A stretch of 64,000 nucleotides of DNA from Cyanidioschyzon merolae (lineage: Eukaryota). A program made the translations under genes and the position numbers. The DNA lies in assembly GCA_000091205.1 (NCBI GenBank), contig AP006502.2; one strand, 5' to 3'. Every line of letters starts with the position of its first letter. Positions within the stretch are counted from its first letter, which is position 1. This document shows, piece after piece, positions 1 through 64,000 of the stretch. The notes under the pieces were generated by a model. That model ran no database searches. It was not told the origin of the DNA and saw only the letters and a program-made list of their open reading frames with translations.

Positions 1-1985
1 CCGGATATGAGGTCGCGAAGAGACTCGTTGTAGATCTCCAACATGCTAATTTGAATATGGCATGAAAAGGCAGCACTTCGCTCTTCACAAAGCCGGAAAA
101 GCTCCGCCAACGCCCGATAATTGACACCCCGTGACTCTGGAGAACCGGACATCGTGTACGTCTTTCCGCTGCCTGTTTGCCCGTAAGCAAAAATGCAAAC
201 GTTGAAGCCATCTAAGGCGCAGGTGACGAGCGGCGACGTGTCTTCGTAGATCTGCTCCTGAGAGTGCTCTGGACCGAATACGCGATCAAAATCGAAAATC
301 TTCTGCCGTACAGCGATTTTGTCGTTATCCAGCACGTTGCACACAGTGTGGTCGTTTTCCGTAGGGAGCACGGGACGAACGCGGCAGAAAACTCGAATGT
401 TGCCGGTAATCTCCTGGACCTGGTTGAAGAGCTTGCGACGCCAGTGGAACTCTTTCCGCCACATGGCCATGCTGTGGTCACGGAGCCGCTGGCACCGCTC
501 GATTGCTTGAGAGAGCGTCGCGCTCTGGGTGTGAATCATAGACGCAGTCGCGTCGAGAGAGGCGCGAGCTTCCGCTCGTAGCTGCTCCAAAATGGCCTGA
601 AGCAGCTGCGTTTGCTCCCGGGCATGTCGCAGGCGATGTGCTAAACCTGCGCGATTCAAATCGTGAGCGGGATCCGGTTGCGTGCCTTGGAATGACAGCT
701 GCGACAGGTTCATCTTTTGCACAGCCAGCGCCGAAACGTTCGCATTCTGGGAGCCTTTGCATTCGGTGTCCAACGATGCTTCCTCGGAAAGCGCCCCAGA
801 AGGTCTGACGTCAGACCGTGCCTGCAACATACTACGCAGTGTGCTGTTTTCGCGACGCATCTCCTCGAGCTCGTTCCGGATGCGTCGCACTGCAGCCATC
901 ACACCGTCCTCGGAAGAGCCTAGGATCTTGCTCAAGGGGCTCATGATTCCATTCATGAGATACGAATTCAATACCTTGCGACAGAGCGTTGGAGTATTCC
1001 ACTGGTCGTTCAGACGCACCGTTACATTTGCGTCGCTCTGGTTTTCTGCGATGCGTTCGATGAGCATTTTGCGATTCGGTCCATGCTCCCATATCATGGC
1101 GTTCGTCCGCTGGTTCCGAATAAAGTACTTGTAATCAAAATCACTTGCGGCATCGGGATCTAAGGTGAAACAGTACTCCCAATCACCGTGCCATGAATTC
1201 CGATTGACGCTGCGTCGGCCGGATTCTTTCTGAGCGAGTGCCACGGGCAACACTTTTTCCATGCGTACGGCACGCTCCACGTTCCAGCAACCGAGTTCCG
1301 GGATCGAACCCGAGACATAGATTTCTTCGTGAGCCGGTTCGCTAGGTAGGTGGTGCATGGCGAGTCGAACTTTCACTACTTTGGCGCCACGGTCGTCCAG
1401 TAAAACCTCCGTCGCCATCGCTCGCTGCAATTCGATGAGGTGCTCTGTGTCACGGTTGACCCAGCGATTGACAGAGAACGCCCACTCGGTGCACGCTTCC
1501 CCTGGACTGCTGCAGATGCTCTCGACGGAAACCCGTTCCAAGAACCAGCCAAGTGCGTCAAGTGCGTCGGTGTCACCGGCTTCGTCCTCCAAACGCAGTA
1601 TTACCTTGTCCAGAGAGCCGATATCTTCTGCGGCAGGCACCGTGAATGACTCAGAACTCGATCTCAGGAGCGGCACGAGTTCGGGCGCCTCGGCGATGGA
1701 GGAGCTCGAGCTTTGTTCGAAACCACCACGAACCAGATGAGCAGACGTGTTCAGTGCAACCTCGGGTAAAGCGTTCAACGAACCAACTAGAGTAATATAC
1801 ACGAAGAAGCGAGCGCCATCTGGAGTTATATCACCGGAGGTCAAGGTTATACGGTACTGCATTTTCGGAAGGGCGCTCGCGTTCACCTGCGAACTACGAG
1901 CACCCTGCGACGCGTCGCTTCCACCGGCCTTGCGACTACGCTTACCCTGCGGTTTCCGTGGCGAACTCGTCTGGTTTTTGGTCAT
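1..1985 (-). CDS. Kinesin-14 (C-terminal motor kinesin) with N-terminal PLAT/LH2-like and CBM20 starch-binding-like domains; motor C-terminus runs off the window start (partial)
   Basis: Manual minus-strand translation of the frame with codons at plus positions 3k..3k+2: no stop from 2012 down to position 1; first ATG at 1985 (stop TGA at 2015-2013). Motor motifs read directly: LFNQVQEITGNIRVFCRVRP (neck, ~470-400) and FDFDRVFGPEHSQEQIYEDTSPLVTCALDGFNVCIFAYGQTGSGKTYTM (P-loop, ~300-170). Upstream is a coiled-coil stalk (~1000-480). CBM20-like block HEEIYVSGSIPELGCWNVERAVRM...WEYCFTLDPD...DYKYFIRNQRTNAMIWEHGPNRKML...LNDQW (~1400-1010). PLAT-like block QYRITLTSGDITPDGARFFVYITLVG...DKVILRLEDEAGD...LGWFLERVSV (~1860-1440). 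Missing from the supplied ORF track because the ORF is open at the window edge. Confidence 0.85.
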   Translation of the reverse strand, partial: MTKNQTSSPRKPQGKRSRKAGGSDASQGARSSQVNASALPKMQYRITLTSGDITPDGARFFVYITLVGSLNALPEVALNTSAHLVRGGFEQSSSSSIAEAPELVPLLRSSSESFTVPAAEDIGSLDKVILRLEDEAGDTDALDALGWFLERVSVESICSSPGEACTEWAFSVNRWVNRDTEHLIELQRAMATEVLLDDRGAKVVKVRLAMHHLPSEPAHEEIYVSGSIPELGCWNVERAVRMEKVLPVALAQKESGRRSVNRNSWHGDWEYCFTLDPDAASDFDYKYFIRNQRTNAMIWEHGPNRKMLIERIAENQSDANVTVRLNDQWNTPTLCRKVLNSYLMNGIMSPLSKILGSSEDGVMAAVRRIRNELEEMRRENSTLRSMLQARSDVRPSGALSEEASLDTECKGSQNANVSALAVQKMNLSQLSFQGTQPDPAHDLNRAGLAHRLRHAREQTQLLQAILEQLRAEARASLDATASMIHTQSATLSQAIERCQRLRDHSMAMWRKEFHWRRKLFNQVQEITGNIRVFCRVRPVLPTENDHTVCNVLDNDKIAVRQKIFDFDRVFGPEHSQEQIYEDTSPLVTCALDGFNVCIFAYGQTGSGKTYTMSGSPESRGVNYRALAELFRLCEERSAAFSCHIQISMLEIYNESLRDLIS

Positions 1986-2236
1986 ATATCGGCTAAGCTG
2001 CGTCCAACTTGGTCAGCACGGCTAATAGGTCAACCGCTTCCAGCAGTATACAAAAAAGCGCAGTAGTTTGCGCCTCTGTCGACACGCAATCGTGCTGAAT
2101 CGTTGACACGCACACGAGCACGCATACGATCAATCGCGCCGGTGCGTGCAGCGCTCCCCAATGGGGAATTCGAAATGCAGCGTTACAGCGCAATGCGTTG
2201 CACCGTCGACCGCCGCAGCGATACGTGTCCGGATGA

Positions 2237-2240
<4 letters not shown>

Positions 2241-2267
<27 letters not shown>

Positions 2268-2290
2268 CGCCGCCGCCGCTGCCGTCGTTT
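2241..2290. repeat. Trinucleotide microsatellite (GCT)n/(GCC)n
   Basis: gctgctgctgctgctgctgctgctgccgccgccgccgctgcc read directly; it produces the poly-Ala runs in the overlapping spurious ORFs 2130..2633 and 2146..2490. Confidence 0.9.
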
Positions 2291-2519
2291 CAGATCTCGG
2301 GGCAAGCGCGGCTGCGCTGCACTGCGTGTCTGCGCCGCGTAACGCCTTCGCGATCATCGGCAAACGTCCTTGTAGCGCGCATCCGGATTCCGCTCTGGTG
2401 TACGTCGATGCGCTTTCAACAATCGCTGCCGGCATCCAGTTCACCGGTGAGCCAGACGCGAGAAACGTGGGAGAGGGTTTTGTCGTGTAGTCGTCTTCGG
2501 GCGCAATATTGGTTTTCCT

Positions 2520-3101
2520 GCGAGGCGGTGCATAGCGGGCGCTCGAACACACGATGCCATGTACTGTATGGATCGCAGACGAATTGCCTTGGAGATATAC
2601 ATGCTTTACTGAACAGTCCAAGGAGGACTGCATTCATTCTTCGATTCAGTCATATCTCAGTAGTCAGATGGTTGAGGAGCGTTCAAGGAAATAAGTGGAT
2701 GTGCGGCGAGCCAATAACCGATATTCTGAAGCGTGCTTGTGGTTCATGGCAGAGAACGACCCGTTGATCATTGTCGGGAAAGCAACAGCGATGATCGCGG
2801 CCGCCACGGGCGTCTCTGTTTCTCAACGGCTTGTTTGTTTGGTCCTGAAAACATCGGGATACTGTCCAAGAAAGATTCCTAGTTCTTTGACGGCCATCTT
2901 CCACCTAAATCGCAACTATAGTGTTCCTGGAACGTCGCGACCGGTATGAAGCACAGGGACGACGGTTTGTTTTCTCAGTCGACGATCGTTCCATCGGATG
3001 ATACGGCCGGAGCCTATATGGGTATTCGTGGGGAAGGAGCCTGTTTTATGTGCGATCGAGCTCGAGGAAAGCGACGACATCAGCATCTGTTCCAGCTGCA
3101 A
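2520..3101 (-). repeat. Repeat family 2, copy 1 (~0.6 kb, unclassified), inverted relative to copy 2 at 15085..15654
   Basis: DNA and translated-frame similarity to 15085..15654. The minus-strand stretch revcomp(2941-3030) = ccacgaatacccatataggctccggccgtatcatccgatgg...cgactgagaaaacaaaccgtcgtccctgtgcttcat matches 15130-15230 at ~85% identity. ORF fragments NTHIGSG...RLRKQ..VPVLH, FPDNDQRVV and GNSSAIHTVHGIV have matching counterparts in the 15085 ORF. Confidence 0.8.
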
Positions 3102-4796
3102 TGGATTCCTTTGGCGGCCTCAGTTTCGCAAGTAGAGAAGGCTCGTACAACAGCATCCTTTTTGTCGAATCATTGAAGACTTTTCCCGGATGTCTCGCAA
3201 CGCTCCTCTAATGAACAACGTGTCATTTCACCAGTCCCATTGCGTTCGAGCTCTTGCCGATTGTTTTCAGGGGCATAGCTCCTTTTCGTTCGTCCGTGGT
3301 CTACTTGCTTCGACGTCATCGAGGGAGTGTTTCCTATCGTAAAACGAAGTGATCGTTCAACTGGACGAATTGCGAAAGCTTTCGGCCCGCTCAGAGCGGT
3401 GCATATTTCGTATTTCTTCCGCGAGGCCTTCTCCATCCGGGGAGTTCCCGTATCGAAGAGCTTCAACAAGTGGGTTCGTTTGAAGAAATAAAAAGCTCAA
3501 AGGTTGAGCTAGGCTGTACACTTCTGAGGGTCGAGATGGAGAAAAGCCAGCGAAGCGGTTCTGCGACAGAATTATATGCATAGCTGACATAGCAGCAGAT
3601 GGGACAGAGTGCACGAGTCGTAGCAATCCTTGTAGTGATGAGTTCAAGCAGAGGCAGGAAACGCACAGGGTTCCTCAAACGAGACATGTCAACGCCACCA
3701 TTTGTATCAGACGATGTGCGGCGCTGAAGAAGAGAGCCGGTGCACTGACGCCATCCAACTTTTTGGGGCAGCTTCTGAGGCTCGAAATCTACAAGGAGAA
3801 GCTGAAGCCGTTAGCAGCGTGTCGGTTGAGAAATGCTGGGAAACGCGTATGAGTGGATACATATGTATCATCGATGGTCGAGAGTCATTTCTTGTTCCAC
3901 TGATCATGTATATGCCCGTAGAGACGCAACTTGGGAGCTCAGAGCTGTTCGCCCTGTCCACCCGTATCCCTCTATCGCCGTTCGTATGAACAGGTAAGGA
4001 AACATCACTTTTTGTGGCTTCTTCCGTTGTATTTCATCGAGAATTTTTCAAGTGGAATGGATCGTAAAATACACATTCTTGTACGTAGCGTTTTACAGGT
4101 TCTGTTCTGGGTGCACCACGTTCAGAACAACGACTGAACGAAGGGTGCTTCAGCCACCTGCTAACCATTGCGTAACGAACTTGTAGAAGTAAGGCTCTTT
4201 TTCGCAAGCTACGAGCGACAGCATCAGCGCATGCCGCGCCATGTCTCCAACATACAGGAGCCATTCTCTTCGTCGTATTCCTGGGAGAATATCAAACATG
4301 GACGATCAAGTTGTGGTAGTACAGGCTTTCCGGAATTCACTGCTCAGCGTCCAACGATGCGGATGTTCCGATCTTTGCAGAGCATCAGAGAAACAACACA
4401 GCAGCAGCAGAAGCAGCAGAAGCAGAAGCTGCTGCCTGTGGAATTTCTTGGCCACCTTGCCACCGTCTGCTCCCGGGAGCGCAAGCCGCAACACGGCCTG
4501 CCCAGAGAAGCATCCCGTCCCGTGCAGCGCTGAAGCGTCCGCATAAGCTCTGCGCGTTTCTTGTGTATGGTGATCGACGCCTACCTGGCATCGCGTGCCG
4601 TTCATTCGGAACTCGTGTTTGATCTGGGGAAACAACCGCACGGTAAATGCCTCGTGACGGCGTCACTGGCATCATCATGCGCAAGTTGATTGTCATGGTA
4701 CCCGCATGAGTGGCGTTCCACTCGATAACTACGACAACAACAACGCCACCGTGCCTGTATCCGTCACCGGCACTCCGCGGACACGCCGCTCATCGT

Positions 4797-7700
4797 TTAG
4801 GCGCTTAGCAACATGTTGAGCGCCTGCTCAACGTCGCCACGCGAGGCCTCAAGTGCCTGTCGGCTGGCGTCTGCACTAAAGCCCATGCTCATTAGCTGGT
4901 CCAGCTGGTCCGCAAAGGAAAACGTTGGCGCCGCGGCGGCCTCGTTCGCAGAAGCTCCGCGAGTCGTGTTCCAATTCAGGACAGTTCCATCGAAGCGCAG
5001 GGGCTGGTCCATGGACGTTGCAACAGGGTGCAGCGGCTGGACCCGACTCACTGCAGTATCCGATTCGAGACGCAGTCTATCGGATGTCATCCAGTCCACG
5101 CAGGTGGCATCGAAGGCTTCATCGTCGCGACGCCATATGAGCACGAAAGCTTGCTCCAGAGCACTGGGATTTTGTCCAGCATCGAAAACTTTTTCATCGT
5201 TGTAGAGAAGCCAGCGCTTGTTCCGATAGACGTAGGCCACATAATGTCCCGTCTGGAGTGAAGCGCCCAGGTGAACCATAGCCGCCGCCAGCGCATACCG
5301 TGTACGGGAACTGGATGCCAGCGCAGCGGATGTCTCGGCTTCGGTATTTGCTGTCGGTTCTTCCTCGGGTGTCGATGCGCCGTTCGCCGCAGCCGAATTG
5401 GCGCTATCGAGTAGCCATTCGATAGCACGCTCGCCATCATGGTTACTGGCCTGAAGCGCTACTCGTGCCTGCTGCAAGGTGAAACCCATATCCATGAGGA
5501 GCCGTTCAGACGGGTCTATCCGAGTCAAGGCGCGCCCACTCGGTGTGCCCGACGCTGGCGCTTCTGCCGCTTCCATCCGACGCTCCGGAGGCAGACGATC
5601 CCATTCGGATTCGTCGACAACGAGCCAGGGTTTCATATCGAGAACGATGGTACCGTCGGCTCGCTGTTCGAGACCACGCTGCGGGTCTGAGAAGGTCACC
5701 GCGGTGGACACCTTGCGAGGCACCCAGTCCTCACCGGCCTCGAAGCGTCGCAGATGCATAATAAGAAAAGGTGGACACCGACTGGGGCTCTCTCTCCTTT
5801 CAGCCTGATTCGGATCGGCGACTCCGATCGATGCTCGACACGACGGGCACTGGAACGAGAGCAGCTCACTGGCAACGCTGAGGTCGAGGCATGCTGCCAG
5901 GGAGACACGCGCAGAGGATTCCTGGTCCTGCTCCGCGGAGATCGCCTTGCTCCTCGTTGAGTATTCAGCACCTCGGACCGACGACGCAATAGGCACGTAT
6001 AAGGAAGTTGCTTCCGTGGAGTTCATGCCAATGCGATGGCAACGCAAACATTCCGTTCGTTGAACCAGTGGAAAGATGAAGAAGCGGGCTGGGTCTCGAG
6101 TTCCTTGCCGCCGAGCCTCCGCCGTGCATCGACTAAGAAAATACTCGAGAAACTCGTGAGCGTCCTGCTGCCTTTTCGTCGCAAATTCCGGATGACCTTG
6201 CCCGATTAGGTTCTGAAACATTCGCGGTGCAATGCCCTGGGGCGGCTGGTACCGGCGCAACAGCCCTGCGCCCTCTGCTGGCGTCTGAACGTCACTTGTG
6301 GCGGGTGCAGGTTCCGGTTCGGGCGCTTCGGCCATTCTCGAAGGCGCCTCGTGATCCGGAGCTCCAGTTTTCACCGGTTTTGGCATCGTCGCGTGCTCGT
6401 GCTCATGGATTTTGGCTGCAGAGGCGCGCCCCAACTCATCGATGCGTTGTGGAGTGTGTTCACGCTTCCAGTACCGCTGGCTTAGCAAGCCATCCGCTAG
6501 CTTACGCATTTGACATTCAAAGCACTGCAGTGCACTGCCCGCCTCGCACCTCGTGTAATGGCGGTCCAAGGATTTGTTCTTGAATGGGAAGGAAAGCGCA
6601 CGAGGCTCTTGATACCAGCGATAGGGCGCAAATACCAGCGCGTAGATGCACTGGAGCACACTCGAGATATAGCACGTATTCCCCATATTCCGCATTCCAG
6701 TTGCGACGACATCAGGCGCATAGAGACTGGGATCCGTAATCCTGCGCAGACTCGGATTATGGTCCGAGAAATTGGATCCCAGCTCCTTCAAGTTAAGCTG
6801 GACATTCTGCTCTATCTCTAGTTCAATCAGGCTTTTCTCGGTCTTCTCCTCACGACGAATATCAATACCGAACTCGCTCAGATGCCGTTCAAGCTCTGGG
6901 TCTACACGGAGCTCGTCACAGACGTAGCAGTGTACGTCCGCTGTGCCGTCGGCGGTAATGGTACCGAGCTTCACCGCGACAGCATGATCCGCGTTCATCC
7001 CGCCATAGGCTTGAAAATGCTCCCATGCGTGATTCTTTCCACCGGTGCCATCAAAGTTCGTTCGCCCGCACCCAAGGTGCCCACACGAGAGACAGAGCCA
7101 AAGATTTTCGCGCAAATCGCAGGAGGAGCATTTTGCCGTGGAACGACTGAGCGATGTATCCACGTCGATTCCCTCCAAACGACAAACCGTGAGCGTGTGT
7201 TCGCACGGCTGCAACTGCAGCTCCCATGCCTGCACCTGCTCCTTGCGTGACATGGCCGCCGCTTCGTGCACGCTCTCTGCCAGCGTTATCCACGCTTCCA
7301 GCTGTGAGGCCGGGTAGGCCCCAGAGCGGAGATCCGAGCTCCAGTTCCGAGCCGACCCTGCCTCGGGCTCTCGAAGACAAGCTACCCAACACTTTGCAGC
7401 CACGTCGTAGATACCTTCCAAGCGCACTGGAGGAACTGGTGCTTCCAGGGACTCTGCACCCTGTATGGTGTAACCTTCGCTCGTTCGCAGAACTTGAGGC
7501 GCTAACGTGGCTGTTGTGCCTCGCTCGGCCTCTGCTGCATCCTTCTGAGCCTGCACCAGGGTGCTCTGCTCGAGACGATCAGCCTCCGCCAGCGGTGCTC
7601 TTCGCAAGTTCGCAAAAACTTGATGTTTCGTCTTTCGGGTGTGAAGCTCCGCGTGTCTTCGGTATGCACAAAAACACTGCAAACAAGTCAAACAAACACA

Positions 7701-7802
7701 AACACCACCAGGAGAGTCAACGTCTTCAAAACAAAGCGAACACTCCTCTTTTTCAACGCAGTCGATCGACGGCACACCTGATCTATTCATTGTTTGATTC
7801 AC
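4797..7802 (-). CDS. Ubiquitin carboxyl-terminal hydrolase 5 / isopeptidase T (USP5/UBP14-like): ZnF-UBP, USP catalytic domain, two UBA domains
   Basis: 1001-aa ORF. Cys-box GMRNMGNTCYISSVLQCI; ZnF-UBP CLSCGHLGCGR...WEHF; two UBA-like segments LLMDMGFTLQQARVALQASNHDGERAIEWLL and LMSMGFSADASRQALEASRGDVEQALNMLL; His-box HYVAYVY. Confidence 0.9.
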   Translation of the reverse strand: MNQTMNRSGVPSIDCVEKEECSLCFEDVDSPGGVCVCLTCLQCFCAYRRHAELHTRKTKHQVFANLRRAPLAEADRLEQSTLVQAQKDAAEAERGTTATLAPQVLRTSEGYTIQGAESLEAPVPPVRLEGIYDVAAKCWVACLREPEAGSARNWSSDLRSGAYPASQLEAWITLAESVHEAAAMSRKEQVQAWELQLQPCEHTLTVCRLEGIDVDTSLSRSTAKCSSCDLRENLWLCLSCGHLGCGRTNFDGTGGKNHAWEHFQAYGGMNADHAVAVKLGTITADGTADVHCYVCDELRVDPELERHLSEFGIDIRREEKTEKSLIELEIEQNVQLNLKELGSNFSDHNPSLRRITDPSLYAPDVVATGMRNMGNTCYISSVLQCIYALVFAPYRWYQEPRALSFPFKNKSLDRHYTRCEAGSALQCFECQMRKLADGLLSQRYWKREHTPQRIDELGRASAAKIHEHEHATMPKPVKTGAPDHEAPSRMAEAPEPEPAPATSDVQTPAEGAGLLRRYQPPQGIAPRMFQNLIGQGHPEFATKRQQDAHEFLEYFLSRCTAEARRQGTRDPARFFIFPLVQRTECLRCHRIGMNSTEATSLYVPIASSVRGAEYSTRSKAISAEQDQESSARVSLAACLDLSVASELLSFQCPSCRASIGVADPNQAERRESPSRCPPFLIMHLRRFEAGEDWVPRKVSTAVTFSDPQRGLEQRADGTIVLDMKPWLVVDESEWDRLPPERRMEAAEAPASGTPSGRALTRIDPSERLLMDMGFTLQQARVALQASNHDGERAIEWLLDSANSAAANGASTPEEEPTANTEAETSAALASSSRTRYALAAAMVHLGASLQTGHYVAYVYRNKRWLLYNDEKVFDAGQNPSALEQAFVLIWRRDDEAFDATCVDWMTSDRLRLESDTAVSRVQPLHPVATSMDQPLRFDGTVLNWNTTRGASANEAAAAPTFSFADQLDQLMSMGFSADASRQALEASRGDVEQALNMLLSA

Positions 7803-7995
7803 CCTAGTCTGCGAGTTCGTATACGCAGCACGTCAGCGCAGAGCTCGTCGCTTGTTCAGAAGCGCGTACGCTCGGATCGACCATGGGAATGGCGGCAGTG
7901 CCGCGTGCAGCGCTGCAGGGCAACGATCGCCAAGCGTCGGCTGCTGCAGCTCCGAGCGATGCGAGGCTCCGACCGGCCCAGTGGACTGGTGATGG

Positions 7996-8222
7996 TGATC
8001 CATGGTCAAGAGTGTGGAGGATATGGAGGCACGTACCTGATCCATGGTCAAGAGTGTGGAGGATATGGAGGCACGTACCTGATCCATGGTCAAGACTGTG
8101 GAGGATATGGAGGCACGTACCTGATCCATGGTCAAGACTGTGGAGGATATGGAGGCACGTACCTGATCCATGGTCAAGACTGTGGAGGATATGGAGGCAC
8201 GTACCTGATCCATGGTCATGCT
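7996..8222. repeat. 42-bp minisatellite, ~5.3 tandem copies (unit gatccatggtcaagaStgtggaggatatggaggcacgtacct)
   Basis: Direct reading: near-perfect 42-bp tandem copies with one g/c variant (gag/gac). Because the period is a multiple of 3 it leaves all four overlapping ORFs (7794..8303, 7804..8319, 7833..8219, 7883..8296) open. It lies in the divergent intergenic region between USP5 (start 7802, minus) and ORF 8767 (plus). Confidence 0.95.
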
Positions 8223-8766
8223 GGTGCGCCCGAGGAAACTCGTCCAGACTCACTGATTTCGTGTCGGAGACGAAACTACGACATCCGTACGGGTAACGTA
8301 TAGGCGCGTGTTGCACCAACGCGATGCAGCTCGAAGCTCGCTGCGCGGAGGCTGTCTCTTTTTTGTGGCTCTATCTCGAGGGAGAACTCATTCGGATTAG
8401 AGTAGTCTGGGCTTTACTGGACGCGATTGTGGCACAGGAGGAACTGAGGTCTCTGGTCTGCTTACTGGCAGCGTTTGCGCTGTCGAAGATGTCCAGTTCA
8501 GCGCGTTGGCCCCGGAACGGTCGTACGCCGGAATTGAGCGGCGGTGCCGTTGGCGGCTCGCATTGCTCCCGCGAAGCGCCTCTCTGGACGAAAAAACTGT
8601 GAGGGATTCCTGGAAGAGTCGGCGTCCGATGGATCTGCATGTGTTCCTTCTATTCCTAAAAGATACTTACGACCTGAACTTGAGATATGCAAGAACGTGT
8701 TCAGATGCTCGATGATCTCTTCCCTGGCGTTCGAGCAGCATAAGCAGCGCGCTCAAGAGTACAAGA

Positions 8767-9729
8767 TTGACGCACCTGCTGCACGGCATCATGGAATCAC
8801 GTGCCTGCGTTTGCGGCACACGCGAGATCGCCCGCCGCACGCTGCGCCGCTGCAGGCGAAGCGCGCGCGCTGGAGTGCCGACGGGTGCCCCAGCCAGCGG
8901 CAAGCGGGTGATAACACCAGCGACATGTTCGGGCACAGGCTCGTGTGCACTTTCGATGTTCGCGTTTCTACCAGTAGCAAAGGCGGTTTTCCCGATCTTT
9001 TGTCGAAGTTTTCCATCACACGCTAGGTTTAACGAAGCACTGGGTCAGCGTAGGCACGCTTGCGGGTTCGTTCGTATTACGAGGCCGCGCTACGTGGCGC
9101 TTCGCGTTCGACGCCGGCACACCGTGCGTGGCGTTGCGAGAAGCCTCGTGGCGGTCGTGCGGCCCGGAGATGTTGCTCTAGTTCCATCACCGTATCCAGG
9201 CTCGGAGGACGCTGTTGTTTTGGTCGTTGGTCTCGACACAACTGGTCGAACGGCGGACGTCGTAACGTTGCACGCTGTTGGGCGCTCGGAAGACTCGGCG
9301 GTTTTGTACGAGCGCGAGGCAGGCGCTGCAACGCGCTTCGAGCGTGTCGATAAGCTGGCGCCCTTGAAGCGTGTTCAGCGGGATGAAACGAAGGATGTGT
9401 GGAAGGTGACCACAGCGGAACTTGAATCAGTGAAGGCTGCGTTCTTGTCACCCGCGGGACAAGCTGCCGTACAAGCCGAGATGGAACAGATCGAATCTAG
9501 CATTGATCGGCGCATATTTGAGCGTAGCCCGTCACCAGCACCGACGCGGACGCAGCTTCTGACTGGTTCGGGAATATGTGCCGGGGCCTCTGTGGCTTGC
9601 GTGGTAGCACTGTCTCAACACGGCAGTGATGGCCTAGCGTCAGCGTCTGGCGTACTTACGGCTGCCGCTTTCATTCTTTCCATTGTATCTGGAGGACTTG
9701 CTCTCGCTGCTTTGCGCCAACAACAATAG
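8767..9729 (+). CDS. Hypothetical protein with C-terminal hydrophobic (tail-anchor-like) segments
   Basis: 320-aa ORF. The C-terminus GICAGASVACVVALSQ...VLTAAAFILSIVSGGLALAAL looks like 1-2 transmembrane helices. No recognisable family. The N-terminal third is Arg/Cys-rich and may be non-coding. Confidence 0.35.
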   Translation: MTHLLHGIMESRACVCGTREIARRTLRRCRRSARAGVPTGAPASGKRVITPATCSGTGSCALSMFAFLPVAKAVFPIFCRSFPSHARFNEALGQRRHACGFVRITRPRYVALRVRRRHTVRGVARSLVAVVRPGDVALVPSPYPGSEDAVVLVVGLDTTGRTADVVTLHAVGRSEDSAVLYEREAGAATRFERVDKLAPLKRVQRDETKDVWKVTTAELESVKAAFLSPAGQAAVQAEMEQIESSIDRRIFERSPSPAPTRTQLLTGSGICAGASVACVVALSQHGSDGLASASGVLTAAAFILSIVSGGLALAALRQQQ

Positions 9730-10369
9730 ATGAAGTGATGATGGAATACCATCAGCGCGGCTGACGCGTTATGAAACTGTACAACTCGGAGCGAGTCGTT
9801 ACCAGTTGTTCGCCTTTCAGACAAGAGTTTGTTGGGCGCCTCAGAAAACTAGATAGGTATGCACTGGACGGCAGCGAAGGGCGTTGGATTAGAATCCGGA
9901 ATGCAGCAGCGAAGCGCTCTTGGATTATGACGGAACGCTGTATCTCGAAGCAGACTGTCATAGGAACCCGCATCTGCAGACAGTTTGGTTGGAAACGCTC
10001 TATGGATCCGAGCTCTCCGTGGATGGCAAATGGAGCGCTGCACGGCATGTTTCCGCGTACGATACGCTTTCGCTAGGGCGCAGTGCATTGTTTCGGGCTC
10101 AGGACGAGGTCGTGGTGCTTGCGCGACCTCCCAGGACCCGACCTGTACGCATTTGGGCATGGGTCCAGTTCCGGATGCTACCATGCACCGGTTTCAAGTA
10201 AAAATGGGAAACTGAACTGCTCGCTCTGTTTCTGCCTAGCGATATCCCGCCGTAGATTAACGATTTACTGGCTCGATTTTGAGAAAGCAGCAGTACGGGC
10301 TCACGGATGCAAACATAGTTTTAGGATTCATGGTCGTCTTCGCGGAGTGGCTCCTTCCAAGCTTTGGCG

Positions 10370-10980
10370 TTGGAATTCCTTACGATACTGGAGTCACGAC
10401 TCCAGATGCCCTCGAACAAGCGTTCGTAAACTAATCGACATCATAATCCAGTGTATACGTACAGGCATCCAATCTTCCCATTTCGTTATATGGAGCATGC
10501 TCGGATCACACTTCGTACAAGTTTTCGATCATTCTAATTCATTGCAACTCGTCGAAATAGCAATACGAGGGAAAAAGCTCGACCTTGCCCCTTGACGACT
10601 TGTTCAGAAGCTCTCACCGGAACCTCACTAAACTGCTCACTGCAAATAACCGATTCTCCTCGAAGGGTATATGCTCATCATTTCTAGGCCATCGACGAAG
10701 TGGCGCTTGGTGGCCTCATGATACCTTTCGCATGATACGCTGCCTGGGGTTCCCGTCTCTTCGATTTGGGAGGGAAAGAGTGTTGCATTCGGACTCGGGA
10801 GATCACAGCGATCGCTTCTAGTGGAGTGCGCGCCACCGTTTTCCACGGCTGGGGCGTAGACCTATCGAAATTTCCTGGGTTGTCATCCTGCCTGAATTTT
10901 TCCTGCGTTGCTTGGTTCATCAAGGACACGATCGCATTCCACAAATCCTCTAAAGAAATGGAACAGCATGCGCTTCCAGG
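10370..10980 (+). repeat. Composite interspersed repeat, copy A (part-1 forward + part-3 reversed)
   Basis: Part-1 (10374-10600; ggaattccttacg...atcataatccag...catgctcggatcaca) matches 20597-20950, 25750-25920 and, in reverse, 31100-31300, 47100-47350, 58600-58990 and 35900-36190. Part-3 (10680-10975) is the reverse complement of 46729-47000, 30672-30930 and 58358-58600. ORFs on both strands (10083.., 10684.., 10766..) reflect DNA-level similarity, not genes. Confidence 0.8.
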
Positions 10981-13166
10981 TGCATCGAAAAGCGTCCTCG
11001 CAGCCGGCGATCGCCAAGACCAAACAGCGATCGTCGGGTACGGCACCGTGGAGTGCAGAAACGGAGTTCTGCATCAAGATGGACCTTTTCAACGCCTGTC
11101 AAGCGGCATGGATCGACCGATGAAGCAAGTGTCCTCGAAGCACAAGGTGACGCGCTTTGAGAGATGTTCGGTGGACGCATGTGAACCCCTGGCCACTCGG
11201 AAGTGTTGCCGCTGCGGGGACGCACCGATGCTGTACACAACGACGACGAATCCGGTAAGCGAAGCATGGATCGAAACATCCACATCTGCATGAGATTCAT
11301 CCATAACACCCGAGAAGGGAGAAACAGAGACTTGAATGCGGGTATCAACATTCTTGGATCGCTGGCAACCGAGCTCGACGGCCAGATACGGTCGGCGGAT
11401 GTACAGTTGGATATCAGAGAGTGGAAAAGAAGCAGTCAGACCAAAAACCCGCAATGACTAGCGCTGACGATCGTCGAAAGAGCCCAAACGGTTGTGTGTA
11501 CACCCGATTTGGAGTACCTGTCCATTGTATTCTTGACATGGGTATCAATATGATGAACGTCGATCGCGAATCAGGTATGTGGATGCCAAGGGCGCATGCG
11601 CAGACGCGCTCCGATAGGTTGCAAGCGACTTGATCTCTTCAAGGCGCAGCACGAACAACAGACGCATGATCCTTCAAACTGGCTTTGCATCTCGGAATGA
11701 GAAACTTATGGGAGCTGCTATGCGAGAGTTTGCAAGCTCGACTGTTCAAAGCCTGACCAAAGCGAATTTCGGTCTCTGGGTTTCACAGATACGACCGGTA
11801 ACTGCCAAAGACGTCGAGGCGAAAGTTTGCTTGTTTTTCGAAACGCGTTTGGCGCAACGAAAAGTATTGTGGCGCGTGACCAGCAACGGCAAGCAATTCC
11901 AGCAAAACGATGACAACCCACATGCGCGAGTGCTGACCACGCGGCTCAGTTGCGGACTAGAAACGCCTTCTTGAAACAACGTGGTTTGATCCCGCTCGTT
12001 CCTGCCTGGTGGAGAATTCCGATCCAGCAACCGAGCGCGTGCAGTGGGCACACCGAAGGACGTCGCCGACCTGGCGCCAGCATCGACTCGACGTGTCCAG
12101 TTGTCGCTAAACAGGATCATTTAGCTGGGGGCGCCTACGCACCAGTCACTGTGATGCGACCAAGACACAGCGATTGGAATACTTGGCTGTTTCTGAATTT
12201 GCGTAGAGCGTGACTTTCAAAGGGGCTGAGAAATGCAGCTGCGGACAGCACCCTGAGATCCTAAACAAGGCGCTTCCCAGAGATCTCTCAGCGCGCAGCG
12301 AACAACACGAATCTGCCAGTCGAAGCGAGAAGCGCGGATGCCGTCTGTACCTGCGCGTTGCCACAAGCCACGAGACTTTTTTGCAAGCTTCACTTGCCAC
12401 TTTCGGAGCGCATGGTGTTGGTGAGCGGTATTGTTGCAGTTTTCCGAGCGAACGGCACGTCGCCACTGTCTGCATCGCTGCAGGTTCGAAGCAATCTGGT
12501 GGATACTCGTGAGCTGCCGAAAGGTACAACCTTCCTGCATGAGTGCTCGTCAGCGTTGTTTTTTATCTTCGTTGCAATTCAATGGCATCGACGCGCGCTG
12601 TTTCCGATATATTTAATGGTAACGGCTCCGGGACGCACGTTTAACAAGTACACCAGTTCGGAGCCGCGTCTTAATCGAGAAACGCGGGTCGTTGCAAATT
12701 CCTTGCAGAGCCAGAACGACACGCAGGATGTCGCGAAGCCGTCTACGCAATTCTACCGACTCCTTGACAAGTCCAACTTCATATGGAACACGAGCACGTC
12801 AATGAGAGCGTCCATAGTCTGTCTGGTTGCCAGAGAGGTGGCCCCTGAAAGCCGGCCTTTGCCGTCTCCTGAATCAGGGACGACGCAAACAATTGCACAC
12901 CGGAAACGAAACACGCTATTCGGAAACGTGGGTTCACCACGGCAAAGCCGCGTTCAGCGTGATACGCTCGCGTGTGGTTCACCGAAAAACGCGAGGCATA
13001 CCCTCGGCGGAACAAACCGCAGGGACCCCTGCCTGCATCGTCGCGGAATTTCAAACGCTTCCGAGCATGCTGGTCTCCGACTGCTTCCTCGGGCGTTCAG
13101 CGCTGCCGATGACGACCATCATAACCAGGGTTCACGACTTGGGGCGCCAAACGGATGTGGGGATTC

Positions 13167-13727
13167 TCACGATGGTGCGGGAAATCTGTCCGAGGACTCA
13201 TCCGCGGACAGGTGCTGCTCTAAGAGCGGCAGACGTTCGTGGAGAACCATTGCAAGATCTGTATTTTCCAGGACTCGCTCTCGTGCTGCTGTCTCAAGGT
13301 GTTGCAGCACTCGTTCAAGGTCCTCAACGAGCGATTCCGTGCTTTCGAGTTCTTTCCATTCGCGCTCACTGAGCGCGCCACTTGTATGCAAATCTGCAAT
13401 GGCTTGTCTTATAGAGTCAGACGAGGGTTTCGAGGCGCGCTTTCGCCAAACTGTTTCGGACGCCTCCAGTTTCCGTTGGACCGGTGTCGCAAGTTGTTGC
13501 TCGTCGTCCGACGCTCTAGTCCTCGGTCTGCGACCTGTACTCAGCCGCTGTGCAGATACAGGTTTGGGCGGCTGCAACGCGTCACCTGGTGCTACCTGTG
13601 AATCCGTTTCTGCGATTGAGACTAGACTGGTAATCCGGGGAGTTTCTGGCGGACTTTGATTCAACTGCGGGTTCTTCGGAGAACTATTCACTAGTGAAGA
13701 GCATGAACCCACGACATGGTGGTTCAT
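13167..13727 (-). CDS. Hypothetical charged/coiled-coil-like protein (weak)
   Basis: 186-aa ORF with a protein-like charged C-terminal half (REWKELESTESLVEDLERVLQHLETAARERVLEN). It overlaps a 433-aa low-complexity ORF on the opposite strand. No homology recognised. Confidence 0.2.
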   Translation of the reverse strand: MNHHVVGSCSSLVNSSPKNPQLNQSPPETPRITSLVSIAETDSQVAPGDALQPPKPVSAQRLSTGRRPRTRASDDEQQLATPVQRKLEASETVWRKRASKPSSDSIRQAIADLHTSGALSEREWKELESTESLVEDLERVLQHLETAARERVLENTDLAMVLHERLPLLEQHLSADESSDRFPAPS

Positions 13728-15084
13728 GGCAGATCACTCTGCCAAAGAATCACTCCGAGTCCCGGCAGTTCTACAACGCCTGCTTCGAGTCCCTCTGCGT
13801 CAGCCAAGCTGACGAACGGAACCGAGCCCAGCCTGACCGAGCCGGACTCCGAAGTTGACCTCCACTCTATCGGACACACAGACTAACGTAGTTTCCTTCT
13901 CGGAGAGGCGTCTCCTGGTATATCTATTGCTGCGTTTCCAAGGTGTGCCTCGTGGGTCCGCCGCCAACCGCATCCGCCACCTGGTGCGCCGTACGAACAA
14001 GCGATCCACCGGTTCACGCACCGACGCCGACTTTAAAGCTCCGAATGAAATGTACTTCAGATTTTCCGCGAAAATCTTTGCTCTCTTGCCAGTTTTCAAC
14101 TGGAATGCGCATAATATGCGCGACCCGAACGTTGCAAACAACAGCGCTTCGACACGTGGCTAGGGCAAACGCTGCCATCGACGGTGGACGGTTGTGGCGC
14201 GCCGCCCGCCCTCGAGAGTGCGTCTACAGACGCCGACGCGCAGACGCCTCCCAGACTTGTGTCGATCGGCTGCCTGCTCTCGATTTCAGCTGCTCCTTGT
14301 ATATCTCGAGCATGAGAGGCTGATCCACAAAAAGTCGGCTTGCGACAGCTTTCCGGGCCTCGTCTTCAGGACTACACAGAATCTGGTGTTGATGACGGCA
14401 TTCAAGTCCCGGTTCGCGAACGCCATGTATTTATAGGCGCTGATGGAACTCATACAAGCAAGGAGTCCTCAAACTCGTGCCCTCTGTGTCGCTACAGTCT
14501 CGCCATTGTCGCGTCGGGCAAACTGCTTTTGTCGCATATCTCCCCTGTTCTTCTTCGTCGCTTGCTCGTCTCCGTTCGACGTTCGACGAGAAGAGGATTC
14601 TTTTTCGTTTTTTCTGGCATCTGGCGACGACGGCGCTCCAGGATCTTCGACTTTTATGTCCATACCTTTTCCTTGGAATTTGTATTTCTGTTAATGGAGA
14701 CACTGGTAGATGCCCTTTCGTGAGGATCCCCTTGGAGGGCAAGGGATTTGCGGAAGGGAAACGACATGCGCCCCAGCGGTATCGTGCTTCATGCTTCAGC
14801 GATTTTCCTAGTGGAGCGATCATCACGTTGTACGATAGAAAACACTCCTTCGATGGGTTTGAGCCACGGATCCTCTAGAGGTTTGAAAAGAAGCTCTACC
14901 CCGATATAATCTCAAAAACCGCGAACGCAAGGGGAATGCTGGAATGCCGCGTTATCCAATAGAAGAACGTCGCGAGATGTCAGGGAAAACTTCTTCAATG
15001 ATTCGATGAAGTCTCTGGTTTACTGTGATCCTTGTCTGGGAGCGATACTGAGGCCGCCAAACGAATCCACTACAGCTAGAACAT

Positions 15085-15654
15085 ATGATGATGTCGTCGC
15101 TCTCTTCGGGCTCGGTCGTACGTACAACAGTTCGCTGCTCCGCGAATACCCATATAGGCTCCGGCGGTTCCGTCCGAAGCAAGTCCTATCGACTGAGAAA
15201 ACAAGCCGGTGTCCCTGTGCTTCACATCGATTGCAATGTTCAACGAATTCTATCGTTGCGATTTCGGTGGAAGGTGGCGCTCAATGAACTAGGAATTTCA
15301 AGGGACTGTATCTCAGAAATTTCAGGACCAAACGAAAAACTGCTGAGTACCAGACACACGCGTGGCAGCTTCCATCATCGCCCTTACTTTCCCTCGATTG
15401 ATCAACGGGTCGTTTTTCTACCAGTGACCGCAAGCAGTCCAAAAAATATGGCTCTCTGGCACTGTGCGCATATACTTGATTCGAGGATTGTTCCTGAGTT
15501 ATCTGAGTACTGCGTTTTGACCGACATGAAGGAAAAATACAGTCCTCCTTGCACTGTTCAGAAAAGAAAATATACTAAAGGCAATTCATCTATGATCCAT
15601 ACGGTACATTGCATCGTGATGTCAATCTCCTGCTATAGACCCCAACGGAGATGA
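15085..15654 (+). repeat. Repeat family 2, copy 2 (forward)
   Basis: See the 2520..3101 entry. MMMSSLSSGSVVRTTVRCSANTHIGSGGSVRSKSYRLRKQAGVPVLH matches the minus-strand MLMSSLSSSSIAHKTGSFPTNTHIGSGRIIRWNDRRLRKQTVVPVLH; also shared are FPSIDQRVVF/FPDNDQRVVL and KGNSSMIHTVHCIVMS/QGNSSAIHTVHGIVCS. Confidence 0.8.
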
Positions 15655-17226
15655 AGCAAAACTGAGCTCAAAGCCTCTAAGCCGGACGGTGTCGACAGAT
15701 GCGCTTCGATTCATGGGCGTGCCTGCGACGGACACGGTGACGATGAGGTACTCTGGGAATAGTCGATCCATGCAACTCCATAGAGAAGGCGAGTTTCGAT
15801 CTCACTGTTCACATAGTGTGTCTGAGTCGCAAGGAACAAACCGCTATGAAATATGGTAAACACATGCTTGCAACGAGTCCAAATCAAGGAGCAGGCGAAA
15901 AAGGAGCTAGTCTCTGCATGCAAGTATGAAACATGCGAGCCAAAGCCTAAAGAGCGTTGGCGGAGCTCGTTCCAGGTTTGTAGGTTATGAAGCAAACATT
16001 GAAACAAGTCTACAAGGACGATAGGGACCGACGGAACACCAATCTGTGCGCATATTCGTAAACCTCGGCCAGCGCCGAGCACCGACACGCATGTTCAACT
16101 GTGCCAGGTGGATGACGAGAAAGACTTTATGGTGGGTGCGGATCCCTGCTTTGAGGACGTTATGGTCGTCGCCGTACCTCTACATCAAGAGAATGGAGCC
16201 AAAGTCTTGAGCGCAATGCAAATGTACCTGCTCAGATTCTACAGGGATAGGTATCAATGGGAGGCGGGCATCATGGACGCCAGGAGGCATACCGACAAGT
16301 GCAATGACAACGTCGGAATCCATGACGGCGATCTGCGCACCGTATCGAGCAGAAGTGGATATTTTCTGTACGCTTCACTCAGAACGCGTACCTGGGCGTC
16401 GAAATGGCACAGGCACACGATCTATGGCAGGGGCACGTGAGACGGCGCTGGGGTCGCCAACGATGTCTATTGCGCAGAGGCAAGCAGCGTGCATTTACCA
16501 ACCTATCTCATGCGTTCGCAAAAGAAACCGGGGATACATTGCGTCGCGTGGCGGTAGTCTACGGTGTCGGACGTGTCGTATCCCGCAAAGCATGCACGCG
16601 TATTCCGTCGCGGGCCTGCAACGCGTGCTGGAATCGATTCTGTACGATTCGCGTTAAAGTCTCGAGAACAACACGCTCGCATCACGAGCACGGAAACACG
16701 CGGAAACGGTAAGTGATTTGAAAATTAAAACAGAGTCCGGTACAGGAGGTGGTGTACTGTAAGGAGACCAAACTCCAGATGGCGCGGCAAACAAGGGTAA
16801 GAGGCTTGCTATGGTATGATTCCACCATCAACAATGCGAAGAATCACTTTTTGCGACCAGAATTGAACGCCTTGATTAGCATACGAAAGGATGCCGCACT
16901 TGCGGAACGTCCACCGGCTTTGTTTCGAGCGAACGTTCGATGTCGTCCTTCAGCAGTCAGCGTGGGCATTATGCTGCAACGCTGCAGACTTTCGATGCAC
17001 GGAACCAGCGGCGAGGATATAGAAATTGGAACTCTCACCGCAAACAACGCTCTGGTGTCGAACAGCACAGCAACAACGTTTGTGCTTCGTGTACGCATAC
17101 GCACTGGAAACGATACTCCAAGGCAATCAGAGCACGATAATGACGCCCCAAGATTCGATATCAAAGAGTATCGCTTGCGCACAGCTCAGCGTCACGACAT
17201 CCAATCGTGAACATATCTGCAGAAGC

Positions 17227-18570
17227 TTATAAACCTCGTCGATTCGACTCCCGAGCGAGCGGAATCGAGGGCAGTTTCGCATCGACTTGATCAGCAGCAC
17301 GCCTCAGCTTCGTCATTTCATCCAAGTCAAGGCGCCAGCCCAACGCCTGTGCATTTTGTTGAGCTTGCCAGGCGTTTTTCGCTCCCGGAATAGGTATGGC
17401 TATCGTCGGTTTCTCCCCAGCGGCACGCATCTCGCCTGCAGTGATGACATAGTTCAAAGCGACTGCCGCAAGCGAGACCTGGCGCTTCGCAGCGATCCGC
17501 TCCATCTCGCTGAGCAGAACATCCACGCGTTCCACAAGGGACGCAGCGAGTCGTTTTCTCACGCCAGATGGCAGACGTCCTTTCCGATATCGACCGGTGA
17601 GCAGGCCCTGAGCCAGCGGCGAATATGCTAGAATCTGAATGCCGCGATCTGCGCAGATTTCGCAGAGCGTTCGATCGTCGGTGGCACCCAGGCACCGCAC
17701 CGTCTCCGGGTCTCGGTGCAGGAGACTCCACTGCACCTGATTTGAGGCCAAGGGCACCTCGTGGACTTGGCGGAGATACGTATCGCATTTCAGAAGGCGA
17801 CTGGGGCTGAAGTTACTCACACCCACGCATCGGATGAGGCCTTCGTGGTAGGCCTCGGCGAGGGCGTCCCAGATGGGTTCGTCGTTTTCGCCGACAAACG
17901 CAGGCCAGTGCTGCTGGTACAGGTCGATGTTTTCAAGACCGAGACGGCGCATGGAAGCTCGCAGTGCTCCCAGCACAGATCGACGCACCGTTTCCCGGCG
18001 CTGCGGTCGACTGAGCCATCCCAGCAGGTTCAGCGATAAGCCGGCAGTTCGCCAAGGAAAGGGAGCGTACTTGGTGGCAACATTTATTTCGGGGAGCGGC
18101 GAGTCAGGACCGGCATTTGCGAGAACCTCTTCCGTCACTTGGCGACCGATGCGTCCCACAAGTTGCTCGGAGCGCCCCGGAGGTGTACCGTACACCTCCG
18201 CGGTATCGATGAGCGTGACCCCGTTTCGCAAGCTTTCCCGCACCGCATCCGTATTGTCTTCCTCGGAAGAGCTGCCCCAGTAAAACCGATCACCGAAAGA
18301 CCAAGCACCCAGGCCAAGTGGTACTCGCAGTTGCACGCCACCGTTGCGGCCAGCGAGCAGCACAGGCTTCTCCGCGGCATACGCCACGTCTCCTGATCGA
18401 GTGGTCAAACAGAGACCGAGCGACCGTGCCGAACGCGGTGCGCCCGCAAGCGACGACCCAGGTAACACTGGAAGCTTCACAAGGAAAGCAAGCTTGGAAT
18501 CCATAATCGTTGTACCTTTTCGTCGGTACAAGCGACACTCACTTGTTCGAGGTGAACACGGCAAATTCAC
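17227..18570 (-). CDS. Aldo/keto reductase of the plant/algal plastid type (At1g06690-like) with N-terminal extension
   Basis: 447-aa ORF. LGLGAWSFGD...TLIDTAEVYG, INVATKYAPFPWR, IDLYQQHWP, IRCVGVSNFS, PLASNQVQWSLL, ILAYSPLAQGLLTGRY and IPIPGAKNAWQAQQNAQALGWRL are collinear with the AKR fold and closest to the plastid AKR family. The ~70-aa N-terminal extension may be a transit peptide. Confidence 0.85.
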   Translation of the reverse strand: MNLPCSPRTSECRLYRRKGTTIMDSKLAFLVKLPVLPGSSLAGAPRSARSLGLCLTTRSGDVAYAAEKPVLLAGRNGGVQLRVPLGLGAWSFGDRFYWGSSSEEDNTDAVRESLRNGVTLIDTAEVYGTPPGRSEQLVGRIGRQVTEEVLANAGPDSPLPEINVATKYAPFPWRTAGLSLNLLGWLSRPQRRETVRRSVLGALRASMRRLGLENIDLYQQHWPAFVGENDEPIWDALAEAYHEGLIRCVGVSNFSPSRLLKCDTYLRQVHEVPLASNQVQWSLLHRDPETVRCLGATDDRTLCEICADRGIQILAYSPLAQGLLTGRYRKGRLPSGVRKRLAASLVERVDVLLSEMERIAAKRQVSLAAVALNYVITAGEMRAAGEKPTIAIPIPGAKNAWQAQQNAQALGWRLDLDEMTKLRRAADQVDAKLPSIPLARESNRRGL

Positions 18571-19185
18571 ACCAGCATTAACGGGTGTGCGCGGGCGGCG
18601 CGTTTGAGCGTACGCATGCTTGCAGCGTAAAGGCGCTGGGGCACGGGATTGTAGCGTTGATGCAGATCCAACTTGTTACGCGAGTGCTGACTGTAACCTG
18701 GAAAGTGTTCAGCTACGGTGGAGCTGCCCTGCACTGATGCAACACCGGCAGTAGGCGAAGCATTTGCAGTATTTCGGGATACACCGTGCCTCTGTTTCGT
18801 GGACTGCTCATGCGATGAACGTCAATCGTCTAGCGCATGTTCGAGGAACTTCGTTTTGGAAGCAGAACAAACCCCCGTTCTTGCGTGTCCTCGACAGCTA
18901 CCTCATTCTGAGAGGTTGCTCTGGCTGCAGCGAACACTGCCGTGGTGCAACACGTACCAGTGCTGAGCGGCACCTTGGCCGGTCGGTGACAGCTGGCGCT
19001 CATGGACCGCCGAGAGGAGTTCGCTGCCACAGGCACTGGATCTCAATCGTTTCGATCGCTGGGAGCTGTCGAGAGCCCCATGCATCGTAGTGCGTTCTAT
19101 GCGTTGTAATCTGCGATTTACACCAAAAAACAGCAAGTCCAAAGTCATCGATCCTTGCGGATATGTGCAGCGCTTTTCGTAGTGC

Positions 19186-20106
19186 TTAACGTTCCGTTCG
19201 ATCCTTGGATAGGATAACTGCATCTCTGGCGGCAGCGATGGCCTCTTCGGGGAGCTTCAGGTGCGGCAGCTTGCCCGGAGGCGGCATCTTGCTTCCGCTG
19301 CCGATCAATGCGATCTTGTTATTGCAGGCGAGACCAGCCCGTGACGGTGAGTTCAGAAACTCCTGCAGCCGCTCCAAACCGTGCACGTTTTGACGCAGCT
19401 GCGAAAGATGCGGGAACGCTTTCAAGCTGCCAGGCAAACAGGTCTCAATGTGATCGAGCAGCTCTGCGAGGAAAAGGTCCGCGTAACTCGGCTCAGACCC
19501 GCCAGTTTGCTGAACAGAGAGAAAACGGGGATCGGAGCCCTTTGCGCAGGCTGCAACTTTGTGCCGACGACAGTAGGATTCTAGCGCTACCAATTTGGGC
19601 ACCATCATTTCCGTATAGACCTGGATGGCTTGGTCTGCAGACTGGGAGCCGTAGCAGGCTCGCGCTGTGGCGCCATTCAACTCCATGACGATATTCGCGA
19701 TCATGTCCACGTATGGATCATTGGCGCCTAGTGCATACTCGCTCACCTGGTGACCGTACGTGCGAGCAAGATGCCGCAGAATCGCAAGTGTCTCCGTGAT
19801 GGCGATCGGGCGCGTTGCGTGCTCACCACGAGCATCGATGAGGTATGGCAAGTTTGGAAAATCGAGTCCAAGCCGGTGTTTCACGGACAACCACGCGTCC
19901 CTCGAGAAAGGTACGTCGTCGTTGTAGTCGCCCTGCACATAGCGCCTGTCCACGAAATCGAGGTTCAGATAGTAGAGCAGGCAGCGAACCGGGGATCCCA
20001 GTCCCCGAATGTCCCAGTACCCGACAACGATAGAGCCGGGTTCACCGGCCGGTGGACTGCGTTCACCGACGGGTTTATCCACTCGATCGACTCGCACGGT
20101 TGGCAT
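19186..20106 (-). CDS. Mu-class glutathione S-transferase-like protein with N-terminal extension
   Basis: 306-aa ORF. VVGYWDIRGLGSPVRCLLYYL...RDAWLSVKHRLGLDFPNLPYLID...ITETLAILRHLAR and C-terminal LKAFPHLSQLRQNVHGLERLQEFLNS follow the Mu-class signature (GYWDIRGL...LGLDFPNLPYLID...LDAFPNLKDF...FEGLEKI). Confidence 0.85.
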   Translation of the reverse strand: MPTVRVDRVDKPVGERSPPAGEPGSIVVGYWDIRGLGSPVRCLLYYLNLDFVDRRYVQGDYNDDVPFSRDAWLSVKHRLGLDFPNLPYLIDARGEHATRPIAITETLAILRHLARTYGHQVSEYALGANDPYVDMIANIVMELNGATARACYGSQSADQAIQVYTEMMVPKLVALESYCRRHKVAACAKGSDPRFLSVQQTGGSEPSYADLFLAELLDHIETCLPGSLKAFPHLSQLRQNVHGLERLQEFLNSPSRAGLACNNKIALIGSGSKMPPPGKLPHLKLPEEAIAAARDAVILSKDRTER

Positions 20107-20596
20107 GCTTCAGAGTTATAAAAAATTGGCTTAGAATTATTGCCGAGAAACTTCAGTAGCCCAGTAGCGTCTTTCGCGGCAGCCCCGAGGCGTCTCGAAA
20201 CCTCTACTCCCAAATGAAGCACGCTGGTACATAGGACGAACGCGCATGCGTGCGCCGCTTCAGAGGTGACATCTCGATACCGTCCGTTAAGTTCTAAAAG
20301 TTACAGAAAAATACATGTTCATGGAGAATGCCGCTCGAGAGGACGACGTCGGATGCCAGCGAGAGTTCCGAGGAGACAGAGCGACGCGTTCGTGCGCCTC
20401 GCCTGGATATGCAGCGTTTCACATTGGTACTGCCTCGCCGAGCGGGTGACCTGTGATCGAGCAGGAGAGCTCATTGACGCTGCATTCGTGTCAGGCGAGA
20501 ATGCGACACTGGACTGCTCGTTCTGTAAACGCGTTGAGGTTTTTGCGTACGTTTTAGGTGGACAAGCCTTTGGCTTCGAAATGTAGCAATAAGGGT

Positions 20597-21150
20597 TTAC
20601 GAATTCATACGCTTGTTCGGGGTTTTCAGTCCTCGTTTTGGTAGCGGGTCCTTCGATACTTTGCTGCTCGATTTCATGAGGTCAATGGAATCAAGATGTT
20701 TCACGACGTATTTGGACATGGGTTTGTGAAACAATCGATATCATGATCCAGCTCATACGAAAAAGGCTGTAATCTTCTCGTTTCCTTTCACGAAGCATGC
20801 TCATATCATGGTTCTTCAATTTTTCAAGCCTTCCGTTCCAAAACATCTCGTGGACCAAGCAAATAGCGCTTCTAGATTGATGAGCAAAGAATTCGACGTG
20901 GTTCCATAAAGCCATCCTCACGAGCTCATACCAAAAAATGACTGAACGCGTCAGATCGAATCATCGTTTCTGTTCGAAATACAAATGCTTCTTCCTTGTT
21001 GCTATCGAGAAATCAGAAATCGACTGCAACGCGATACATCTCTTGGGAGATACAATGACAGGCTCCTGTTTCTCCTTTTTGCATACATGATAGTCTTGGG
21101 CTCGGACTTGAGCCATCGCTGCGATCGCCTCCGGTGATGCGAGCGTCACC
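20597..21150 (+). repeat. Composite interspersed repeat, copy B (forward; part-3 possibly extends to ~21300)
   Basis: 20690-20930 aligns with 10440-10590 (atcatgatccagctcatacg...catgctcatatcatgg vs atcataatccagtgtatacg...catgctcggatcacac). Minus-strand ORF 20961..21149 (SPEAIAAMAQVRAQDYHVCKKEKQ) matches the part-3 end seen at 46900-46960 (APLEAIVAMARVRAQHPILCKRKRR). Confidence 0.75.
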
Positions 21151-23029
21151 CATTCGCAGGATGGCAGCGTAGAAGAATCGAGATTTCTCTACTTGATAGC
21201 CAATATGAGTATTCCTTACAGTGCTCGTTTCATCATGGACAACTACGCGTTCCGCAACTCCTCCATCGAATAGAACGGCGCGAGCTTGCGTGTACAGCGG
21301 GCACAGTATTCGCCAACTGGATCACCTGGACATAGCTCGTGATCGTTGGATACGGCGCTGCCGGCATTAACGGAAAAGGGCAACGAACGGGGCCTCCTCT
21401 ACCCGTCAAAGGAATGCACTGTGCAATGAATGACGCCGTCCGTCGCCGCGGGACAGCAGCCGAAAGAGGAAGTGTGTTGGACATATGGGAACGCCTGATG
21501 ACAGTCACGTGTCACCGCTGCGAAATGCGCACCGGTTTTGTACACAAAGGCAACGAAAACGACACACAGAGCGTAGATCGCAACTCCCGCCTGTGCACGA
21601 CACGCTTTGACAAGGAAAACGGAGACGACGGAATCGGCAGTTTAACATAGTCAGCAACATCCTTCTACTGCTGATATCGGAGATGCAAGGACGGTCGAGA
21701 CCGGCGTATTCAAAGCCGGACATAAGCGAGATATAAAGGATGCAGTCGAAGAAACAGCCCGCAAAGTCTGCTGGTGATGATTTCAGAAACAGACTCAAAT
21801 TTCGGCGAGACGCCGACTCCTACGAGACCTGCTCCATTGTATTCGGGCGTGGATAGAACCGGATGGTGGCATTGCCATGACGCGTCATCGGCAAACCCGA
21901 ATGATGTACTTCGGAGTCCGAAGGGTCCCTTCAGAGCTCATGCGACACGCTTCGCTGTTTATCTATATCCAGTGCCGAGAGCGTTTCAGGACTGAAGGAA
22001 TTCTGGAGTCGTGCACGCTTCAGCACGAGTTCGTTGCTCGCGAAAATGTCTTAACGCTCCAGGCTATATACAGCTTACCACGCAATTCCATGGGGCGCAC
22101 GGATTGTACCACAGGAAACATTCGTGCTCGCTGCCTCTGTGAGCGAGCACCGGAAACTTTCCAGCATTGTGTATGCAGCGCTTGATATGCGAGGTTGCTA
22201 GCTATCACCAAGAGACCATATGTTTCCTGGTACTCTATTCAAGCAAAAAACTGACCACAAACGTCGACAAGGGAAACTTGAACTTGGGACTGCTCAGAGA
22301 GACTCGCTGCATTCCTAACCCTGGATCGACGCTCGCATCCCAAATTTGTCTCCAATACATGCGACCACGCTACACGAAAACCAGGTGTCCACGTCGATAT
22401 TTTGACATTTTTGTAGCGCAGGCTCCTGGTGCACAACAACACATCGCCAGGCTGGCGAGAGCTCTCACGGGTGAGGCCCTCGGGAGCGACGCGGATCCAT
22501 GGCTGGTAGCTACCGGCACCTGGACAAATCGTATGGAACGACAAAAGCATCCCCAGAAACGGATATCCATCGTGCAATACAGGATTTCCGGTTCAGGGTA
22601 ATGACCCTGTACCATAACGGATAAAAAAGAGATGCCCTCAGGCAGGAGAAACGCTGCATGACTCGTACGCCAGGAGCGAAGCGTCCAGGGACAGCGGCAG
22701 TCGCGATGCTGGCGAACGAGGGCCTCGCGTGCCGACACGCCGGCCAGCCGCATCGCGCCCAGTGCCGCAAACGGGCCGCTTTCCTTCACAGGCGGCGGCG
22801 TTTCTAACTCCAGGGCTTTCATTGAAGGCTTTTACAGTCAGTTGGTGAGCGAGGCCTGCGACCCAGCACAGCACGGGCGTCTTTCACGCTGTAGACGACT
22901 CCTGAGTACTAGATCCCACTGGAGAACGCTGCCCTAGAACGAAGCTTGGATATTAACACGACTTGCACGAGTTTCGTTTGAGGGTAGGTTCGTGGTGGCG
23001 TCCAGTGCCAAGGAAACGCTTCCTCCGCG

Positions 23030-25372
23030 GTGCAGTTCGGGGTGAGTGTTCTACCGACGCGAACACGCGTGTTGGTTATTGAACTAGAACTAGGGCTTGC
23101 GCTGTTCGGGGAAGGCATGCCGTGTCCGTTCGGGTACAGCATTGAGGACGTGACGACCCCGGTGAATGGGAACGCAAGTCGTTTAAGGAACTGTCACGGC
23201 CTTGCGAGTGCTGCCCGCTCCTGCAACGCGTCCGCTGCGCGTCATGACCAACAAATTGCCGTCGTCGCTAGCAGCGGGAAAGAGCCTGCCGTAGAAGACT
23301 ACGAACAGGACTATTTTCCTGGCATAGGAAGCATTTGTTTGGAGCAGTCTCGCCGAGCACCTGAGGAAGAACGGCCGAACTGCGTGCTTCCGGAACCTCC
23401 TTTGCGACCCGAGGAGCTGAATCAGGGCTACTGGCGGGATGTCGAAGACGAGGAACTGTGCGCTGACGGAGACGAAATGGAAGAACCTCTAGAATCGACT
23501 AGTCCACAAGAGACGCCTCTGGGTACTGAAACACGCCCAACGGAGCACGACGCGGGAGTACTCGTCGTCACCGGCTCGAAAACTTCCGAGGATGCGTCCG
23601 CATTGTCGGGCCCTGTTGCTATACAGCATACAGACGAAGCGAACGAAGCGCTGGCGGGGATGTGCGTTGCCCACGGATCGGACTCGAGCACCTGCAACGG
23701 GTGTACTGCGGAATGCGAGACCTCTCCGGCGAGTCGTGACCCCGTCCATGCGCTTAACAATAGACGAGGATTGGGGAGCTCTCAGCCATGGAACGGGAGC
23801 AACAAGGCCGATTGGTTAGATTGTAGCAGTATTACGGAGAGTGAAAACTCGTTATTCACGGAGCGCGCTTGTCAAGGCGGCATTTGTGGCGACTTGGAGC
23901 CGCGTGCGGCACTGGAGTGCGCACCTGATCCTTTGTCTGGCGACCGTCTGGCGGAGGGTCGAACTCGCACACTACCGAGAAGGGCAGCACGCTCCCCGGC
24001 ATGGCGCCGAGAGGCACCTGTGGCCATGTGGCCACCGCGCCCAGCATCCAGTCTGCAATCTAGCTCGAAGCTCGCTGCAACCGTTTCGGAGAGCAGTGCA
24101 TCTGCGTCGCACTGGACCTCGACACGAGCAGGTGACTCGCCGCCGGCTCTGGGCTGCATGGCGCCAGCGGGTAACGCAGCAACAAGTCCTGTTCCTCAGA
24201 TGGAGTTACCACGGGACCAGCGCAGCACCGCGTACATTCGACAGCGCAAGGGCCGCCCGCTCTACTATAATTCCTATCTCAAACTGGATCGGCTGTTTTC
24301 TTGCCAAGATCCGATCAGTTGGCGGTTTGGCGATCATGCACACGACGAAATGTTGTTCATTACGGTGCACCAGGTATACGAGCTGTGGTTCAAACAACTC
24401 ATCTACGAGCTGGATAGCTTGCGAGCCCTTTTCCTGGCCGAATCGATGGCAACCGATGGAGTCAGAGCTCAGCTCAGGGTTTCTGTGGACGCAAATCGCA
24501 TGATGAATCTCGCTTTGCATCGTCTGGATCGCATGGTGGAAATCCAGCGAATACTCGTCGAGCAGATCCGCGTTCTGGAAACCATGACACCGCAGGAGTT
24601 TCTCACTTTCAGAGATTACCTGTTTCCAGCAAGCGGATTCCAGTCATGGCAGTATCGGCTGCTCGAAGTGAAGCTCGGTGTCCGCGCAGAACAGCGCATC
24701 TCAAATCACTGGAAACTGCATCTGTCGGAGGAGCATCAGGCCGTTTTGAGCGATGCAGAAAAAGAACCCAGTCTCTTCGACTTGATTAACCATTGGCTCG
24801 AGCGACTGCCGTTTGTCGTCACGACCGAGGCCGACTTCAACTTCTGGGACGCGTACCGTAAGGCAACGGAGCGGATGCTGGCCCTCGATCGAGCGTTTAT
24901 CGACCGTGAGATTCACGCTGGCGCAGACCGCGCTCGCGCCTACCGAGAACTAAGTCGCATGCGCAACCTCTACCGCTCGGTGTACGAAGAACAAGTTCAC
25001 CAGGAAATGGTGGAGCGCGGCCAAAGACGCATGAGTTTCAAAGCGATGGCCGCAGCGCTCCTCATCATGCTCTACGAGCGGGAAGCGCCCTACCTCCAGT
25101 TGCCGCATCGGGTGCTACGCCGTCTGCTCGACCTCGACGAGGGCATGGCGCAGTGGCGTTTCCGGCACGTACAACTGGTATCGCGAATGATTGGCTCGAA
25201 AACCGGAACCGGAGGATCGCTGGGCGTTCACTATCTCATGCTCACGTTGGAGGCCAGTCGGGTGTTTACCGACCTTGGCAACATGGCGGCCTTGCTGATC
25301 CCAGCGCGACTCTTACCGGATCTGCCGGAGAAGCTTCGCCAACAACTGGAATACGCCTGGACGCAAGTGTAA
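23030..25372 (+). CDS. Tryptophan 2,3-dioxygenase (TDO) with ~400-aa acidic low-complexity N-terminal extension (alternative starts at 24158 or 24200)
   Basis: C-terminal ~380 aa: YYNSYLKLDRLFSCQ...HDEMLFITVHQVYELWFKQLIYELDSL...VLETMTPQEFLTFRDYLFPASGFQSWQYRLLEVKLG...RMIGSKTGTGGSLGVHYL is collinear with the TDO family ([61 protein letters not shown]). The upstream 376 codons are open, so they are probably coding. Confidence 0.85.
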   Translation: MQFGVSVLPTRTRVLVIELELGLALFGEGMPCPFGYSIEDVTTPVNGNASRLRNCHGLASAARSCNASAARHDQQIAVVASSGKEPAVEDYEQDYFPGIGSICLEQSRRAPEEERPNCVLPEPPLRPEELNQGYWRDVEDEELCADGDEMEEPLESTSPQETPLGTETRPTEHDAGVLVVTGSKTSEDASALSGPVAIQHTDEANEALAGMCVAHGSDSSTCNGCTAECETSPASRDPVHALNNRRGLGSSQPWNGSNKADWLDCSSITESENSLFTERACQGGICGDLEPRAALECAPDPLSGDRLAEGRTRTLPRRAARSPAWRREAPVAMWPPRPASSLQSSSKLAATVSESSASASHWTSTRAGDSPPALGCMAPAGNAATSPVPQMELPRDQRSTAYIRQRKGRPLYYNSYLKLDRLFSCQDPISWRFGDHAHDEMLFITVHQVYELWFKQLIYELDSLRALFLAESMATDGVRAQLRVSVDANRMMNLALHRLDRMVEIQRILVEQIRVLETMTPQEFLTFRDYLFPASGFQSWQYRLLEVKLGVRAEQRISNHWKLHLSEEHQAVLSDAEKEPSLFDLINHWLERLPFVVTTEADFNFWDAYRKATERMLALDRAFIDREIHAGADRARAYRELSRMRNLYRSVYEEQVHQEMVERGQRRMSFKAMAAALLIMLYEREAPYLQLPHRVLRRLLDLDEGMAQWRFRHVQLVSRMIGSKTGTGGSLGVHYLMLTLEASRVFTDLGNMAALLIPARLLPDLPEKLRQQLEYAWTQV

Positions 25373-25689
25373 GTGTGTTTGGATTCCTGCATGGCTTTAT
25401 GAATGCGTTCGGTGTGCGTGTTGGTGTGTGCCATGTTCCAGCATCAGCTATTGGAACAAGGCAGCGTCCGACTCGCTGGTGTCGTCGATCCTGTGGTGTC
25501 CTTGGGTGCCGCGACTCTTACTGCCGGCAGATGGCGCACGCGTGCTCCACTTGTGTGTCAGATAAAAATGGGATACGCGAGTCCTCGCTCCCTTCCTGTT
25601 TCAGCGTTTTTCCACAGAAGCTTTTTAGATAGATAGCCTCGACGTTGCAAGTGCAGTCAAAAGCGCTAACGAATTCGTTCATAGTTTCA

Positions 25690-26400
25690 GGATGCTCAGA
25701 AGCGCGCTTTCCGAAATGGCTCCGTCGACGCTTTGTAGCGGGAAATTGTTCCCTCATTCGCATCAGGGTGATTTGCGACGCCCTCGGACAAACTTGTGTA
25801 AAACAACCGATATCATCATCGAATTCTTGTGCACGAACTTGTATTCTTCTTCGTCTACCGCGAGTAGTATACTCAAATCACTGATACTTCACGTCTTCGA
25901 TCTTTCTGTTGACATGTAACTCGCGGGTGCAGCAACGTGCGCAGCCGGATTGACGACGAAGAAACACGACGTCATCGTTTGATAACTTCTTCACAAGCGC
26001 ATACCACCTATGCGTTCACTGAACTTGCCACGTCAAATACTCTATTTCGTCCGGGAGAAAAATCAACCTCTCTCATAGTGGTCATCGATTCGTCTGCTTT
26101 CGACGGCCGTTCGATACCCCTCGCGGGATATGCTTCCAGTGGCTCCTGTTTCTTCTGTTTCCATGAAAAAAGGTCTCGCACCTGGACCCGAGTCATCGCA
26201 GCGACGGCTTTTTTAGAGCGTGCATGACTGCTTTGCGTCGAGAGAGCGAAGACAGATCCATTTTTCTCGACCTGTTCTCCGACTTGGATTTCGCTTCTGT
26301 TACTTGTTTCATGGTGAACAGCATTGTGCTTATTGGAACCTCTGTCGAAAAAGGCAGCGTGTGCTTGCGTATGCGCCCGATACAATACGCACCACGGGAA
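25690..26400 (+). repeat. Composite interspersed repeat, copy C (forward)
   Basis: Part-1 at ~25750-25920 (TTDIIIEFLCTNLYSSSSTASSILKSLILHVFD vs LIDIIIQCIRTGIQSSHFVIWSMLGSHFVQVFD in copy A). Middle tgaacttgccacgtcaaata at ~26020. Part-3 reversed at 26008-26385 (VHHETSNRSEIQVGEQVEK vs VHHETSAGGNIHAGEQVEF at 46780). Confidence 0.75.
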
Positions 26401-27295
26401 TCGCCCAGAAGAAGCCCCTGATCGTATAATGTTGAGGCGTGTGCGGAGACGGAGGAATGCATCACCACGAGCCTGTTGTACTCGTTATGTACCGAAGGAT
26501 GAAGCGTGTCTCCATATGGCACAGGGCGGCGCTCTGGGAAGCGGTTCTCGCCGACCCATGAGAACAGCCAAGTGTTGCAGCTGAGACGGTCGCACCGAGT
26601 CTATCGGCAAAACAAGATGAAAATGGTAAGCAATGCGAAGAGCGTAGCTTTTGGCTGTGCTTGACATGCGTCGACTGGAATACGAAGTGGCGAGCTGGTC
26701 ACTTGAACACTACACTGAGCATGCTTGTACTCATGAAAACAGTGCTGGAGGCAAAGGAGAAACTGGTGTATTGTACGCCGGATTTACGAGAGGAAAAGCA
26801 TGCAGTCAATGAAATAGTAAGCAATATCTGGTGTTGATAACTGGAGTAAGAGACCCCAAATCTAGCGTTTACATTCGAGATAGCCGGACGCATCCTTCTC
26901 GTTTCATTCTGGCACGGTTGTAGCAGCGAAAGATGCATGGAAAAGGGTACCTGGCTGTACGACGAGCGCGTTGTATACGACCTCTGCCTGACAGCCTGCC
27001 GGACTGGACACGAGAACGGTTCGCGTTGTGCAAGTCGTACCATGCCCTGCTGTGCTGAGGTCGTCGACCCGCACGGTGTCGCATTCGTTCGGAAACCAGA
27101 TGATTCTTATCTTAACTGAGCGCTTTTTAGGTTTTATCCCGTTGGGATTACGCCGGTTCATCTGCGGGGCCTACCGCTTTCCCTGCGAGCATGTTCCGCA
27201 GCGATGACACTTCTGGCTGGTACTGGAAACTGCGTGGTGTCTCGTAGTCGTCCAAGACGGAGTAACGCGGCACTGATCCCGTTACAGACCCAGCG

Positions 27296-27330
27296 TTGCC
27301 GTGTCGTGCCGTGCCGTGCTGTGCCGTGCC
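27296..27330. repeat. Pentanucleotide microsatellite (CCGTG)n, ~6 units with one variant
   Basis: gtcgtgccgtgccgtgctgtgccgtgcc read directly. Confidence 0.8.
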
Positions 27331-27643
27331 CCGCAGAGGCGACCTGGCTGCACCCATGCGATGCGTACCGGTCACTGTCAAGCTTGGATATCGCTCTGTC
27401 TGTTGCAGTGAATCCGATTCCTCGTTTACTGCACGTGTTCAGGGCCAGGTCCCGTCCCGCCGGGAACGCAGCGCTGGACGAGGACGCATCACGAGTACTA
27501 GCTTGCTGCGTTGCTATGCAAGTGATGCGCTTCTGGCCACTGCCGGAGCGCCCTGAACGCTAATGCGTATGCGTTGATGGATAGGAGGCATTGGGTCCAA
27601 TGTTCCAGCGTCAGGGTCTCTTTATCGGCCACGAATTACGCAA

Positions 27644-29605
27644 TTAGCGTCCATGTCGTGGGCGTTTCACCAGTGCCGCAGATGTTCCTGTTTTCTGCTC
27701 TTGAAGTTGTCGCGCAACGAGCTCGTCATACAGCCGCTGCTTCCTCCGACTGAGCAGCATTCGCTGTCGATGACGCTGCTCTGCGAGCTTCTTCTCCACG
27801 GCAATGGGTGTCGTGCCCGCATGTTTCGATTTGGTATACTCAGGAACATCACCATCATCATCGGAATCGGAATCGGCGGCGTCCAGCGTCGCCTCGTGGT
27901 CACTATCGACAGCATCAAGGGGTCTCTGGGACGCTGCAATCTCGGGATTCGTCTGGAGATGATTGGTATGCGAGTCAGACCCGGAAGCCACAGATGCTTG
28001 TGGCTCTTCAAGCCATGCTAATTCTTTGGGTAAAGGAACGCTGGTGGCGCCGGTCTTCACGCGCTCCAAATAGAGGCGATATGCGGGGCGCTGCACTTCG
28101 GCACTGCTCGCTGCATCCGTATGCTGGAGTCGCTGGCGTGTCTCCTCCTCGAGTTCGGACTCCCACGGGCTCAGATGCGGTGGCAAGCGACGCCCAACGC
28201 GATATAACCATGTTGGTAAACGAAACGCTTCATTGATCGAATCGAATACCCATTGAGGTTGGATATACTCCCGATCCAAGCGTCTGCTGGGCAGCATTTC
28301 GAGTGGACGATCAGCAATCACATAGTGAATACGATCGTCATCAATAGTCAGCGGCGATGTTGACGTGCATGGACTCTCATAGCCAACGGCTTCGGCGCCG
28401 CAGGCGTAGAGTACCATTTCCAAGATGTGAACGGGTGTCTCACGATGTACGTAAAAGTAGAGACCCCGGAAGAGATTCGCTAGCGTATCCCTTGAATGAT
28501 CGGTTTGGGCAAGGCCGTCCACGAGTGAAGGCGGCGGAGCAGTTGTCTCGGGAGAATGCGTCCCCTGGTTGGAGACCGTTTCCAGCGCCTCTTCATCGAC
28601 ATCGGTGCCGTTTTGTACTTGCTGCGACGCTGCTGCTCCTGTGCCCGTTCCCGCGCTTGCCAGTCGCAGAGCGCCTGTGCTGTCGTGCATGTTCGAATCC
28701 GTGGAGTCCCTGTTCGAGCGCGAAACCGAAAGCGGTACATCGATGCAATTTGACTCTGGAATAGGCCCTAACTGCGCCAATGTGCGAACTTCCATCATTT
28801 CGCGGAGAAGCGCCCCGCGCGACTCTGCGTTGCGATCGACGCGCGGCGGGTACTCGACCCCTAAGACCCGACGATAGAGTCGAAGCAGCACAAAGTGGAG
28901 CAGTGCCTCATGGAACTCGAGGAACGTGCTCATAACTTTCAAGTCGACCGAAGGCGGCACATACTGAACAAAACGATGCGGCTGCGACCAAAGTATCCGT
29001 ACACCCTCTATTTGAGCTTCGAAATAGAAACCTCTGACACTCGCAAATAGGCGGCGCAGGTGACCTGGTCGCAGCATCAGAAACAGCTGCCATTCTCTGG
29101 CTAACCGCGCACAATTTTCCAGTCGTGCCGGGGGGAAAAGCCCCCGACTGACACCGCGTCGCCCATCGCCCGGTCGAGATATTTCGGCGAACGTGTGCAC
29201 CATCGTTAGCGCATCATCAAGCTCAGCAAGCGCATCCGTAAACGATGGATAGCGTTCGCGTATTAGATGCTCGAGCGAATAAACCGGTGACGATCTGGCC
29301 GCCAGAGCCGCCTGGGAGAACTCGCCACGCGCCAGCGCTCGCCGGTAGCGGCGTCGGAAGGCGGCCAACTCACGGAACTTGTTGATTAAAGGCTCGTGCG
29401 CAAGGAACTGGATATCCTTCTTCAAATAGTATGTCCGCCGCGGCCCCTCGAACTTGTTCCGAGGATCTCGTGGGAATTTGCCCTTTAGGATGCAGAGTCG
29501 GCGAAAGTCGCTGAGCGAGAGCTGCAGCATTCGCAGTGCTTTCGCTCTGGTAACATAGGTGGCAGCGGCCCCGCTTGTGCCTTTTTTATTCCGCTCTGCG
29601 ACCAT
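27644..29605 (-). CDS. Pescadillo homologue (PES1/Nop7; ribosome biogenesis, BRCT domain)
   Basis: From Met at 29605: [52 protein letters not shown]...[39 protein letters not shown] matches the Pescadillo N-terminal domain ([51 protein letters not shown]). The ORF remains open 59 codons further upstream to 29782. Confidence 0.9.
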   Translation of the reverse strand: [653 protein letters not shown]

Positions 29606-30659
29606 GGTTGCCGTTTCGCTCGCCGAGATCAGCTGGGACGCTCGCACGGTAAGCGAATCAGGGCCTACCCGGTTCCGTCGAATCTGCTGGAGCGCGTGGT
29701 ACCCGGCTTCGTTGTGGCTCAGTGGACCCCGCACCGCCGAAAAGGTATACACCACTGACAACTCCCGTGAGCGCAGCCACAAAAATTAGATGAGGATGTC
29801 GAAGCACAAACGGTTTGTAGCGCGGAGTCACCCGGATAACCGTGGAAACACTCGGCACGACGGGTTCAGTTGCTCCAGCACGCTCTTGACGACGACGCAA
29901 GCGGGCCCAGCGCGGACGCGGCATAGCGTCGAAGAAGTACCGACGCGATGCGCATGGGTCTTGCATACGAACTGTCCTTATCGGCCAGGTGCGTCTATAA
30001 ATGTACATATTGTACAAGATGAGCCAAACCGGTTCATGCTGCGCGGGCTATCTCGACTGAATCGCCCGAGCTGCTTCATCGAACAGTAGCTTGCAAGTTT
30101 TGCTGTCATTGTTAGAACCGTGTCAGCGTGGAAGTGGACGCATCAGCTTGGCCAACTCGAACGGTCACGCGACTGCTTGGCCAATTTCCTACGCTCAGCA
30201 GCACTAGATTTTTTGGACTTTTTTCCTGCCATGACATCCTTGTCTTGTCTCTGATCCCGGGCTTTTAACCTTCCGCCGGTCTCTTCTATCAATCCAGCTC
30301 CGCTGTCAATAGTCGAAGGATGCTGATGGTAGCGTTCAAGCTCAGATCTGGGTGCTTCCGGCTTTTGCCTACGCCTTTCAGGTCCGGACAGAAGTTACGA
30401 ACTACGTTTCGCTTGCCATTTTCACCTTCGTAGCATACAGGCCGGATACGCCTTCTCCAGTGGTGCCACTTGGCCGAGGTCAGGTATTGCCATATGTCTA
30501 CCAGAACGCTTCGTCCTCCGAGCGCTGCCCCGTGGCACGTGGATGCATGCTTCATGGCCACGTACGCGACCTCGGCGGATTCAGAAGCTTCCGCTCGATG
30601 CGCTGCTCCCTTGCCCCGCCTGATGCGGTACCAGACGACAGCAGGTTTCCTCAGAGCGA

Positions 30660-31300
30660 CTTGCTGAGCGAGTGCTCAGTTTGGTGCACGCGCAAACGCA
30701 TGCTATTGCATTGGACGGTGGATTTACGGAACAGGATATTGGCCATGATGAAACAGGTATCGGAACGAACATCAACGCTGGGGAACAAGTCGAGAAACTT
30801 CGATGCCCCTGCACTCGCTTCACATCAATCGGTGACGTAGTCTCCACGGGACTTGATCGCTGCGATGCCCCAAGCCCGAGTCCGAGGTCCCTTGTTCCAT
30901 GCAAACAGAAGAGACGGTAGCCTCTGGGCGCGTATCCCCTGAGAGGCCGTAAGCACGTGTCGAGCGCCGTTTTGCCGATGGTAAGCATGATCGGATGATT
31001 TGTCTCTCAAGCGGAATACATTATTTGACGTGGCAAGTTCAGTCATTTTTTTATGATCTATTCATCACGTCCTCAATGAACGACGTCGATCTTTCTTTTT
31101 CTTCAATCCCGAGGCACGAGTCGCTGCGCCTGCAACTTGCCTTGAAACAGAAGGATTCAACAGTTGAAGCATGTGTGATTAGAGATGCTGCACGGAAAGA
31201 AGCTGGAAGAATTTATGCTCATGCGAATGATTTGGATCATGATATCGGCTAGTTTACGAATCCTCGTTCAACAGCGCGGCGAATGGCCCTGATGCCGGTG
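30660..31300 (-). repeat. Composite interspersed repeat, copy D (reverse orientation: part-3 forward then part-1 reversed)
   Basis: 30672-30930 aligns with 46729-46960 (GHDETGIGTNINAGEQVEKL; ...catgcaaacagaagagacggtagcc). Middle attatttgacgtggcaagttcagtc at ~31010-31035. Part-1 reversed at ~31100-31300 (atcatgatccaaatcattcgcatgagcataaattcttcc read on the minus strand). Confidence 0.75.
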
Positions 31301-31583
31301 ACGTAACGAACTCCATCGGAAAACGAGTCAAATGAAGCACTTTGAAACTGGCTTCCGAGAACTCCAAAGCTACGTACGAACCCCTAAGCACTGCTAGCTG
31401 CACTCTGTATCCCGAACCAGTGCATGTAGGAAAGTTCAGAATAATAGCCATGCAGGTATAGAGCGAGCAGCTCATTGATCGATCTCGATCTGCCAGCGGT
31501 GTGGCGTGTCAGTACGCCGCGGTCGCCCTGCGGGATAAAACAACGGCCAGAGCGACATCAGCCGCAGTTCTTACCAGCTACGG

Positions 31584-32765
31584 TTGCATAGACGAACTTA
31601 CAAGAGTGTAGCGCTTCGCACTGAAACAAGCAAGGAGCGCCGGTTCGCTAAGGGTCGCACTTCACCGGCTCTCATGGTTCCTCAGCAGACGCCACCAGAC
31701 GACCAAGCGCAGCCACGTACGTTCCACTTTAGCGACAAGTTGGAGAATCACCTGCGTCGAGTGGATGATCCAGGTCTGCGTTGGTGTCAACGTCGCGTTG
31801 AAAGTCGTCTGCGGTATTGGTTAGCACTTGCGCTCACCGCCATCACCACTGTGGAAGCTGGTGTTCTCTTTACGTTCGTCTTGTGCGGGGCCGGCTTTTG
31901 CAGACAAGCCTGCGTTTGGAATATGCACCTGCTCGTATTGAGTCTGGTCTCTCAAGTTCCGAAGCGCTTTATCTGGCGAAGCCGGCCGCACGTGCAACAG
32001 CGTGCCGTTCCCCTGCGGAGAGACCGAACGTCTTCGTTCCCATCGAGGGGAGTCACGTGTGCCTGGGTATACCCCGTGGCCCTGATTCGTGCTTTTCGGT
32101 GCACACAACCCGCAACGCATATGAGCCGTACTCAAAGTTTTTTCCTGTCTTGCGTATTCGTTGGTTCGGCGACACTGCTGACATTGGCTACAGCCTGGGC
32201 TCGCGTCTTTCTCGGTGTACATTTCCCGACGGATACGATTGCAGGTTTCCTTCAGGGCCTACTCATTCTCGCGCTAGTTCCCCGGCAATACGATGCATTT
32301 TGTCCCCAGATGCGTTCGATATGGGTCGCGCTACGGAACACGCCAAAGTCCTTGGATGGCCTGCGGTTCGTAGGTATGACTGCTGTCGGTGCCCAGCTGC
32401 TGCTGATCGCTGAACTACCCCGCCTTCAACTCTGGGGCAAGGCATCCTTCGTCTTTGGGGCCGAATGGAGCATGATCGCTCTTGGTGTAAGCGGCTTGCG
32501 ATTCAGGCCATTTCGGCTGTCATGGGAGGTCCGTCTACTTGGCGCCCTGATCAGCGCGGTTTACGGAGCCGCCACTCTGTTCACAGCCGCGTTTTTCATT
32601 TCCGAACAACAACGCCATCAACGGTCTCCTAAGCGACATCACCAATCCCAGAGATGGCTAGCCATACCACACTTGGCGATTTTCCTCTCCGTATATGGTG
32701 CTGGTGTCCTGTTTTTTTGGATTGCTCCGAAAGTGCTCTCAAAATTTGAGTCATTTGTCGGATGA
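31584..32765 (+). CDS. PAP2-superfamily lipid phosphate phosphatase-like membrane protein
   Basis: 393-aa ORF with multiple hydrophobic helices and PAP2 motifs in order: KRFIWRSRP (KxxxxxxRP), SFPSRGV (PSGH-like), RVFLGVHFPTDTIAG (SRxxxxxHxxxD). Confidence 0.7.
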   Translation: MHRRTYKSVALRTETSKERRFAKGRTSPALMVPQQTPPDDQAQPRTFHFSDKLENHLRRVDDPGLRWCQRRVESRLRYWLALALTAITTVEAGVLFTFVLCGAGFCRQACVWNMHLLVLSLVSQVPKRFIWRSRPHVQQRAVPLRRDRTSSFPSRGVTCAWVYPVALIRAFRCTQPATHMSRTQSFFLSCVFVGSATLLTLATAWARVFLGVHFPTDTIAGFLQGLLILALVPRQYDAFCPQMRSIWVALRNTPKSLDGLRFVGMTAVGAQLLLIAELPRLQLWGKASFVFGAEWSMIALGVSGLRFRPFRLSWEVRLLGALISAVYGAATLFTAAFFISEQQRHQRSPKRHHQSQRWLAIPHLAIFLSVYGAGVLFFWIAPKVLSKFESFVG

Positions 32766-33241
32766 CGCATTCGCACCGCATACATAAGGTTGCCGAAGAG
32801 CGCTTACAAGCACCGCGCTTCAGATTCTGCTCAGAACTGTCCAATGATTGGACACCCAGTATGAATGCAATGCGTTTGGTATCCACGCCCGTCAGCGGAG
32901 ACATCGCAGTGACAACCCAGGCACAGAGCCACGCAAGCGTGGCTGGAAAACTTTGGGATGACACGCAAGCTTTCTCACTTCCTAGTCTACGGGGAGCATC
33001 CAGAGGATGTAACGATACGAGATTCTCGGCATAAGGTTTTGATGCCAACGACGCGCCGAGTTTCGTAGACACCCGTGTTGGCTCTCGAATGCATAAGAGA
33101 GGCATCATGACGAATTCGACATATTCCTTACGCGATTTGTCCATTATGTTTCGTTCTGCGAATATCCCAGCACCGATACATGAGGTCCCTGGAGCAGGAC
33201 GCTGGTCTCAGCCTCGATTCGCCACAACACTCAAATCGGTA

Positions 33242-33871
33242 TCAGGGGCTCTGAGTTCCTGGAGTCTCAGAGCCCCGTCGTTCTCGCCGCAAGCTGTCGA
33301 GGTGGGAGCGGTAGAGAGCGCGCACTCTTTCATCAGCATTTGGTGGCAAGTACGATTCTAACTCAGGATCAGACGTCTCGATTGTTTCCGCTTCCCAGGT
33401 CGCCTCGTATTGGTCACTAACACAAACGGGGCACGTTATCTGCTTGCGACCTTTGCAGTATGAACACGGAATCGTCCGCCCCAGCACGCCTCTCCCGCCA
33501 CAAACAGGGCATTCAATCACGCTTTTTCCCGCACAAGTGGGACACTTCGGCTCCTCGGCACAGGCCTGAACGTACCGCATTAGTCGAGTGGCGTGGCGGG
33601 TACCGCTGCTCACACCGCGTCGACCAGACACACTCGTGCGCGACTGGAAGCGCTGTACACCGTACTTACGACGTGTAGTCCATTGCTTACTTGGAACCCC
33701 GTAAAACACGGTTTCGGCGTAGGCGAGGCTCTGTTCTTTACCTACCCACGAACCGGAGCGTCCCATTTCCAACAAAGTCGAGTACGTGACTCCGTTCACA
33801 TGACAGAGGGATCGCACGGTGTAGCGGATGTCCGCGGAGTCAGGCTTTGTTTGTGGCCCTGCGCCAGTCAC
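33242..33871 (-). CDS. DnaJ-type (CxxCxGxG) zinc-finger protein, BSD2-like
   Basis: 209-aa ORF with two tandem CxxCxGxG-type units: CPTCAGKSVIECPVCGGRG and CSYCKGRKQITCPVCVS. Confidence 0.5.
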   Translation of the reverse strand: MTGAGPQTKPDSADIRYTVRSLCHVNGVTYSTLLEMGRSGSWVGKEQSLAYAETVFYGVPSKQWTTRRKYGVQRFQSRTSVSGRRGVSSGTRHATRLMRYVQACAEEPKCPTCAGKSVIECPVCGGRGVLGRTIPCSYCKGRKQITCPVCVSDQYEATWEAETIETSDPELESYLPPNADERVRALYRSHLDSLRRERRGSETPGTQSP

Positions 33872-34069
33872 CTGAGCAAGAGCGCTGGGGTCTCGTTCGC
33901 ACTGTCGGCGATCCGCAGCTTCAGTTCCAGCTCATATGTCCCATGATACAAGGGATAGATGATACGTCCGCTCCGTTGCAGGTATGAGCGTTACGTGGAT
34001 GCGTGAGGTTGATGCTCCCACACCAGACGCTGGTTGCACGTGAGCGGGGCGCTGGTATGACTCACCGAC

Positions 34070-35047
34070 TTATATTACGCGAGCTGTATCACGAACGGGG
34101 CATTGCTCTGAGAGGGTTCGTCCAGTTTGGATGCTGACGCAGAGTCCCTGTGCCTCATGCAAGTGCCTGGATGATATGGATTCCTCGTGAACGAGTCGCG
34201 AAAAGCACCTCGCCTGGTCGAGCCCAGGACTTGAAGCGCTGGGGCGACGATTCCATGCTGCGTGATCACTTTGGTCACACTCACTGAAACAGTACAAACT
34301 GAATGCATTCGTCTCTGGTCTGTGCGATACAGCCGGGGCTCGAGCGCCCCGTTCTGTGGCACCTTGCTCTGTACGCGGTCGTGGTACAGAGCCCTGTGCA
34401 TGCCAGTCTGCGCTTCTCATTCCCGCGTATGCGCGTTGCATCCGGGAGACATGTCGCTCGGGGCGAGCTCGGCTTTTGTAGGGCGGAAGCGGCGACACTT
34501 CGAGCGCCTGCATACCAGCGGACCCGCTGCATCGCGAGTCGATGCCCTGCAAGGCATCAATATGCCATCGGAACTCCGCATGATAAAGCCGCGTCAGCGT
34601 ATCCAGCGCCACAGCAATCGCATGAGTGAAGCTCTGAACCCACCGGGTCGCTGCATCTGACCTTCGTTGCGGCGGAGAATATCGGACTGGGCTGCGAAAT
34701 GACAGAATCTTCCCCGTATGGGTAGAGCGATCCAGTACAGGGGTATCGGCAGAGATCGCACACCGGCGAGTCTGCGGACATCGCTCGAAATGATGCCACA
34801 GAGTAGAGCCCGGCAGCTGGAGCTTCTCTGCATCGGGATCGCATTTCCCTAGATAGTATTGAACTGATGCAAATGAAAAAGAGTGGCGTACGTAGAGGAA
34901 CCAAACTGCAGACGATGGGTAGCGGCAGCGTGCCGGCATTTCGGCAACGCATTGGAAATCCGTCGATCTTCGTTTTCTAAGGATGCACGATGGTTTTCTG
35001 TAGCCAGAGATGCCCGATTGCAAAATAATTATCGGTATGTGGCACAA
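34070..35047 (-). CDS. Hypothetical protein (weak; overlapping ORFs on both strands)
   Basis: 325-aa ORF with no recognisable motifs. The region is open in several frames (34262..34660 +, 34303..34629 +, 34557..34952 -). Confidence 0.2.
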   Translation of the reverse strand: MCHIPIIILQSGISGYRKPSCILRKRRSTDFQCVAEMPARCRYPSSAVWFLYVRHSFSFASVQYYLGKCDPDAEKLQLPGSTLWHHFERCPQTRRCAISADTPVLDRSTHTGKILSFRSPVRYSPPQRRSDAATRWVQSFTHAIAVALDTLTRLYHAEFRWHIDALQGIDSRCSGSAGMQALEVSPLPPYKSRARPERHVSRMQRAYAGMRSADWHAQGSVPRPRTEQGATERGARAPAVSHRPETNAFSLYCFSECDQSDHAAWNRRPSASSPGLDQARCFSRLVHEESISSRHLHEAQGLCVSIQTGRTLSEQCPVRDTARVI

Positions 35048-35309
35048 CGTCCATCATTCCGTACTACACCTCAATTTCCCGTCGCAAGCTATTGGTCGGG
35101 ACGAGGTCCAGAGAGCATGCAGCCGTCGAAATGCGTTCCGGATCTGCTCGAGCACCACGCACCGCATAGCATCCCTTGTTGACGTTTTCTGGTCAGAGAA
35201 CATTGACGGTGATCGACGCTTCCCGTCCGAGTTGGCATGATGTCGGTATGTACCATACGCGTCGCCGCGACGCGTACTCGAGTTGTGAGTCGCTCGCACA
35301 CCGCCAGTC

Positions 35310-36190
35310 CAATGGATAACGGTAGCAGAGACGCACCTGGGACATCCACATCGGAATTCCAGAATGCAACGTACCGCGGGGACGTTCTTACCGGATTCCG
35401 CTCAAGTCAGCAAGTATCCAGAGAGATCCAAGAATGCATGCGAAAGAGGCACATGTGCGGAGATCACCACATTTCCGGTTTCCTAGCACTCCTTTGTACC
35501 TTGCGGGTGCAAGAGAATCCATCATGAAGCACTCGATCCGCAGACCAGTGGGTAAAGTGCGACCGCTCACGCGTACGGTATGCAAAAAAAGGCTGCGTAG
35601 GGATTCTAAAGCGTAGCGGGATCCAGAGCCTTTAGGAACAATGCGAGGCGGCCGGCATCCAGACGTGCAGTTGCTATCGAAACCTGTCAAGGCGTTTAGC
35701 CAGATTTGGTCTCGTCCCTGTGGTTCAAACAGGTTGCTTCGTGGGCAGGAGCTCCGGGCATCCGACCAAAGGCGACCGAATCGATCCGAATGCAACTTTG
35801 TCATATTTATGGATTTTTTCACCACAAAAATGAATCGTTCGTGAGGACTTGGAGCGAGCGCCCCGAATACGCGCTCAATGGATGCGTAGGCACCGCGGCG
35901 ATCGAAGAAGATATACGGGTCATGGAACTTGAACGTAGCGTGTAGCATGATAGACGCGTTCCCCGAAATCCGACGATCCATCCAGCAGTCCGGTATCGAT
36001 AGCCAGTAGAAACGCTCTGTCCAACATAATCGACCGTCTCTCAGTATCTTCTTGGCGAAGTATGGGTCATGGAACTTGAACGTAGCGTGTAGCATGATAG
36101 ACGCGTTCTCCGAAATCCGACGATCCATCCAGCAGTCCGGTATCGATAGCCAGTAGAAACGCTCTGTCCAGTAAAAAAGTAATCGGAGCG
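35310..36190 (-). repeat. Composite interspersed repeat, copy G (reverse orientation, diverged, with internal 148-bp tandem duplication at 35918-36172)
   Basis: A 107-bp block ggtcatggaacttgaacgtagcgtgtagcatgatagacgcgttc...ccagtagaaacgctctgtcc occurs at 35918-36025 and 36066-36172 (period 148 bp). Its reverse complement (catgctacacgctacgttcaagttccatgac) matches part-1 of copy A (catgctcggatcacacttcgtacaagtt). 35310-35460 weakly matches part-3 (ccaatggataacgg...; atgcatgcgaaagaggcac vs atgcaaacagaagagacgg). Confidence 0.6.
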
Positions 36191-36541
36191 ATCGGCTTTA
36201 TCACAGTCCAGAGGGCGCAGCGTCCGTTGATCGGAGACTGTGTAGAAAAATTGGCGCTGATAACGCTCATCATTTCGGGTATCTACCAGTTGCGTGATAC
36301 TGTTTTCTACAACTCCGTGACCTTCAAGTTGAACGCTCCTGCGGGTACTCAGAATCGTATTCGTGTCATGTTCTTGGATACGCCTCAAGCGAGACGCTGA
36401 GAACGTTGCTCACGAGCAAGACTAGCGGAACGGAAGCGCTGCGCGCTGGCTAAGCACCAGCGCCGGGAACCTGCATCCGCTCCACCGTCGCGACGTGCAC
36501 CACTGGTCTAGGTACCCGCGTTTTCATCTTCGACATCGTCT

Positions 36542-38917
36542 TTGTCTTTGTCAGCGAACATCGCTCCTCACCGCCAGATTCCATCAGTCATGGTAGAAGT
36601 ATGGCGTGTCTTGTTCGCGATCGTCTGTGTTTGCTTCTCCGCTATGTTTGCCGGCCTGACACTGGGAATGCTCACTCTCGATCTCTTCGATTTACGCATA
36701 ATCGCAGAGTCGGGAACGGTTCGTGAGCGCGAACAGGCGCGAAGAGTCATGAGCGTACGCAAGCACGGTAACTATTTGCTCTGCACGCTGCTTACCGGAA
36801 ACACAGCTGCGAATGCGCTTTTCTCTATTCTGACCGCGGAGCTAACCAGCGGCCTTATCGGCTTCGTCATTTCCACACTAGCAATTCTCTTCTTCGCCGA
36901 AATCATTCCCCAGTCTATCTGCCACCGGTTCGGGCTACGCATCGGAGCGGCCATGGTCTGGCTGGTGAAAATCTTCATGATCGTGCTCACCCCGATTTCC
37001 TTTCCCACAAGCCGCATTCTTGACTATTTTCTCGGAACAGAGCCAATTACGCGTTACAATAAGCGCGCCCTCAAAGCGCTTCTCAGCATTCAAACTAGAG
37101 ATAATGCGATCGCAGCTGCAGCTGAGACAGTGCAGGCCGAGCGACAGCGGAAGGCGCTCAAAACACGGCGACGCCGTCGTCGAAAGAAACGAGGTAGTGT
37201 TCAGAACTCACCGGTAACTTCCACTGGGGAGCATCCGCGAAGCTCGAACGAAACTGCTCCGGGACACGGCAAGTCGCTCAAGGATGCGATGAGACGCGCC
37301 TTTCGTAGCCGGTCGAGCAGCGAGCGTGCGTCTACGGAGAATCCCACTCCAGAAAGCGAAGCGGAGTCGGGCGCGCTGAGAGTCACCGGCACAGCGGATG
37401 CGATGTCGAGCAAGCTGGACGCATGGTCAACAGCGCCTGCAGACGCGCTCGTCGATGTCGAGCGGGGTGTTTCACCTTCACCGGCTGATGCGCGGATTAT
37501 CGCCCGTCCTCCAGAGGCGAGCGTCATCGGTGGTCGGGACTCGGCCTCGATTGTTGCCGGTGCAATTGGTGCCACGTACGCGGCAGCAGCGTCCAAGGCA
37601 AGCACTGAGCAGATCACCATGGAGGAGGGCCTGATCCTGAGCGGTGCTCTGGAATTTGCTGCCAAAACAGTCGAGCAGATTATGACGCCGCTGAATAAGG
37701 TTTTCATGCTGAGTGGCAAGGATCGACTGGACTTTAAAACCATGGCCAGCATCTTCCAGTCGGGACACTCACGTATTCCAGTCTACCTTGGAAAGCGCTC
37801 CAATATAACGGGTGTCATATTCACGAAGGATCTCATTTTGATTGACCCAGACGATAATATACCGGTATCGGCGATCTTGCTGCTCTTTCGTCGCGAGTTG
37901 CGTCGAGTCGTTGCGGATGTGCATCTCAACGTGCTGTTGAACGAGTTCAAGACGGGTCGCGGGCATCTCGCGATCGTTCAGCGGAGCAGCTCCGACGAAG
38001 CCGTCGGCATCGTGACCCTCGAGGATGTGATCGAGGAGATCATTCAGTCAGAAATTGTAGATGAAACGGACGTGTATCGGGATAACGTGCGGGATGAAGT
38101 CGTTGTCCGCAAACGCCGCATCGACGCGGATTTGCTGCGGATGCTGGATTCCACGCCCCGGTACGAGACGCACTTGACGGCCGGTGAGGTGTCCATTATT
38201 GCCTCCTTCTTGGCGAACAACTTTGCACGAGAATTTGGGGAATCAAAAATGAGCTTTCATCAATTGGAACATCTTTTGGCGAATTGCACCATCGCTGAAT
38301 ACGACCGACCCGGAGCGCCTATCAACGGCTTGGCTGAGGACGAGCCCTCACACCGAGATGCCATCTCCGATACTGCTGGGGCTAGTGACGACGATGCTTC
38401 TATACGCAAAGCGCCTGAGGTCACCGTATGGGACCTGGACGGCACGCGCAGTGCTGGGAGCAGCCCTGCGTGGATGGCCAGTCGGGGTCTGGACTTTGCC
38501 GCCGCCACGGGACGATCCTCCGGACGCAGTTTCGGTAGCAAAGAGGAGCACCATACGCTCGCTGCTCGGCGTTCGATACCGCTGAGTGCTGCCTCTGCAG
38601 ATGACTTGACAGAGCGATCGGCTGATTTCTACATCTACAAACGAGGTGTACCGTCGCATCACGCCACCCTGATCCTGTCGGGGCACGTGGAAATCATGTG
38701 GGATCGACGAAGGCGCATCTCTGAGACAGGGCCTTGGACGCTTCTCGCGCGAGAAGCTCTCGAAGATGAGCTCTACGTTGCAGATTTTACTGCGCGTGGG
38801 GTGGAGTTTCCGCTGCGCTTGTTGCGTATCCCTACCCGTCTCTATCGGCGATCGATACGGTTGTCGGCGGAAGAAGCCGCCTCGCCTCAGGCTGGTGTGA
38901 AAAGCAGCGCTTCCTGA
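36542..38917 (+). CDS. CNNM / ancient-conserved-domain protein (DUF21 transmembrane domain + CBS pair + C-terminal cNMP-binding-like region), putative Mg2+/divalent metal transporter
   Basis: 791-aa ORF. DUF21 region VCVCFSAMFAGLTLGMLTLDLFDLRI...LLTGNTAANA...AEIIPQSICHRFGLRIGA. CBS pair from EGLILSGALEFAAKTVEQIMTPLNKVFML through HLAIVQRSSSDEAVGIVTLEDVIEEII. A ~200-aa Arg/Ser/Ala-rich insertion lies between them. Confidence 0.85.
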   Translation: MSLSANIAPHRQIPSVMVEVWRVLFAIVCVCFSAMFAGLTLGMLTLDLFDLRIIAESGTVREREQARRVMSVRKHGNYLLCTLLTGNTAANALFSILTAELTSGLIGFVISTLAILFFAEIIPQSICHRFGLRIGAAMVWLVKIFMIVLTPISFPTSRILDYFLGTEPITRYNKRALKALLSIQTRDNAIAAAAETVQAERQRKALKTRRRRRRKKRGSVQNSPVTSTGEHPRSSNETAPGHGKSLKDAMRRAFRSRSSSERASTENPTPESEAESGALRVTGTADAMSSKLDAWSTAPADALVDVERGVSPSPADARIIARPPEASVIGGRDSASIVAGAIGATYAAAASKASTEQITMEEGLILSGALEFAAKTVEQIMTPLNKVFMLSGKDRLDFKTMASIFQSGHSRIPVYLGKRSNITGVIFTKDLILIDPDDNIPVSAILLLFRRELRRVVADVHLNVLLNEFKTGRGHLAIVQRSSSDEAVGIVTLEDVIEEIIQSEIVDETDVYRDNVRDEVVVRKRRIDADLLRMLDSTPRYETHLTAGEVSIIASFLANNFAREFGESKMSFHQLEHLLANCTIAEYDRPGAPINGLAEDEPSHRDAISDTAGASDDDASIRKAPEVTVWDLDGTRSAGSSPAWMASRGLDFAAATGRSSGRSFGSKEEHHTLAARRSIPLSAASADDLTERSADFYIYKRGVPSHHATLILSGHVEIMWDRRRRISETGPWTLLAREALEDELYVADFTARGVEFPLRLLRIPTRLYRRSIRLSAEEAASPQAGVKSSAS

Positions 38918-39924
38918 GCAGCACCTGTCATGGCCCTCTGGTGTGCAGCGCATAGCTCTGGGCTGAACGCACGCTGCGCGCGTGTGAAGCACTGCAGATA
39001 CTCGGACCGTGCAACCGCACTGAGCGACGCCAATGCTGCCTGGAAACGAATCTGGTATGAGTTCGTCCAGATGCTGCTGCACGATGATGCTCAACGTTCG
39101 ATGAAGGATCCATGACCGGTACGATGCGTGGATTCGCTGCATCGGACATGAACTTTGTGGTTCTTGACGACCGCTTAGCGTCTGCTGGGGGATCATGGTC
39201 GACGCTCGCTGACGTTTACAAGAAAGACACGGGATCTGGATTCGCAAAAAGTCGCTGCGCAAGTGCACGCTGATGCTGATGTGGACAAGCGCGTTATCAC
39301 AGGTGACAACGCCTCGGACATGTAGGGTCTCATTTTCCAAGCCGAGTGTACCCATACGGCAGCAACTTTGTGGACCGAAGCGCCGAAGGAATGTATAGCT
39401 TCTCAAAGAGAGCGTTTGTCACGACAGTTGCCCGCGTGCGGCGGATAGCCACGAAATCTACGATTCGTAAATACGTCAAGTTGGACCGCACAGAGCCCAT
39501 GTAAACGCTTCAGATGCCACGGTGGCAAAGTCAGCTCCGCAGACACTCGGGCTCGAGCACGGTCTCGGAGCGCAATCCCTCTATTGTAGTATTGGCGCTT
39601 GGCGAAACGTACTGACTGCTGATCGAAAAGTGATGTCCTCTTTTCACGTCGCTTTCATTCTCGCGCTAATGACGACTGTGCAGTTCAACCGTCCATGCTT
39701 CCGAGTGAAATCCTGTGATCGCTCTTGCAACCGTTGCTGCCGTATGCAGCGACCATGCCCGAAAAACACCAAACTTCGGTCGTTTCACATGACCGCTCAT
39801 AGGAGAGTACACCGATCCACTGCCACCGGTTCACAGAGCGAGACGCCTGTTCAAAGGCACGGTCCAAATGGCTCCAGGCAACCTTGGGGATGCCGGGGAC
39901 GGGCTCCTTGCCTAGGTTGCTTCA

Positions 39925-39975
39925 GGCGTCGAATCGAATCCGGCATCCGGCATCCGATTCGATCCGACCGACCCG
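39925..39975. other. Imperfect inverted repeat / internal direct repeat (gaatcgaatccggcatccggcatccgattcgatcc), followed by a (CA)n microsatellite at 40033-40060
   Basis: Read directly. gaatcgaatccgg is nearly complementary to ccgattcgatcc, with a duplicated cggcatc core. (ac)n: acacatagacacacacacacacacaga. Confidence 0.6.
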
Positions 39976-40226
39976 AAGCGTAGGTATTCGCTGGAATATC
40001 CTTGCAAAGTTGCTACCGTTTTTCGGCAGTCACACATAGACACACACACACACACACAGAGAAGTTTGAGGCACCTCTACGTGCCGGTGCATGACAGAAT
40101 GAATCCACGTCGATGACGCGTCTCGCTGCGAGAGCGCCCTGCACACGATGGGCTCTCCGTACACCGCCCGCTACGACAGCGCGCTGCTGCAGTCCATGCG
40201 CCAGCACTGCTGCTCCGCCTTCTCCG

Positions 40227-41510
40227 CTAGAGATGCACGTGCTCGGGCGTCGCTGAATCATCGGCATCCTTGCGATAGTACTCGATGAGAACGCGAGCAA
40301 CACACTCGCGCATGACACGACTATCGGGAATGCGTCCTGCTCGAAGCGTTTCGCGCATTTTTGTACCGCTAATACTAACCGGTGTCATTCCTGGGTGCTC
40401 CTCAACCAGGCCGACACGACCTAGCTCTTCAAAATACGCAGCATAACCCACGGGAATCGCTTCAATCGCCAGCTTGCCACCCAGGCTGCGGAAGATGCGC
40501 TGGGCCTCAAAATCATCCCAAATGGGGGTCTGATCATCGTACGGGGCATCGGCGTGTTTGCGTCCTACAATGAAATGCGTGAAACCCAGGTTCTGTCGAT
40601 AGATTGCGTGCATGACGGCCTCGTTGGGTCCAGCGTAGAACATGCGCATGTCGAGGCCCACCAGATGCAGCTGCTCGTGCAACGACTGTCCAGCTCGCTT
40701 CCAGACGTCCTCGTTTTGGTCACCTTGGCCAAGCACGCGCTGCTCTACCAGATTGATGTACGTTTGCATGCGAACAGTCGCTGGTACATCGTCCGACTTG
40801 AGCTCGCCCACAAGCGGATTCAAAAACACGCCCGTGTATCGCTCGGGATGCGCGGAGAGCAACTGTTCCGCCCCGTGAACCAGCGCATATTCATGCGCGC
40901 GATGCAGTGGGTTGCGCGTCTGGAATGCTACTGTCTGCTCGAAGCCTCGATGTTGAATGAGCTCTCGGACCTGTAGTGGTCCTTTGATGTACGAGGCGAA
41001 CGGGCGCGGGTCGGGTGCTGGTTCAAACATACACAGCGAGCCGCCGAGGCTGAAGCGCCGGCTGTCACCTGTCCACAGTCGAGCGCCCGGGTGATCTGTG
41101 CGTTCCGTTCTATAAACAATGCGTAAAAAACGTTGTAGATCGCGCTCATATATCGTTTCCACGGTCAAGACTCCTATAGCGACGCTGTTTTCGTCACGAA
41201 GGACGACCTCATCGCCGACTTTAATTCTGGCGGCATCCTCTGCGTCAACAGGTAGAAAGATGGGAATCGTCCAGGCGTAGGCTTCCCCGTGCCGCACGAT
41301 GCACGCACGCTCGAGAACGCTCTCGTAGTCATCGACGTTCATCGGCCCGGTAAGAGGTGACAGGGTTCCGTCCGCTATGCGGTGAAGCGTCGTGCAGTCC
41401 GCGCTGCTAACCGCAACGGACGGGCGGCTCAAGAGTGCCTCCACCGGCAGCCGGTTCCCGTACCGGTTCACTGGCTCGGCCAGTCCACCGTGAACTGGAG
41501 CTGTAACCAT
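40227..41510 (-). CDS. ATP sulfurylase (sulfate adenylyltransferase)
   Basis: 427-aa ORF with VAFQTRNPLHRAHEYAL (QTRNPxHRAH motif), FIVGRKHADAPYDD (GRDHAG-like) and the PUA-like N-terminal domain. Confidence 0.9.
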   Translation of the reverse strand: MVTAPVHGGLAEPVNRYGNRLPVEALLSRPSVAVSSADCTTLHRIADGTLSPLTGPMNVDDYESVLERACIVRHGEAYAWTIPIFLPVDAEDAARIKVGDEVVLRDENSVAIGVLTVETIYERDLQRFLRIVYRTERTDHPGARLWTGDSRRFSLGGSLCMFEPAPDPRPFASYIKGPLQVRELIQHRGFEQTVAFQTRNPLHRAHEYALVHGAEQLLSAHPERYTGVFLNPLVGELKSDDVPATVRMQTYINLVEQRVLGQGDQNEDVWKRAGQSLHEQLHLVGLDMRMFYAGPNEAVMHAIYRQNLGFTHFIVGRKHADAPYDDQTPIWDDFEAQRIFRSLGGKLAIEAIPVGYAAYFEELGRVGLVEEHPGMTPVSISGTKMRETLRAGRIPDSRVMRECVARVLIEYYRKDADDSATPEHVHL

Positions 41511-42000
41511 TTGATCGTGCTTTTGATAGATGGAATAAAGCAGAGCTGGTCAAGAAACCAGCCAGCCTTACGAAGTGAGCACCAGGCGCCAATATTCGTT
41601 GAAGCCACTCCCGGTACCCGTTGCGGCAAAAATGGGACGCTGCCGTTACGCTCCGCTGCGATGTTCTCTCCGATGACAAAACGTTTCCATTGACCGTCGG
41701 TTGCAGACTCCGAGATCGGTACTGGCTTGTGGGAAAGTGTCCACTATGACGCACTCCACCTCCAGGTTCCATTAAGTGTACTTCCTTTCGCATGGACTCG
41801 TTGTATTATACCTTCTATGGTCGGCCGAGCGCATGCCTTGCCGCATCCGCATTAGCGCCTAGACCGTTGGGGCGGATGCATCCCGGAGACAGCACGGCTT
41901 TGCCGTACCACTGAGGGCGTCAAGTCCAGGTGCGCTGGACTCGACACGGGATCAGAGTACGTAAGCTTTCTAGGAGTCAGCCGTATATGCTCTGGAAGAC

Positions 42001-42453
42001 TCAGTTCCGGAGAATGAGGTCAGGCAAGGAGACTAGAAACACTGACGTCAGGTTTCCACTATCCTTTTGGTAGAACGTCCACGAATTCGAGGTCGAGAGC
42101 AAAACGAGGCGATCCGACGATCTGACGCATTTCTTGTTCTGGTTGCGACATCGCTCCGAACGAGAATCCACAACGAGCGCTTCCACGGGCAGCTCTTCGT
42201 TCACCTGAATCGTTACGCCAAGAAGCTCTTCCATCAGTGCCTGCTTTTCTGGTCCACTTAGGTTACAGAAGAACTGGCTAAACGGGTACGACGACGGGTA
42301 CGAGTGTGCCTCATGTAGCGTTCGGCACATGGAACCGCGTACGGTTTTAGTTTCTGCGGTTTGCCTTATATATATGGCGTCTGCATAAGGTATGTACCGA
42401 CCGCAGGGGTGGCGTACCAGCGCTTCAAGATAATATGGCGAGCGTCTCGGCAA
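42001..42453 (-). CDS. Hypothetical small protein (weak)
   Basis: 150-aa ORF in an AT-richer stretch. The segment LSGPEKQALMEELLGVTIQVNEELPVEALVVDSRSE looks protein-like. No family recognised. Confidence 0.25.
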   Translation of the reverse strand: MPRRSPYYLEALVRHPCGRYIPYADAIYIRQTAETKTVRGSMCRTLHEAHSYPSSYPFSQFFCNLSGPEKQALMEELLGVTIQVNEELPVEALVVDSRSERCRNQNKKCVRSSDRLVLLSTSNSWTFYQKDSGNLTSVFLVSLPDLILRN

Positions 42454-44604
42454 ATCCCTGATCCTTCAGTCAGGCCAGATTGTATTTCCTGTCCCGAGTA
42501 TCAGTTTTGTTATCGCATGAATATTTGTGCACAAAATCTCTAGAGGAATGCGGACCGGTTGCAGCCTTGCATCCGGAACCCCTGAACGACAAATTGCTCG
42601 TCGAGGTGCTTGTAACTGAGCAAAGCTGGCGAGCCTTCGTCCTGCAAAATGCTACAAAATTTTTCACGGCGCCCTGTATCTCTCAATATTACGGATGCGA
42701 AGAGCTGATCTATGGATTCGGAAGCACAGAAATGGCGTTTGGCAACAGAGAGGGCGCATTCCACTCGGGTGAACACGGAAGAGAATGCTTGCATGAGAGG
42801 CGGCTCACCGCGAATTACAGCTTCGTCGTCCTTGAGTCCTGGCGCTTGGTGGAAAGTGACGTTTCCTGTCAACGGGAAAGAGGCATATGGGATGGAGAAG
42901 CCAAGACGTGCTTCGACGAAGGAAGAGCTATTGGACGATCCCGTCCGTTTGGTGTGAGTTGTCGGCGACCCTACGATTGAATCGTCGATAACGCCGATGC
43001 TGTTGTAATTCCTGTTTGTCTGCGGTATGCGAAAAGCGGTTCGCTTCTCGCTGAGTACCCGTGTGCAGGTCTACACTATCTCCGGAATGAGGGCTGATCC
43101 AGTGAGAGGAGCGCCATTGTTTCTTTGCATAAACGTTTGCGTCTCAAGACGTAATCGATTCTGTGATGCAAAACGCGCGACCGTCGCCTATAGAGGCGCC
43201 CTATTTTACTTGGCCCATTCGAGTCCCTTGTTCAGCGTTCGTTTCAACGGTACGAGCACGGCATATTGTGAGGCCTCCATGGTGGTGTTTCGTAGAAAAC
43301 GTGCGCAGCAGTAGACACAGACGAGGAGGCAGCTGCTACGCCAGGGCAAGATACGTTCTCTTTGGGGTGCATAACGTTCAGGATACATGCTGCGAAATGT
43401 GTGACTCATCCGCCCGGTGACGGTAGAATTACTGACTCGTGTACGCACGGTCGTTTGCAGAGGTCATCAGCGACACACCCTGGCCTTCGTGAGACCCTTT
43501 TCAAATCCATACAATAGATTCTTTTTCTTGAATACCTGCGAACCAACGAACAGAAACTAAAAGCGCGTGCAGGGACAGGCGCTCCAAAATGCATCACACT
43601 CTCAAGATAACGGTACTCCGTTGACACTCTCTAACGCTGATCTCTGGTGCTGCGTTCACTCAATAGCGCTCTTCTCCTGTAATGCACTGGAGCGGCGCTG
43701 TAAAGTCTGGAACTGGGCAACGAGCCCTGTTGAATGTCTAGGACGTCTGGCCGTACAAACAGCATATCGCAATCTGGGTATCCTGGTCTGCATCCAACGA
43801 CGAGTCGCAGAGGCGTGTTCATCGCGCCCTATACGATTCGTTGCAGACTGCGGTTCCGATGTGATTTCGGAAGCTACGCAGAACAAGCTTTTCTGGAAAG
43901 AAATTTCCCGACCTCATGTCACGGTTCATATACGTGCGTTCGCAAACATCTTGCAGTCCTCAGAAGAGATAGAAGACCATTATGCACGACCCGCGCTTGC
44001 GCAGGAGCGCGTCCTCGCCACTTGGTCCGGCACCGGCACTCAGACAGGCAGGTTATCGGAGAGCAGCTCCCGTTTGCTACGATTCTAGTCTAACGGTACT
44101 TGTCGAGCTTTGGTCAACAGACGAAACACCGCTTTTCGATTATGCACCGCTCCAGAGCTCATGTATAGCGTGATGGAACCCCGCATCGGGCACGTACGCA
44201 CGTTTCACCGCTCGTCGTAGACAGCAGTGCCTCCCGCAACGTCACTCCGGGACGCTGCGCTCCTCGATCAGAACTTCGAGCTGATCACCATAACCGCCCC
44301 GGTCTCGCGCAAGCCTCACTCTTCTCGCATATTTCAAGTTCCATGAGTAAAGACATCTACTGGATTTTCGCCTCTCGACAACGACTACTTGCACAGCGGA
44401 AAAGCCAGGCGCTCACGAAAGCGCCTCACCAGCAGCTCACGGGACGTCGTGGTAGCCGACGGCATACCGCCCAGAGGCGCTGGACGAGTCGCGCGGCAGG
44501 TCGCCGTGCTGCACAGGCGCTGCGTCCAGGGTGTATCGACACTTGGTGCACCAGCCCTGGCTTTGGGAGCCCCCGAGGGCACTTTCGGTGCGTTCTGAAC
44601 GATC

Positions 44605-45816
44605 ATGACCGACTCAAACTTGTTTTCTCCTAAACCGAACCAAATAGTGAGCACCACGGAGGCCTCAGAACGCGCTGACTCGCTTGGCACGAGTGCAGAG
44701 TCCGGCGCGCTGCGCAGCGACAGCAGCACAAGCCCAGGAGGAGTGGGGCGACGCTCGCCACTGGACTTGTTATCCAGCGGACGCAACGGCTACCCGAGCA
44801 CAGAACTCGAGCCGGTTCAGGATGAAGAACACCTTGGTGCAGCTCTGGATCAAGCGTTGAACTATGAATTACGTATCATGGCTGGGAACTCGAACCGCGA
44901 GCTCGCTGCTGCGATTGCCCGCAACCTAAAGATCGAGCTGATGGAAGCTGATGTTCGGCGCTTCTCCGACGGTGAGATCTATGTGTCGATCAAAGAGAAC
45001 GTACGGGGTAAGGACGTTTTCGTCGTCCAAGGAACTTCGCCGCCGGTGAATGACAACATCATGGAGCTGCTCCTCATGATCGATACGTTGAAGCGAGCGT
45101 CGGCGAAGCGCATCACCGCTGTGATGCCTTACTTTGGCTACGGTCGTCAAGATCGAAAGTGTGCGCCTCGAGTTCCCATATCCGCTCGCTTGATGGCGGA
45201 TCTTCTCGAAGTGAGCGGTGCGCATCGCGTGCTTGCATTCGAACTCCACGCTGGGCAGATCCAGGGCTTCTTCCGGATCCCTGTGGATCATATGTATGCA
45301 GTTCCGGTTTTTGTCAGCTACCTGCTGGAAAATAATTTTGACGGCCTCGTGGATCCTGTCATTGTCTCGCCGGATGCTGGCGGTATGGAGCGCGCTCGGG
45401 CGTTTGCCAAGCGCTTGAATGCGTCGCTCGCGATCATCGACAAGCGCCGGAGCGGGCCCAATGTCGCACACGTGATGCACATCATTGGTGAAGTCCACGA
45501 GCGTGATTGCATCATCATTGATGATATGGTGGACACCGCTGGGACGTTGACTGAGGCGGCCAAGGCTCTGAAAGACCACGGCGCGAAGAAAGTGCACGCG
45601 TACGCGGTTCACCCTGTATTGAGTGGTCCAGCGCTTGATCGCATTCGCGAGTCTGCGATCGACAAGGTCGTTGTTACGAACTCAATCATCGTAAGTGATG
45701 AACGGAAGCGGAAGAGTGGCAACAAGATCGTGCAGTTACCAGTGGATATACTGTTCAGTGACTGCATCAAGCGCATCCATCGGGAGCAAAGCGTATCCTC
45801 TTTATTTGATCAGTGA
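44605..45816 (+). CDS. Ribose-phosphate pyrophosphokinase (PRPP synthetase) with ~80-aa N-terminal extension
   Basis: RIMAGNSNRELAAAIARNL...RFSDGEIYVSI...DVFVVQ; VSPDAGGMERARAFAKRL...AIIDKRR; PRPP-binding loop IIIDDMVDTAGTLTEAAKAL...KVHAYAVHPVLSG. Confidence 0.9.
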   Translation: MTDSNLFSPKPNQIVSTTEASERADSLGTSAESGALRSDSSTSPGGVGRRSPLDLLSSGRNGYPSTELEPVQDEEHLGAALDQALNYELRIMAGNSNRELAAAIARNLKIELMEADVRRFSDGEIYVSIKENVRGKDVFVVQGTSPPVNDNIMELLLMIDTLKRASAKRITAVMPYFGYGRQDRKCAPRVPISARLMADLLEVSGAHRVLAFELHAGQIQGFFRIPVDHMYAVPVFVSYLLENNFDGLVDPVIVSPDAGGMERARAFAKRLNASLAIIDKRRSGPNVAHVMHIIGEVHERDCIIIDDMVDTAGTLTEAAKALKDHGAKKVHAYAVHPVLSGPALDRIRESAIDKVVVTNSIIVSDERKRKSGNKIVQLPVDILFSDCIKRIHREQSVSSLFDQ

Positions 45817-46719
45817 GGTTCAAGAGCAATGCGTTGCACTGCAGCGAATGCGGGAACAGCTCGGCACAAGGTACGCACCTGCATGTCCTCGGCGACTTGA
45901 GTGGCACTCGGAAACGATACCTGGCAGGCGGCGAGCGTGCTTTGTACTGTGCGGGTTCACGGCAAGATCATATGCAGGTGCACGCATATGAACACTCGAA
46001 TGTTTTTTTGGTGGGATCTGTCTACCAGTGTGTTTATCATGCGCCAAAAACGGCTCATTTCTATGAAAGCGCGTGTCGATTCCGCGGTATCGTTGACGCG
46101 GTGTAACTTTCAAGAAAAATACCGCAGAAAGCATGACTATGCGGCACAAGCGTCCGTTACGCCCATGTCAGGATAAAATGAATGGGTCCACTCGATTGAT
46201 TCGGGCTTGCATTCTGAAATCTGGGTCGCGTCCCACTGGCATCGATACCAGCCTTGGCGGGGGTTCTGCGATTGTTTCGTTATCCTCTCCCTCGTGTCCG
46301 ACCTGAAAAACGCTGGTCACTCCTTCCCCTCTGTTTCCGTTGTCGACAGTATAAGGATGCTATCGGCAGCGCTCAAGCCCTGACTTTGATGCTTGCGGCT
46401 AATGTCAACGCTTTCCATGCATAGGCGATACTTGCAATCGATACCGCGCTTGCCAGTTCCGTCTTCTTTGTATGCAGCGTCGCTGTGCGCCCCTCGCACC
46501 AGTGACACGTGCCTGTGGTCAGATGCTGCCAACTGTTCACCACCACAGCTGCCACTCCGATCGCTGCCTCGTGACGCGTGAACGCTCGGTTCATCGCTCC
46601 CCACGTGGCCTTGACGGCAACAGGAGGCTCGCCTCGATCCCATCCTCGTTTGCCGACCCTGGGGTCGCGTTCTACGTTCACGGGCGCCTGCCGCGCGATG
46701 TTCTGTTCGAGAACGCTGC

Positions 46720-47350
46720 TCGCTACGCTTGAAAGCGCTCGCCGTTCCATTCGATAGAGGATTGGTGGAACGCGATATTGTCCATCACGAAACGAGTGCA
46801 GGAGGGAATATCCACGCTGGAGAGCAAGTCGAGTTCCTCAGGTCCATCTACGCCCGTTTCGTGCAAGACGCTGGCGTACGCTCCACTGGAAGCGATCGTT
46901 GCGATGGCTCGAGTGCGAGCCCAGCACCCGATTCTATGCAAACGGAAGAGACGGCATCCTGTGGAAGCGCACGCCCTGGGAGGTATTTTGCGTCAGTCAT
47001 GTGCCGGCTCGGCGGCGGCGGCGGCCACAAAGCAGAGGCAGACCTGTCTTTCAATCGGAGTCGATGATTTGGACACCATCAAATCGGTACAACTTTGTGC
47101 ATGAGCTTCTGTATGGTCGCCAAGGGACGACATGGAGTTTTTTATTTCGTCGTCGTCGTCGTCGTCGTCGTCAATCCAGCGGCGCGAGTTGCTGCACCCA
47201 CGAGTTGTCGTGAAACAGACAATATCGAAAAAGAGACGCATGCGTGATAAGCGCGTCCAACATGTCAGGAGCGGAGTATCACGCAGGCTTGTGCATATGA
47301 ACCTGATCATGGTATCGGTTGATTTTGGGAATCACTGATCGGAACGCGTC
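46720..47350 (-). repeat. Composite interspersed repeat, copy E (reverse orientation), with an internal (GTC)n microsatellite at 47148-47180
   Basis: Part-3 forward at 46729-47000 (ccattcgatagaggattggtggaacgcgatattgtccatcacgaaacg...tgcaaacggaagagacggcatcc). Part-1 reversed at ~47100-47350 (revcomp of ctgatcatggtatcggttgattttgggaatcac resembles caatcgatatcatgatccag of copy B). cgtcgtcgtcgtcgtcgtcgtcgtc read directly. Confidence 0.75.
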
Positions 47351-48607
47351 GCACACCATCGCGAGTCTCCGGGTACGTAACGAACGCCAGCGGCACAGCG
47401 TCAACGGGGGCACTTCGAAAAAGCAACCGGGCATCCTATCACGTACTATACATGCTTGGCCGTTTATTCCGGCAATCTGATTGTCGAGGCTGTACATCGA
47501 ATGCATCTAGGAAAAATTCGCAAGACAGACGCTGAGCGAGCAATACAATATCCGATTTTAAGCTGATACAGGTGTTTTCTCTGAACGCCCCACACGTTGC
47601 GGCCGGCGACAGTCTCGCGCTTGTCGCTCTGAGGACTCGCGATGCACGAGCTCGCAGGAACGTGCACCAGTGAGGTTAGTGAGCAAGAAACAACCTCCTG
47701 TGATCCTTTCATAAGAGGACAAATGCAGACCTTGACAGGGCGGCCCAGATACATTCGGGACTCTTCAGATCATGGACGTGGCCTTTGTGCCAATGACGCG
47801 CCCGACGGCCGCTCCAGTTCATGCAGAATCGAGGAAGGTGGACCCCCACAGAGATGCCATCAGTGACACACAAAAGTTATCCCACGAACATGGAGAGTAA
47901 ACACGTAGTCTCACTCACAGACCTCTCCCAGCATTTTTTGACAGGCCGTCTGCTATCGGCTGTAGCTTCTCTTTGTACACTTCGAGGCTGAGAGGCTACT
48001 TCACAAAGGTGGTTCGCGTCAGCACCACGTATCGTATGGAATTGATGGCGGCTACGAAGTCTCGGTTCACGAACTTCTTGTATTTATTGTATCTGCTTGA
48101 ACTCACCAATGCAAGGATTGCTAGAACACGTGCCCTCCGTACCACACCAGTCTCGTCATCATCCCGTGGGGCAAACACCTCTTCCCGCCTATCCCGCCTC
48201 TTCTTCTTCTTCCTCCTCGCTCTATCAAAGACCAGAAGAGGATTTTGCTCTTTCGTTTCTCTCCGGCACCCGATGACACCGGGAACTCCAGGATTCCCAA
48301 GTTACATCTCCATAACTTTCTCTTAGATTATGTATTTCTTCAAACGGACGCATTTCGAAAGCATCTTCCATACACCGCGAAATCGCATGATGAGACACGC
48401 ACCTGGTGATGGAACACCATTGGGATGAAATACTACAATCAGACTAATATGGACAATTTATGAAAGCATTTTGCCGCAGTCGCCGCCGGCACGTCCCACG
48501 CGAATCCCCGGGTTGACCTCGGGGGTCCATGGCAACAGCCTCCAAACGACAGCGAGCTTGCATGTCTCTTTTTCCGTAAGTTTCACACCAACCGCAGGCC
48601 GCTGATC

Positions 48608-49492
48608 ATGGATTCCGTGCGTCCAGATGGCCGCTCTTCCGAAGCGTTCCGACCTCTCCGTGTGGCGCTCGGCGTACTCGAACGCGCTGACGGTTCGAGC
48701 TTGCTCTCTCTGGGCGAGACTCGAGTGCTCGTGAGCGTTTACGGCCCACTGCAAAGCGAGCTATCGACTAGATCGGGCGGTGTCGCAGTGCAAACCCCCC
48801 GCGATGGCACTTGTCAGGTCACTTGGCTTGAACCGGAACCTACGCTCAGCGACATACTGACCACAACACGTGAAGCGCACCGAGGCGGCGTCCAGGGCGC
48901 ACCGTACCCTGTCCTGCCTCTGTCTGCAGAGCAGGCTGCAGTGCGATCTCGAGCGACGGGCTTACGAAGACATCCTGCCACGGAGACGCTGCTGGAGCGG
49001 CTCTTTTCGTCCGTGATCATCCTAATGGAGTACGCGTCCAGTTGTATCCATGTCATCGTTCAGGTGTTGCACCATGACGGTGGAACGTTGGCCGCGGCTG
49101 TCATTGCTGCGAGTTTGGCGCTCATGGATGCGGGCGTATCGCTGCGAGGCTTCCTGGTTGCGGTGCCCATCCTGGCACGAAGCATCGATCACGAGCAGGC
49201 AGACGTAAGCTGGCTGGTAGACCCGACGCTGGCGGAGCTGCGTCAGCAAAGTTTGGGTTCCAGTCTATGGGTTGTGGATCAAACCGGAAACATATGCTAT
49301 TGCCGGCTCGAGGCCCCGTTTGCCCTGGAAACTAGCGCACCAGCATCACTGTCGGATATTAACGCCAGCATGCACTTGGAGTGGCACCAAGACGCATACC
49401 GGATCGCCGCTGGTGCAGCAGAGAAACTATGCAGCTGGCTTCGCTCGGTCATGGAGTCGCAGATCAAGGACGCGTTGCCGGAGATCCAGTAG
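48608..49492 (+). CDS. Exosome complex RNase PH-like subunit (Rrp46/Rrp41/Mtr3 family)
   Basis: 294-aa ORF. MDSVRPDGRSSEAFRPLRVALGVLERADGSSLLSLGETRVLVSVYGP is the RNase PH domain N-terminal signature (RxDGR...R.....G....DGSA....G.T.VL..V.GP), with a second-domain-like C-terminal half. Confidence 0.8.
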   Translation: MDSVRPDGRSSEAFRPLRVALGVLERADGSSLLSLGETRVLVSVYGPLQSELSTRSGGVAVQTPRDGTCQVTWLEPEPTLSDILTTTREAHRGGVQGAPYPVLPLSAEQAAVRSRATGLRRHPATETLLERLFSSVIILMEYASSCIHVIVQVLHHDGGTLAAAVIAASLALMDAGVSLRGFLVAVPILARSIDHEQADVSWLVDPTLAELRQQSLGSSLWVVDQTGNICYCRLEAPFALETSAPASLSDINASMHLEWHQDAYRIAAGAAEKLCSWLRSVMESQIKDALPEIQ

Positions 49493-49990
49493 GGCAGCGT
49501 CGTATAGCATACGCACCAGTTGCTTCCGGAAATTCTGTCGGGGAGAGCGTCTTTTACCGTGTGTGCCGTTGAGGAGGATGCTTCCCCAGCATGCGCATCT
49601 GCGAAGAACCGTCTCTCCTGGGAGCGTACCTCCAGCGGTGCGAGTGACTGGCGCGCCTCGTCTGCTGGGTGACTTGTCATGCGGGTTGCGCATCTTCCGG
49701 AGCCGCATCGGACGCGTGAGGCTATTCTCGAACCGAGAGCCGGCCTTCGCACCTACTAGACACGCTGGTCCATCTACGTGTCAACGGTTACTTTGCAACG
49801 ATACTGCTGATGGTTCCCAGGAACCCCTGCAAATGTATCCCAGGAGGTAACAGCTTCTATAGAACCTCGGAGGCCTATTATCCTTTGATTCGCCAATCGC
49901 TGAACGCTTCACAAACCCGCGTGATGGTCGTTTCAGTGCTCATTCAAACTCGTAATCGGCTACGCGGAAGCTCATCATCAGGGCAGAGTT

Positions 49991-52291
49991 TCACAGACCG
50001 AACTCTTCATCAAGAGCTGCAAATCGCAAGGCATCTGAGTATTGCCAGATACCGCTTCTCTGGTGCCTAGCTTGCTGCTCTTCCGCTGCGAAACGATGCG
50101 CAGCGGGCCGTCTGGTACCTTCGTCCTGCGGGTGAAGACACCAAGCGAGTCCACGCTGAACGAGCAGCCCGGCAACCGAGGTACCAGCTTCGTCTATACT
50201 ATGAAAGGATCGCGGCTCCTGTGTCGTTGGCCTGGACGCAACAAGCAGGTCGCCCAGCACAAGTCCTAACTCGGGCGCAATGCTTGGTGCGGGACCAGGG
50301 TCCTGTTTCGTCACCACCACATTTAGGGGGCGGTCCCATGTCAGTTCCCGTAACAAGGTACCGCTCTGCTCCCAGCACGGCTCGTCTGTATCAGGCACTG
50401 CAATGTCGTCAAACCTAAATGCAAACGTCTGTGCCGGGAGTTGCTCTAGAATGTGTACGTTCGCATCATGCGGAGGGAGCGTTCGCAAATGCGATGCATC
50501 AACCCAGAGCTCGCCGCCGCTGTCTATGAACCGTAAAAAAATCAAGTCGTGCTCACCTGGTGCAGTGTCCAGCACCCGAGCACGGTACCAGGGGCGTTCA
50601 CCAGGGTACTGGGCCAATACCAGGTCGAATGGGTGCGGCATTGGCTTGTGCGCGGTCTCGGTAACGAGTTGTCTCGCAACCAGATCACAAAGCTCTTGAA
50701 TGCGCGCTGCTTCAGCAGGATTTGCTTTTGGTGAGCGCAGAAAAAGCAAGCCGCCGGGAAGAATCTCCGTTACCGTTAGTGAACGCCAAACCACAGCTCT
50801 ACCCGAGTGCTCTGCGCCCACCCGCGACAAGCCGATCTCCTTGCCCGCGTCTGCAGAGACCGATGGAGCGGAAACAGCCCAGAGGCCTCGACGAGTTCGC
50901 TGCGCTCTTTGTTGCGCGCTTTGCAGCTGTTGCCAGGTCGCCGCAGGAAGCGATGCTCGCTCGAGCAGCGTGGCTAGACCTGCCTGCACCAGATGCTCAG
51001 CCCAGTCCCCGGAAAAAACGACATTTTGCTCGGAAGGATCCGTTTGCGATAGGGAAGGCCCCAGAACATACAGCGTGCCGAGAAAAGTCCCATAGCGATC
51101 GACATCCAAGATACGGACCCGCACGTCGCGCTGAAGAACATGCCTCCGTGCCTCGTTGTATGCACGCCAGCTGCAGTCCTCTTCCGCGGACAAGCGCTGG
51201 CCCTCGGTTTCGATGGGCCGAGGAACCGCACAGCGAACACCAGCGAGCGCAAATGATACTAGCAGCGCATCCTTGTTGAGGAAGACTTTGAAGCGAGACC
51301 CACTTCGAACGTATTCAACGATGCCGATACGTTCGCTCGTATCCGACAACGATTGCTGGCTTCCGCAGAGGATTGGGAAGAGGTCGCGAGCTCGACGACT
51401 TGCTTCTCTGCGAGTGACGTCATGGATGCGCCGAGGCTGCGTCAGGATCGTAGCAGGAGTCGTTGACCCCCGAGGTACAGCGCTCTCTCCGGCACCAGAC
51501 CTGTGAAGTGTAGAGCCGGTGGGCGCCCTCGAGCCGCCTCCCTGCTTTCGTTGCTGTTCTGGCGGTTGCTGCTTCCTCTTGCGCTCGATTTCGACAAAAG
51601 TGTTGACAGCTTGCTGACACGCTGCATCGCTTTGGTCGTTCGGGAGGGTCTTCAACTGAACCAGACCAGCTTCGAGTAGGGCAGCATTCAGCAAGCAGTC
51701 CGCCTGCCACAGGAGGACCTGCGGAACGCCCGTAGATGTCGATGAGGCGCTGCTTACCCTAGAAGGGCGCTGCGAAACAACTTGCACCCGAACGAGACCG
51801 GGGTGACCAATGAGACGCGTTCGTAGCCACTCGCGTGCAGTGAACCCTCCTTCGGTATCGAGCGGATATGCTCTGACGAACGCTAGCCCAACTTGCAATG
51901 CGCTTTGCAACGAACTCGTATGCAGCACCGGTTCCTGACTCGTATCTGTTGTCATCGATGTAGCAGACGCAGTCGTAGAGGTCGCCCTGGAACGTTGGTG
52001 CGACGGCAGCAATAATAGTGAATCACCGGAGAGCACTTGGATGACCTCAGCTTGCCAACGTGATCCGATTTCCGTCAAGTTAGGCGCCTCGAGTGGGCTC
52101 GCTGCTTTCGTTGTTGCGGGAGAAAACTTCCACCAGCCAAGCTCACGACGTCGAGCGTCTTCTTGAAGCGATTGCCAGCGCTTTGCATAGGCTGATACCA
52201 AGTCCATACCCCAGTCGCTCATCCAACCGAGACCGTTTCGGAGCAGGGCCTCTCCGAGCTGTGCATGCAGCGTATACGTCTCCTGTTGTTG

Positions 52292-52322
<31 letters not shown>

Positions 52323-53620
52323 TCGTCATGTAATGAATCGACTCCCGAGCCAGAGACTCCGCGGACAGTCACGATCCAGTGACCCAGCGGCGTCTGCTCT
52401 TTCCCGTAGACAAGGATATCGCGCTGGAGCAGAAACCGCTCGGTAAGAAAACGGGCTTGAAGAGCGATTCGTCCAGCGGGAGAGTTCGGATCCTCTGGGG
52501 AGGCTTTTGCCCCTAAATCGGTGTTATTCGAATCTGCTCGAGTTTGGCCAGATGATACGGATGGGGTTGCAAGACCCGCGAGCCAGGCGAGGATGAGCGC
52601 ATGCCGCTGCACCTGTCTGGAACTCTCTCGACTCGGTGCGGTTGCCGGCTCTGGAACCCGCAAAAGAACCACCGAACCACTAAGAACGCGTTCCACAACC
52701 GCCTTCAAATAAAAGGATCCGCCCATAGGTATATTCGCCTCCAACCAGGTCTTGACTTGGGTTACAGGCACAACAATGTGACGTTGAGGGTACTGCTTAC
52801 TCCAGATGCCGCATTCGTGAGCTCTTGCAGCTACCTCATCCTGCTGAAGCGCTGGATAGACGTGCGCAGCAAACCACTGCGCTACCACGATATTCCTCTG
52901 ACTGCAAAAAGCAGCGGTCTGGGAGCCCATCCCTACGTCACGCTGCTCCGGTGCCTGCGTTGCTGGTGCTGTCGTCGTCACCGTAGAGCTGCGTTCGCCT
53001 AAAGACGTCAAACCTTTTGGGCCAGTAGCGCTGGCGTGTGTACCCAATTGGTTTGGTGCAAGTCGTGCAAGCCCTGCTTTCAACAGCTGGCTCTGCAAAG
53101 ACTCCTTCGGGTCTAGATGGACAAGTGCGTACTCCGAGTGCCCATCGGTGCCAACGATGGAGAAGGTGACGTGGCGACCAATGGTGCTTTTCCGGGACCA
53201 TTCGCGGGCTTCAAACGCCCAGTCTTGCTCGATATCATCAGAAGCGGGGGATAAACCGTTCCCTTCGCACCCGTCCTTCGTCAGCAGAGCGTGACGATCA
53301 CCTGCTTCCGTTGCCGGGGCAGGGACGGAACTCGACTCCGGTCGTTGAGCAGGACAGGCGCGTGGTGTTTGAATCCCAGCGAGTCGAACGCGTCGAGCAG
53401 CTGGCAGTTCCGTACGAGAGAGATCTGCTGATGTCGGTGTCCAGAGTACGAGTTCATCCGCCTCGAGTACCGTACCAACGATTGCTCGTAGCCAGACGGG
53501 CGACGAGCTCGCGTCTTTTTCCGCGGATATTTTCATGGTTCCAGTGACACTTTGACCAGCGTCTGTTGTCTTCGGGCTATCAAGTCGCATGTTCCAGGTG
53601 GCCGTAAACGTGTGTAGCAC
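49991..53620 (-). CDS. Tudor-SN / SND1-like protein (multiple staphylococcal-nuclease-like domains + Tudor domain) with internal polyQ tract
   Basis: 1209-aa ORF. SN-like segments WAFEAREWSRKSTIGRHVTFSIVGTDGHSEYALVHL...SQLLKAGLARL, repeated SNase-like blocks (..VQAGLATL.., ..RNGLGW.., ..LEAGLVQL.., ..VQRGLAWC..), and a Tudor-like core AQYPGERPWYRARVLDTAPGEHDLIFLRFIDSGGELWVDASHLRTLP. Q15 run encoded by (CTG/TTG)n at ~52288-52335. Confidence 0.9.
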
Positions 53621-54696
53621 GGTCTTTCAAGACGCAAGGCGGTGAATCAAGTTGAAGCAACAGCGTTCGCAGCAGCTGCTTCTCACGATCAGAGACGATG
53701 GACGTCGTGAGTCGATGTTCCCAGAGACACTTGAAAGACGCTTCTTTGGAAGCAGCGTTTTCGCTGGGCTCGTAAGGAAAACGAAGTCGGGCTTTGAAGC
53801 GCACTGCAGCTCGTATATTCAGTTTGAAGCAACAACAGTAGCCGGCTGCTGTAACGAACCTCAAGGAGACTGTTGTCAAAGGCAGCGTTTCAGTTTCCTA
53901 GATGCAGAAATACAATCTAGTAAACCAGAAACTAAAATTTTTTGCAATAGAAACTTTTGCCTTAGCGGGAGATCGTCGCAGATCTGTTCAGGAACAACGT
54001 AAACAGACGATCTCAGAACCTGTTGGTCCGTCGTTCAGACTCCTCCGAAAATATACCTCACCCTCAACAAAAGATCGTCGCAAAGCGCTAGTGTAATTTT
54101 GAAAAGGTGAAATCACAACCCCTTGATCCCCGGTCTGAAGTTCTCCGAAAAGAAACTCGACTCTTTACGAAACCTCCAAATGAACGGATTCCGGATAGTT
54201 GCTGGGAGAACGGGGCAACGTGTCTGTGTTGTACCCGGCCGGCTGCCGTGCGAAACGAAAGTCACGGCCTCTGGTGCACGGTCGAGAGGACGTGTTGGAT
54301 GCGTTTTACGTGCCTTTAGTAGACAAACAGGAGCCTCTGCGTCTCCGAAAGCAGCAAGCCTGTAAGGTTCAAGGCAAGTACATCTACTTCCTATACAGGA
54401 ATCGAAGCCGCAGGCACCGGATCGGACCTGATGTGCTCACTGCAAGAAGCACAAGGTACCGCACTACCTACATGCTTACAACCTGCATCGTAATCTCTTG
54501 AGCTCTGGAACTGATACAGACGCTTGCCTTAAAGAGTTAGCGTTGGCTCACGAGTGAGACTCGCACTGCATCGCACTGTGCGTATACCAGTGGTCAACGA
54601 CCTTGCACCAACCGCAAAACGCTGGTTCGGAGTACTCGGTGAACACTTGGGACAACGTTGTCTAACTGCACTCGGCGATAAGAAAAGCTTCTCTGG

Positions 54697-57453
54697 ATGC
54701 TGGCAGAGGGCGTCACGAAAGGACTCACTGCCTCGGCGGTGGTGACGCTTGCCGAGTTTCGGCACTGTCTGCTGCAGGTCTTTCCAGCAGCGGAACGCCC
54801 GCAGCTGCTTGGCCTTGCTGTGGGCGTTGCCCCACGTGACTCGAAGAGTCTAGCTCTAGCGCTTTTAGGAAAAGCGTGGGCGCAGCAGCACGGTAAGCGT
54901 TTCGCAGCGATCTGGGTGCCCGAGGACGCCAACGAGGCCGAGGGATTCCAATGGTTCACACAGCTCGGTCGACTAGGCCTGGTTGTGGAGAAGGCAGCAG
55001 TCGCTATCCATGGACATCAATGGAGCAATGCTCGATCAGATTCGCTCTCGGTCTGTTCGTCTCCGGAACGACATGTGCAGGTACGAAAGATGCCAGTTCT
55101 GAACGCCTGCAAAGGTACGAAGGACGCGGAACGATTGCACGCCAAACCGGAAACCGATGAACCGGGGCGAGCGCACCCTGCCCAGGCGACTGCAGCTTCG
55201 GTGAGAGGACAGACGCCATCGGCTGCATTTGCAGGTCGTTTGCCCGCGTTAGACGAATACAGTGAACAAGGTGCATCCCGGAAGCTGCCCAGAGGAGCCC
55301 TGTGGGAGAGGCGACAACAACGCCTTCGCATTCTCTGCGCAGAAGCGCTTGAACGGGATCTAGGCTTGGTAGCCTTAGGACATTGTTTGGATGACCAGGT
55401 CTCTATTTTAGTGCATCGTATGCGCCACGGCGGCTTTCTCGATGGACTGAGTGCACTCGCGCCGGCCCAGGACCCGGTCGACCTACCGCTGCGGGTTCCG
55501 AGAATTGTTCGTCCATTTTGGCATCTATCCGAATTTCGACTCGTGGAGACGTGTCGAGCGGCAGGACTCGTTGAAGCGACTGGACGAGGGGACACTGCGG
55601 CTGTAGTCGTTTACAATGCTTCTGGACTGCGTGCTGCACGTAGCAAGGAAACCTCGGGTCCGTCTCGAGTTGGTAGCCCCGAGAGTACGCGCCCGATATC
55701 TGCGGAGACCTTTGCCGACCCAGCAATCGAGATGTTTCGTGCGCGGAACGCTGCCTCGAATGAACCTGTATCAACAACAACGGATAACTGTTGCGCCTCT
55801 CAAGGTCGTCCGGAGGCTACTTCAATCAAGCCTACCACTTCCTCCCCAAGTGATGTGCAACGCTCACCTGTTGCAGCGCTCATGGGCACTGCGTGTAGCG
55901 CTCCAGCGCCTGTGAATATCGAGCCGATCGAGAATGCCCGCACGAAAGGCGCAGCAGTAGCGTTGTCTGGTAGCTCGCGGCAGGTCGTTGCTGCGGCACC
56001 TGCAGCAGCGCATCCTGCATCGGAGAGTTCGGTACTGGACGAGCACGCCACCGCTTCAAGGCACCTGTACTTGGCGCCAGTGATCAAGGCACTGCGGAAA
56101 CATGAGCAGCTTTTGGATGAAGAAGCCGACCAGCTCCTCCTACAATGCGTCGAATTTTCCTCACCTCTGGGGTACCTGGTGATTCGGCCCGCAAAGCTGG
56201 CAGAGCACGCCCTCACCAAGGCAGTTGGGTTGCGCGCTCTACTGCGTATTCTCCAGTACGTGGGTGCGCACCAGCGTGCCAATCGCACGGAGGCGCTGGA
56301 GCGGCTCTACGAGGACATCACAGCACCCGCTACCAAGATGAGTGGACGCACCCTCATGGGATGTCTGCTGAAACCCCAGAACTCGCTCAACCGCATTGGG
56401 GCTTTTTTGCACAAGGTACGATGGCGGCAATCAACAGCAGGAATTCCAGATCAGCTGGGTGCCTTGCAGGCCGATCAAACATTTTATCTGAAACAGGCAG
56501 CTGATGCACACGAGGGCAAGGACCCGTCTCTGCAGTACTGGCATGAGGCTTGTGGTAATCATAGCGACCTCGCTGGAGAAGCGGGCGATGCGGAGCACCC
56601 GAGCGACGCCTTGGGGGCAGCGACGCATGCCAGCACACCTGCTGCACTGCGGAAACACCGAGGTCGCGCTGAGAAGAGCCACATGAATGCGCGTGTTCGC
56701 GAGCAGCACGACCAGAGTCGGTGCCGCTTCGTCACCAAAGCGGCAGATGCTAGCGATCCCGCCTCAAATAACAAACTAGGCTGGTATCCGCGATTCGTTG
56801 TTTGCCGAGAGCCCGCCTCTAGTGCTGGGCGTTCATACGAGTGGATGCCGTTGGGTCGATGCATTCTCTGGGATCGGCGGTTCATCATACGAATCGAGCG
56901 TCACGAAGCTAGTCATAGTGGCACAACGAGGGGCAAATCCTCTCCGCAAACCCCTCCTGACGTTTTGACCGGATTCGAGGGATCGTTCTCGGTGGAGAAG
57001 AAGAAGCAGGCGGACGTCTGTGAGGTCTATTCGCTCGCCACAGAGGCGCTGCGAACGACGATTTCGACGAGTGCCACTGGCGGTTGGGGCGCAGCAGACC
57101 AGGTCGGCAACCTGGCTCCAGCTGCGCTGCCCCCAGCATCCGAACGTGGCAAGCACTGGTTCCGTGTTCGACAGATGACGCTGCACGACTGGACGCAGGT
57201 GACAGCGTGGCGTCCCCGGTTGAAATGGACCTTTGTGCCGTACGTTTGTCGCTTAGCATTGCCGGTGTTTGACGATGGACGAAACCTCATCGCCGTACCG
57301 CATTTTGGCTTCAATCGTCGACCGGATCTGCGATTTACCGTCCTGTTCGCAACTGCGAATCGTACGCTCCCTCCCGAGCTTGATCGTACCATCGGGCAGG
57401 GCATTGGTGCAGAGTCACTGCTTGTCGACGAGAATCCTGGGCATGGCTTCTGA
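54697..57453 (+). CDS. Orphan 918-aa hypothetical protein (no recognisable domains)
   Basis: A single 2.76-kb uninterrupted ORF is unlikely by chance even at this GC content. Mixed composition with low-complexity Ala/Ser/Pro stretches in the middle and a more globular-looking C-terminal ~250 aa (e.g. WTFVPYVCRLALPVFDDGRNLIAVPHFGFNRRPDLRFTVLFATAN). Confidence 0.5.
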   Translation: MLAEGVTKGLTASAVVTLAEFRHCLLQVFPAAERPQLLGLAVGVAPRDSKSLALALLGKAWAQQHGKRFAAIWVPEDANEAEGFQWFTQLGRLGLVVEKAAVAIHGHQWSNARSDSLSVCSSPERHVQVRKMPVLNACKGTKDAERLHAKPETDEPGRAHPAQATAASVRGQTPSAAFAGRLPALDEYSEQGASRKLPRGALWERRQQRLRILCAEALERDLGLVALGHCLDDQVSILVHRMRHGGFLDGLSALAPAQDPVDLPLRVPRIVRPFWHLSEFRLVETCRAAGLVEATGRGDTAAVVVYNASGLRAARSKETSGPSRVGSPESTRPISAETFADPAIEMFRARNAASNEPVSTTTDNCCASQGRPEATSIKPTTSSPSDVQRSPVAALMGTACSAPAPVNIEPIENARTKGAAVALSGSSRQVVAAAPAAAHPASESSVLDEHATASRHLYLAPVIKALRKHEQLLDEEADQLLLQCVEFSSPLGYLVIRPAKLAEHALTKAVGLRALLRILQYVGAHQRANRTEALERLYEDITAPATKMSGRTLMGCLLKPQNSLNRIGAFLHKVRWRQSTAGIPDQLGALQADQTFYLKQAADAHEGKDPSLQYWHEACGNHSDLAGEAGDAEHPSDALGAATHASTPAALRKHRGRAEKSHMNARVREQHDQSRCRFVTKAADASDPASNNKLGWYPRFVVCREPASSAGRSYEWMPLGRCILWDRRFIIRIERHEASHSGTTRGKSSPQTPPDVLTGFEGSFSVEKKKQADVCEVYSLATEALRTTISTSATGGWGAADQVGNLAPAALPPASERGKHWFRVRQMTLHDWTQVTAWRPRLKWTFVPYVCRLALPVFDDGRNLIAVPHFGFNRRPDLRFTVLFATANRTLPPELDRTIGQGIGAESLLVDENPGHGF

Positions 57454-58349
57454 AAGCGATCATCTCGGTGCCGGTTGTTTACGGATGTAGAATTCGGAGA
57501 GAGCGCGAGGAGCTCAGCGTTAACCGCGATTCTGGATAGCTCTCGAAGCTACGCATCTCACAAAGAGTTTTCCGTGGAAGTAAACCGACGGTTGCGAGTT
57601 TCCCAGTAAGAAATGGTGCTTGGAACAGTCGACTCGTTCGCAGGGCACGCTGGCGGTGAAGCGTATCTGAACGTTGCGACCGATTAGCCGCAATGTTATA
57701 TCGTAAAAGACTGAAACGGAAACCGAGTGGCGAATGCGAACTCCGACAGGTAGCTCTCGAATGCGTATGTTTGTATATCCAGTTCAGAATAAAACGGAAT
57801 GGGTCTCTGTATCGGATCGGTATGTACATGCTAAAATTGTGGTCGCTTCTCCGTGCTATCAGCACCAGACGTTGAGAGGTTTCTCTCTGGCTGCTCCATT
57901 GTCTTTTGCCTCCTGTATCCGGCTTTCAATCCGACTGTCTCTCCTGCGCCTCCATTTTCGGTTTCATCCGTCGAAGGTTGTCGATGGTGGTGTTCAAGTC
58001 CTGATTCCGCAGCTTTAGGCTCCTGTCAGGCATTTGATGCACAGGCGCAAGTTGCGATCGTTGCTTCACTTCCCGTGCTCATCTTGTTTATACGCAGCGT
58101 CTTTAAGCCCTTCGCACCGCTTTCATGATTATTCTCAGGCGCCCTGCATGTATCCAGAACTTTAACTCATCAGGGATGCTGCGCGGTGGAGCGTGAACAC
58201 ACGCCACTTCGCTCAGTGCATGCCCTTGACGGGAGCGGATGATACCGTGGAATTCCTTTGCTCGGTTTCGGCGCCTGGAGCCTTCGACTTCCAAAACGCA
58301 CTTTTTCTGAACGCTTTCCTGAACGAGTACTGAATCCGCTGGACAAGCA

Positions 58350-58990
58350 AGTCCAAGATGTTCCATTCGATCGTGGATTTCCGGAGCGCAATGCTTCCCA
58401 GGATGACTCAGGAGCCAGAGAGACCGTTGAGGCTGCAATACATGTCGAGAAACGCCGACCCGTCTAGGCTCCCTTCATGCACAGCGGTGACGCATGCCGC
58501 AGTCGAAGCTATCGCTGTGATAACGCAAGCCCGATTCCAAGACCCTTTCTCCCGTGCAATCAGAAGAGACGGGTCCCTTTGGTACCATATCGAATGAGAG
58601 GTACCATGCCGATTTGGAATTCGGTTTCACCAGTTGCCATACGGGAGACGTGGATTCGTCTGTGGAACGGGGCATCGATTATTTGACGTGACAAGCACAG
58701 TGAACACCCGGCATGCGCTTGTGAACAAGTCATCACGGGCGGCGTGGCGTATGTTTCCTCGTGCATCCACTGGAGAGCATTGCTGCGCCCATGAGCTTCC
58801 TTGAAACAGAGAGATCCAAATCTTGAAGCAAGCGAGATTTCAGTACGCGACACATAACGAATGGAGAAGCGTGGAGATTTGTCCATATGCGTTGGATTCT
58901 GATAACGCATATTTTACGAAAGCTTGTTCGTAGGCGAGATGGATCATCCAGGTTGCTGTATTCTAACGAATTCCGGGTAAGGGAATCCAG
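58350..58990 (-). repeat. Composite interspersed repeat, copy F (reverse orientation)
   Basis: Part-3 forward at 58358-58600 (ccattcgatcgtggatttccggagcgcaatg...; AAVEAIAVITQARFQDPFSRAIRR; ...tgcaatcagaagagacgggtccc). Middle gattatttgacgtgacaagcacag at ~58680. The reverse complement of 58930-58975 (ggaattcgttagaatacagcaacctggatgatccatctc) matches the part-1 start in copy A (ggaattccttacgatactgg...). Confidence 0.75.
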
Positions 58991-59467
58991 GGATGCACTC
59001 CAGGAAAACAACATATGAATCCGTTAGCTTTTGTTGCTGGATTCCGAATGTTGACGTTGTACATGTGAACGAATGTCGAAGAGTCGCAAGTCAAGAGCAG
59101 AGCGAGCACTGAAGCGTCCCGTTTTTATCGGACACTAGTGCGGACAAAGCTTCTACTTCTCAACAATTGCTGCGCTTTTTCGATCGATAACCCAAGCAAC
59201 TCGATGGTTTACAGGTACTTGGTCGTGGTCTGGCTCCCGGCCCCCGGTAGAGAGTGACGCTCACCAAACAATACGCTAACGTGCTGCGCATGTTCAGCTG
59301 ACGAGACGGCTTTTACGACATGATCTGTGATCTAATGTCTATGCGATACTCCGATGCGCATCCTCTACGCCGCTGCACCAACAGGGAAAGCAGGCTCGCG
59401 TCTCAGCAACACACACAGCTCCAGTTCAGAAAGCGACAAGCCTCATGTCGCATAGCGTGCAATTGGC

Positions 59468-60529
59468 TCAGCCCCGAAACCGATTCTTTCGCTCCCGCAG
59501 CTCCGTCATCCACTGGGCGTCCGCTGCACGCAAGAAGACATTCCATTGCTGTTCGCCGCCAACAGTAGAGGGAATCGTCGCCTTGTTTTCTGCTCGCAGC
59601 CGCTCCGCCTCCTTGAGCTTGTTTCGGATGGACTCGTTGTTTGGTTCTACCGTCAGAGCGAATGCGAGATTCGCCACCGTGTACTCGTGGCCGCAAAATA
59701 CGTAGGTCTCTGGTGGTAAGGCTTTCAGTTTCTGCATAGCCTGCAACATATGAGCACCAGTTCCTTCGAAAAATCTACCGCATCCGCCGATAAACAACGT
59801 ATCGCCAGTGAACACTAGACCTGGAGCATCGCGTGGCGCTTCCGTATCCCGAACGTAGTAACAGACATGACCCCGGGTGTGGCATGGTGTCGCCAGAACC
59901 TTCACTTGCAGACGGCTCTGCGCGATGCGAAACTCATCCCCGTCGTGAACCGGCACCGTGCAGGCAGGGATTTCATCAGTCGCGCTACCGTAGATGACAA
60001 GACCTGGAAAACGACGAGCAAGCTCGCTGTTTCCTCCAGCGTGATCCCAGTGCTTGTGCGTGGTCAGCACGTGAGTGGGCTGTCGAACCGCGAGGCGCGC
60101 GTGAAGCTGTTCGAGGAACGTGTCTGGGTCTGCCGGATCGACTGCCACAATAACACGGCTGGGTCCGTGCTGGCTCTCGTCCAGAAGAACGTAACTGTAG
60201 TTATCTTGAAAGAGCGGGAACGCCTCGACCCTCAGACAGGTTCCAGGTATACGCACGCTGGTATCCGCGACTTTCCACGTATTGAGCATGGAGATAGGGA
60301 GACTCGACGCTCGCCGAGTTGGTCGGAGTACTGCTTCCGACGGTTTACCGCCGCACTCTGGAAAAACGTGACGACCGGGACGAGCAAGAGCAACCGGGCG
60401 CTGTTCACAACAAACCAAAGCGCTGTGGTGATACCGCGAACGCAGCACACGGTTGCACTGAGAACTCAGTGTAACGAAACGATGTTCGTGCCTAGTTGCG
60501 GGTATCCAGGACAGGCACAGGAAGCGCAT
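59468..60529 (-). CDS. Hydroxyacylglutathione hydrolase (glyoxalase II, metallo-beta-lactamase fold) with ~100-aa N-terminal extension (probable mitochondrial presequence / alternative start at internal MLNTWK)
   Basis: THKHWDHAGGN (HxHxDH metal motif), TPCHTRGHVCYYV, FTGDTLFIGGCGRFFEGTGAHM, VFCGHEYTVANLAFALTVEPNN. Confidence 0.9.
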   Translation of the reverse strand: MRFLCLSWIPATRHEHRFVTLSSQCNRVLRSRYHHSALVCCEQRPVALARPGRHVFPECGGKPSEAVLRPTRRASSLPISMLNTWKVADTSVRIPGTCLRVEAFPLFQDNYSYVLLDESQHGPSRVIVAVDPADPDTFLEQLHARLAVRQPTHVLTTHKHWDHAGGNSELARRFPGLVIYGSATDEIPACTVPVHDGDEFRIAQSRLQVKVLATPCHTRGHVCYYVRDTEAPRDAPGLVFTGDTLFIGGCGRFFEGTGAHMLQAMQKLKALPPETYVFCGHEYTVANLAFALTVEPNNESIRNKLKEAERLRAENKATIPSTVGGEQQWNVFLRAADAQWMTELRERKNRFRG

Positions 60530-61862
60530 GTACGCCGCACTGACTGCTGATCAAAACGCCTCACCCAGTGCGCTTCGACGCAGCTGCCACAGACAGAGCC
60601 GCAAGCAAACAACGCAGACGATACTTCCAGTTCAGAGAGCGGGTCAAAGACAAGTCGTACCGGATAGACGCCGGTTTTCGGAGCGGAGTGCACAATGAGA
60701 CTCCGGGTTGCCCCAAGTGCTGGTAGGGAAACAGGTGCGGCGCCCGTCCTTTCGGGGAAAAACTGCACCCTCGACGAGTGAGAAACGCCCAGTACGTTCC
60801 GAACTGCTGCTAGGCGTTTTCGAGTTTTTGACGCTTTGGAACCTACGCCCGAACAGAGCTCTGCAACACGTTGACAACGTAGACGCTGAACGTATCGAGA
60901 TACGGAGCGTTTCTCCGCAAACTGCCAGAAGCGCTTGCCCAAGGCCGGTGCGTAGCCGTCGGTGCGCATCGCGCTGGCCACGCGGCTGGTGTACCTTTCG
61001 TGGAAGCGTTTTGCCAACGACCAAAAAAATGCGTTTGTGTTTGCTTGTTTTATTTTGGGGATGAAATAGAGTATGTTGAATTTCATGAAATTTACGTGTC
61101 GCTTATGTAGGTAAAGTATCAGTTACTGTTACCCCGGCTCGTGCGATGATACGACTTCGTTCTGAGTCAGGGCCCCCGAATATTGTACCGATTTTTTGAG
61201 TGACAGCATTTGTCTCCATATACCGACATCTGCATGGAATGATGGGCTTGATCGGGTGTGGATCAAGATAGTCGCAGACCGGGGCAAGCGCTCCGCTTTA
61301 CAGGCGCCGGAGAGCTCGGAAGCGCATACCACTGAACCACGGCACCCTTGCTCCATGTTTGGTGCTCGAGCGCGCTTTCTGTATACTTCGACGATTGACG
61401 AGCGCGACGGTGCAACCGGTATCGGAGAGTCAAAGTCTGAAAAGCGAAGACCCTGTAACCTACGTTATAGTTCACAAGTTGAGGTTCGCGACATCCAGTA
61501 ACGGAGCTGGAACCCCATCGTCGTGCACTCTACACTTGACGAGAACGAAACGATGCTTCTACCGCTACATCCTGTGCATGTTCGCGAGTCATCCGCGGTG
61601 ACGACCTGCACAGTGACGCTTCACGCGCGCGCCCTCGAAGAGCATCGCGAGAACTGATCATCAGTTGCAGGAGTAATGTCTGAGAGAATAACACAAAGTC
61701 GAGACTTTTGTTGGACGCGCCCGGTGATACGCTTCTCTCAGTACACCGTTACTCTGAAGATGCATTTTGAAGGGGTCGGAAACCAGCACAGGGAAGATAA
61801 AGATCCGTTTCAATCAGAGAATTGTAGCCTTTTGCAGCTTCGGCTCAGGCGCTTCTTTTGAG

Positions 61863-61913
61863 GCTGCCGCTGGAACGCGCTGTGGAGGCATCACAGCGCG
61901 TTCCAGCGGCAGC
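61863..61913. promoter_or_regulatory. Perfect 22-bp inverted repeat (stem) with 7-nt loop, ~95 bp upstream of the ICT1-like start codon
   Basis: 61863-61884 gctgccgctggaacgcgctgtg; loop gaggcat; 61892-61913 cacagcgcgttccagcggcagc (exact reverse complement), read directly. Confidence 0.7.
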
Positions 61914-62006
61914 ATCCCGACCGGCTCCATATTGCCACGCAGGCATATATCCAATGGTTGCACGTTTACTGAACTTCGGATGTCACAAGCGTGAGCGCCG
62001 CTGGAC

Positions 62007-62660
62007 TTGACTTTTGGTGTGCGAGGATTGCGTCACGAGTTGATGCAAGCGGTGCGACTGATCCAACGTACTTTTTGCGGCGTGCTGCAGAGACCGGCTG
62101 CGCTGTTATGCGCTCCTGCAACGCTCCGCCCGGTCAGCAAGCCGCTGCTCGTGCAAGGCACCTGGACACTGCCGACCAAGTCGGATGTTTACCAGACCGC
62201 GTTGGCGAAGCTGTACGCTGCCCGCGTGTGGGCAACGATACCACGGGCGTGGTACGCAACAAGCGTGGACAGCGACGAGAAGACGCTGGAGCGACTGCGG
62301 GAGCGGCAGGCGGTATTGGAAGGTGCTCGCGTCGAGCTCAACGAAGCCGACCTCGAGGAGACCTTTGTGAAAGGCGGCGGCCCTGGTGGCCAGAAAGTGA
62401 ACAAGACATCTTCGTGTGTAATACTGCGACATACTCCTACTGGAATAGTCATTCGCTGTCAAGCGTTTCGGTCCCAGTTCCAGAATAGACAGGAGGCCCG
62501 CCGCCTTCTCGCGCGAAAACTCGATCTGCAGCTGCGGGGAGAGGCTTCCCAGGTTTCTCAGGAAATCGCCCGCATACGTGCAAGAAAGCGGAAACGGCAG
62601 CAACGGGTCATGAAAAAATATTTCAAGAGTCGGTCCGATCAAGCTCGACTTGATTCGTGA
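62007..62660 (+). CDS. Mitochondrial RF-1-domain GGQ protein (ICT1 / peptidyl-tRNA hydrolase or MTRFR-like ribosome rescue factor)
   Basis: 217-aa ORF with FVKGGGPGGQKVNKTSSCVILRHTPTGIVIRCQAFRSQFQNRQEARRLLARKL (GGQ motif in RF-1 domain context) and a basic C-terminal tail. Confidence 0.8.
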   Translation: MTFGVRGLRHELMQAVRLIQRTFCGVLQRPAALLCAPATLRPVSKPLLVQGTWTLPTKSDVYQTALAKLYAARVWATIPRAWYATSVDSDEKTLERLRERQAVLEGARVELNEADLEETFVKGGGPGGQKVNKTSSCVILRHTPTGIVIRCQAFRSQFQNRQEARRLLARKLDLQLRGEASQVSQEIARIRARKRKRQQRVMKKYFKSRSDQARLDS

Positions 62661-63277
62661 AAGTCGTTGGCTGGCGCTTGAGAGGAACCGCGCTCGGCGG
62701 AAGGCTTTTGCTCGTTTTTGTGGCGAGCATTGACAGCGATGGGACATTTGCTGGTTTTTTCACACGGATACTTTCGTTTTCCTGTGCCCGGCGCTAGTTG
62801 TCGCAGCAGGTCCTGAGGCCCCTGCGACGGGACGTACTGGAGAATGCGCAAGCGCCTTGAGAACAGTTTGGTGCGTTGGCGAAGCGCAGGCTTTCAGAGA
62901 TGTCGGTATGGAATGCCCAGCACCACGGAGATGTAATGGTCTCAACATGTCACCTTTTCTGGTAGAGAGAGGGTATACGATGTGAGGTCACAGTATATGG
63001 AGCAAATTTGACGCTCCGGAAAACCCGCATTTTCGACCCCGAAGAACCGAGCGATAGACACTCCACAGCTCAGTGTCGAGACGATTCCGAGACTGTTCTG
63101 GATCTTTATGGCTTTGCCCCTAGACCATCACGGTTATCATTGCAGAGTGAGACGCGATCGAGTTCGGTAATAGGGCGACGTCTTCACTGCGATTGTAGGT
63201 CAGTGCGACCATGAGCCTAAATCACCATCACCATCATCATCTTCTTCTTCCTCGCTATCGTTGTCGAGCGAGGCGCA

Positions 63278-63946
63278 ATGGTGCTCGTCGCTCGCCACTG
63301 GATATCGAAGTATCTCTTCAGCAACAGTCGAACCGCGGGTGTTGCTGGCATACTGCTGGCTCATTGGCGAACACGCCGACAGAGAAATGCACCCGTGAAC
63401 CGTTTACCATGGAGCCCTTCGACTGAGTGCAGTGCTTTCCAGCGGTATGCGTGTATCCTCATCGCACATTACCCTTTCGTTTATTCTCATACTTTACCGT
63501 GTATGAAGCCTACGAGATGCTTGCGATCATGCTCACCGGCTTTATCACCATATGGTCGATGGAACCCGACCCCGAAATCGCTGCCGCTCAAGGAAACCTG
63601 CCAGGGCAGAGATCGCGCTGCGTCTGTCGATGCAGCAGCCGACTTTGCGGCCTGGGACATTGCGTGCGCATGGGAAGGTATGTATATTTTTATCCATAAA
63701 AATACATCAATGTTCCGTACGATGGGGCTCAAGCGGAGACGCGCGGAGCGCCGCCCGAAAGACGCCTTCAGTTCGTATCGGTTGTTGTGTGCGAGAGCGC
63801 GTGGCTCCGTTTCCCCATGGAGCGGAACGGAAGCTATACACACCAGCGTGCTCACTCAGAACGAAACTTTTCCAGCGATGACGAGGGACCCGTTCAGAAC
63901 GAGTCAGTTCCGCCGCCCAGTGCCTACAGCACCGTCGAAGTTGTGA
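63278..63946 (+). CDS. Hypothetical protein (weak)
   Basis: 222-aa ORF with no recognisable motifs, preceded by a (CAC/CAT)n His-codon microsatellite at 63220-63250. Confidence 0.15.
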   Translation: MVLVARHWISKYLFSNSRTAGVAGILLAHWRTRRQRNAPVNRLPWSPSTECSAFQRYACILIAHYPFVYSHTLPCMKPTRCLRSCSPALSPYGRWNPTPKSLPLKETCQGRDRAASVDAAADFAAWDIACAWEGMYIFIHKNTSMFRTMGLKRRRAERRPKDAFSSYRLLCARARGSVSPWSGTEAIHTSVLTQNETFPAMTRDPFRTSQFRRPVPTAPSKL

Positions 63947-64000
63947 GCGAGCGCAACGCTGACGAGCGGCGCCTCTACTTCACCCTCCACGATCACGGCT

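Follow-up and report, generated by a model that had tools for sequence, protein, structure and literature searches.

What is the sequence that recurs between the genes of a 64,000-nucleotide stretch of Cyanidioschyzon merolae 10D DNA (hereafter the window; assigned to this strain by exact protein matches), and how did it come to be so common there? The genome of C. merolae is cited as the simplest among free-living eukaryotes, with a reported 0.7% of transposons, about 5% of a repeat called "WSV", and no MITEs. The original prediction described seven copies of a non-coding element of about 0.65 kb. Searches with nhmmer located exactly six copies (A-F) within the window, each matched over its full length; they occur in both orientations, match one another in self-blastn with E-values down to 1e-20, and cover 13% of the window. 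The predicted seventh copy, G (35310-36190), has no similarity to A-F; it belongs to a different repeat and contains an internal 110-nt direct repeat that matches the 5' end of the published repeat CMe-1A at 78%. The repeat unit is approximately 1.39 kb (range 1.37-1.43 kb), the intervals of 0.55-0.7 kb delimited earlier representing only its central part. Alignments are collinear from end to end, so that the proposed inversion of a third part relative to the first does not exist, and no internal inverted repeats above chance were found inside single copies. Pairwise identity among the copies is 0.54-0.59 over the full length and 64-77% over the best local segments, below the 70-85% initially estimated.

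We used a consensus to recover the ancestral content of the repeat. For this purpose, ten full-length or nearly full-length copies were aligned, consisting of the six from the window and four from other loci on metagenome contigs of C. merolae-like strains; one further locus carries two tandem copies on metagenome contigs. Among the 11 distinct copies, ten are complete, the sole truncated copy (K) lacking the 5' end. Additional copies were sought with a protein-pattern scan, since an exact-pattern search was judged inefficient at a conservation of only 0.74 per site. Pfam gave no match to individual degenerate copies and matched only the consensus, which came nearer to real proteins once it was built from ten copies instead of seven. 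Approximately 1.2 kb of the 1.39-kb unit is recognisable coding remnant, and the repeat is coding in origin. A non-coding reading had drawn on six-frame tblastn scores that were similar in several frames on both strands, with no 3-base periodicity, and is rejected now that the consensus has been resolved as coding. The reverse mirror frame (alignment A1), used as a protein query, returned only two ORFs and was the wrong frame. A PDB sequence search with the family profile gave no match, and no relatives were found among IMG/VR viral contigs.

In the 5' half of the consensus, an IS630/Tc1-mariner transposase is recovered up to residue ~235. Its reading frame of 261 amino acids is 36% identical (E = 8e-52) to the complete 326-aa transposase of metagenome contig L026, and exceeds the Pfam DDE_3 cut-off of 28.6 bits with a score of 34.1. 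Over residues 1-120, it aligns with the L026 and L029 transposases in their helix-turn-helix (HTH) region, in agreement with the N-terminal paired-like DNA-binding domain of IS630/Tc1-mariner elements, the Pfam matches to HTH_Tnp_Tc3_2, HTH_32 and HTH_33 falling below threshold (E 0.01-0.02). The first two catalytic motifs of the DDE triad are kept and the region of the third (E) residue is deleted, so this half is a remnant of a transposase. Similarity weakens past 'AFHK' in the second catalytic Asp motif ('MDNIAFHK'), which leaves the exact position of the junction uncertain by about 10 codons.

Directly joined to the transposase part, the 3' half of the consensus restores the last ~185 residues of Fanzor1. 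It scores 27.5-29.2 bits against Pfam PF07282 (cut-off 26.3) and contains the C-terminal motif [TS][TS]-x-x-C4 zinc finger … RD (RuvC-III), in the form 'EHLTTVKCHRCE…RLCMKC…RNRDLNAAINIL'. This half is 45% identical to protein P0133 (E = 3e-34), 60% identical to P0132, and 40-48% identical to intact ORFs of 650-800 aa in L019-L029, one of which (the L020 ORF) aligns with the published Fanzor1 protein CMe-1 over the RuvC core (E = 7e-13). The alignment with Fanzor starts only at about residue 507, whether determined by hhalign or BLASTP, and the RuvC-I region ('G-x-D-P-G', the homologue of 'GLDPGR') is absent from the consensus. The copies are Fanzor fragments, not Fanzor genes. The same data bear on the possibility that the element is one complete, compact nuclease of about 430 aa, TnpB-sized and with an N-terminal domain of its own, as in IS1341-type TnpB-only elements. 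A first consensus of seven copies was nearly open in one frame across the unit, and 1.4 kb is a typical size for a TnpB-only insertion sequence; against this, only the last ~150-185 residues align with Fanzor proteins, there is no RuvC-I region, and an IS630/mariner transposase aligns over the whole length of the first 261 codons, including the DDE_3 match. The transposase homology refutes this reading, which we consider to have almost no probability. Its variant, a single ~430-aa ORF interrupted by a frameshift, was ruled out by hhalign and the transposase match.

The ends of the element are those of a class II transposon. Although terminal inverted repeats (TIRs) had been reported missing, the majority consensus of the ten copies has TIRs of about 24 bp that match at 20 of 24 positions, and these resemble the ends of an intact element present at two different insertion sites on metagenome contigs L026 and L027. 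The TIR motif was observed at three predicted copy termini, against a chance expectation of 0.07. The dinucleotide after the right end is TA in seven of ten copies; the equivalent at the left end is CG, TG or CA in six of nine copies and TA in none. At L026 and L027, the insertions would fit C-TA…TA-T, which falls short of proving a TA target-site duplication. An origin of the copies as SINE-like retroposons, or from an intergenic segment that spread by segmental duplication or gene conversion, is scarcely credible. Segmental duplication does have an example in other strains (E-NT5C-E'), but the copies share sharp ends, unrelated flanks, TIRs, both orientations and unlinked loci, and retroposition is further opposed by the DDE transposase remnants inside the copies, by only one truncated copy among eleven, and by the lack of an A-rich tail at either end, a feature correctly recorded in the original prediction.

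With the consensus as a guide, TIRs and coding remnants were mapped in the window copies through the ten-copy alignment. Copy A (10184-11546, + strand) has its left TIR at 10184-10210 and right TIR at 11520-11546, with the transposase remnant at 10263-10945 and the Fanzor1 C-terminal remnant at 10954-11494; by tblastn, the intact transposase matches 10263-10568 and 10688-10954 and the intact Fanzor1 matches 11233-11508. Copy B (20481-21857, +) has TIRs at 20481-20507 (left) and 21831-21857 (right), a transposase remnant at 20559-21258 and a Fanzor remnant at 21267-21805, with Fanzor1 tblastn matches at 21264-21524 (E = 1.7e-11) and 21620-21829. Copy C (25548-26922, +) lies between two gene 3' ends, those of TDO (ending at 25372) and pescadillo (ending at 27644); its TIRs are at 25548-25574 (left; motif matched at 25553-25571) and 26896-26922 (right), its transposase remnant at 25629-26337 and its Fanzor remnant at 26346-26865. 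Copy D (30113-31503, - strand), flanked by the divergent pescadillo and PAP2 genes, has its left TIR at 31477-31503, right TIR at 30113-30139, transposase remnant at 30723-31425 and Fanzor remnant at 30170-30714, with the intact Fanzor1 matching at 30463-30699 by tblastn.

Copy E (46158-47576, -) has its left TIR at 47550-47576 and right TIR at 46158-46183 (motif matched at 46163-46181), its transposase remnant at 46762-47497 and its Fanzor remnant at 46214-46753. Here tblastn places transposase residues 146-229 at 47010-46759, followed directly by Fanzor residues 507-597 at 46762-46478, and this abutment of the two matches indicates a deletion junction at about 46760. Copy F (57775-59142, -) lies between the convergent PP-loop (ending at 57453) and glyoxalase II (ending at 59468) genes; its left TIR is at 59116-59142, its right TIR at 57775-57800 (motif matched at 57779-57797), its transposase remnant at 58378-59064 and its Fanzor remnant at 57831-58369. 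Single window copies also match both intact proteins, with the order and strand that the consensus predicts. All six copies lie between ORFs (Pfam-supported neighbours include GST-like, TDO, pescadillo, PAP2, PRPP synthetase, PP-loop protein and glyoxalase II) and none contains an intact ORF, both as first noted. The apparent ORFs are, however, not pure artefacts of the repeat, since they include decayed remnants of two real genes; for annotation, ORFs called within the copies represent pseudogene debris.

A potential concern is whether the copies are members of a repeat already known from this genome. The published C. merolae Fanzor1 repeat is CMe-1A, or TE-N2_CMe, also termed 'WSV486-like' or 'WSV' (Nozaki 2007; Mikulski 2017; Bao & Jurka 2013), which is about 3.2 kb long, has about 150-253 copies, and was reported without TIRs. 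Both repeats are interspersed, degenerate and derived from Fanzor1-bearing elements, and the CMe-1 protein is a distant match for the 3' half of our consensus (E = 2.4e-4, at 24% identity across 150 aa). The CMe-1A consensus nevertheless has no match in copies A-F (blastn, word size 9, E <= 1e-3), and A-F at 1.39 kb are shorter and carry a DDE transposase 5' half that is missing from the CMe-1A consensus. In the window, this consensus (3169 bp) matches separate fragments by blastn (2532-3855, 14167-15636, 47897-48435, 41671-41921 and 36057-36168), and in L005 a true CMe-1A copy (83-88% identity) adjoins copy H and is clearly separate from it. Membership in CMe-1A is already refuted at the DNA level, and we regard it as highly improbable overall. 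CMe-1A copies are also ~80% identical to their consensus, compared to ~74% for the A-F family. The A-F family shows that C. merolae was invaded by a second, older lineage of Fanzor1-bearing transposon.

The pattern of divergence was examined for signs of constraint. The phylogeny of the copies is star-like, and between-copy differences show no 3-base periodicity. Where six copies agree at a column, the seventh shares the base at a rate of 0.74, which equals the mean identity to the ancestor and indicates no site-specific constraint. Between strains that are ~99.4% identical, the element differs by 1.0-1.1% substitutions per site, compared to 0.6-0.9% for other non-coding DNA and 0.22% for genes, and it is the fastest-evolving sequence class. 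The indel-to-substitution ratio between strains is about 1:15-45, which explains the almost gap-free alignment of the copies. A syntenic contig from the sister lineage, with the same gene order and a pescadillo protein 59% identical in amino acids, lacks the element at the sites of B, C and D, and its intergenic spacers are shorter. Repeats have been reported to have expanded in Cyanidioschyzon compared to Cyanidiococcus, doubling intergenic length (PMC9812998), and the sister-lineage absence agrees with this. Star phylogeny, fast evolution and absence from the sister lineage all fit one old burst followed by neutral decay.

These observations also address whether the copies are selected functional non-coding elements, such as lncRNA genes, shared promoter or terminator modules, or ωRNA genes. 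The uniform length of the copies and their few indels would suit such a role, as would their exclusively intergenic position, copy D occupying most of a divergent promoter region. In characterised Fanzor loci, ωRNAs are encoded in the 3' part, the part retained here. The low indel count is, however, the general ratio of the lineage, there is no rate heterogeneity among sites, the element evolves faster between strains than any other sequence class, and the corresponding gene junctions of the sister lineage do without it. Neither Rfam nor a tRNA scan gave any match in the window, and the 3' 232 nt of the consensus fold no better than shuffled sequence (z = -0.63), leaving a structured ωRNA unsupported. 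We consider selected function very unlikely, and no present function of the copies is indicated.

Taken together, it is very probable that the copies are a non-autonomous internal-deletion derivative of a mariner-Fanzor1 DNA transposon, which spread in a burst and then decayed neutrally. The parent would have been an IS630/Tc1-mariner-type element of roughly 3.5-4 kb, bounded by inverted repeats of ~25-29 bp and encoding two proteins on one strand, first a DDE transposase and then Fanzor1, a TnpB-like RNA-guided nuclease. A single internal deletion would have joined transposase residue ~235, just past 'MDNIAFHK', to the last ~185 residues of Fanzor1, keeping RuvC-II, the zinc finger and RuvC-III while the third-carboxylate region of the transposase and the RuvC-I region of Fanzor were lost. 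The resulting 1.39-kb element would be mobile only with transposase supplied in trans. It would have amplified in the C. merolae lineage, probably in one burst, after the split from the compact sister lineage, with insertion or survival only between genes, and then decayed neutrally to ~74% identity with its founder. We infer the order of these events as deletion, spread and decay. No full-length parent was found in the ~180 kb of C. merolae-type DNA sampled, the intact relatives coming from metagenomes. An additional proposal, which we consider unlikely, is that the 3' Fanzor part and right end were kept because they encode an ωRNA, with spread or retention through ωRNA-guided cleavage by Fanzor1 acting in trans. 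If true, this would explain the large burst and would make the element a eukaryotic counterpart of ωRNA-only hitch-hikers.

The nearest known layout is that of mariner/IS630-type Fanzor1 carriers (PUl-1 and PGv-1, and SPu-1 with TIRs and TA duplication; Bao & Jurka 2013, PMC3627910), which are likewise TIR-bounded class II elements with a DDE_3 transposase with an HTH N-terminus upstream of Fanzor1 on the same strand. L026 and L027 yielded intact relatives organised in exactly this way, and such relatives are candidates for study as RNA-guided nucleases. In contrast, the window copies lack the transposase C-terminal third and the N-terminal ~70% of Fanzor, are all pseudogenised, and do not allow a TA target-site duplication to be demonstrated. 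The description of the repeat as a non-autonomous dispersed element stands, although neither class suggested for it applies: the class II features and missing poly-A tail argue against a SINE, and the element is no classical MITE. Like Stowaway-like MITEs and other Tc1/mariner deletion derivatives, it kept the autonomous ends, lost the interior, would depend on transposase in trans, probably multiplied in a burst and is found close to genes; unlike classical MITEs (short, less than ~800 bp, with TIRs and no coding capacity), it spans 1.39 kb and has long coding remnants of transposase and Fanzor. For C. merolae, de novo MITE searches have been reported to find none (PMC3964958). Bacterial TnpB-only insertion sequences (IS1341 group, IS200/IS605) share the size of ~1.4 kb and the TnpB-family C-terminal domain (PF07282), but IS1341-group elements have a complete TnpB and no TIRs, whereas in the window element TIRs enclose a DDE remnant and no more of Fanzor1 than its C-terminal part.

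The repeat is an ordinary genomic fossil, a known kind of element and apparently an undescribed family; no description of the A-F family was found in the literature covered. Rudenko & Korotkov (2024) claimed that 72% of the genome consists of dispersed repeats of <=600 bp, which cannot be mapped onto the A-F family. By crude extrapolation from the ~180 kb of C. merolae-type sequence sampled, several hundred to ~2,000 copies may be present genome-wide, occupying 4-19% of the genome, and at this extrapolated abundance much of the repeat expansion relative to Cyanidiococcus (PMC9812998) would be due to the family. Two further arrangements were observed outside the window. In other strains, E-NT5C-E' is a recent segmental duplication that includes copy E and is 98% identical. 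An architecture similar to that of the deletion derivative occurs in L013, from an unrelated AT-rich organism, where an ORF with an ATG start that contains only the Fanzor C-terminus comes after a DDE_3 transposase.

Genes are densely packed in the window, whose long ORFs alternate between strands and encode ordinary housekeeping Pfam domains; the products of the intronless ATP sulfurylase (BAM83124) and PRPP synthetase (BAM83125) ORFs are identical to the C. merolae 10D proteins. A profile search of the 64-kb window with nhmmer detected exactly six full-length copies of the repeat and no fragments. The envelopes lie at 10173–11546 (copy A), 20470–21857 (B) and 25537–26922 (C) on the plus strand, and at 30113–31514 (D), 46158–47587 (E) and 57774–59153 (F) on the minus strand. 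The original prediction had described seven copies of a unit of approximately 0.65 kb, 70–85% identical. Self-comparison confirmed that A–F are truly similar, but the seventh, "copy G", matched only its own 110-nt direct repeat, and the best segments shared among A–F were 64–70% identical, with one 88-bp stretch at 77%. When flanks were added, A–F were collinear over approximately 1.35–1.4 kb, well past the limits originally assigned to them. As had been predicted, none contains an intact ORF, stops being present in all frames of each copy.

Pairwise identities among the copies all fall in the range 0.54–0.59. Such a perfect star indicates that each copy is approximately 0.74 identical to the founder. 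Columns invariant in six copies were retained in the seventh at 0.74, the average value, and no codon periodicity was found in the differences between copies; no position of the element is protected. When compared to strains that are approximately 99.4% identical, substitution density was highest in the element (1.0–1.1%), followed by other non-coding DNA (0.6–0.9%) and genes (0.22%). The family alignment is nearly gap-free because this lineage acquires few indels (2–7 for every 90–98 substitutions), so constraint need not be invoked. Neutral, star-like decay means that the founder can be approximated by the majority consensus.

The alignment and consensus proposed with the original prediction recovered transposase and Fanzor frames as well as terminal inverted repeats (TIRs). 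The 3' half of the seven-copy consensus gave an above-threshold match to Pfam PF07282 (Cas12f1-like TNB, formerly OrfB_Zn_ribbon) and carries the TnpB/Fanzor signature 'TTVKCHRC…CMKC…NRDLNAAINIL'. Database searching with a profile of the forward frame retrieved ORF fragments of other copies along with two homologues that are genuinely coding, P0132 and P0133. In a ten-copy consensus the Fanzor part is fully open, and lies nearer to P0132 (60% identity) and P0133 (53% identity) than before. A metagenome scan yielded 25 loci, some being further degenerate copies and others containing intact ORFs of 650–800 aa with the Fanzor1 motifs 'IETDGVG', 'GLDPGR', 'GYGTGRGNGGGH' and 'RNRDFNAAINIL'. One intact ORF (locus L020) aligns over the RuvC core with CMe-1, the published C. 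merolae Fanzor1 protein (E = 7e-13). Alignment of the element with the intact Fanzor1 ORFs is limited to their last 150–185 residues or so. P0132 is itself an ATG-initiated ORF of 216 aa (438–1088) on the AT-rich metagenome contig L013, following a DDE_3 transposase end at 2–193; it comprises the Fanzor1 C-terminal region only, and its start nearly coincides with that of the Fanzor portion in the C. merolae element.

The 5' half is homologous to a protein other than Fanzor. Two metagenome loci, L026 and L027, contain a complete 326-aa IS630/Tc1-mariner transposase (HTH_33 + DDE_3) directly upstream of a Fanzor1 gene. The 5' frame of the element aligns with this transposase from residue 1 to approximately 235–255 (36% identity, E = 8e-52), scores above the DDE_3 threshold, and keeps 'AIDETA' and 'IMDNIAFHK'. 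With both halves of the consensus homologous to proteins, the description of the repeat as non-coding in origin has to be abandoned.

Transposase and Fanzor homology also follow one another in single window copies, in the same order as in the consensus; in copy E, the match to transposase residues 146–229 finishes at 46759 and the match to Fanzor residues 507–597 starts at 46762. Although no terminal inverted repeat had been evident originally, the ends of the consensus form one: the left end reads ACCCGTGTCAGATGAAAATGGGAC and the right end, as its reverse complement, reads ACCCATGTCAGAATAAAATGGAAC, with 20 of 24 positions matching. These ends resemble those of the intact element, which are sharply defined by two independent insertions (L026, L027), and the TIR motif was found three times at predicted copy termini compared to 0.07 expected. 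The two homologies and the inverted-repeat ends therefore give the structure TIR – transposase(1–~235) – Δ – Fanzor1(C-terminal ~185 aa) – TIR. The element is thus a classical internal-deletion, non-autonomous derivative, and copies A–F are ordinary transposon fossils, with an anatomy that has now been worked out. The original observations are confirmed in part. The prediction of a non-autonomous dispersed element stands, but its class, size, TIRs and coding origin required revision. A structural polymorphism coincides exactly with the left end of copy E (window ~47565–47587; contigs L001 1157–3944, L002 1–1113, L004 1–881). In 10D, a CMe-1-like fragment and an RNase PH gene come next after copy E; in the 99.4%-identical strains an NT5C gene takes that place and, in L001, is itself followed by a second E copy, 98% identical. 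This suggests duplication or deletion via recombination between copies.

On the syntenic contig of a sister lineage (L007), the gene order ATP sulfurylase–CNNM–PAP2–pescadillo–TDO–GST–AKR is kept (pescadillo, 59% aa identity), and no trace of the element was found at the B, C and D junctions. The spacers there are shorter, that at site C being 599 bp compared to 2,272 bp in C. merolae. These empty, shorter spacers agree with the published growth of intergenic regions by repeat expansion (12.7% repeats in Cyanidioschyzon and 0.59% in Cyanidiococcus; PMC9812998). In the sister lineage the ubiquitin hydrolase gene (window 5059–6224; L007 20747–21906) has an inverted orientation with respect to the remaining syntenic block, and the approximately 9 kb between it and the AKR gene, containing copy A and material of a second repeat family, is present in C. 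merolae only. A tandem array of 42-bp units at 7954–8260, the central copies 98–99% identical, lies directly upstream of the ubiquitin hydrolase ORF.

Nozaki et al. 2007 reported a 3.2-kb repeat with 253 copies and a truncated ORF that shows weak similarity to WSSV WSV486. Bao & Jurka 2013 (PMC3627910) described the Fanzor1 element CMe-1A (3169 bp, ~150 copies, no TIRs) and also listed a WSSV Fanzor1; the two C. merolae repeats appear to be the same. The CMe-1A consensus, taken from the supplement of the latter paper, gave no match at all to copies A–F. It matched elsewhere in the window: at 41671–41921, a solo TE-N2_CMe-like fragment 80% identical to its first 247 nt; at the copy G repeat; and at the second family, located at 2532–3855 (+), 14167–15636 (−) and 47897–48435 (−). 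A–F therefore belong to a different and older lineage, a second one alongside CMe-1A. A search of the literature, covering papers rather than the Repbase or Dfam libraries, found no published description of it, and de novo MITE searches of the C. merolae genome have reported none (PMC3964958). The copy G region (35310–36190) contains two 110-nt units (35914–36023 and 36061–36170; 98% identical) that match nt 5–113 of CMe-1A (TE-N2_CMe) at approximately 78% and are unrelated to A–F. The second family, its first two copies 72% identical, holds a DDE_3 transposase remnant (14783–15127, 51% aa identical to an ORF of metagenome locus L005) followed by a Fanzor C-terminus with DNA 67–72% identical to CMe-1A, and has the look of a further mariner–Fanzor deletion derivative. 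A diverged Fanzor1 pseudogene lies at 15958–16964 (+), where tblastn matched CMe-1 residues 357–706 at 31–37% identity (115 bits), and a near-perfect palindrome of 57 nt (self-complementarity 88%) at 61860–61916.

Metagenome contigs of C. merolae-like strains yielded additional copies at other loci: H, I, J and K, the last truncated at its 5' end. Six copies per 64 kb of window, pooled with two extra copies in a further ~52 kb of C. merolae-type sequence (neither being the reason its locus was included), correspond to about one copy per 14.5 kb. Purely by extrapolation, this would amount to approximately 1,100 copies genome-wide (Poisson range ~490–2,250), or 4–19% of the genome. On the C. merolae-like contig L017 (also L018 and L025), two full-length tandem copies (2563–3937 and 5206–6601) share one orientation and are separated by 1.27 kb.

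Follow-up and report, generated by a model that had tools for sequence, protein, structure and literature searches.

Inversions lying between paired transposons are known for Ty elements in yeast and for IS elements in bacteria. Among elements of the Tc1 kind, the transposase of Tc1 or of Sleeping Beauty is about 340–360 aa long. In Drosophila buzzatii, inversions have arisen through ectopic recombination between inverted copies of Galileo, for which the proof lies in target-site duplications exchanged between the copies (PMC2775673). Inversions produced by alternative transposition have been documented for Ac/Ds in maize (PMC8225341), and a staggered-break model has been put forward for the Drosophila melanogaster group (PMC1885836).

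The locus described here lies in a stretch of 64,000 nucleotides (the whole of the DNA that was analysed, hereafter the window), which is eukaryotic, intron-poor and about 55% GC. Its genes encode a USP5-type ubiquitin hydrolase, pescadillo, an exosome RNase PH subunit, Trp dioxygenase (TDO), GST and an aldo-keto reductase, together with a kinesin carrying PLAT and CBM20 domains and importin-alpha. Two copies of a repeat, A and B, stand in inverted orientation at the two ends of a ~10.3-kb segment of this DNA.

The inverted repeat pair and its decayed transposase

A sequence-only reading had picked out two inverted copies of ~0.6 kb, at 15085–15654 and 2520–3101. The pair is real and far beyond chance: blastn aligns 14810–15636 with 3362–2532 at 72.5% identity over 836 bp (E 1e-124), MAFFT global alignments of A and B agree with this pairing, and a repeat search of the window returns the inverted arms 2875–3187 and 14984–15296. 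When A was aligned with the reverse complement of B, the collinearity previously put at ~580 bp was borne out as homology but proved too short an estimate, because the copies are homologous over ~1.45 kb (14172–15690 against 3907–2480), with 67% identity in ungapped columns. Identity had been overestimated: in place of ~85% over at least 100 bp, the best 100-bp window (15030–15129) reaches 81% and the best 50 bp 88%, while 15085–15654 as a whole stands at 72.3%. The alignment is patchy, with runs of 20–25 identical bases, and 1–2-bp indels separate the two copies.

The element consists of an ~80-bp leader, a ~0.9-kb transposase gene (~300 aa) and a ~0.5-kb non-coding tail. Copy A occupies 14172..15690 and lies on the minus strand in transposase sense; its ends, accurate to about ±20 bp, are the points at which homology with B and with the further copies D, E and F stops in nhmmer and MAFFT alignments. 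By tblastn, its transposase pseudogene runs along the minus strand from aa 1 at 15609 to aa 298 at 14723 (14723..15609). This pseudogene is broken into two frames with at least three in-frame stops and keeps the DD34E residues (in SVDRT, LLLDNA and KPIEG). The non-coding 3' tail of A (‘part 1’, 14172..14722, minus strand) is common to B, C, D and E, and no Pfam domain was found in it. Copy B is inverted relative to A and lies at 2480..3907, on the plus strand in transposase sense, with a deletion of ~150 bp in its tail. Its pseudogene, placed at 2559..3452 (plus strand) by tblastn and profile-HMM mapping, spreads across three frames and has N in place of the second catalytic D (LMNNVSFH). The tails of A and B both point inward, toward the enclosed segment.

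The stop-masked translation of A from the strand opposite the 189-aa ORF at 15085–15654 (15193 to 14791) matches Pfam DDE_3 (PF13358) with 31.7 bits (E 1.6e-7), above the gathering score of 28.6 bits. The NCBIfam IS630 model (NF033545) matches the A fragment with E 3.5e-13 and the consensus of the copies with E 5.9e-21, both of which, being fragments, fall below its whole-protein cut-off. A word-index protein search with the stop-masked pseudo-protein gave no matches, and an exhaustive phmmer search of 1.84 billion representatives returned 307 relatives at E ≤0.001 and 68 at E ≤1e-10, the best at 4e-26. Full-length relatives are ~300 aa long and combine N-terminal HTH signals with DDE_3, and intact ones score 108–130 bits on the IS630 equivalog against its cut-off of 100. 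Aligned with intact relatives, A keeps D31, D109 and E144 (fragment numbering), the last two separated by 34 residues; the catalytic triad of the element is DD34E. The motifs SVDETSFGR, LLMDNVAFHHS and YSPWFNPIEGVFSIVKR reappear in a majority consensus of the copies, whose N-terminus, MYRMDRRRIAFRIY, resembles that of intact relatives. With a profile built from 50 full-length relatives, used alongside tblastn to map the transposase, the N-terminal 88 positions of the profile can be recognised in A (15352–15609, E 1e-4) and in B, D and E; the HTH models of Pfam match the intact relatives only, and weakly, leaving A and B unmatched. A sequence search of the PDB matched no solved structure. Domain matches, catalytic motifs and consensus together show A and B to be long-dead copies of one ~1.45-kb family of DD34E DNA transposons of IS630/Tc1-mariner type, and by its sequence the element is a new, short-transposase member of that superfamily.

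Several of the intact ~300-aa transposase relatives (L010 and L016–L021) sit on contigs of giant-virus MAGs (GVMAG, IMG/VR), and one such relative adjoins virus-type genes, those for DUF5906 and Peptidase_S74.

Further copies, ends and other remnants

A search for further copies, which the sequence-only reading had proposed, yielded a third, partial copy in the window and three loci on other metagenome contigs. Copy C (47855..48393, minus strand; nhmmer E 2.4e-56) is a fragment of the 3' tail that matches just the inner ~0.5 kb and sits ~215 bp upstream of the RNase PH gene (48608–49492). Neither a 5' part nor a MITE-like structure was found when looked for in C. The idea that C is an internally deleted, MITE-like derivative was rejected, there being no 5' part and no long inverted repeat matching the tail. 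The other three copies were located via contigs encoding the closest ORF fragments: D at 2962–4426 of L008 (the same locus as in L009), E at 2982–4367 of L014 (the same locus as in L013) and F on L012, where it is cut by the contig end. All three match the A/B profile from position 1–2 to 1449–1450, so that at unrelated loci they start and stop where A and B do. With common termini at unrelated loci in A, B, D, E and the contig-cut F, besides the fragment C, the element appears plainly as a discrete, once-mobile unit.

The known loci of the family number at least six, all of them pseudogenes, with every copy broken into two or three frames. Pairwise identities among the copies are 66–72%, and the tree is star-like with the copies about equally diverged. 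In the coding part A and B are barely closer to each other (70%) than A or B is to D (68%); in the tail A and B form the most distant pair, and A is nearer to C and D. Gene conversion as a source of extra A–B similarity was rejected, since every pair, and not A–B alone, is more alike in the catalytic core than elsewhere. That all copies are pseudogenes and about equally diverged points to an old burst of one ~1.45-kb mobile element; common ends, decay, star-like divergence and a restorable consensus are the usual signature that would be left by such a burst followed by neutral decay. Nothing suggests a present function for A or B.

No terminal inverted repeats rise above shuffled controls in A or B, and none are evident in the six-copy alignment. 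A structure with long terminal inverted repeats is excluded. An intact distant relative (L010) has just a ~21-nt imperfect terminal repeat, and repeats of that length would be erased at 30% divergence, so their absence here is expected and weakly informative. In the flanks, suggested earlier as a place to look for target-site duplications, a TA immediately follows the inferred 3' end of B and of D, and A, B and D each have one close to the 5' end; the termini are uncertain by about ±10–20 bp, and TA is a frequent dinucleotide.

Another dispersed family is present at 20872–21327 (+), 25653–26206 (+), 30714–31199 (-), 46756–46962 (-) and 58372–58900 (-), as self-blast pairs show; it is evidently the ‘7-copy composite element’ of the sequence-only reading, which had called it unrelated to the A/B repeat. 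At the DNA level this holds, for the two are not alignable, but the profile of intact-relative transposases matches the 7-copy positions weakly (E 2e-5 to 0.3), and both families are probably remnants of one transposase superfamily. The 7-copy family probably represents an older or more diverged branch of this same IS630/Tc1-type superfamily. Further decayed transposase remnants lie at 3998–4219 (-; E 5e-6), 10266–10954 (+; E 3e-5) and 42690–43264 (-; E 2e-8), none of them alignable as DNA with A or B. The first sits in the gap from copy B to the hydrolase gene, the second inside the inverted segment; a sequence resembling this second remnant, at 10.3 kb, also adjoins copy D in L008. The low-GC intergenic dips of the window are transposon graveyards. 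For annotation, recognising them avoids calling pseudogene fragments as proteins, as has happened in public calls on L004, L008 and L012–L014.

The window holds simple repeats of other kinds. CTG/CAG runs occur at 2231–2298, in the spacer that separates copy B from the kinesin start, and at 52274–52332, inside the ORF 49991–53620, while a 110-nt direct repeat (98% identical, 147 bp spacing) at 35914–36170 overlaps the ORF 35388–36128.

A three-gene block between the two copies

The gene order of the window was compared with that of a sister genome (L001, GCA_041825655.1) and of an outgroup contig (L003, ENA ERZ1300892 NODE_17, 140 kb), the latter from the Rio Tinto acid mats (PMC11052175). Three-protein identities make the window and L001 sisters and place L003 outside (e.g. 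74 / 58 / 58% for the reductase). In both relatives the reductase (+) and hydrolase (-) genes are convergent neighbours, 1.2 kb apart in L001 and 75 bp apart in L003. The order in L003 is TDO(-), GST, GST, reductase(+), hydrolase(-), 268-aa(+), 103-aa(-), 215-aa(+), PAP2(+), kinesin(+), importin(-). Read in the same direction, the window has TDO(-), GST(+), reductase(+), [A], 186-aa(+), 320-aa(-), hydrolase(+), [B], kinesin(+), importin(-), and blastn and tblastn both find the hydrolase block and the reductase–GST–TDO block in opposite relative orientation in the window.

The flipped block comprises the genes for the USP5-type ubiquitin hydrolase (4797–7790, -), a conserved protein of 257–320 aa (8767/8956–9729, +) and a conserved protein of 186 aa (13167–13727, -). 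It is internally collinear with its counterparts, and both flanks are collinear with orientation unchanged. On the left, the 5' part of the PLAT/CBM20-kinesin gene (1..1985, -) has the same orientation as in L003, and in the conspecific contig L007 importin-alpha comes after the kinesin, again as in L003. On the right, the aldo-keto reductase gene (17227..18570, -) is collinear with L001 and L003 and is followed by the genes for GST (19186–20106) and TDO (23030–25372). With L001 as sister to the window and L003 as outgroup, the reductase–hydrolase adjacency is ancestral and the state of the window derived. Synteny with L001 and L003 delimits an inverted segment of ~10.3 kb (3908..14171), and the three-gene block between B and A is shown, at the level of gene order, to be a derived inversion. 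The breakpoints are resolved to intergenic intervals only, 13727–17227 (3.5 kb, holding A) and 1985–4797 (2.8 kb, holding B), of which A fills about 40% and B about half.

At the second junction, L003 has the 215-aa gene and PAP2 between the orthologue of the 186-aa gene and the kinesin. The comparison at this junction draws on L003; contig L015 ends 480 bp after its reductase gene. The PAP2 phosphatase gene itself lies at 11708–12751 in L003 and at 31584–32765 in the window, ~14 kb beyond the reductase and past TDO and pescadillo. This displacement means that at least one further rearrangement separates the lineages.

Some features of these genes stand apart from the question of their order. 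A 433-aa ORF (12358–13659, +) overlaps the 186-aa ORF (13167–13727, -), of which the minus-strand ORF alone is conserved in L001 and L003; the 433-aa ORF (415 aa in the public gene call on L004) is probably spurious. The kinesin, seen at greater length at 15794–19273 of L007 (window 1–1985 being the 5' part), has PLAT and a CBM20 starch-binding domain ahead of its microtubule-binding and motor domains, and the kinesin of L003 also shows CBM20 and motor. L003 was deposited among ‘cyanobacteria-related contigs’ (PMC11052175) and yet carries genes for kinesin, importin-alpha and a USP5-type hydrolase; given such plainly eukaryotic genes, it appears to have been misassigned.

Four conspecific assemblies (L004, L005, L006 and L007), each from a different metagenome, are 99.3–99.5% identical to the window and collinear with it across both junctions. 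The eukaryote of the window occurs in Yellowstone hot-spring metagenomes, among them the conspecific source Ga0078972 (PMC8986864), and the only 100% match to its reductase stood on a JGI metagenome contig. Both copies and everything between them are spanned collinearly by L006 and L007 at 99.5%; L004 gives the same arrangement on the A side, and L005 takes in the hydrolase and part of B. Each of these four independent assemblies, which cover the region, has the derived order, and the alternative orientation was seen in none. A 42-bp tandem repeat of ~6 units at 7954–8260, just upstream of the hydrolase start codon, varies in copy number among the conspecific assemblies (L006 has one unit more), and contig L004 ends there.

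The age of these events can be bracketed. Four-fold degenerate sites are saturated between the window and L001 (34% identity). A profile search of the syntenic 30 kb of L001 and L003 detected no transposase remnants, and nhmmer found the repeat in the spacers of these two genomes as a non-significant match only (E 0.83, in the reductase–hydrolase spacer of L001). Saturated sites set against 67–75% identity between copies, together with the absence of remnants in L001 and L003, place both the burst and the inversion after the split from L001. Conspecific strains differ by 0.5–0.75%, so little compared with the divergence of the copies that both events would long pre-date present strain diversity.

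Origin of the inversion and comparison with known systems

The sequence-only reading had allowed the repeat pair to mean either that another element had inserted twice or that a rearranged segment had its edges there, and the evidence supports both at once. The family multiplied in intergenic regions after the split from the nearest sampled relative, and in the sequence of events that we propose A and B inserted in opposite orientation on either side of the three-gene block. Soon afterwards, ectopic (non-allelic homologous) recombination between A and B, still nearly identical, would have flipped the ~10.3 kb between them, after which the inversion would have become fixed and the two copies would have decayed neutrally to about 67–72% identity. 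The exchange must have come early, since the present identity of ~67% is far too low for homologous recombination. A dead transposon pair, with an inversion arising through early ectopic recombination between its copies, is the best explanation and one that we consider probable, the recombination step being the part that we infer. The classic proof from exchanged duplications does not apply to an element like this one, whose expected target duplication, TA, is palindromic and whose ends are decayed. Counting against the proposal, most long intergenic regions of the window contain transposase remnants, so that some co-occurrence with breakpoints is expected by chance. We also looked for an older element that had been split by insertion of this family, with its halves now beside different copies, and found only the 3998–4219 remnant, without a partner.

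This same abundance of remnants is the main attraction of supposing a coincidence, in which breakage and end-joining inverted the block and the two copies inserted independently, before or after, into spacers that act as transposon sinks. There are about ten transposase remnants in 64 kb, roughly one per long intergenic region, and the one at 3998–4219 lies in the left breakpoint interval. The window has no full-length family members besides A and B, however, and these occupy exactly the two breakpoint intervals among about 20 intergenic regions, in opposite orientation. The chance expectation for this is about 1/190 x 1/2 (a rough estimate from the ORF map), and we regard a coincidence as unlikely.

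The transposase could instead have produced the inversion directly, through alternative or hybrid-end transposition in which the termini of two copies, or of copies on sister chromatids, were paired and integrated nearby, inverting the intervening DNA. Such an event would suit an element of cut-and-paste type from a family once active in this lineage, and an inverted pair at both breakpoints fits the structure that it would leave. It would, however, have needed two copies close together beforehand, and it predicts breakpoints exactly at the termini with a target duplication at the new junction; terminal repeats are not recognisable here. We know of no documented inversion of this kind by IS630/Tc1 elements and judge it improbable.

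Under the staggered-break model, one resident copy would have lain in the spacer between reductase and hydrolase, and staggered single-strand breaks around it, once filled in, would have left a copy at both ends of the inverted segment. The orientation of the repeats fits, with B keeping the hydrolase-side and A the reductase-side neighbourhood, and terminal repeats or target duplications are indeed not visible at the repeat edges. The homology between A and B nevertheless stops at element termini shared with D and E, not at arbitrary nick sites, and A and B are not closest relatives, given the star-like tree and the proximity of A to C and D in the tail. We hold an origin by staggered breaks to be quite improbable.

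Very little can be said for the repeats as functional host sequence, be it paralogous genes (such as the 189-aa ORF), a structured RNA or a shared regulatory module. The patchy blocks of 20–25 identical bases might suggest conserved function, and a prokaryotic gene finder calls an ORF there in L004. This 189-aa ORF (15085..15654, +), for which no Pfam match was found, is open in A only and meets stops in the same frame of B. The translated fragments that had seemed to match between the copies (NTHIGSG.., RLRKQ and VPVLH) come from this frame and fail as a shared coding signal, as the frame is open in A alone. Both lie antisense to the real, decayed gene: the ORF is no gene but a frame that happens to be open opposite the transposase pseudogene, and the fragments reflect conservation of DNA. 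A and B have no open frame in common, and in every block the mismatches fall evenly on the three codon positions (e.g. 20/27/25 in 14991–15296). Paralogous protein-coding genes were rejected on these two grounds, and a structured RNA or tRNA-derived element on Rfam and tRNA scans of the entire window, which gave no matches. With the antisense strand clearly a decayed transposase, a host function is very improbable.

An assembly artefact, with the contig mis-joined at the repeats, is barely worth entertaining even though the window derives from a metagenome and L005 ends inside copy B and L004 in the 42-bp array, because two long contigs from different metagenomes (L006 and L007) are collinear through the segment at 99.5%, L004 confirms the A side, and repeats at 67–72% identity do not confuse assemblers.

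We therefore return to ectopic recombination between two dead transposons as the preferred reading, under which an anonymous repeat becomes an explained structure and one micro-inversion is polarised and tied to a specific element pair. It illustrates neatly how one burst of transposition widens intergenic spacers and reorders genes in a eukaryote whose genome is very compact and intron-poor. As to where the family came from, one could imagine that it entered the acid- and heat-adapted host from a giant virus, burst, widened spacers from <0.5 to 3–4 kb and reshuffled the gene order; such an entry is speculative and we think it doubtful. If it did occur, the A/B inversion would be one visible product of that burst. 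The inversion raises no new question.

The element resembles members of the IS630/Tc1-mariner superfamily in its DDE_3 core, in its D-D-E catalytic residues with 34-residue spacing and in the motifs DE(T/S)xF, LLDNxxxH and (Y)SPxxNPIE. Its intact relatives have an N-terminal HTH (HTH_23, HTH_Tnp_Tc3_2), and the length of about 1.3–1.5 kb is also typical of the superfamily. It differs from Tc1 and Sleeping Beauty in its short transposase of about 300 aa, and from the superfamily at large in an unusually long ~0.5-kb non-coding 3' tail, with just ~80 bp before the start codon, and in terminal inverted repeats that are not recognisable in the decayed copies. The curated model nearest to it is the bacterial IS630 equivalog and not a eukaryotic Tc1 model.

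The rearrangement likewise has close parallels. As in the Galileo inversions, copies of one family lie in opposite orientation at both breakpoints and the inversion is derived relative to outgroups. Unlike them, the present case involves a palindromic TA and decayed ends, and an old, fixed inversion of very small size (three genes, 10 kb) in a compact protist or algal genome. With the staggered-break duplications of the melanogaster group (PMC1885836) it shares inverted copies at both ends of an inverted segment, but the unit here is a discrete mobile element with copies elsewhere, and A and B are not exclusive sisters. The A/B structure is thus a standard transposon-flanked inversion, ordinary in kind.
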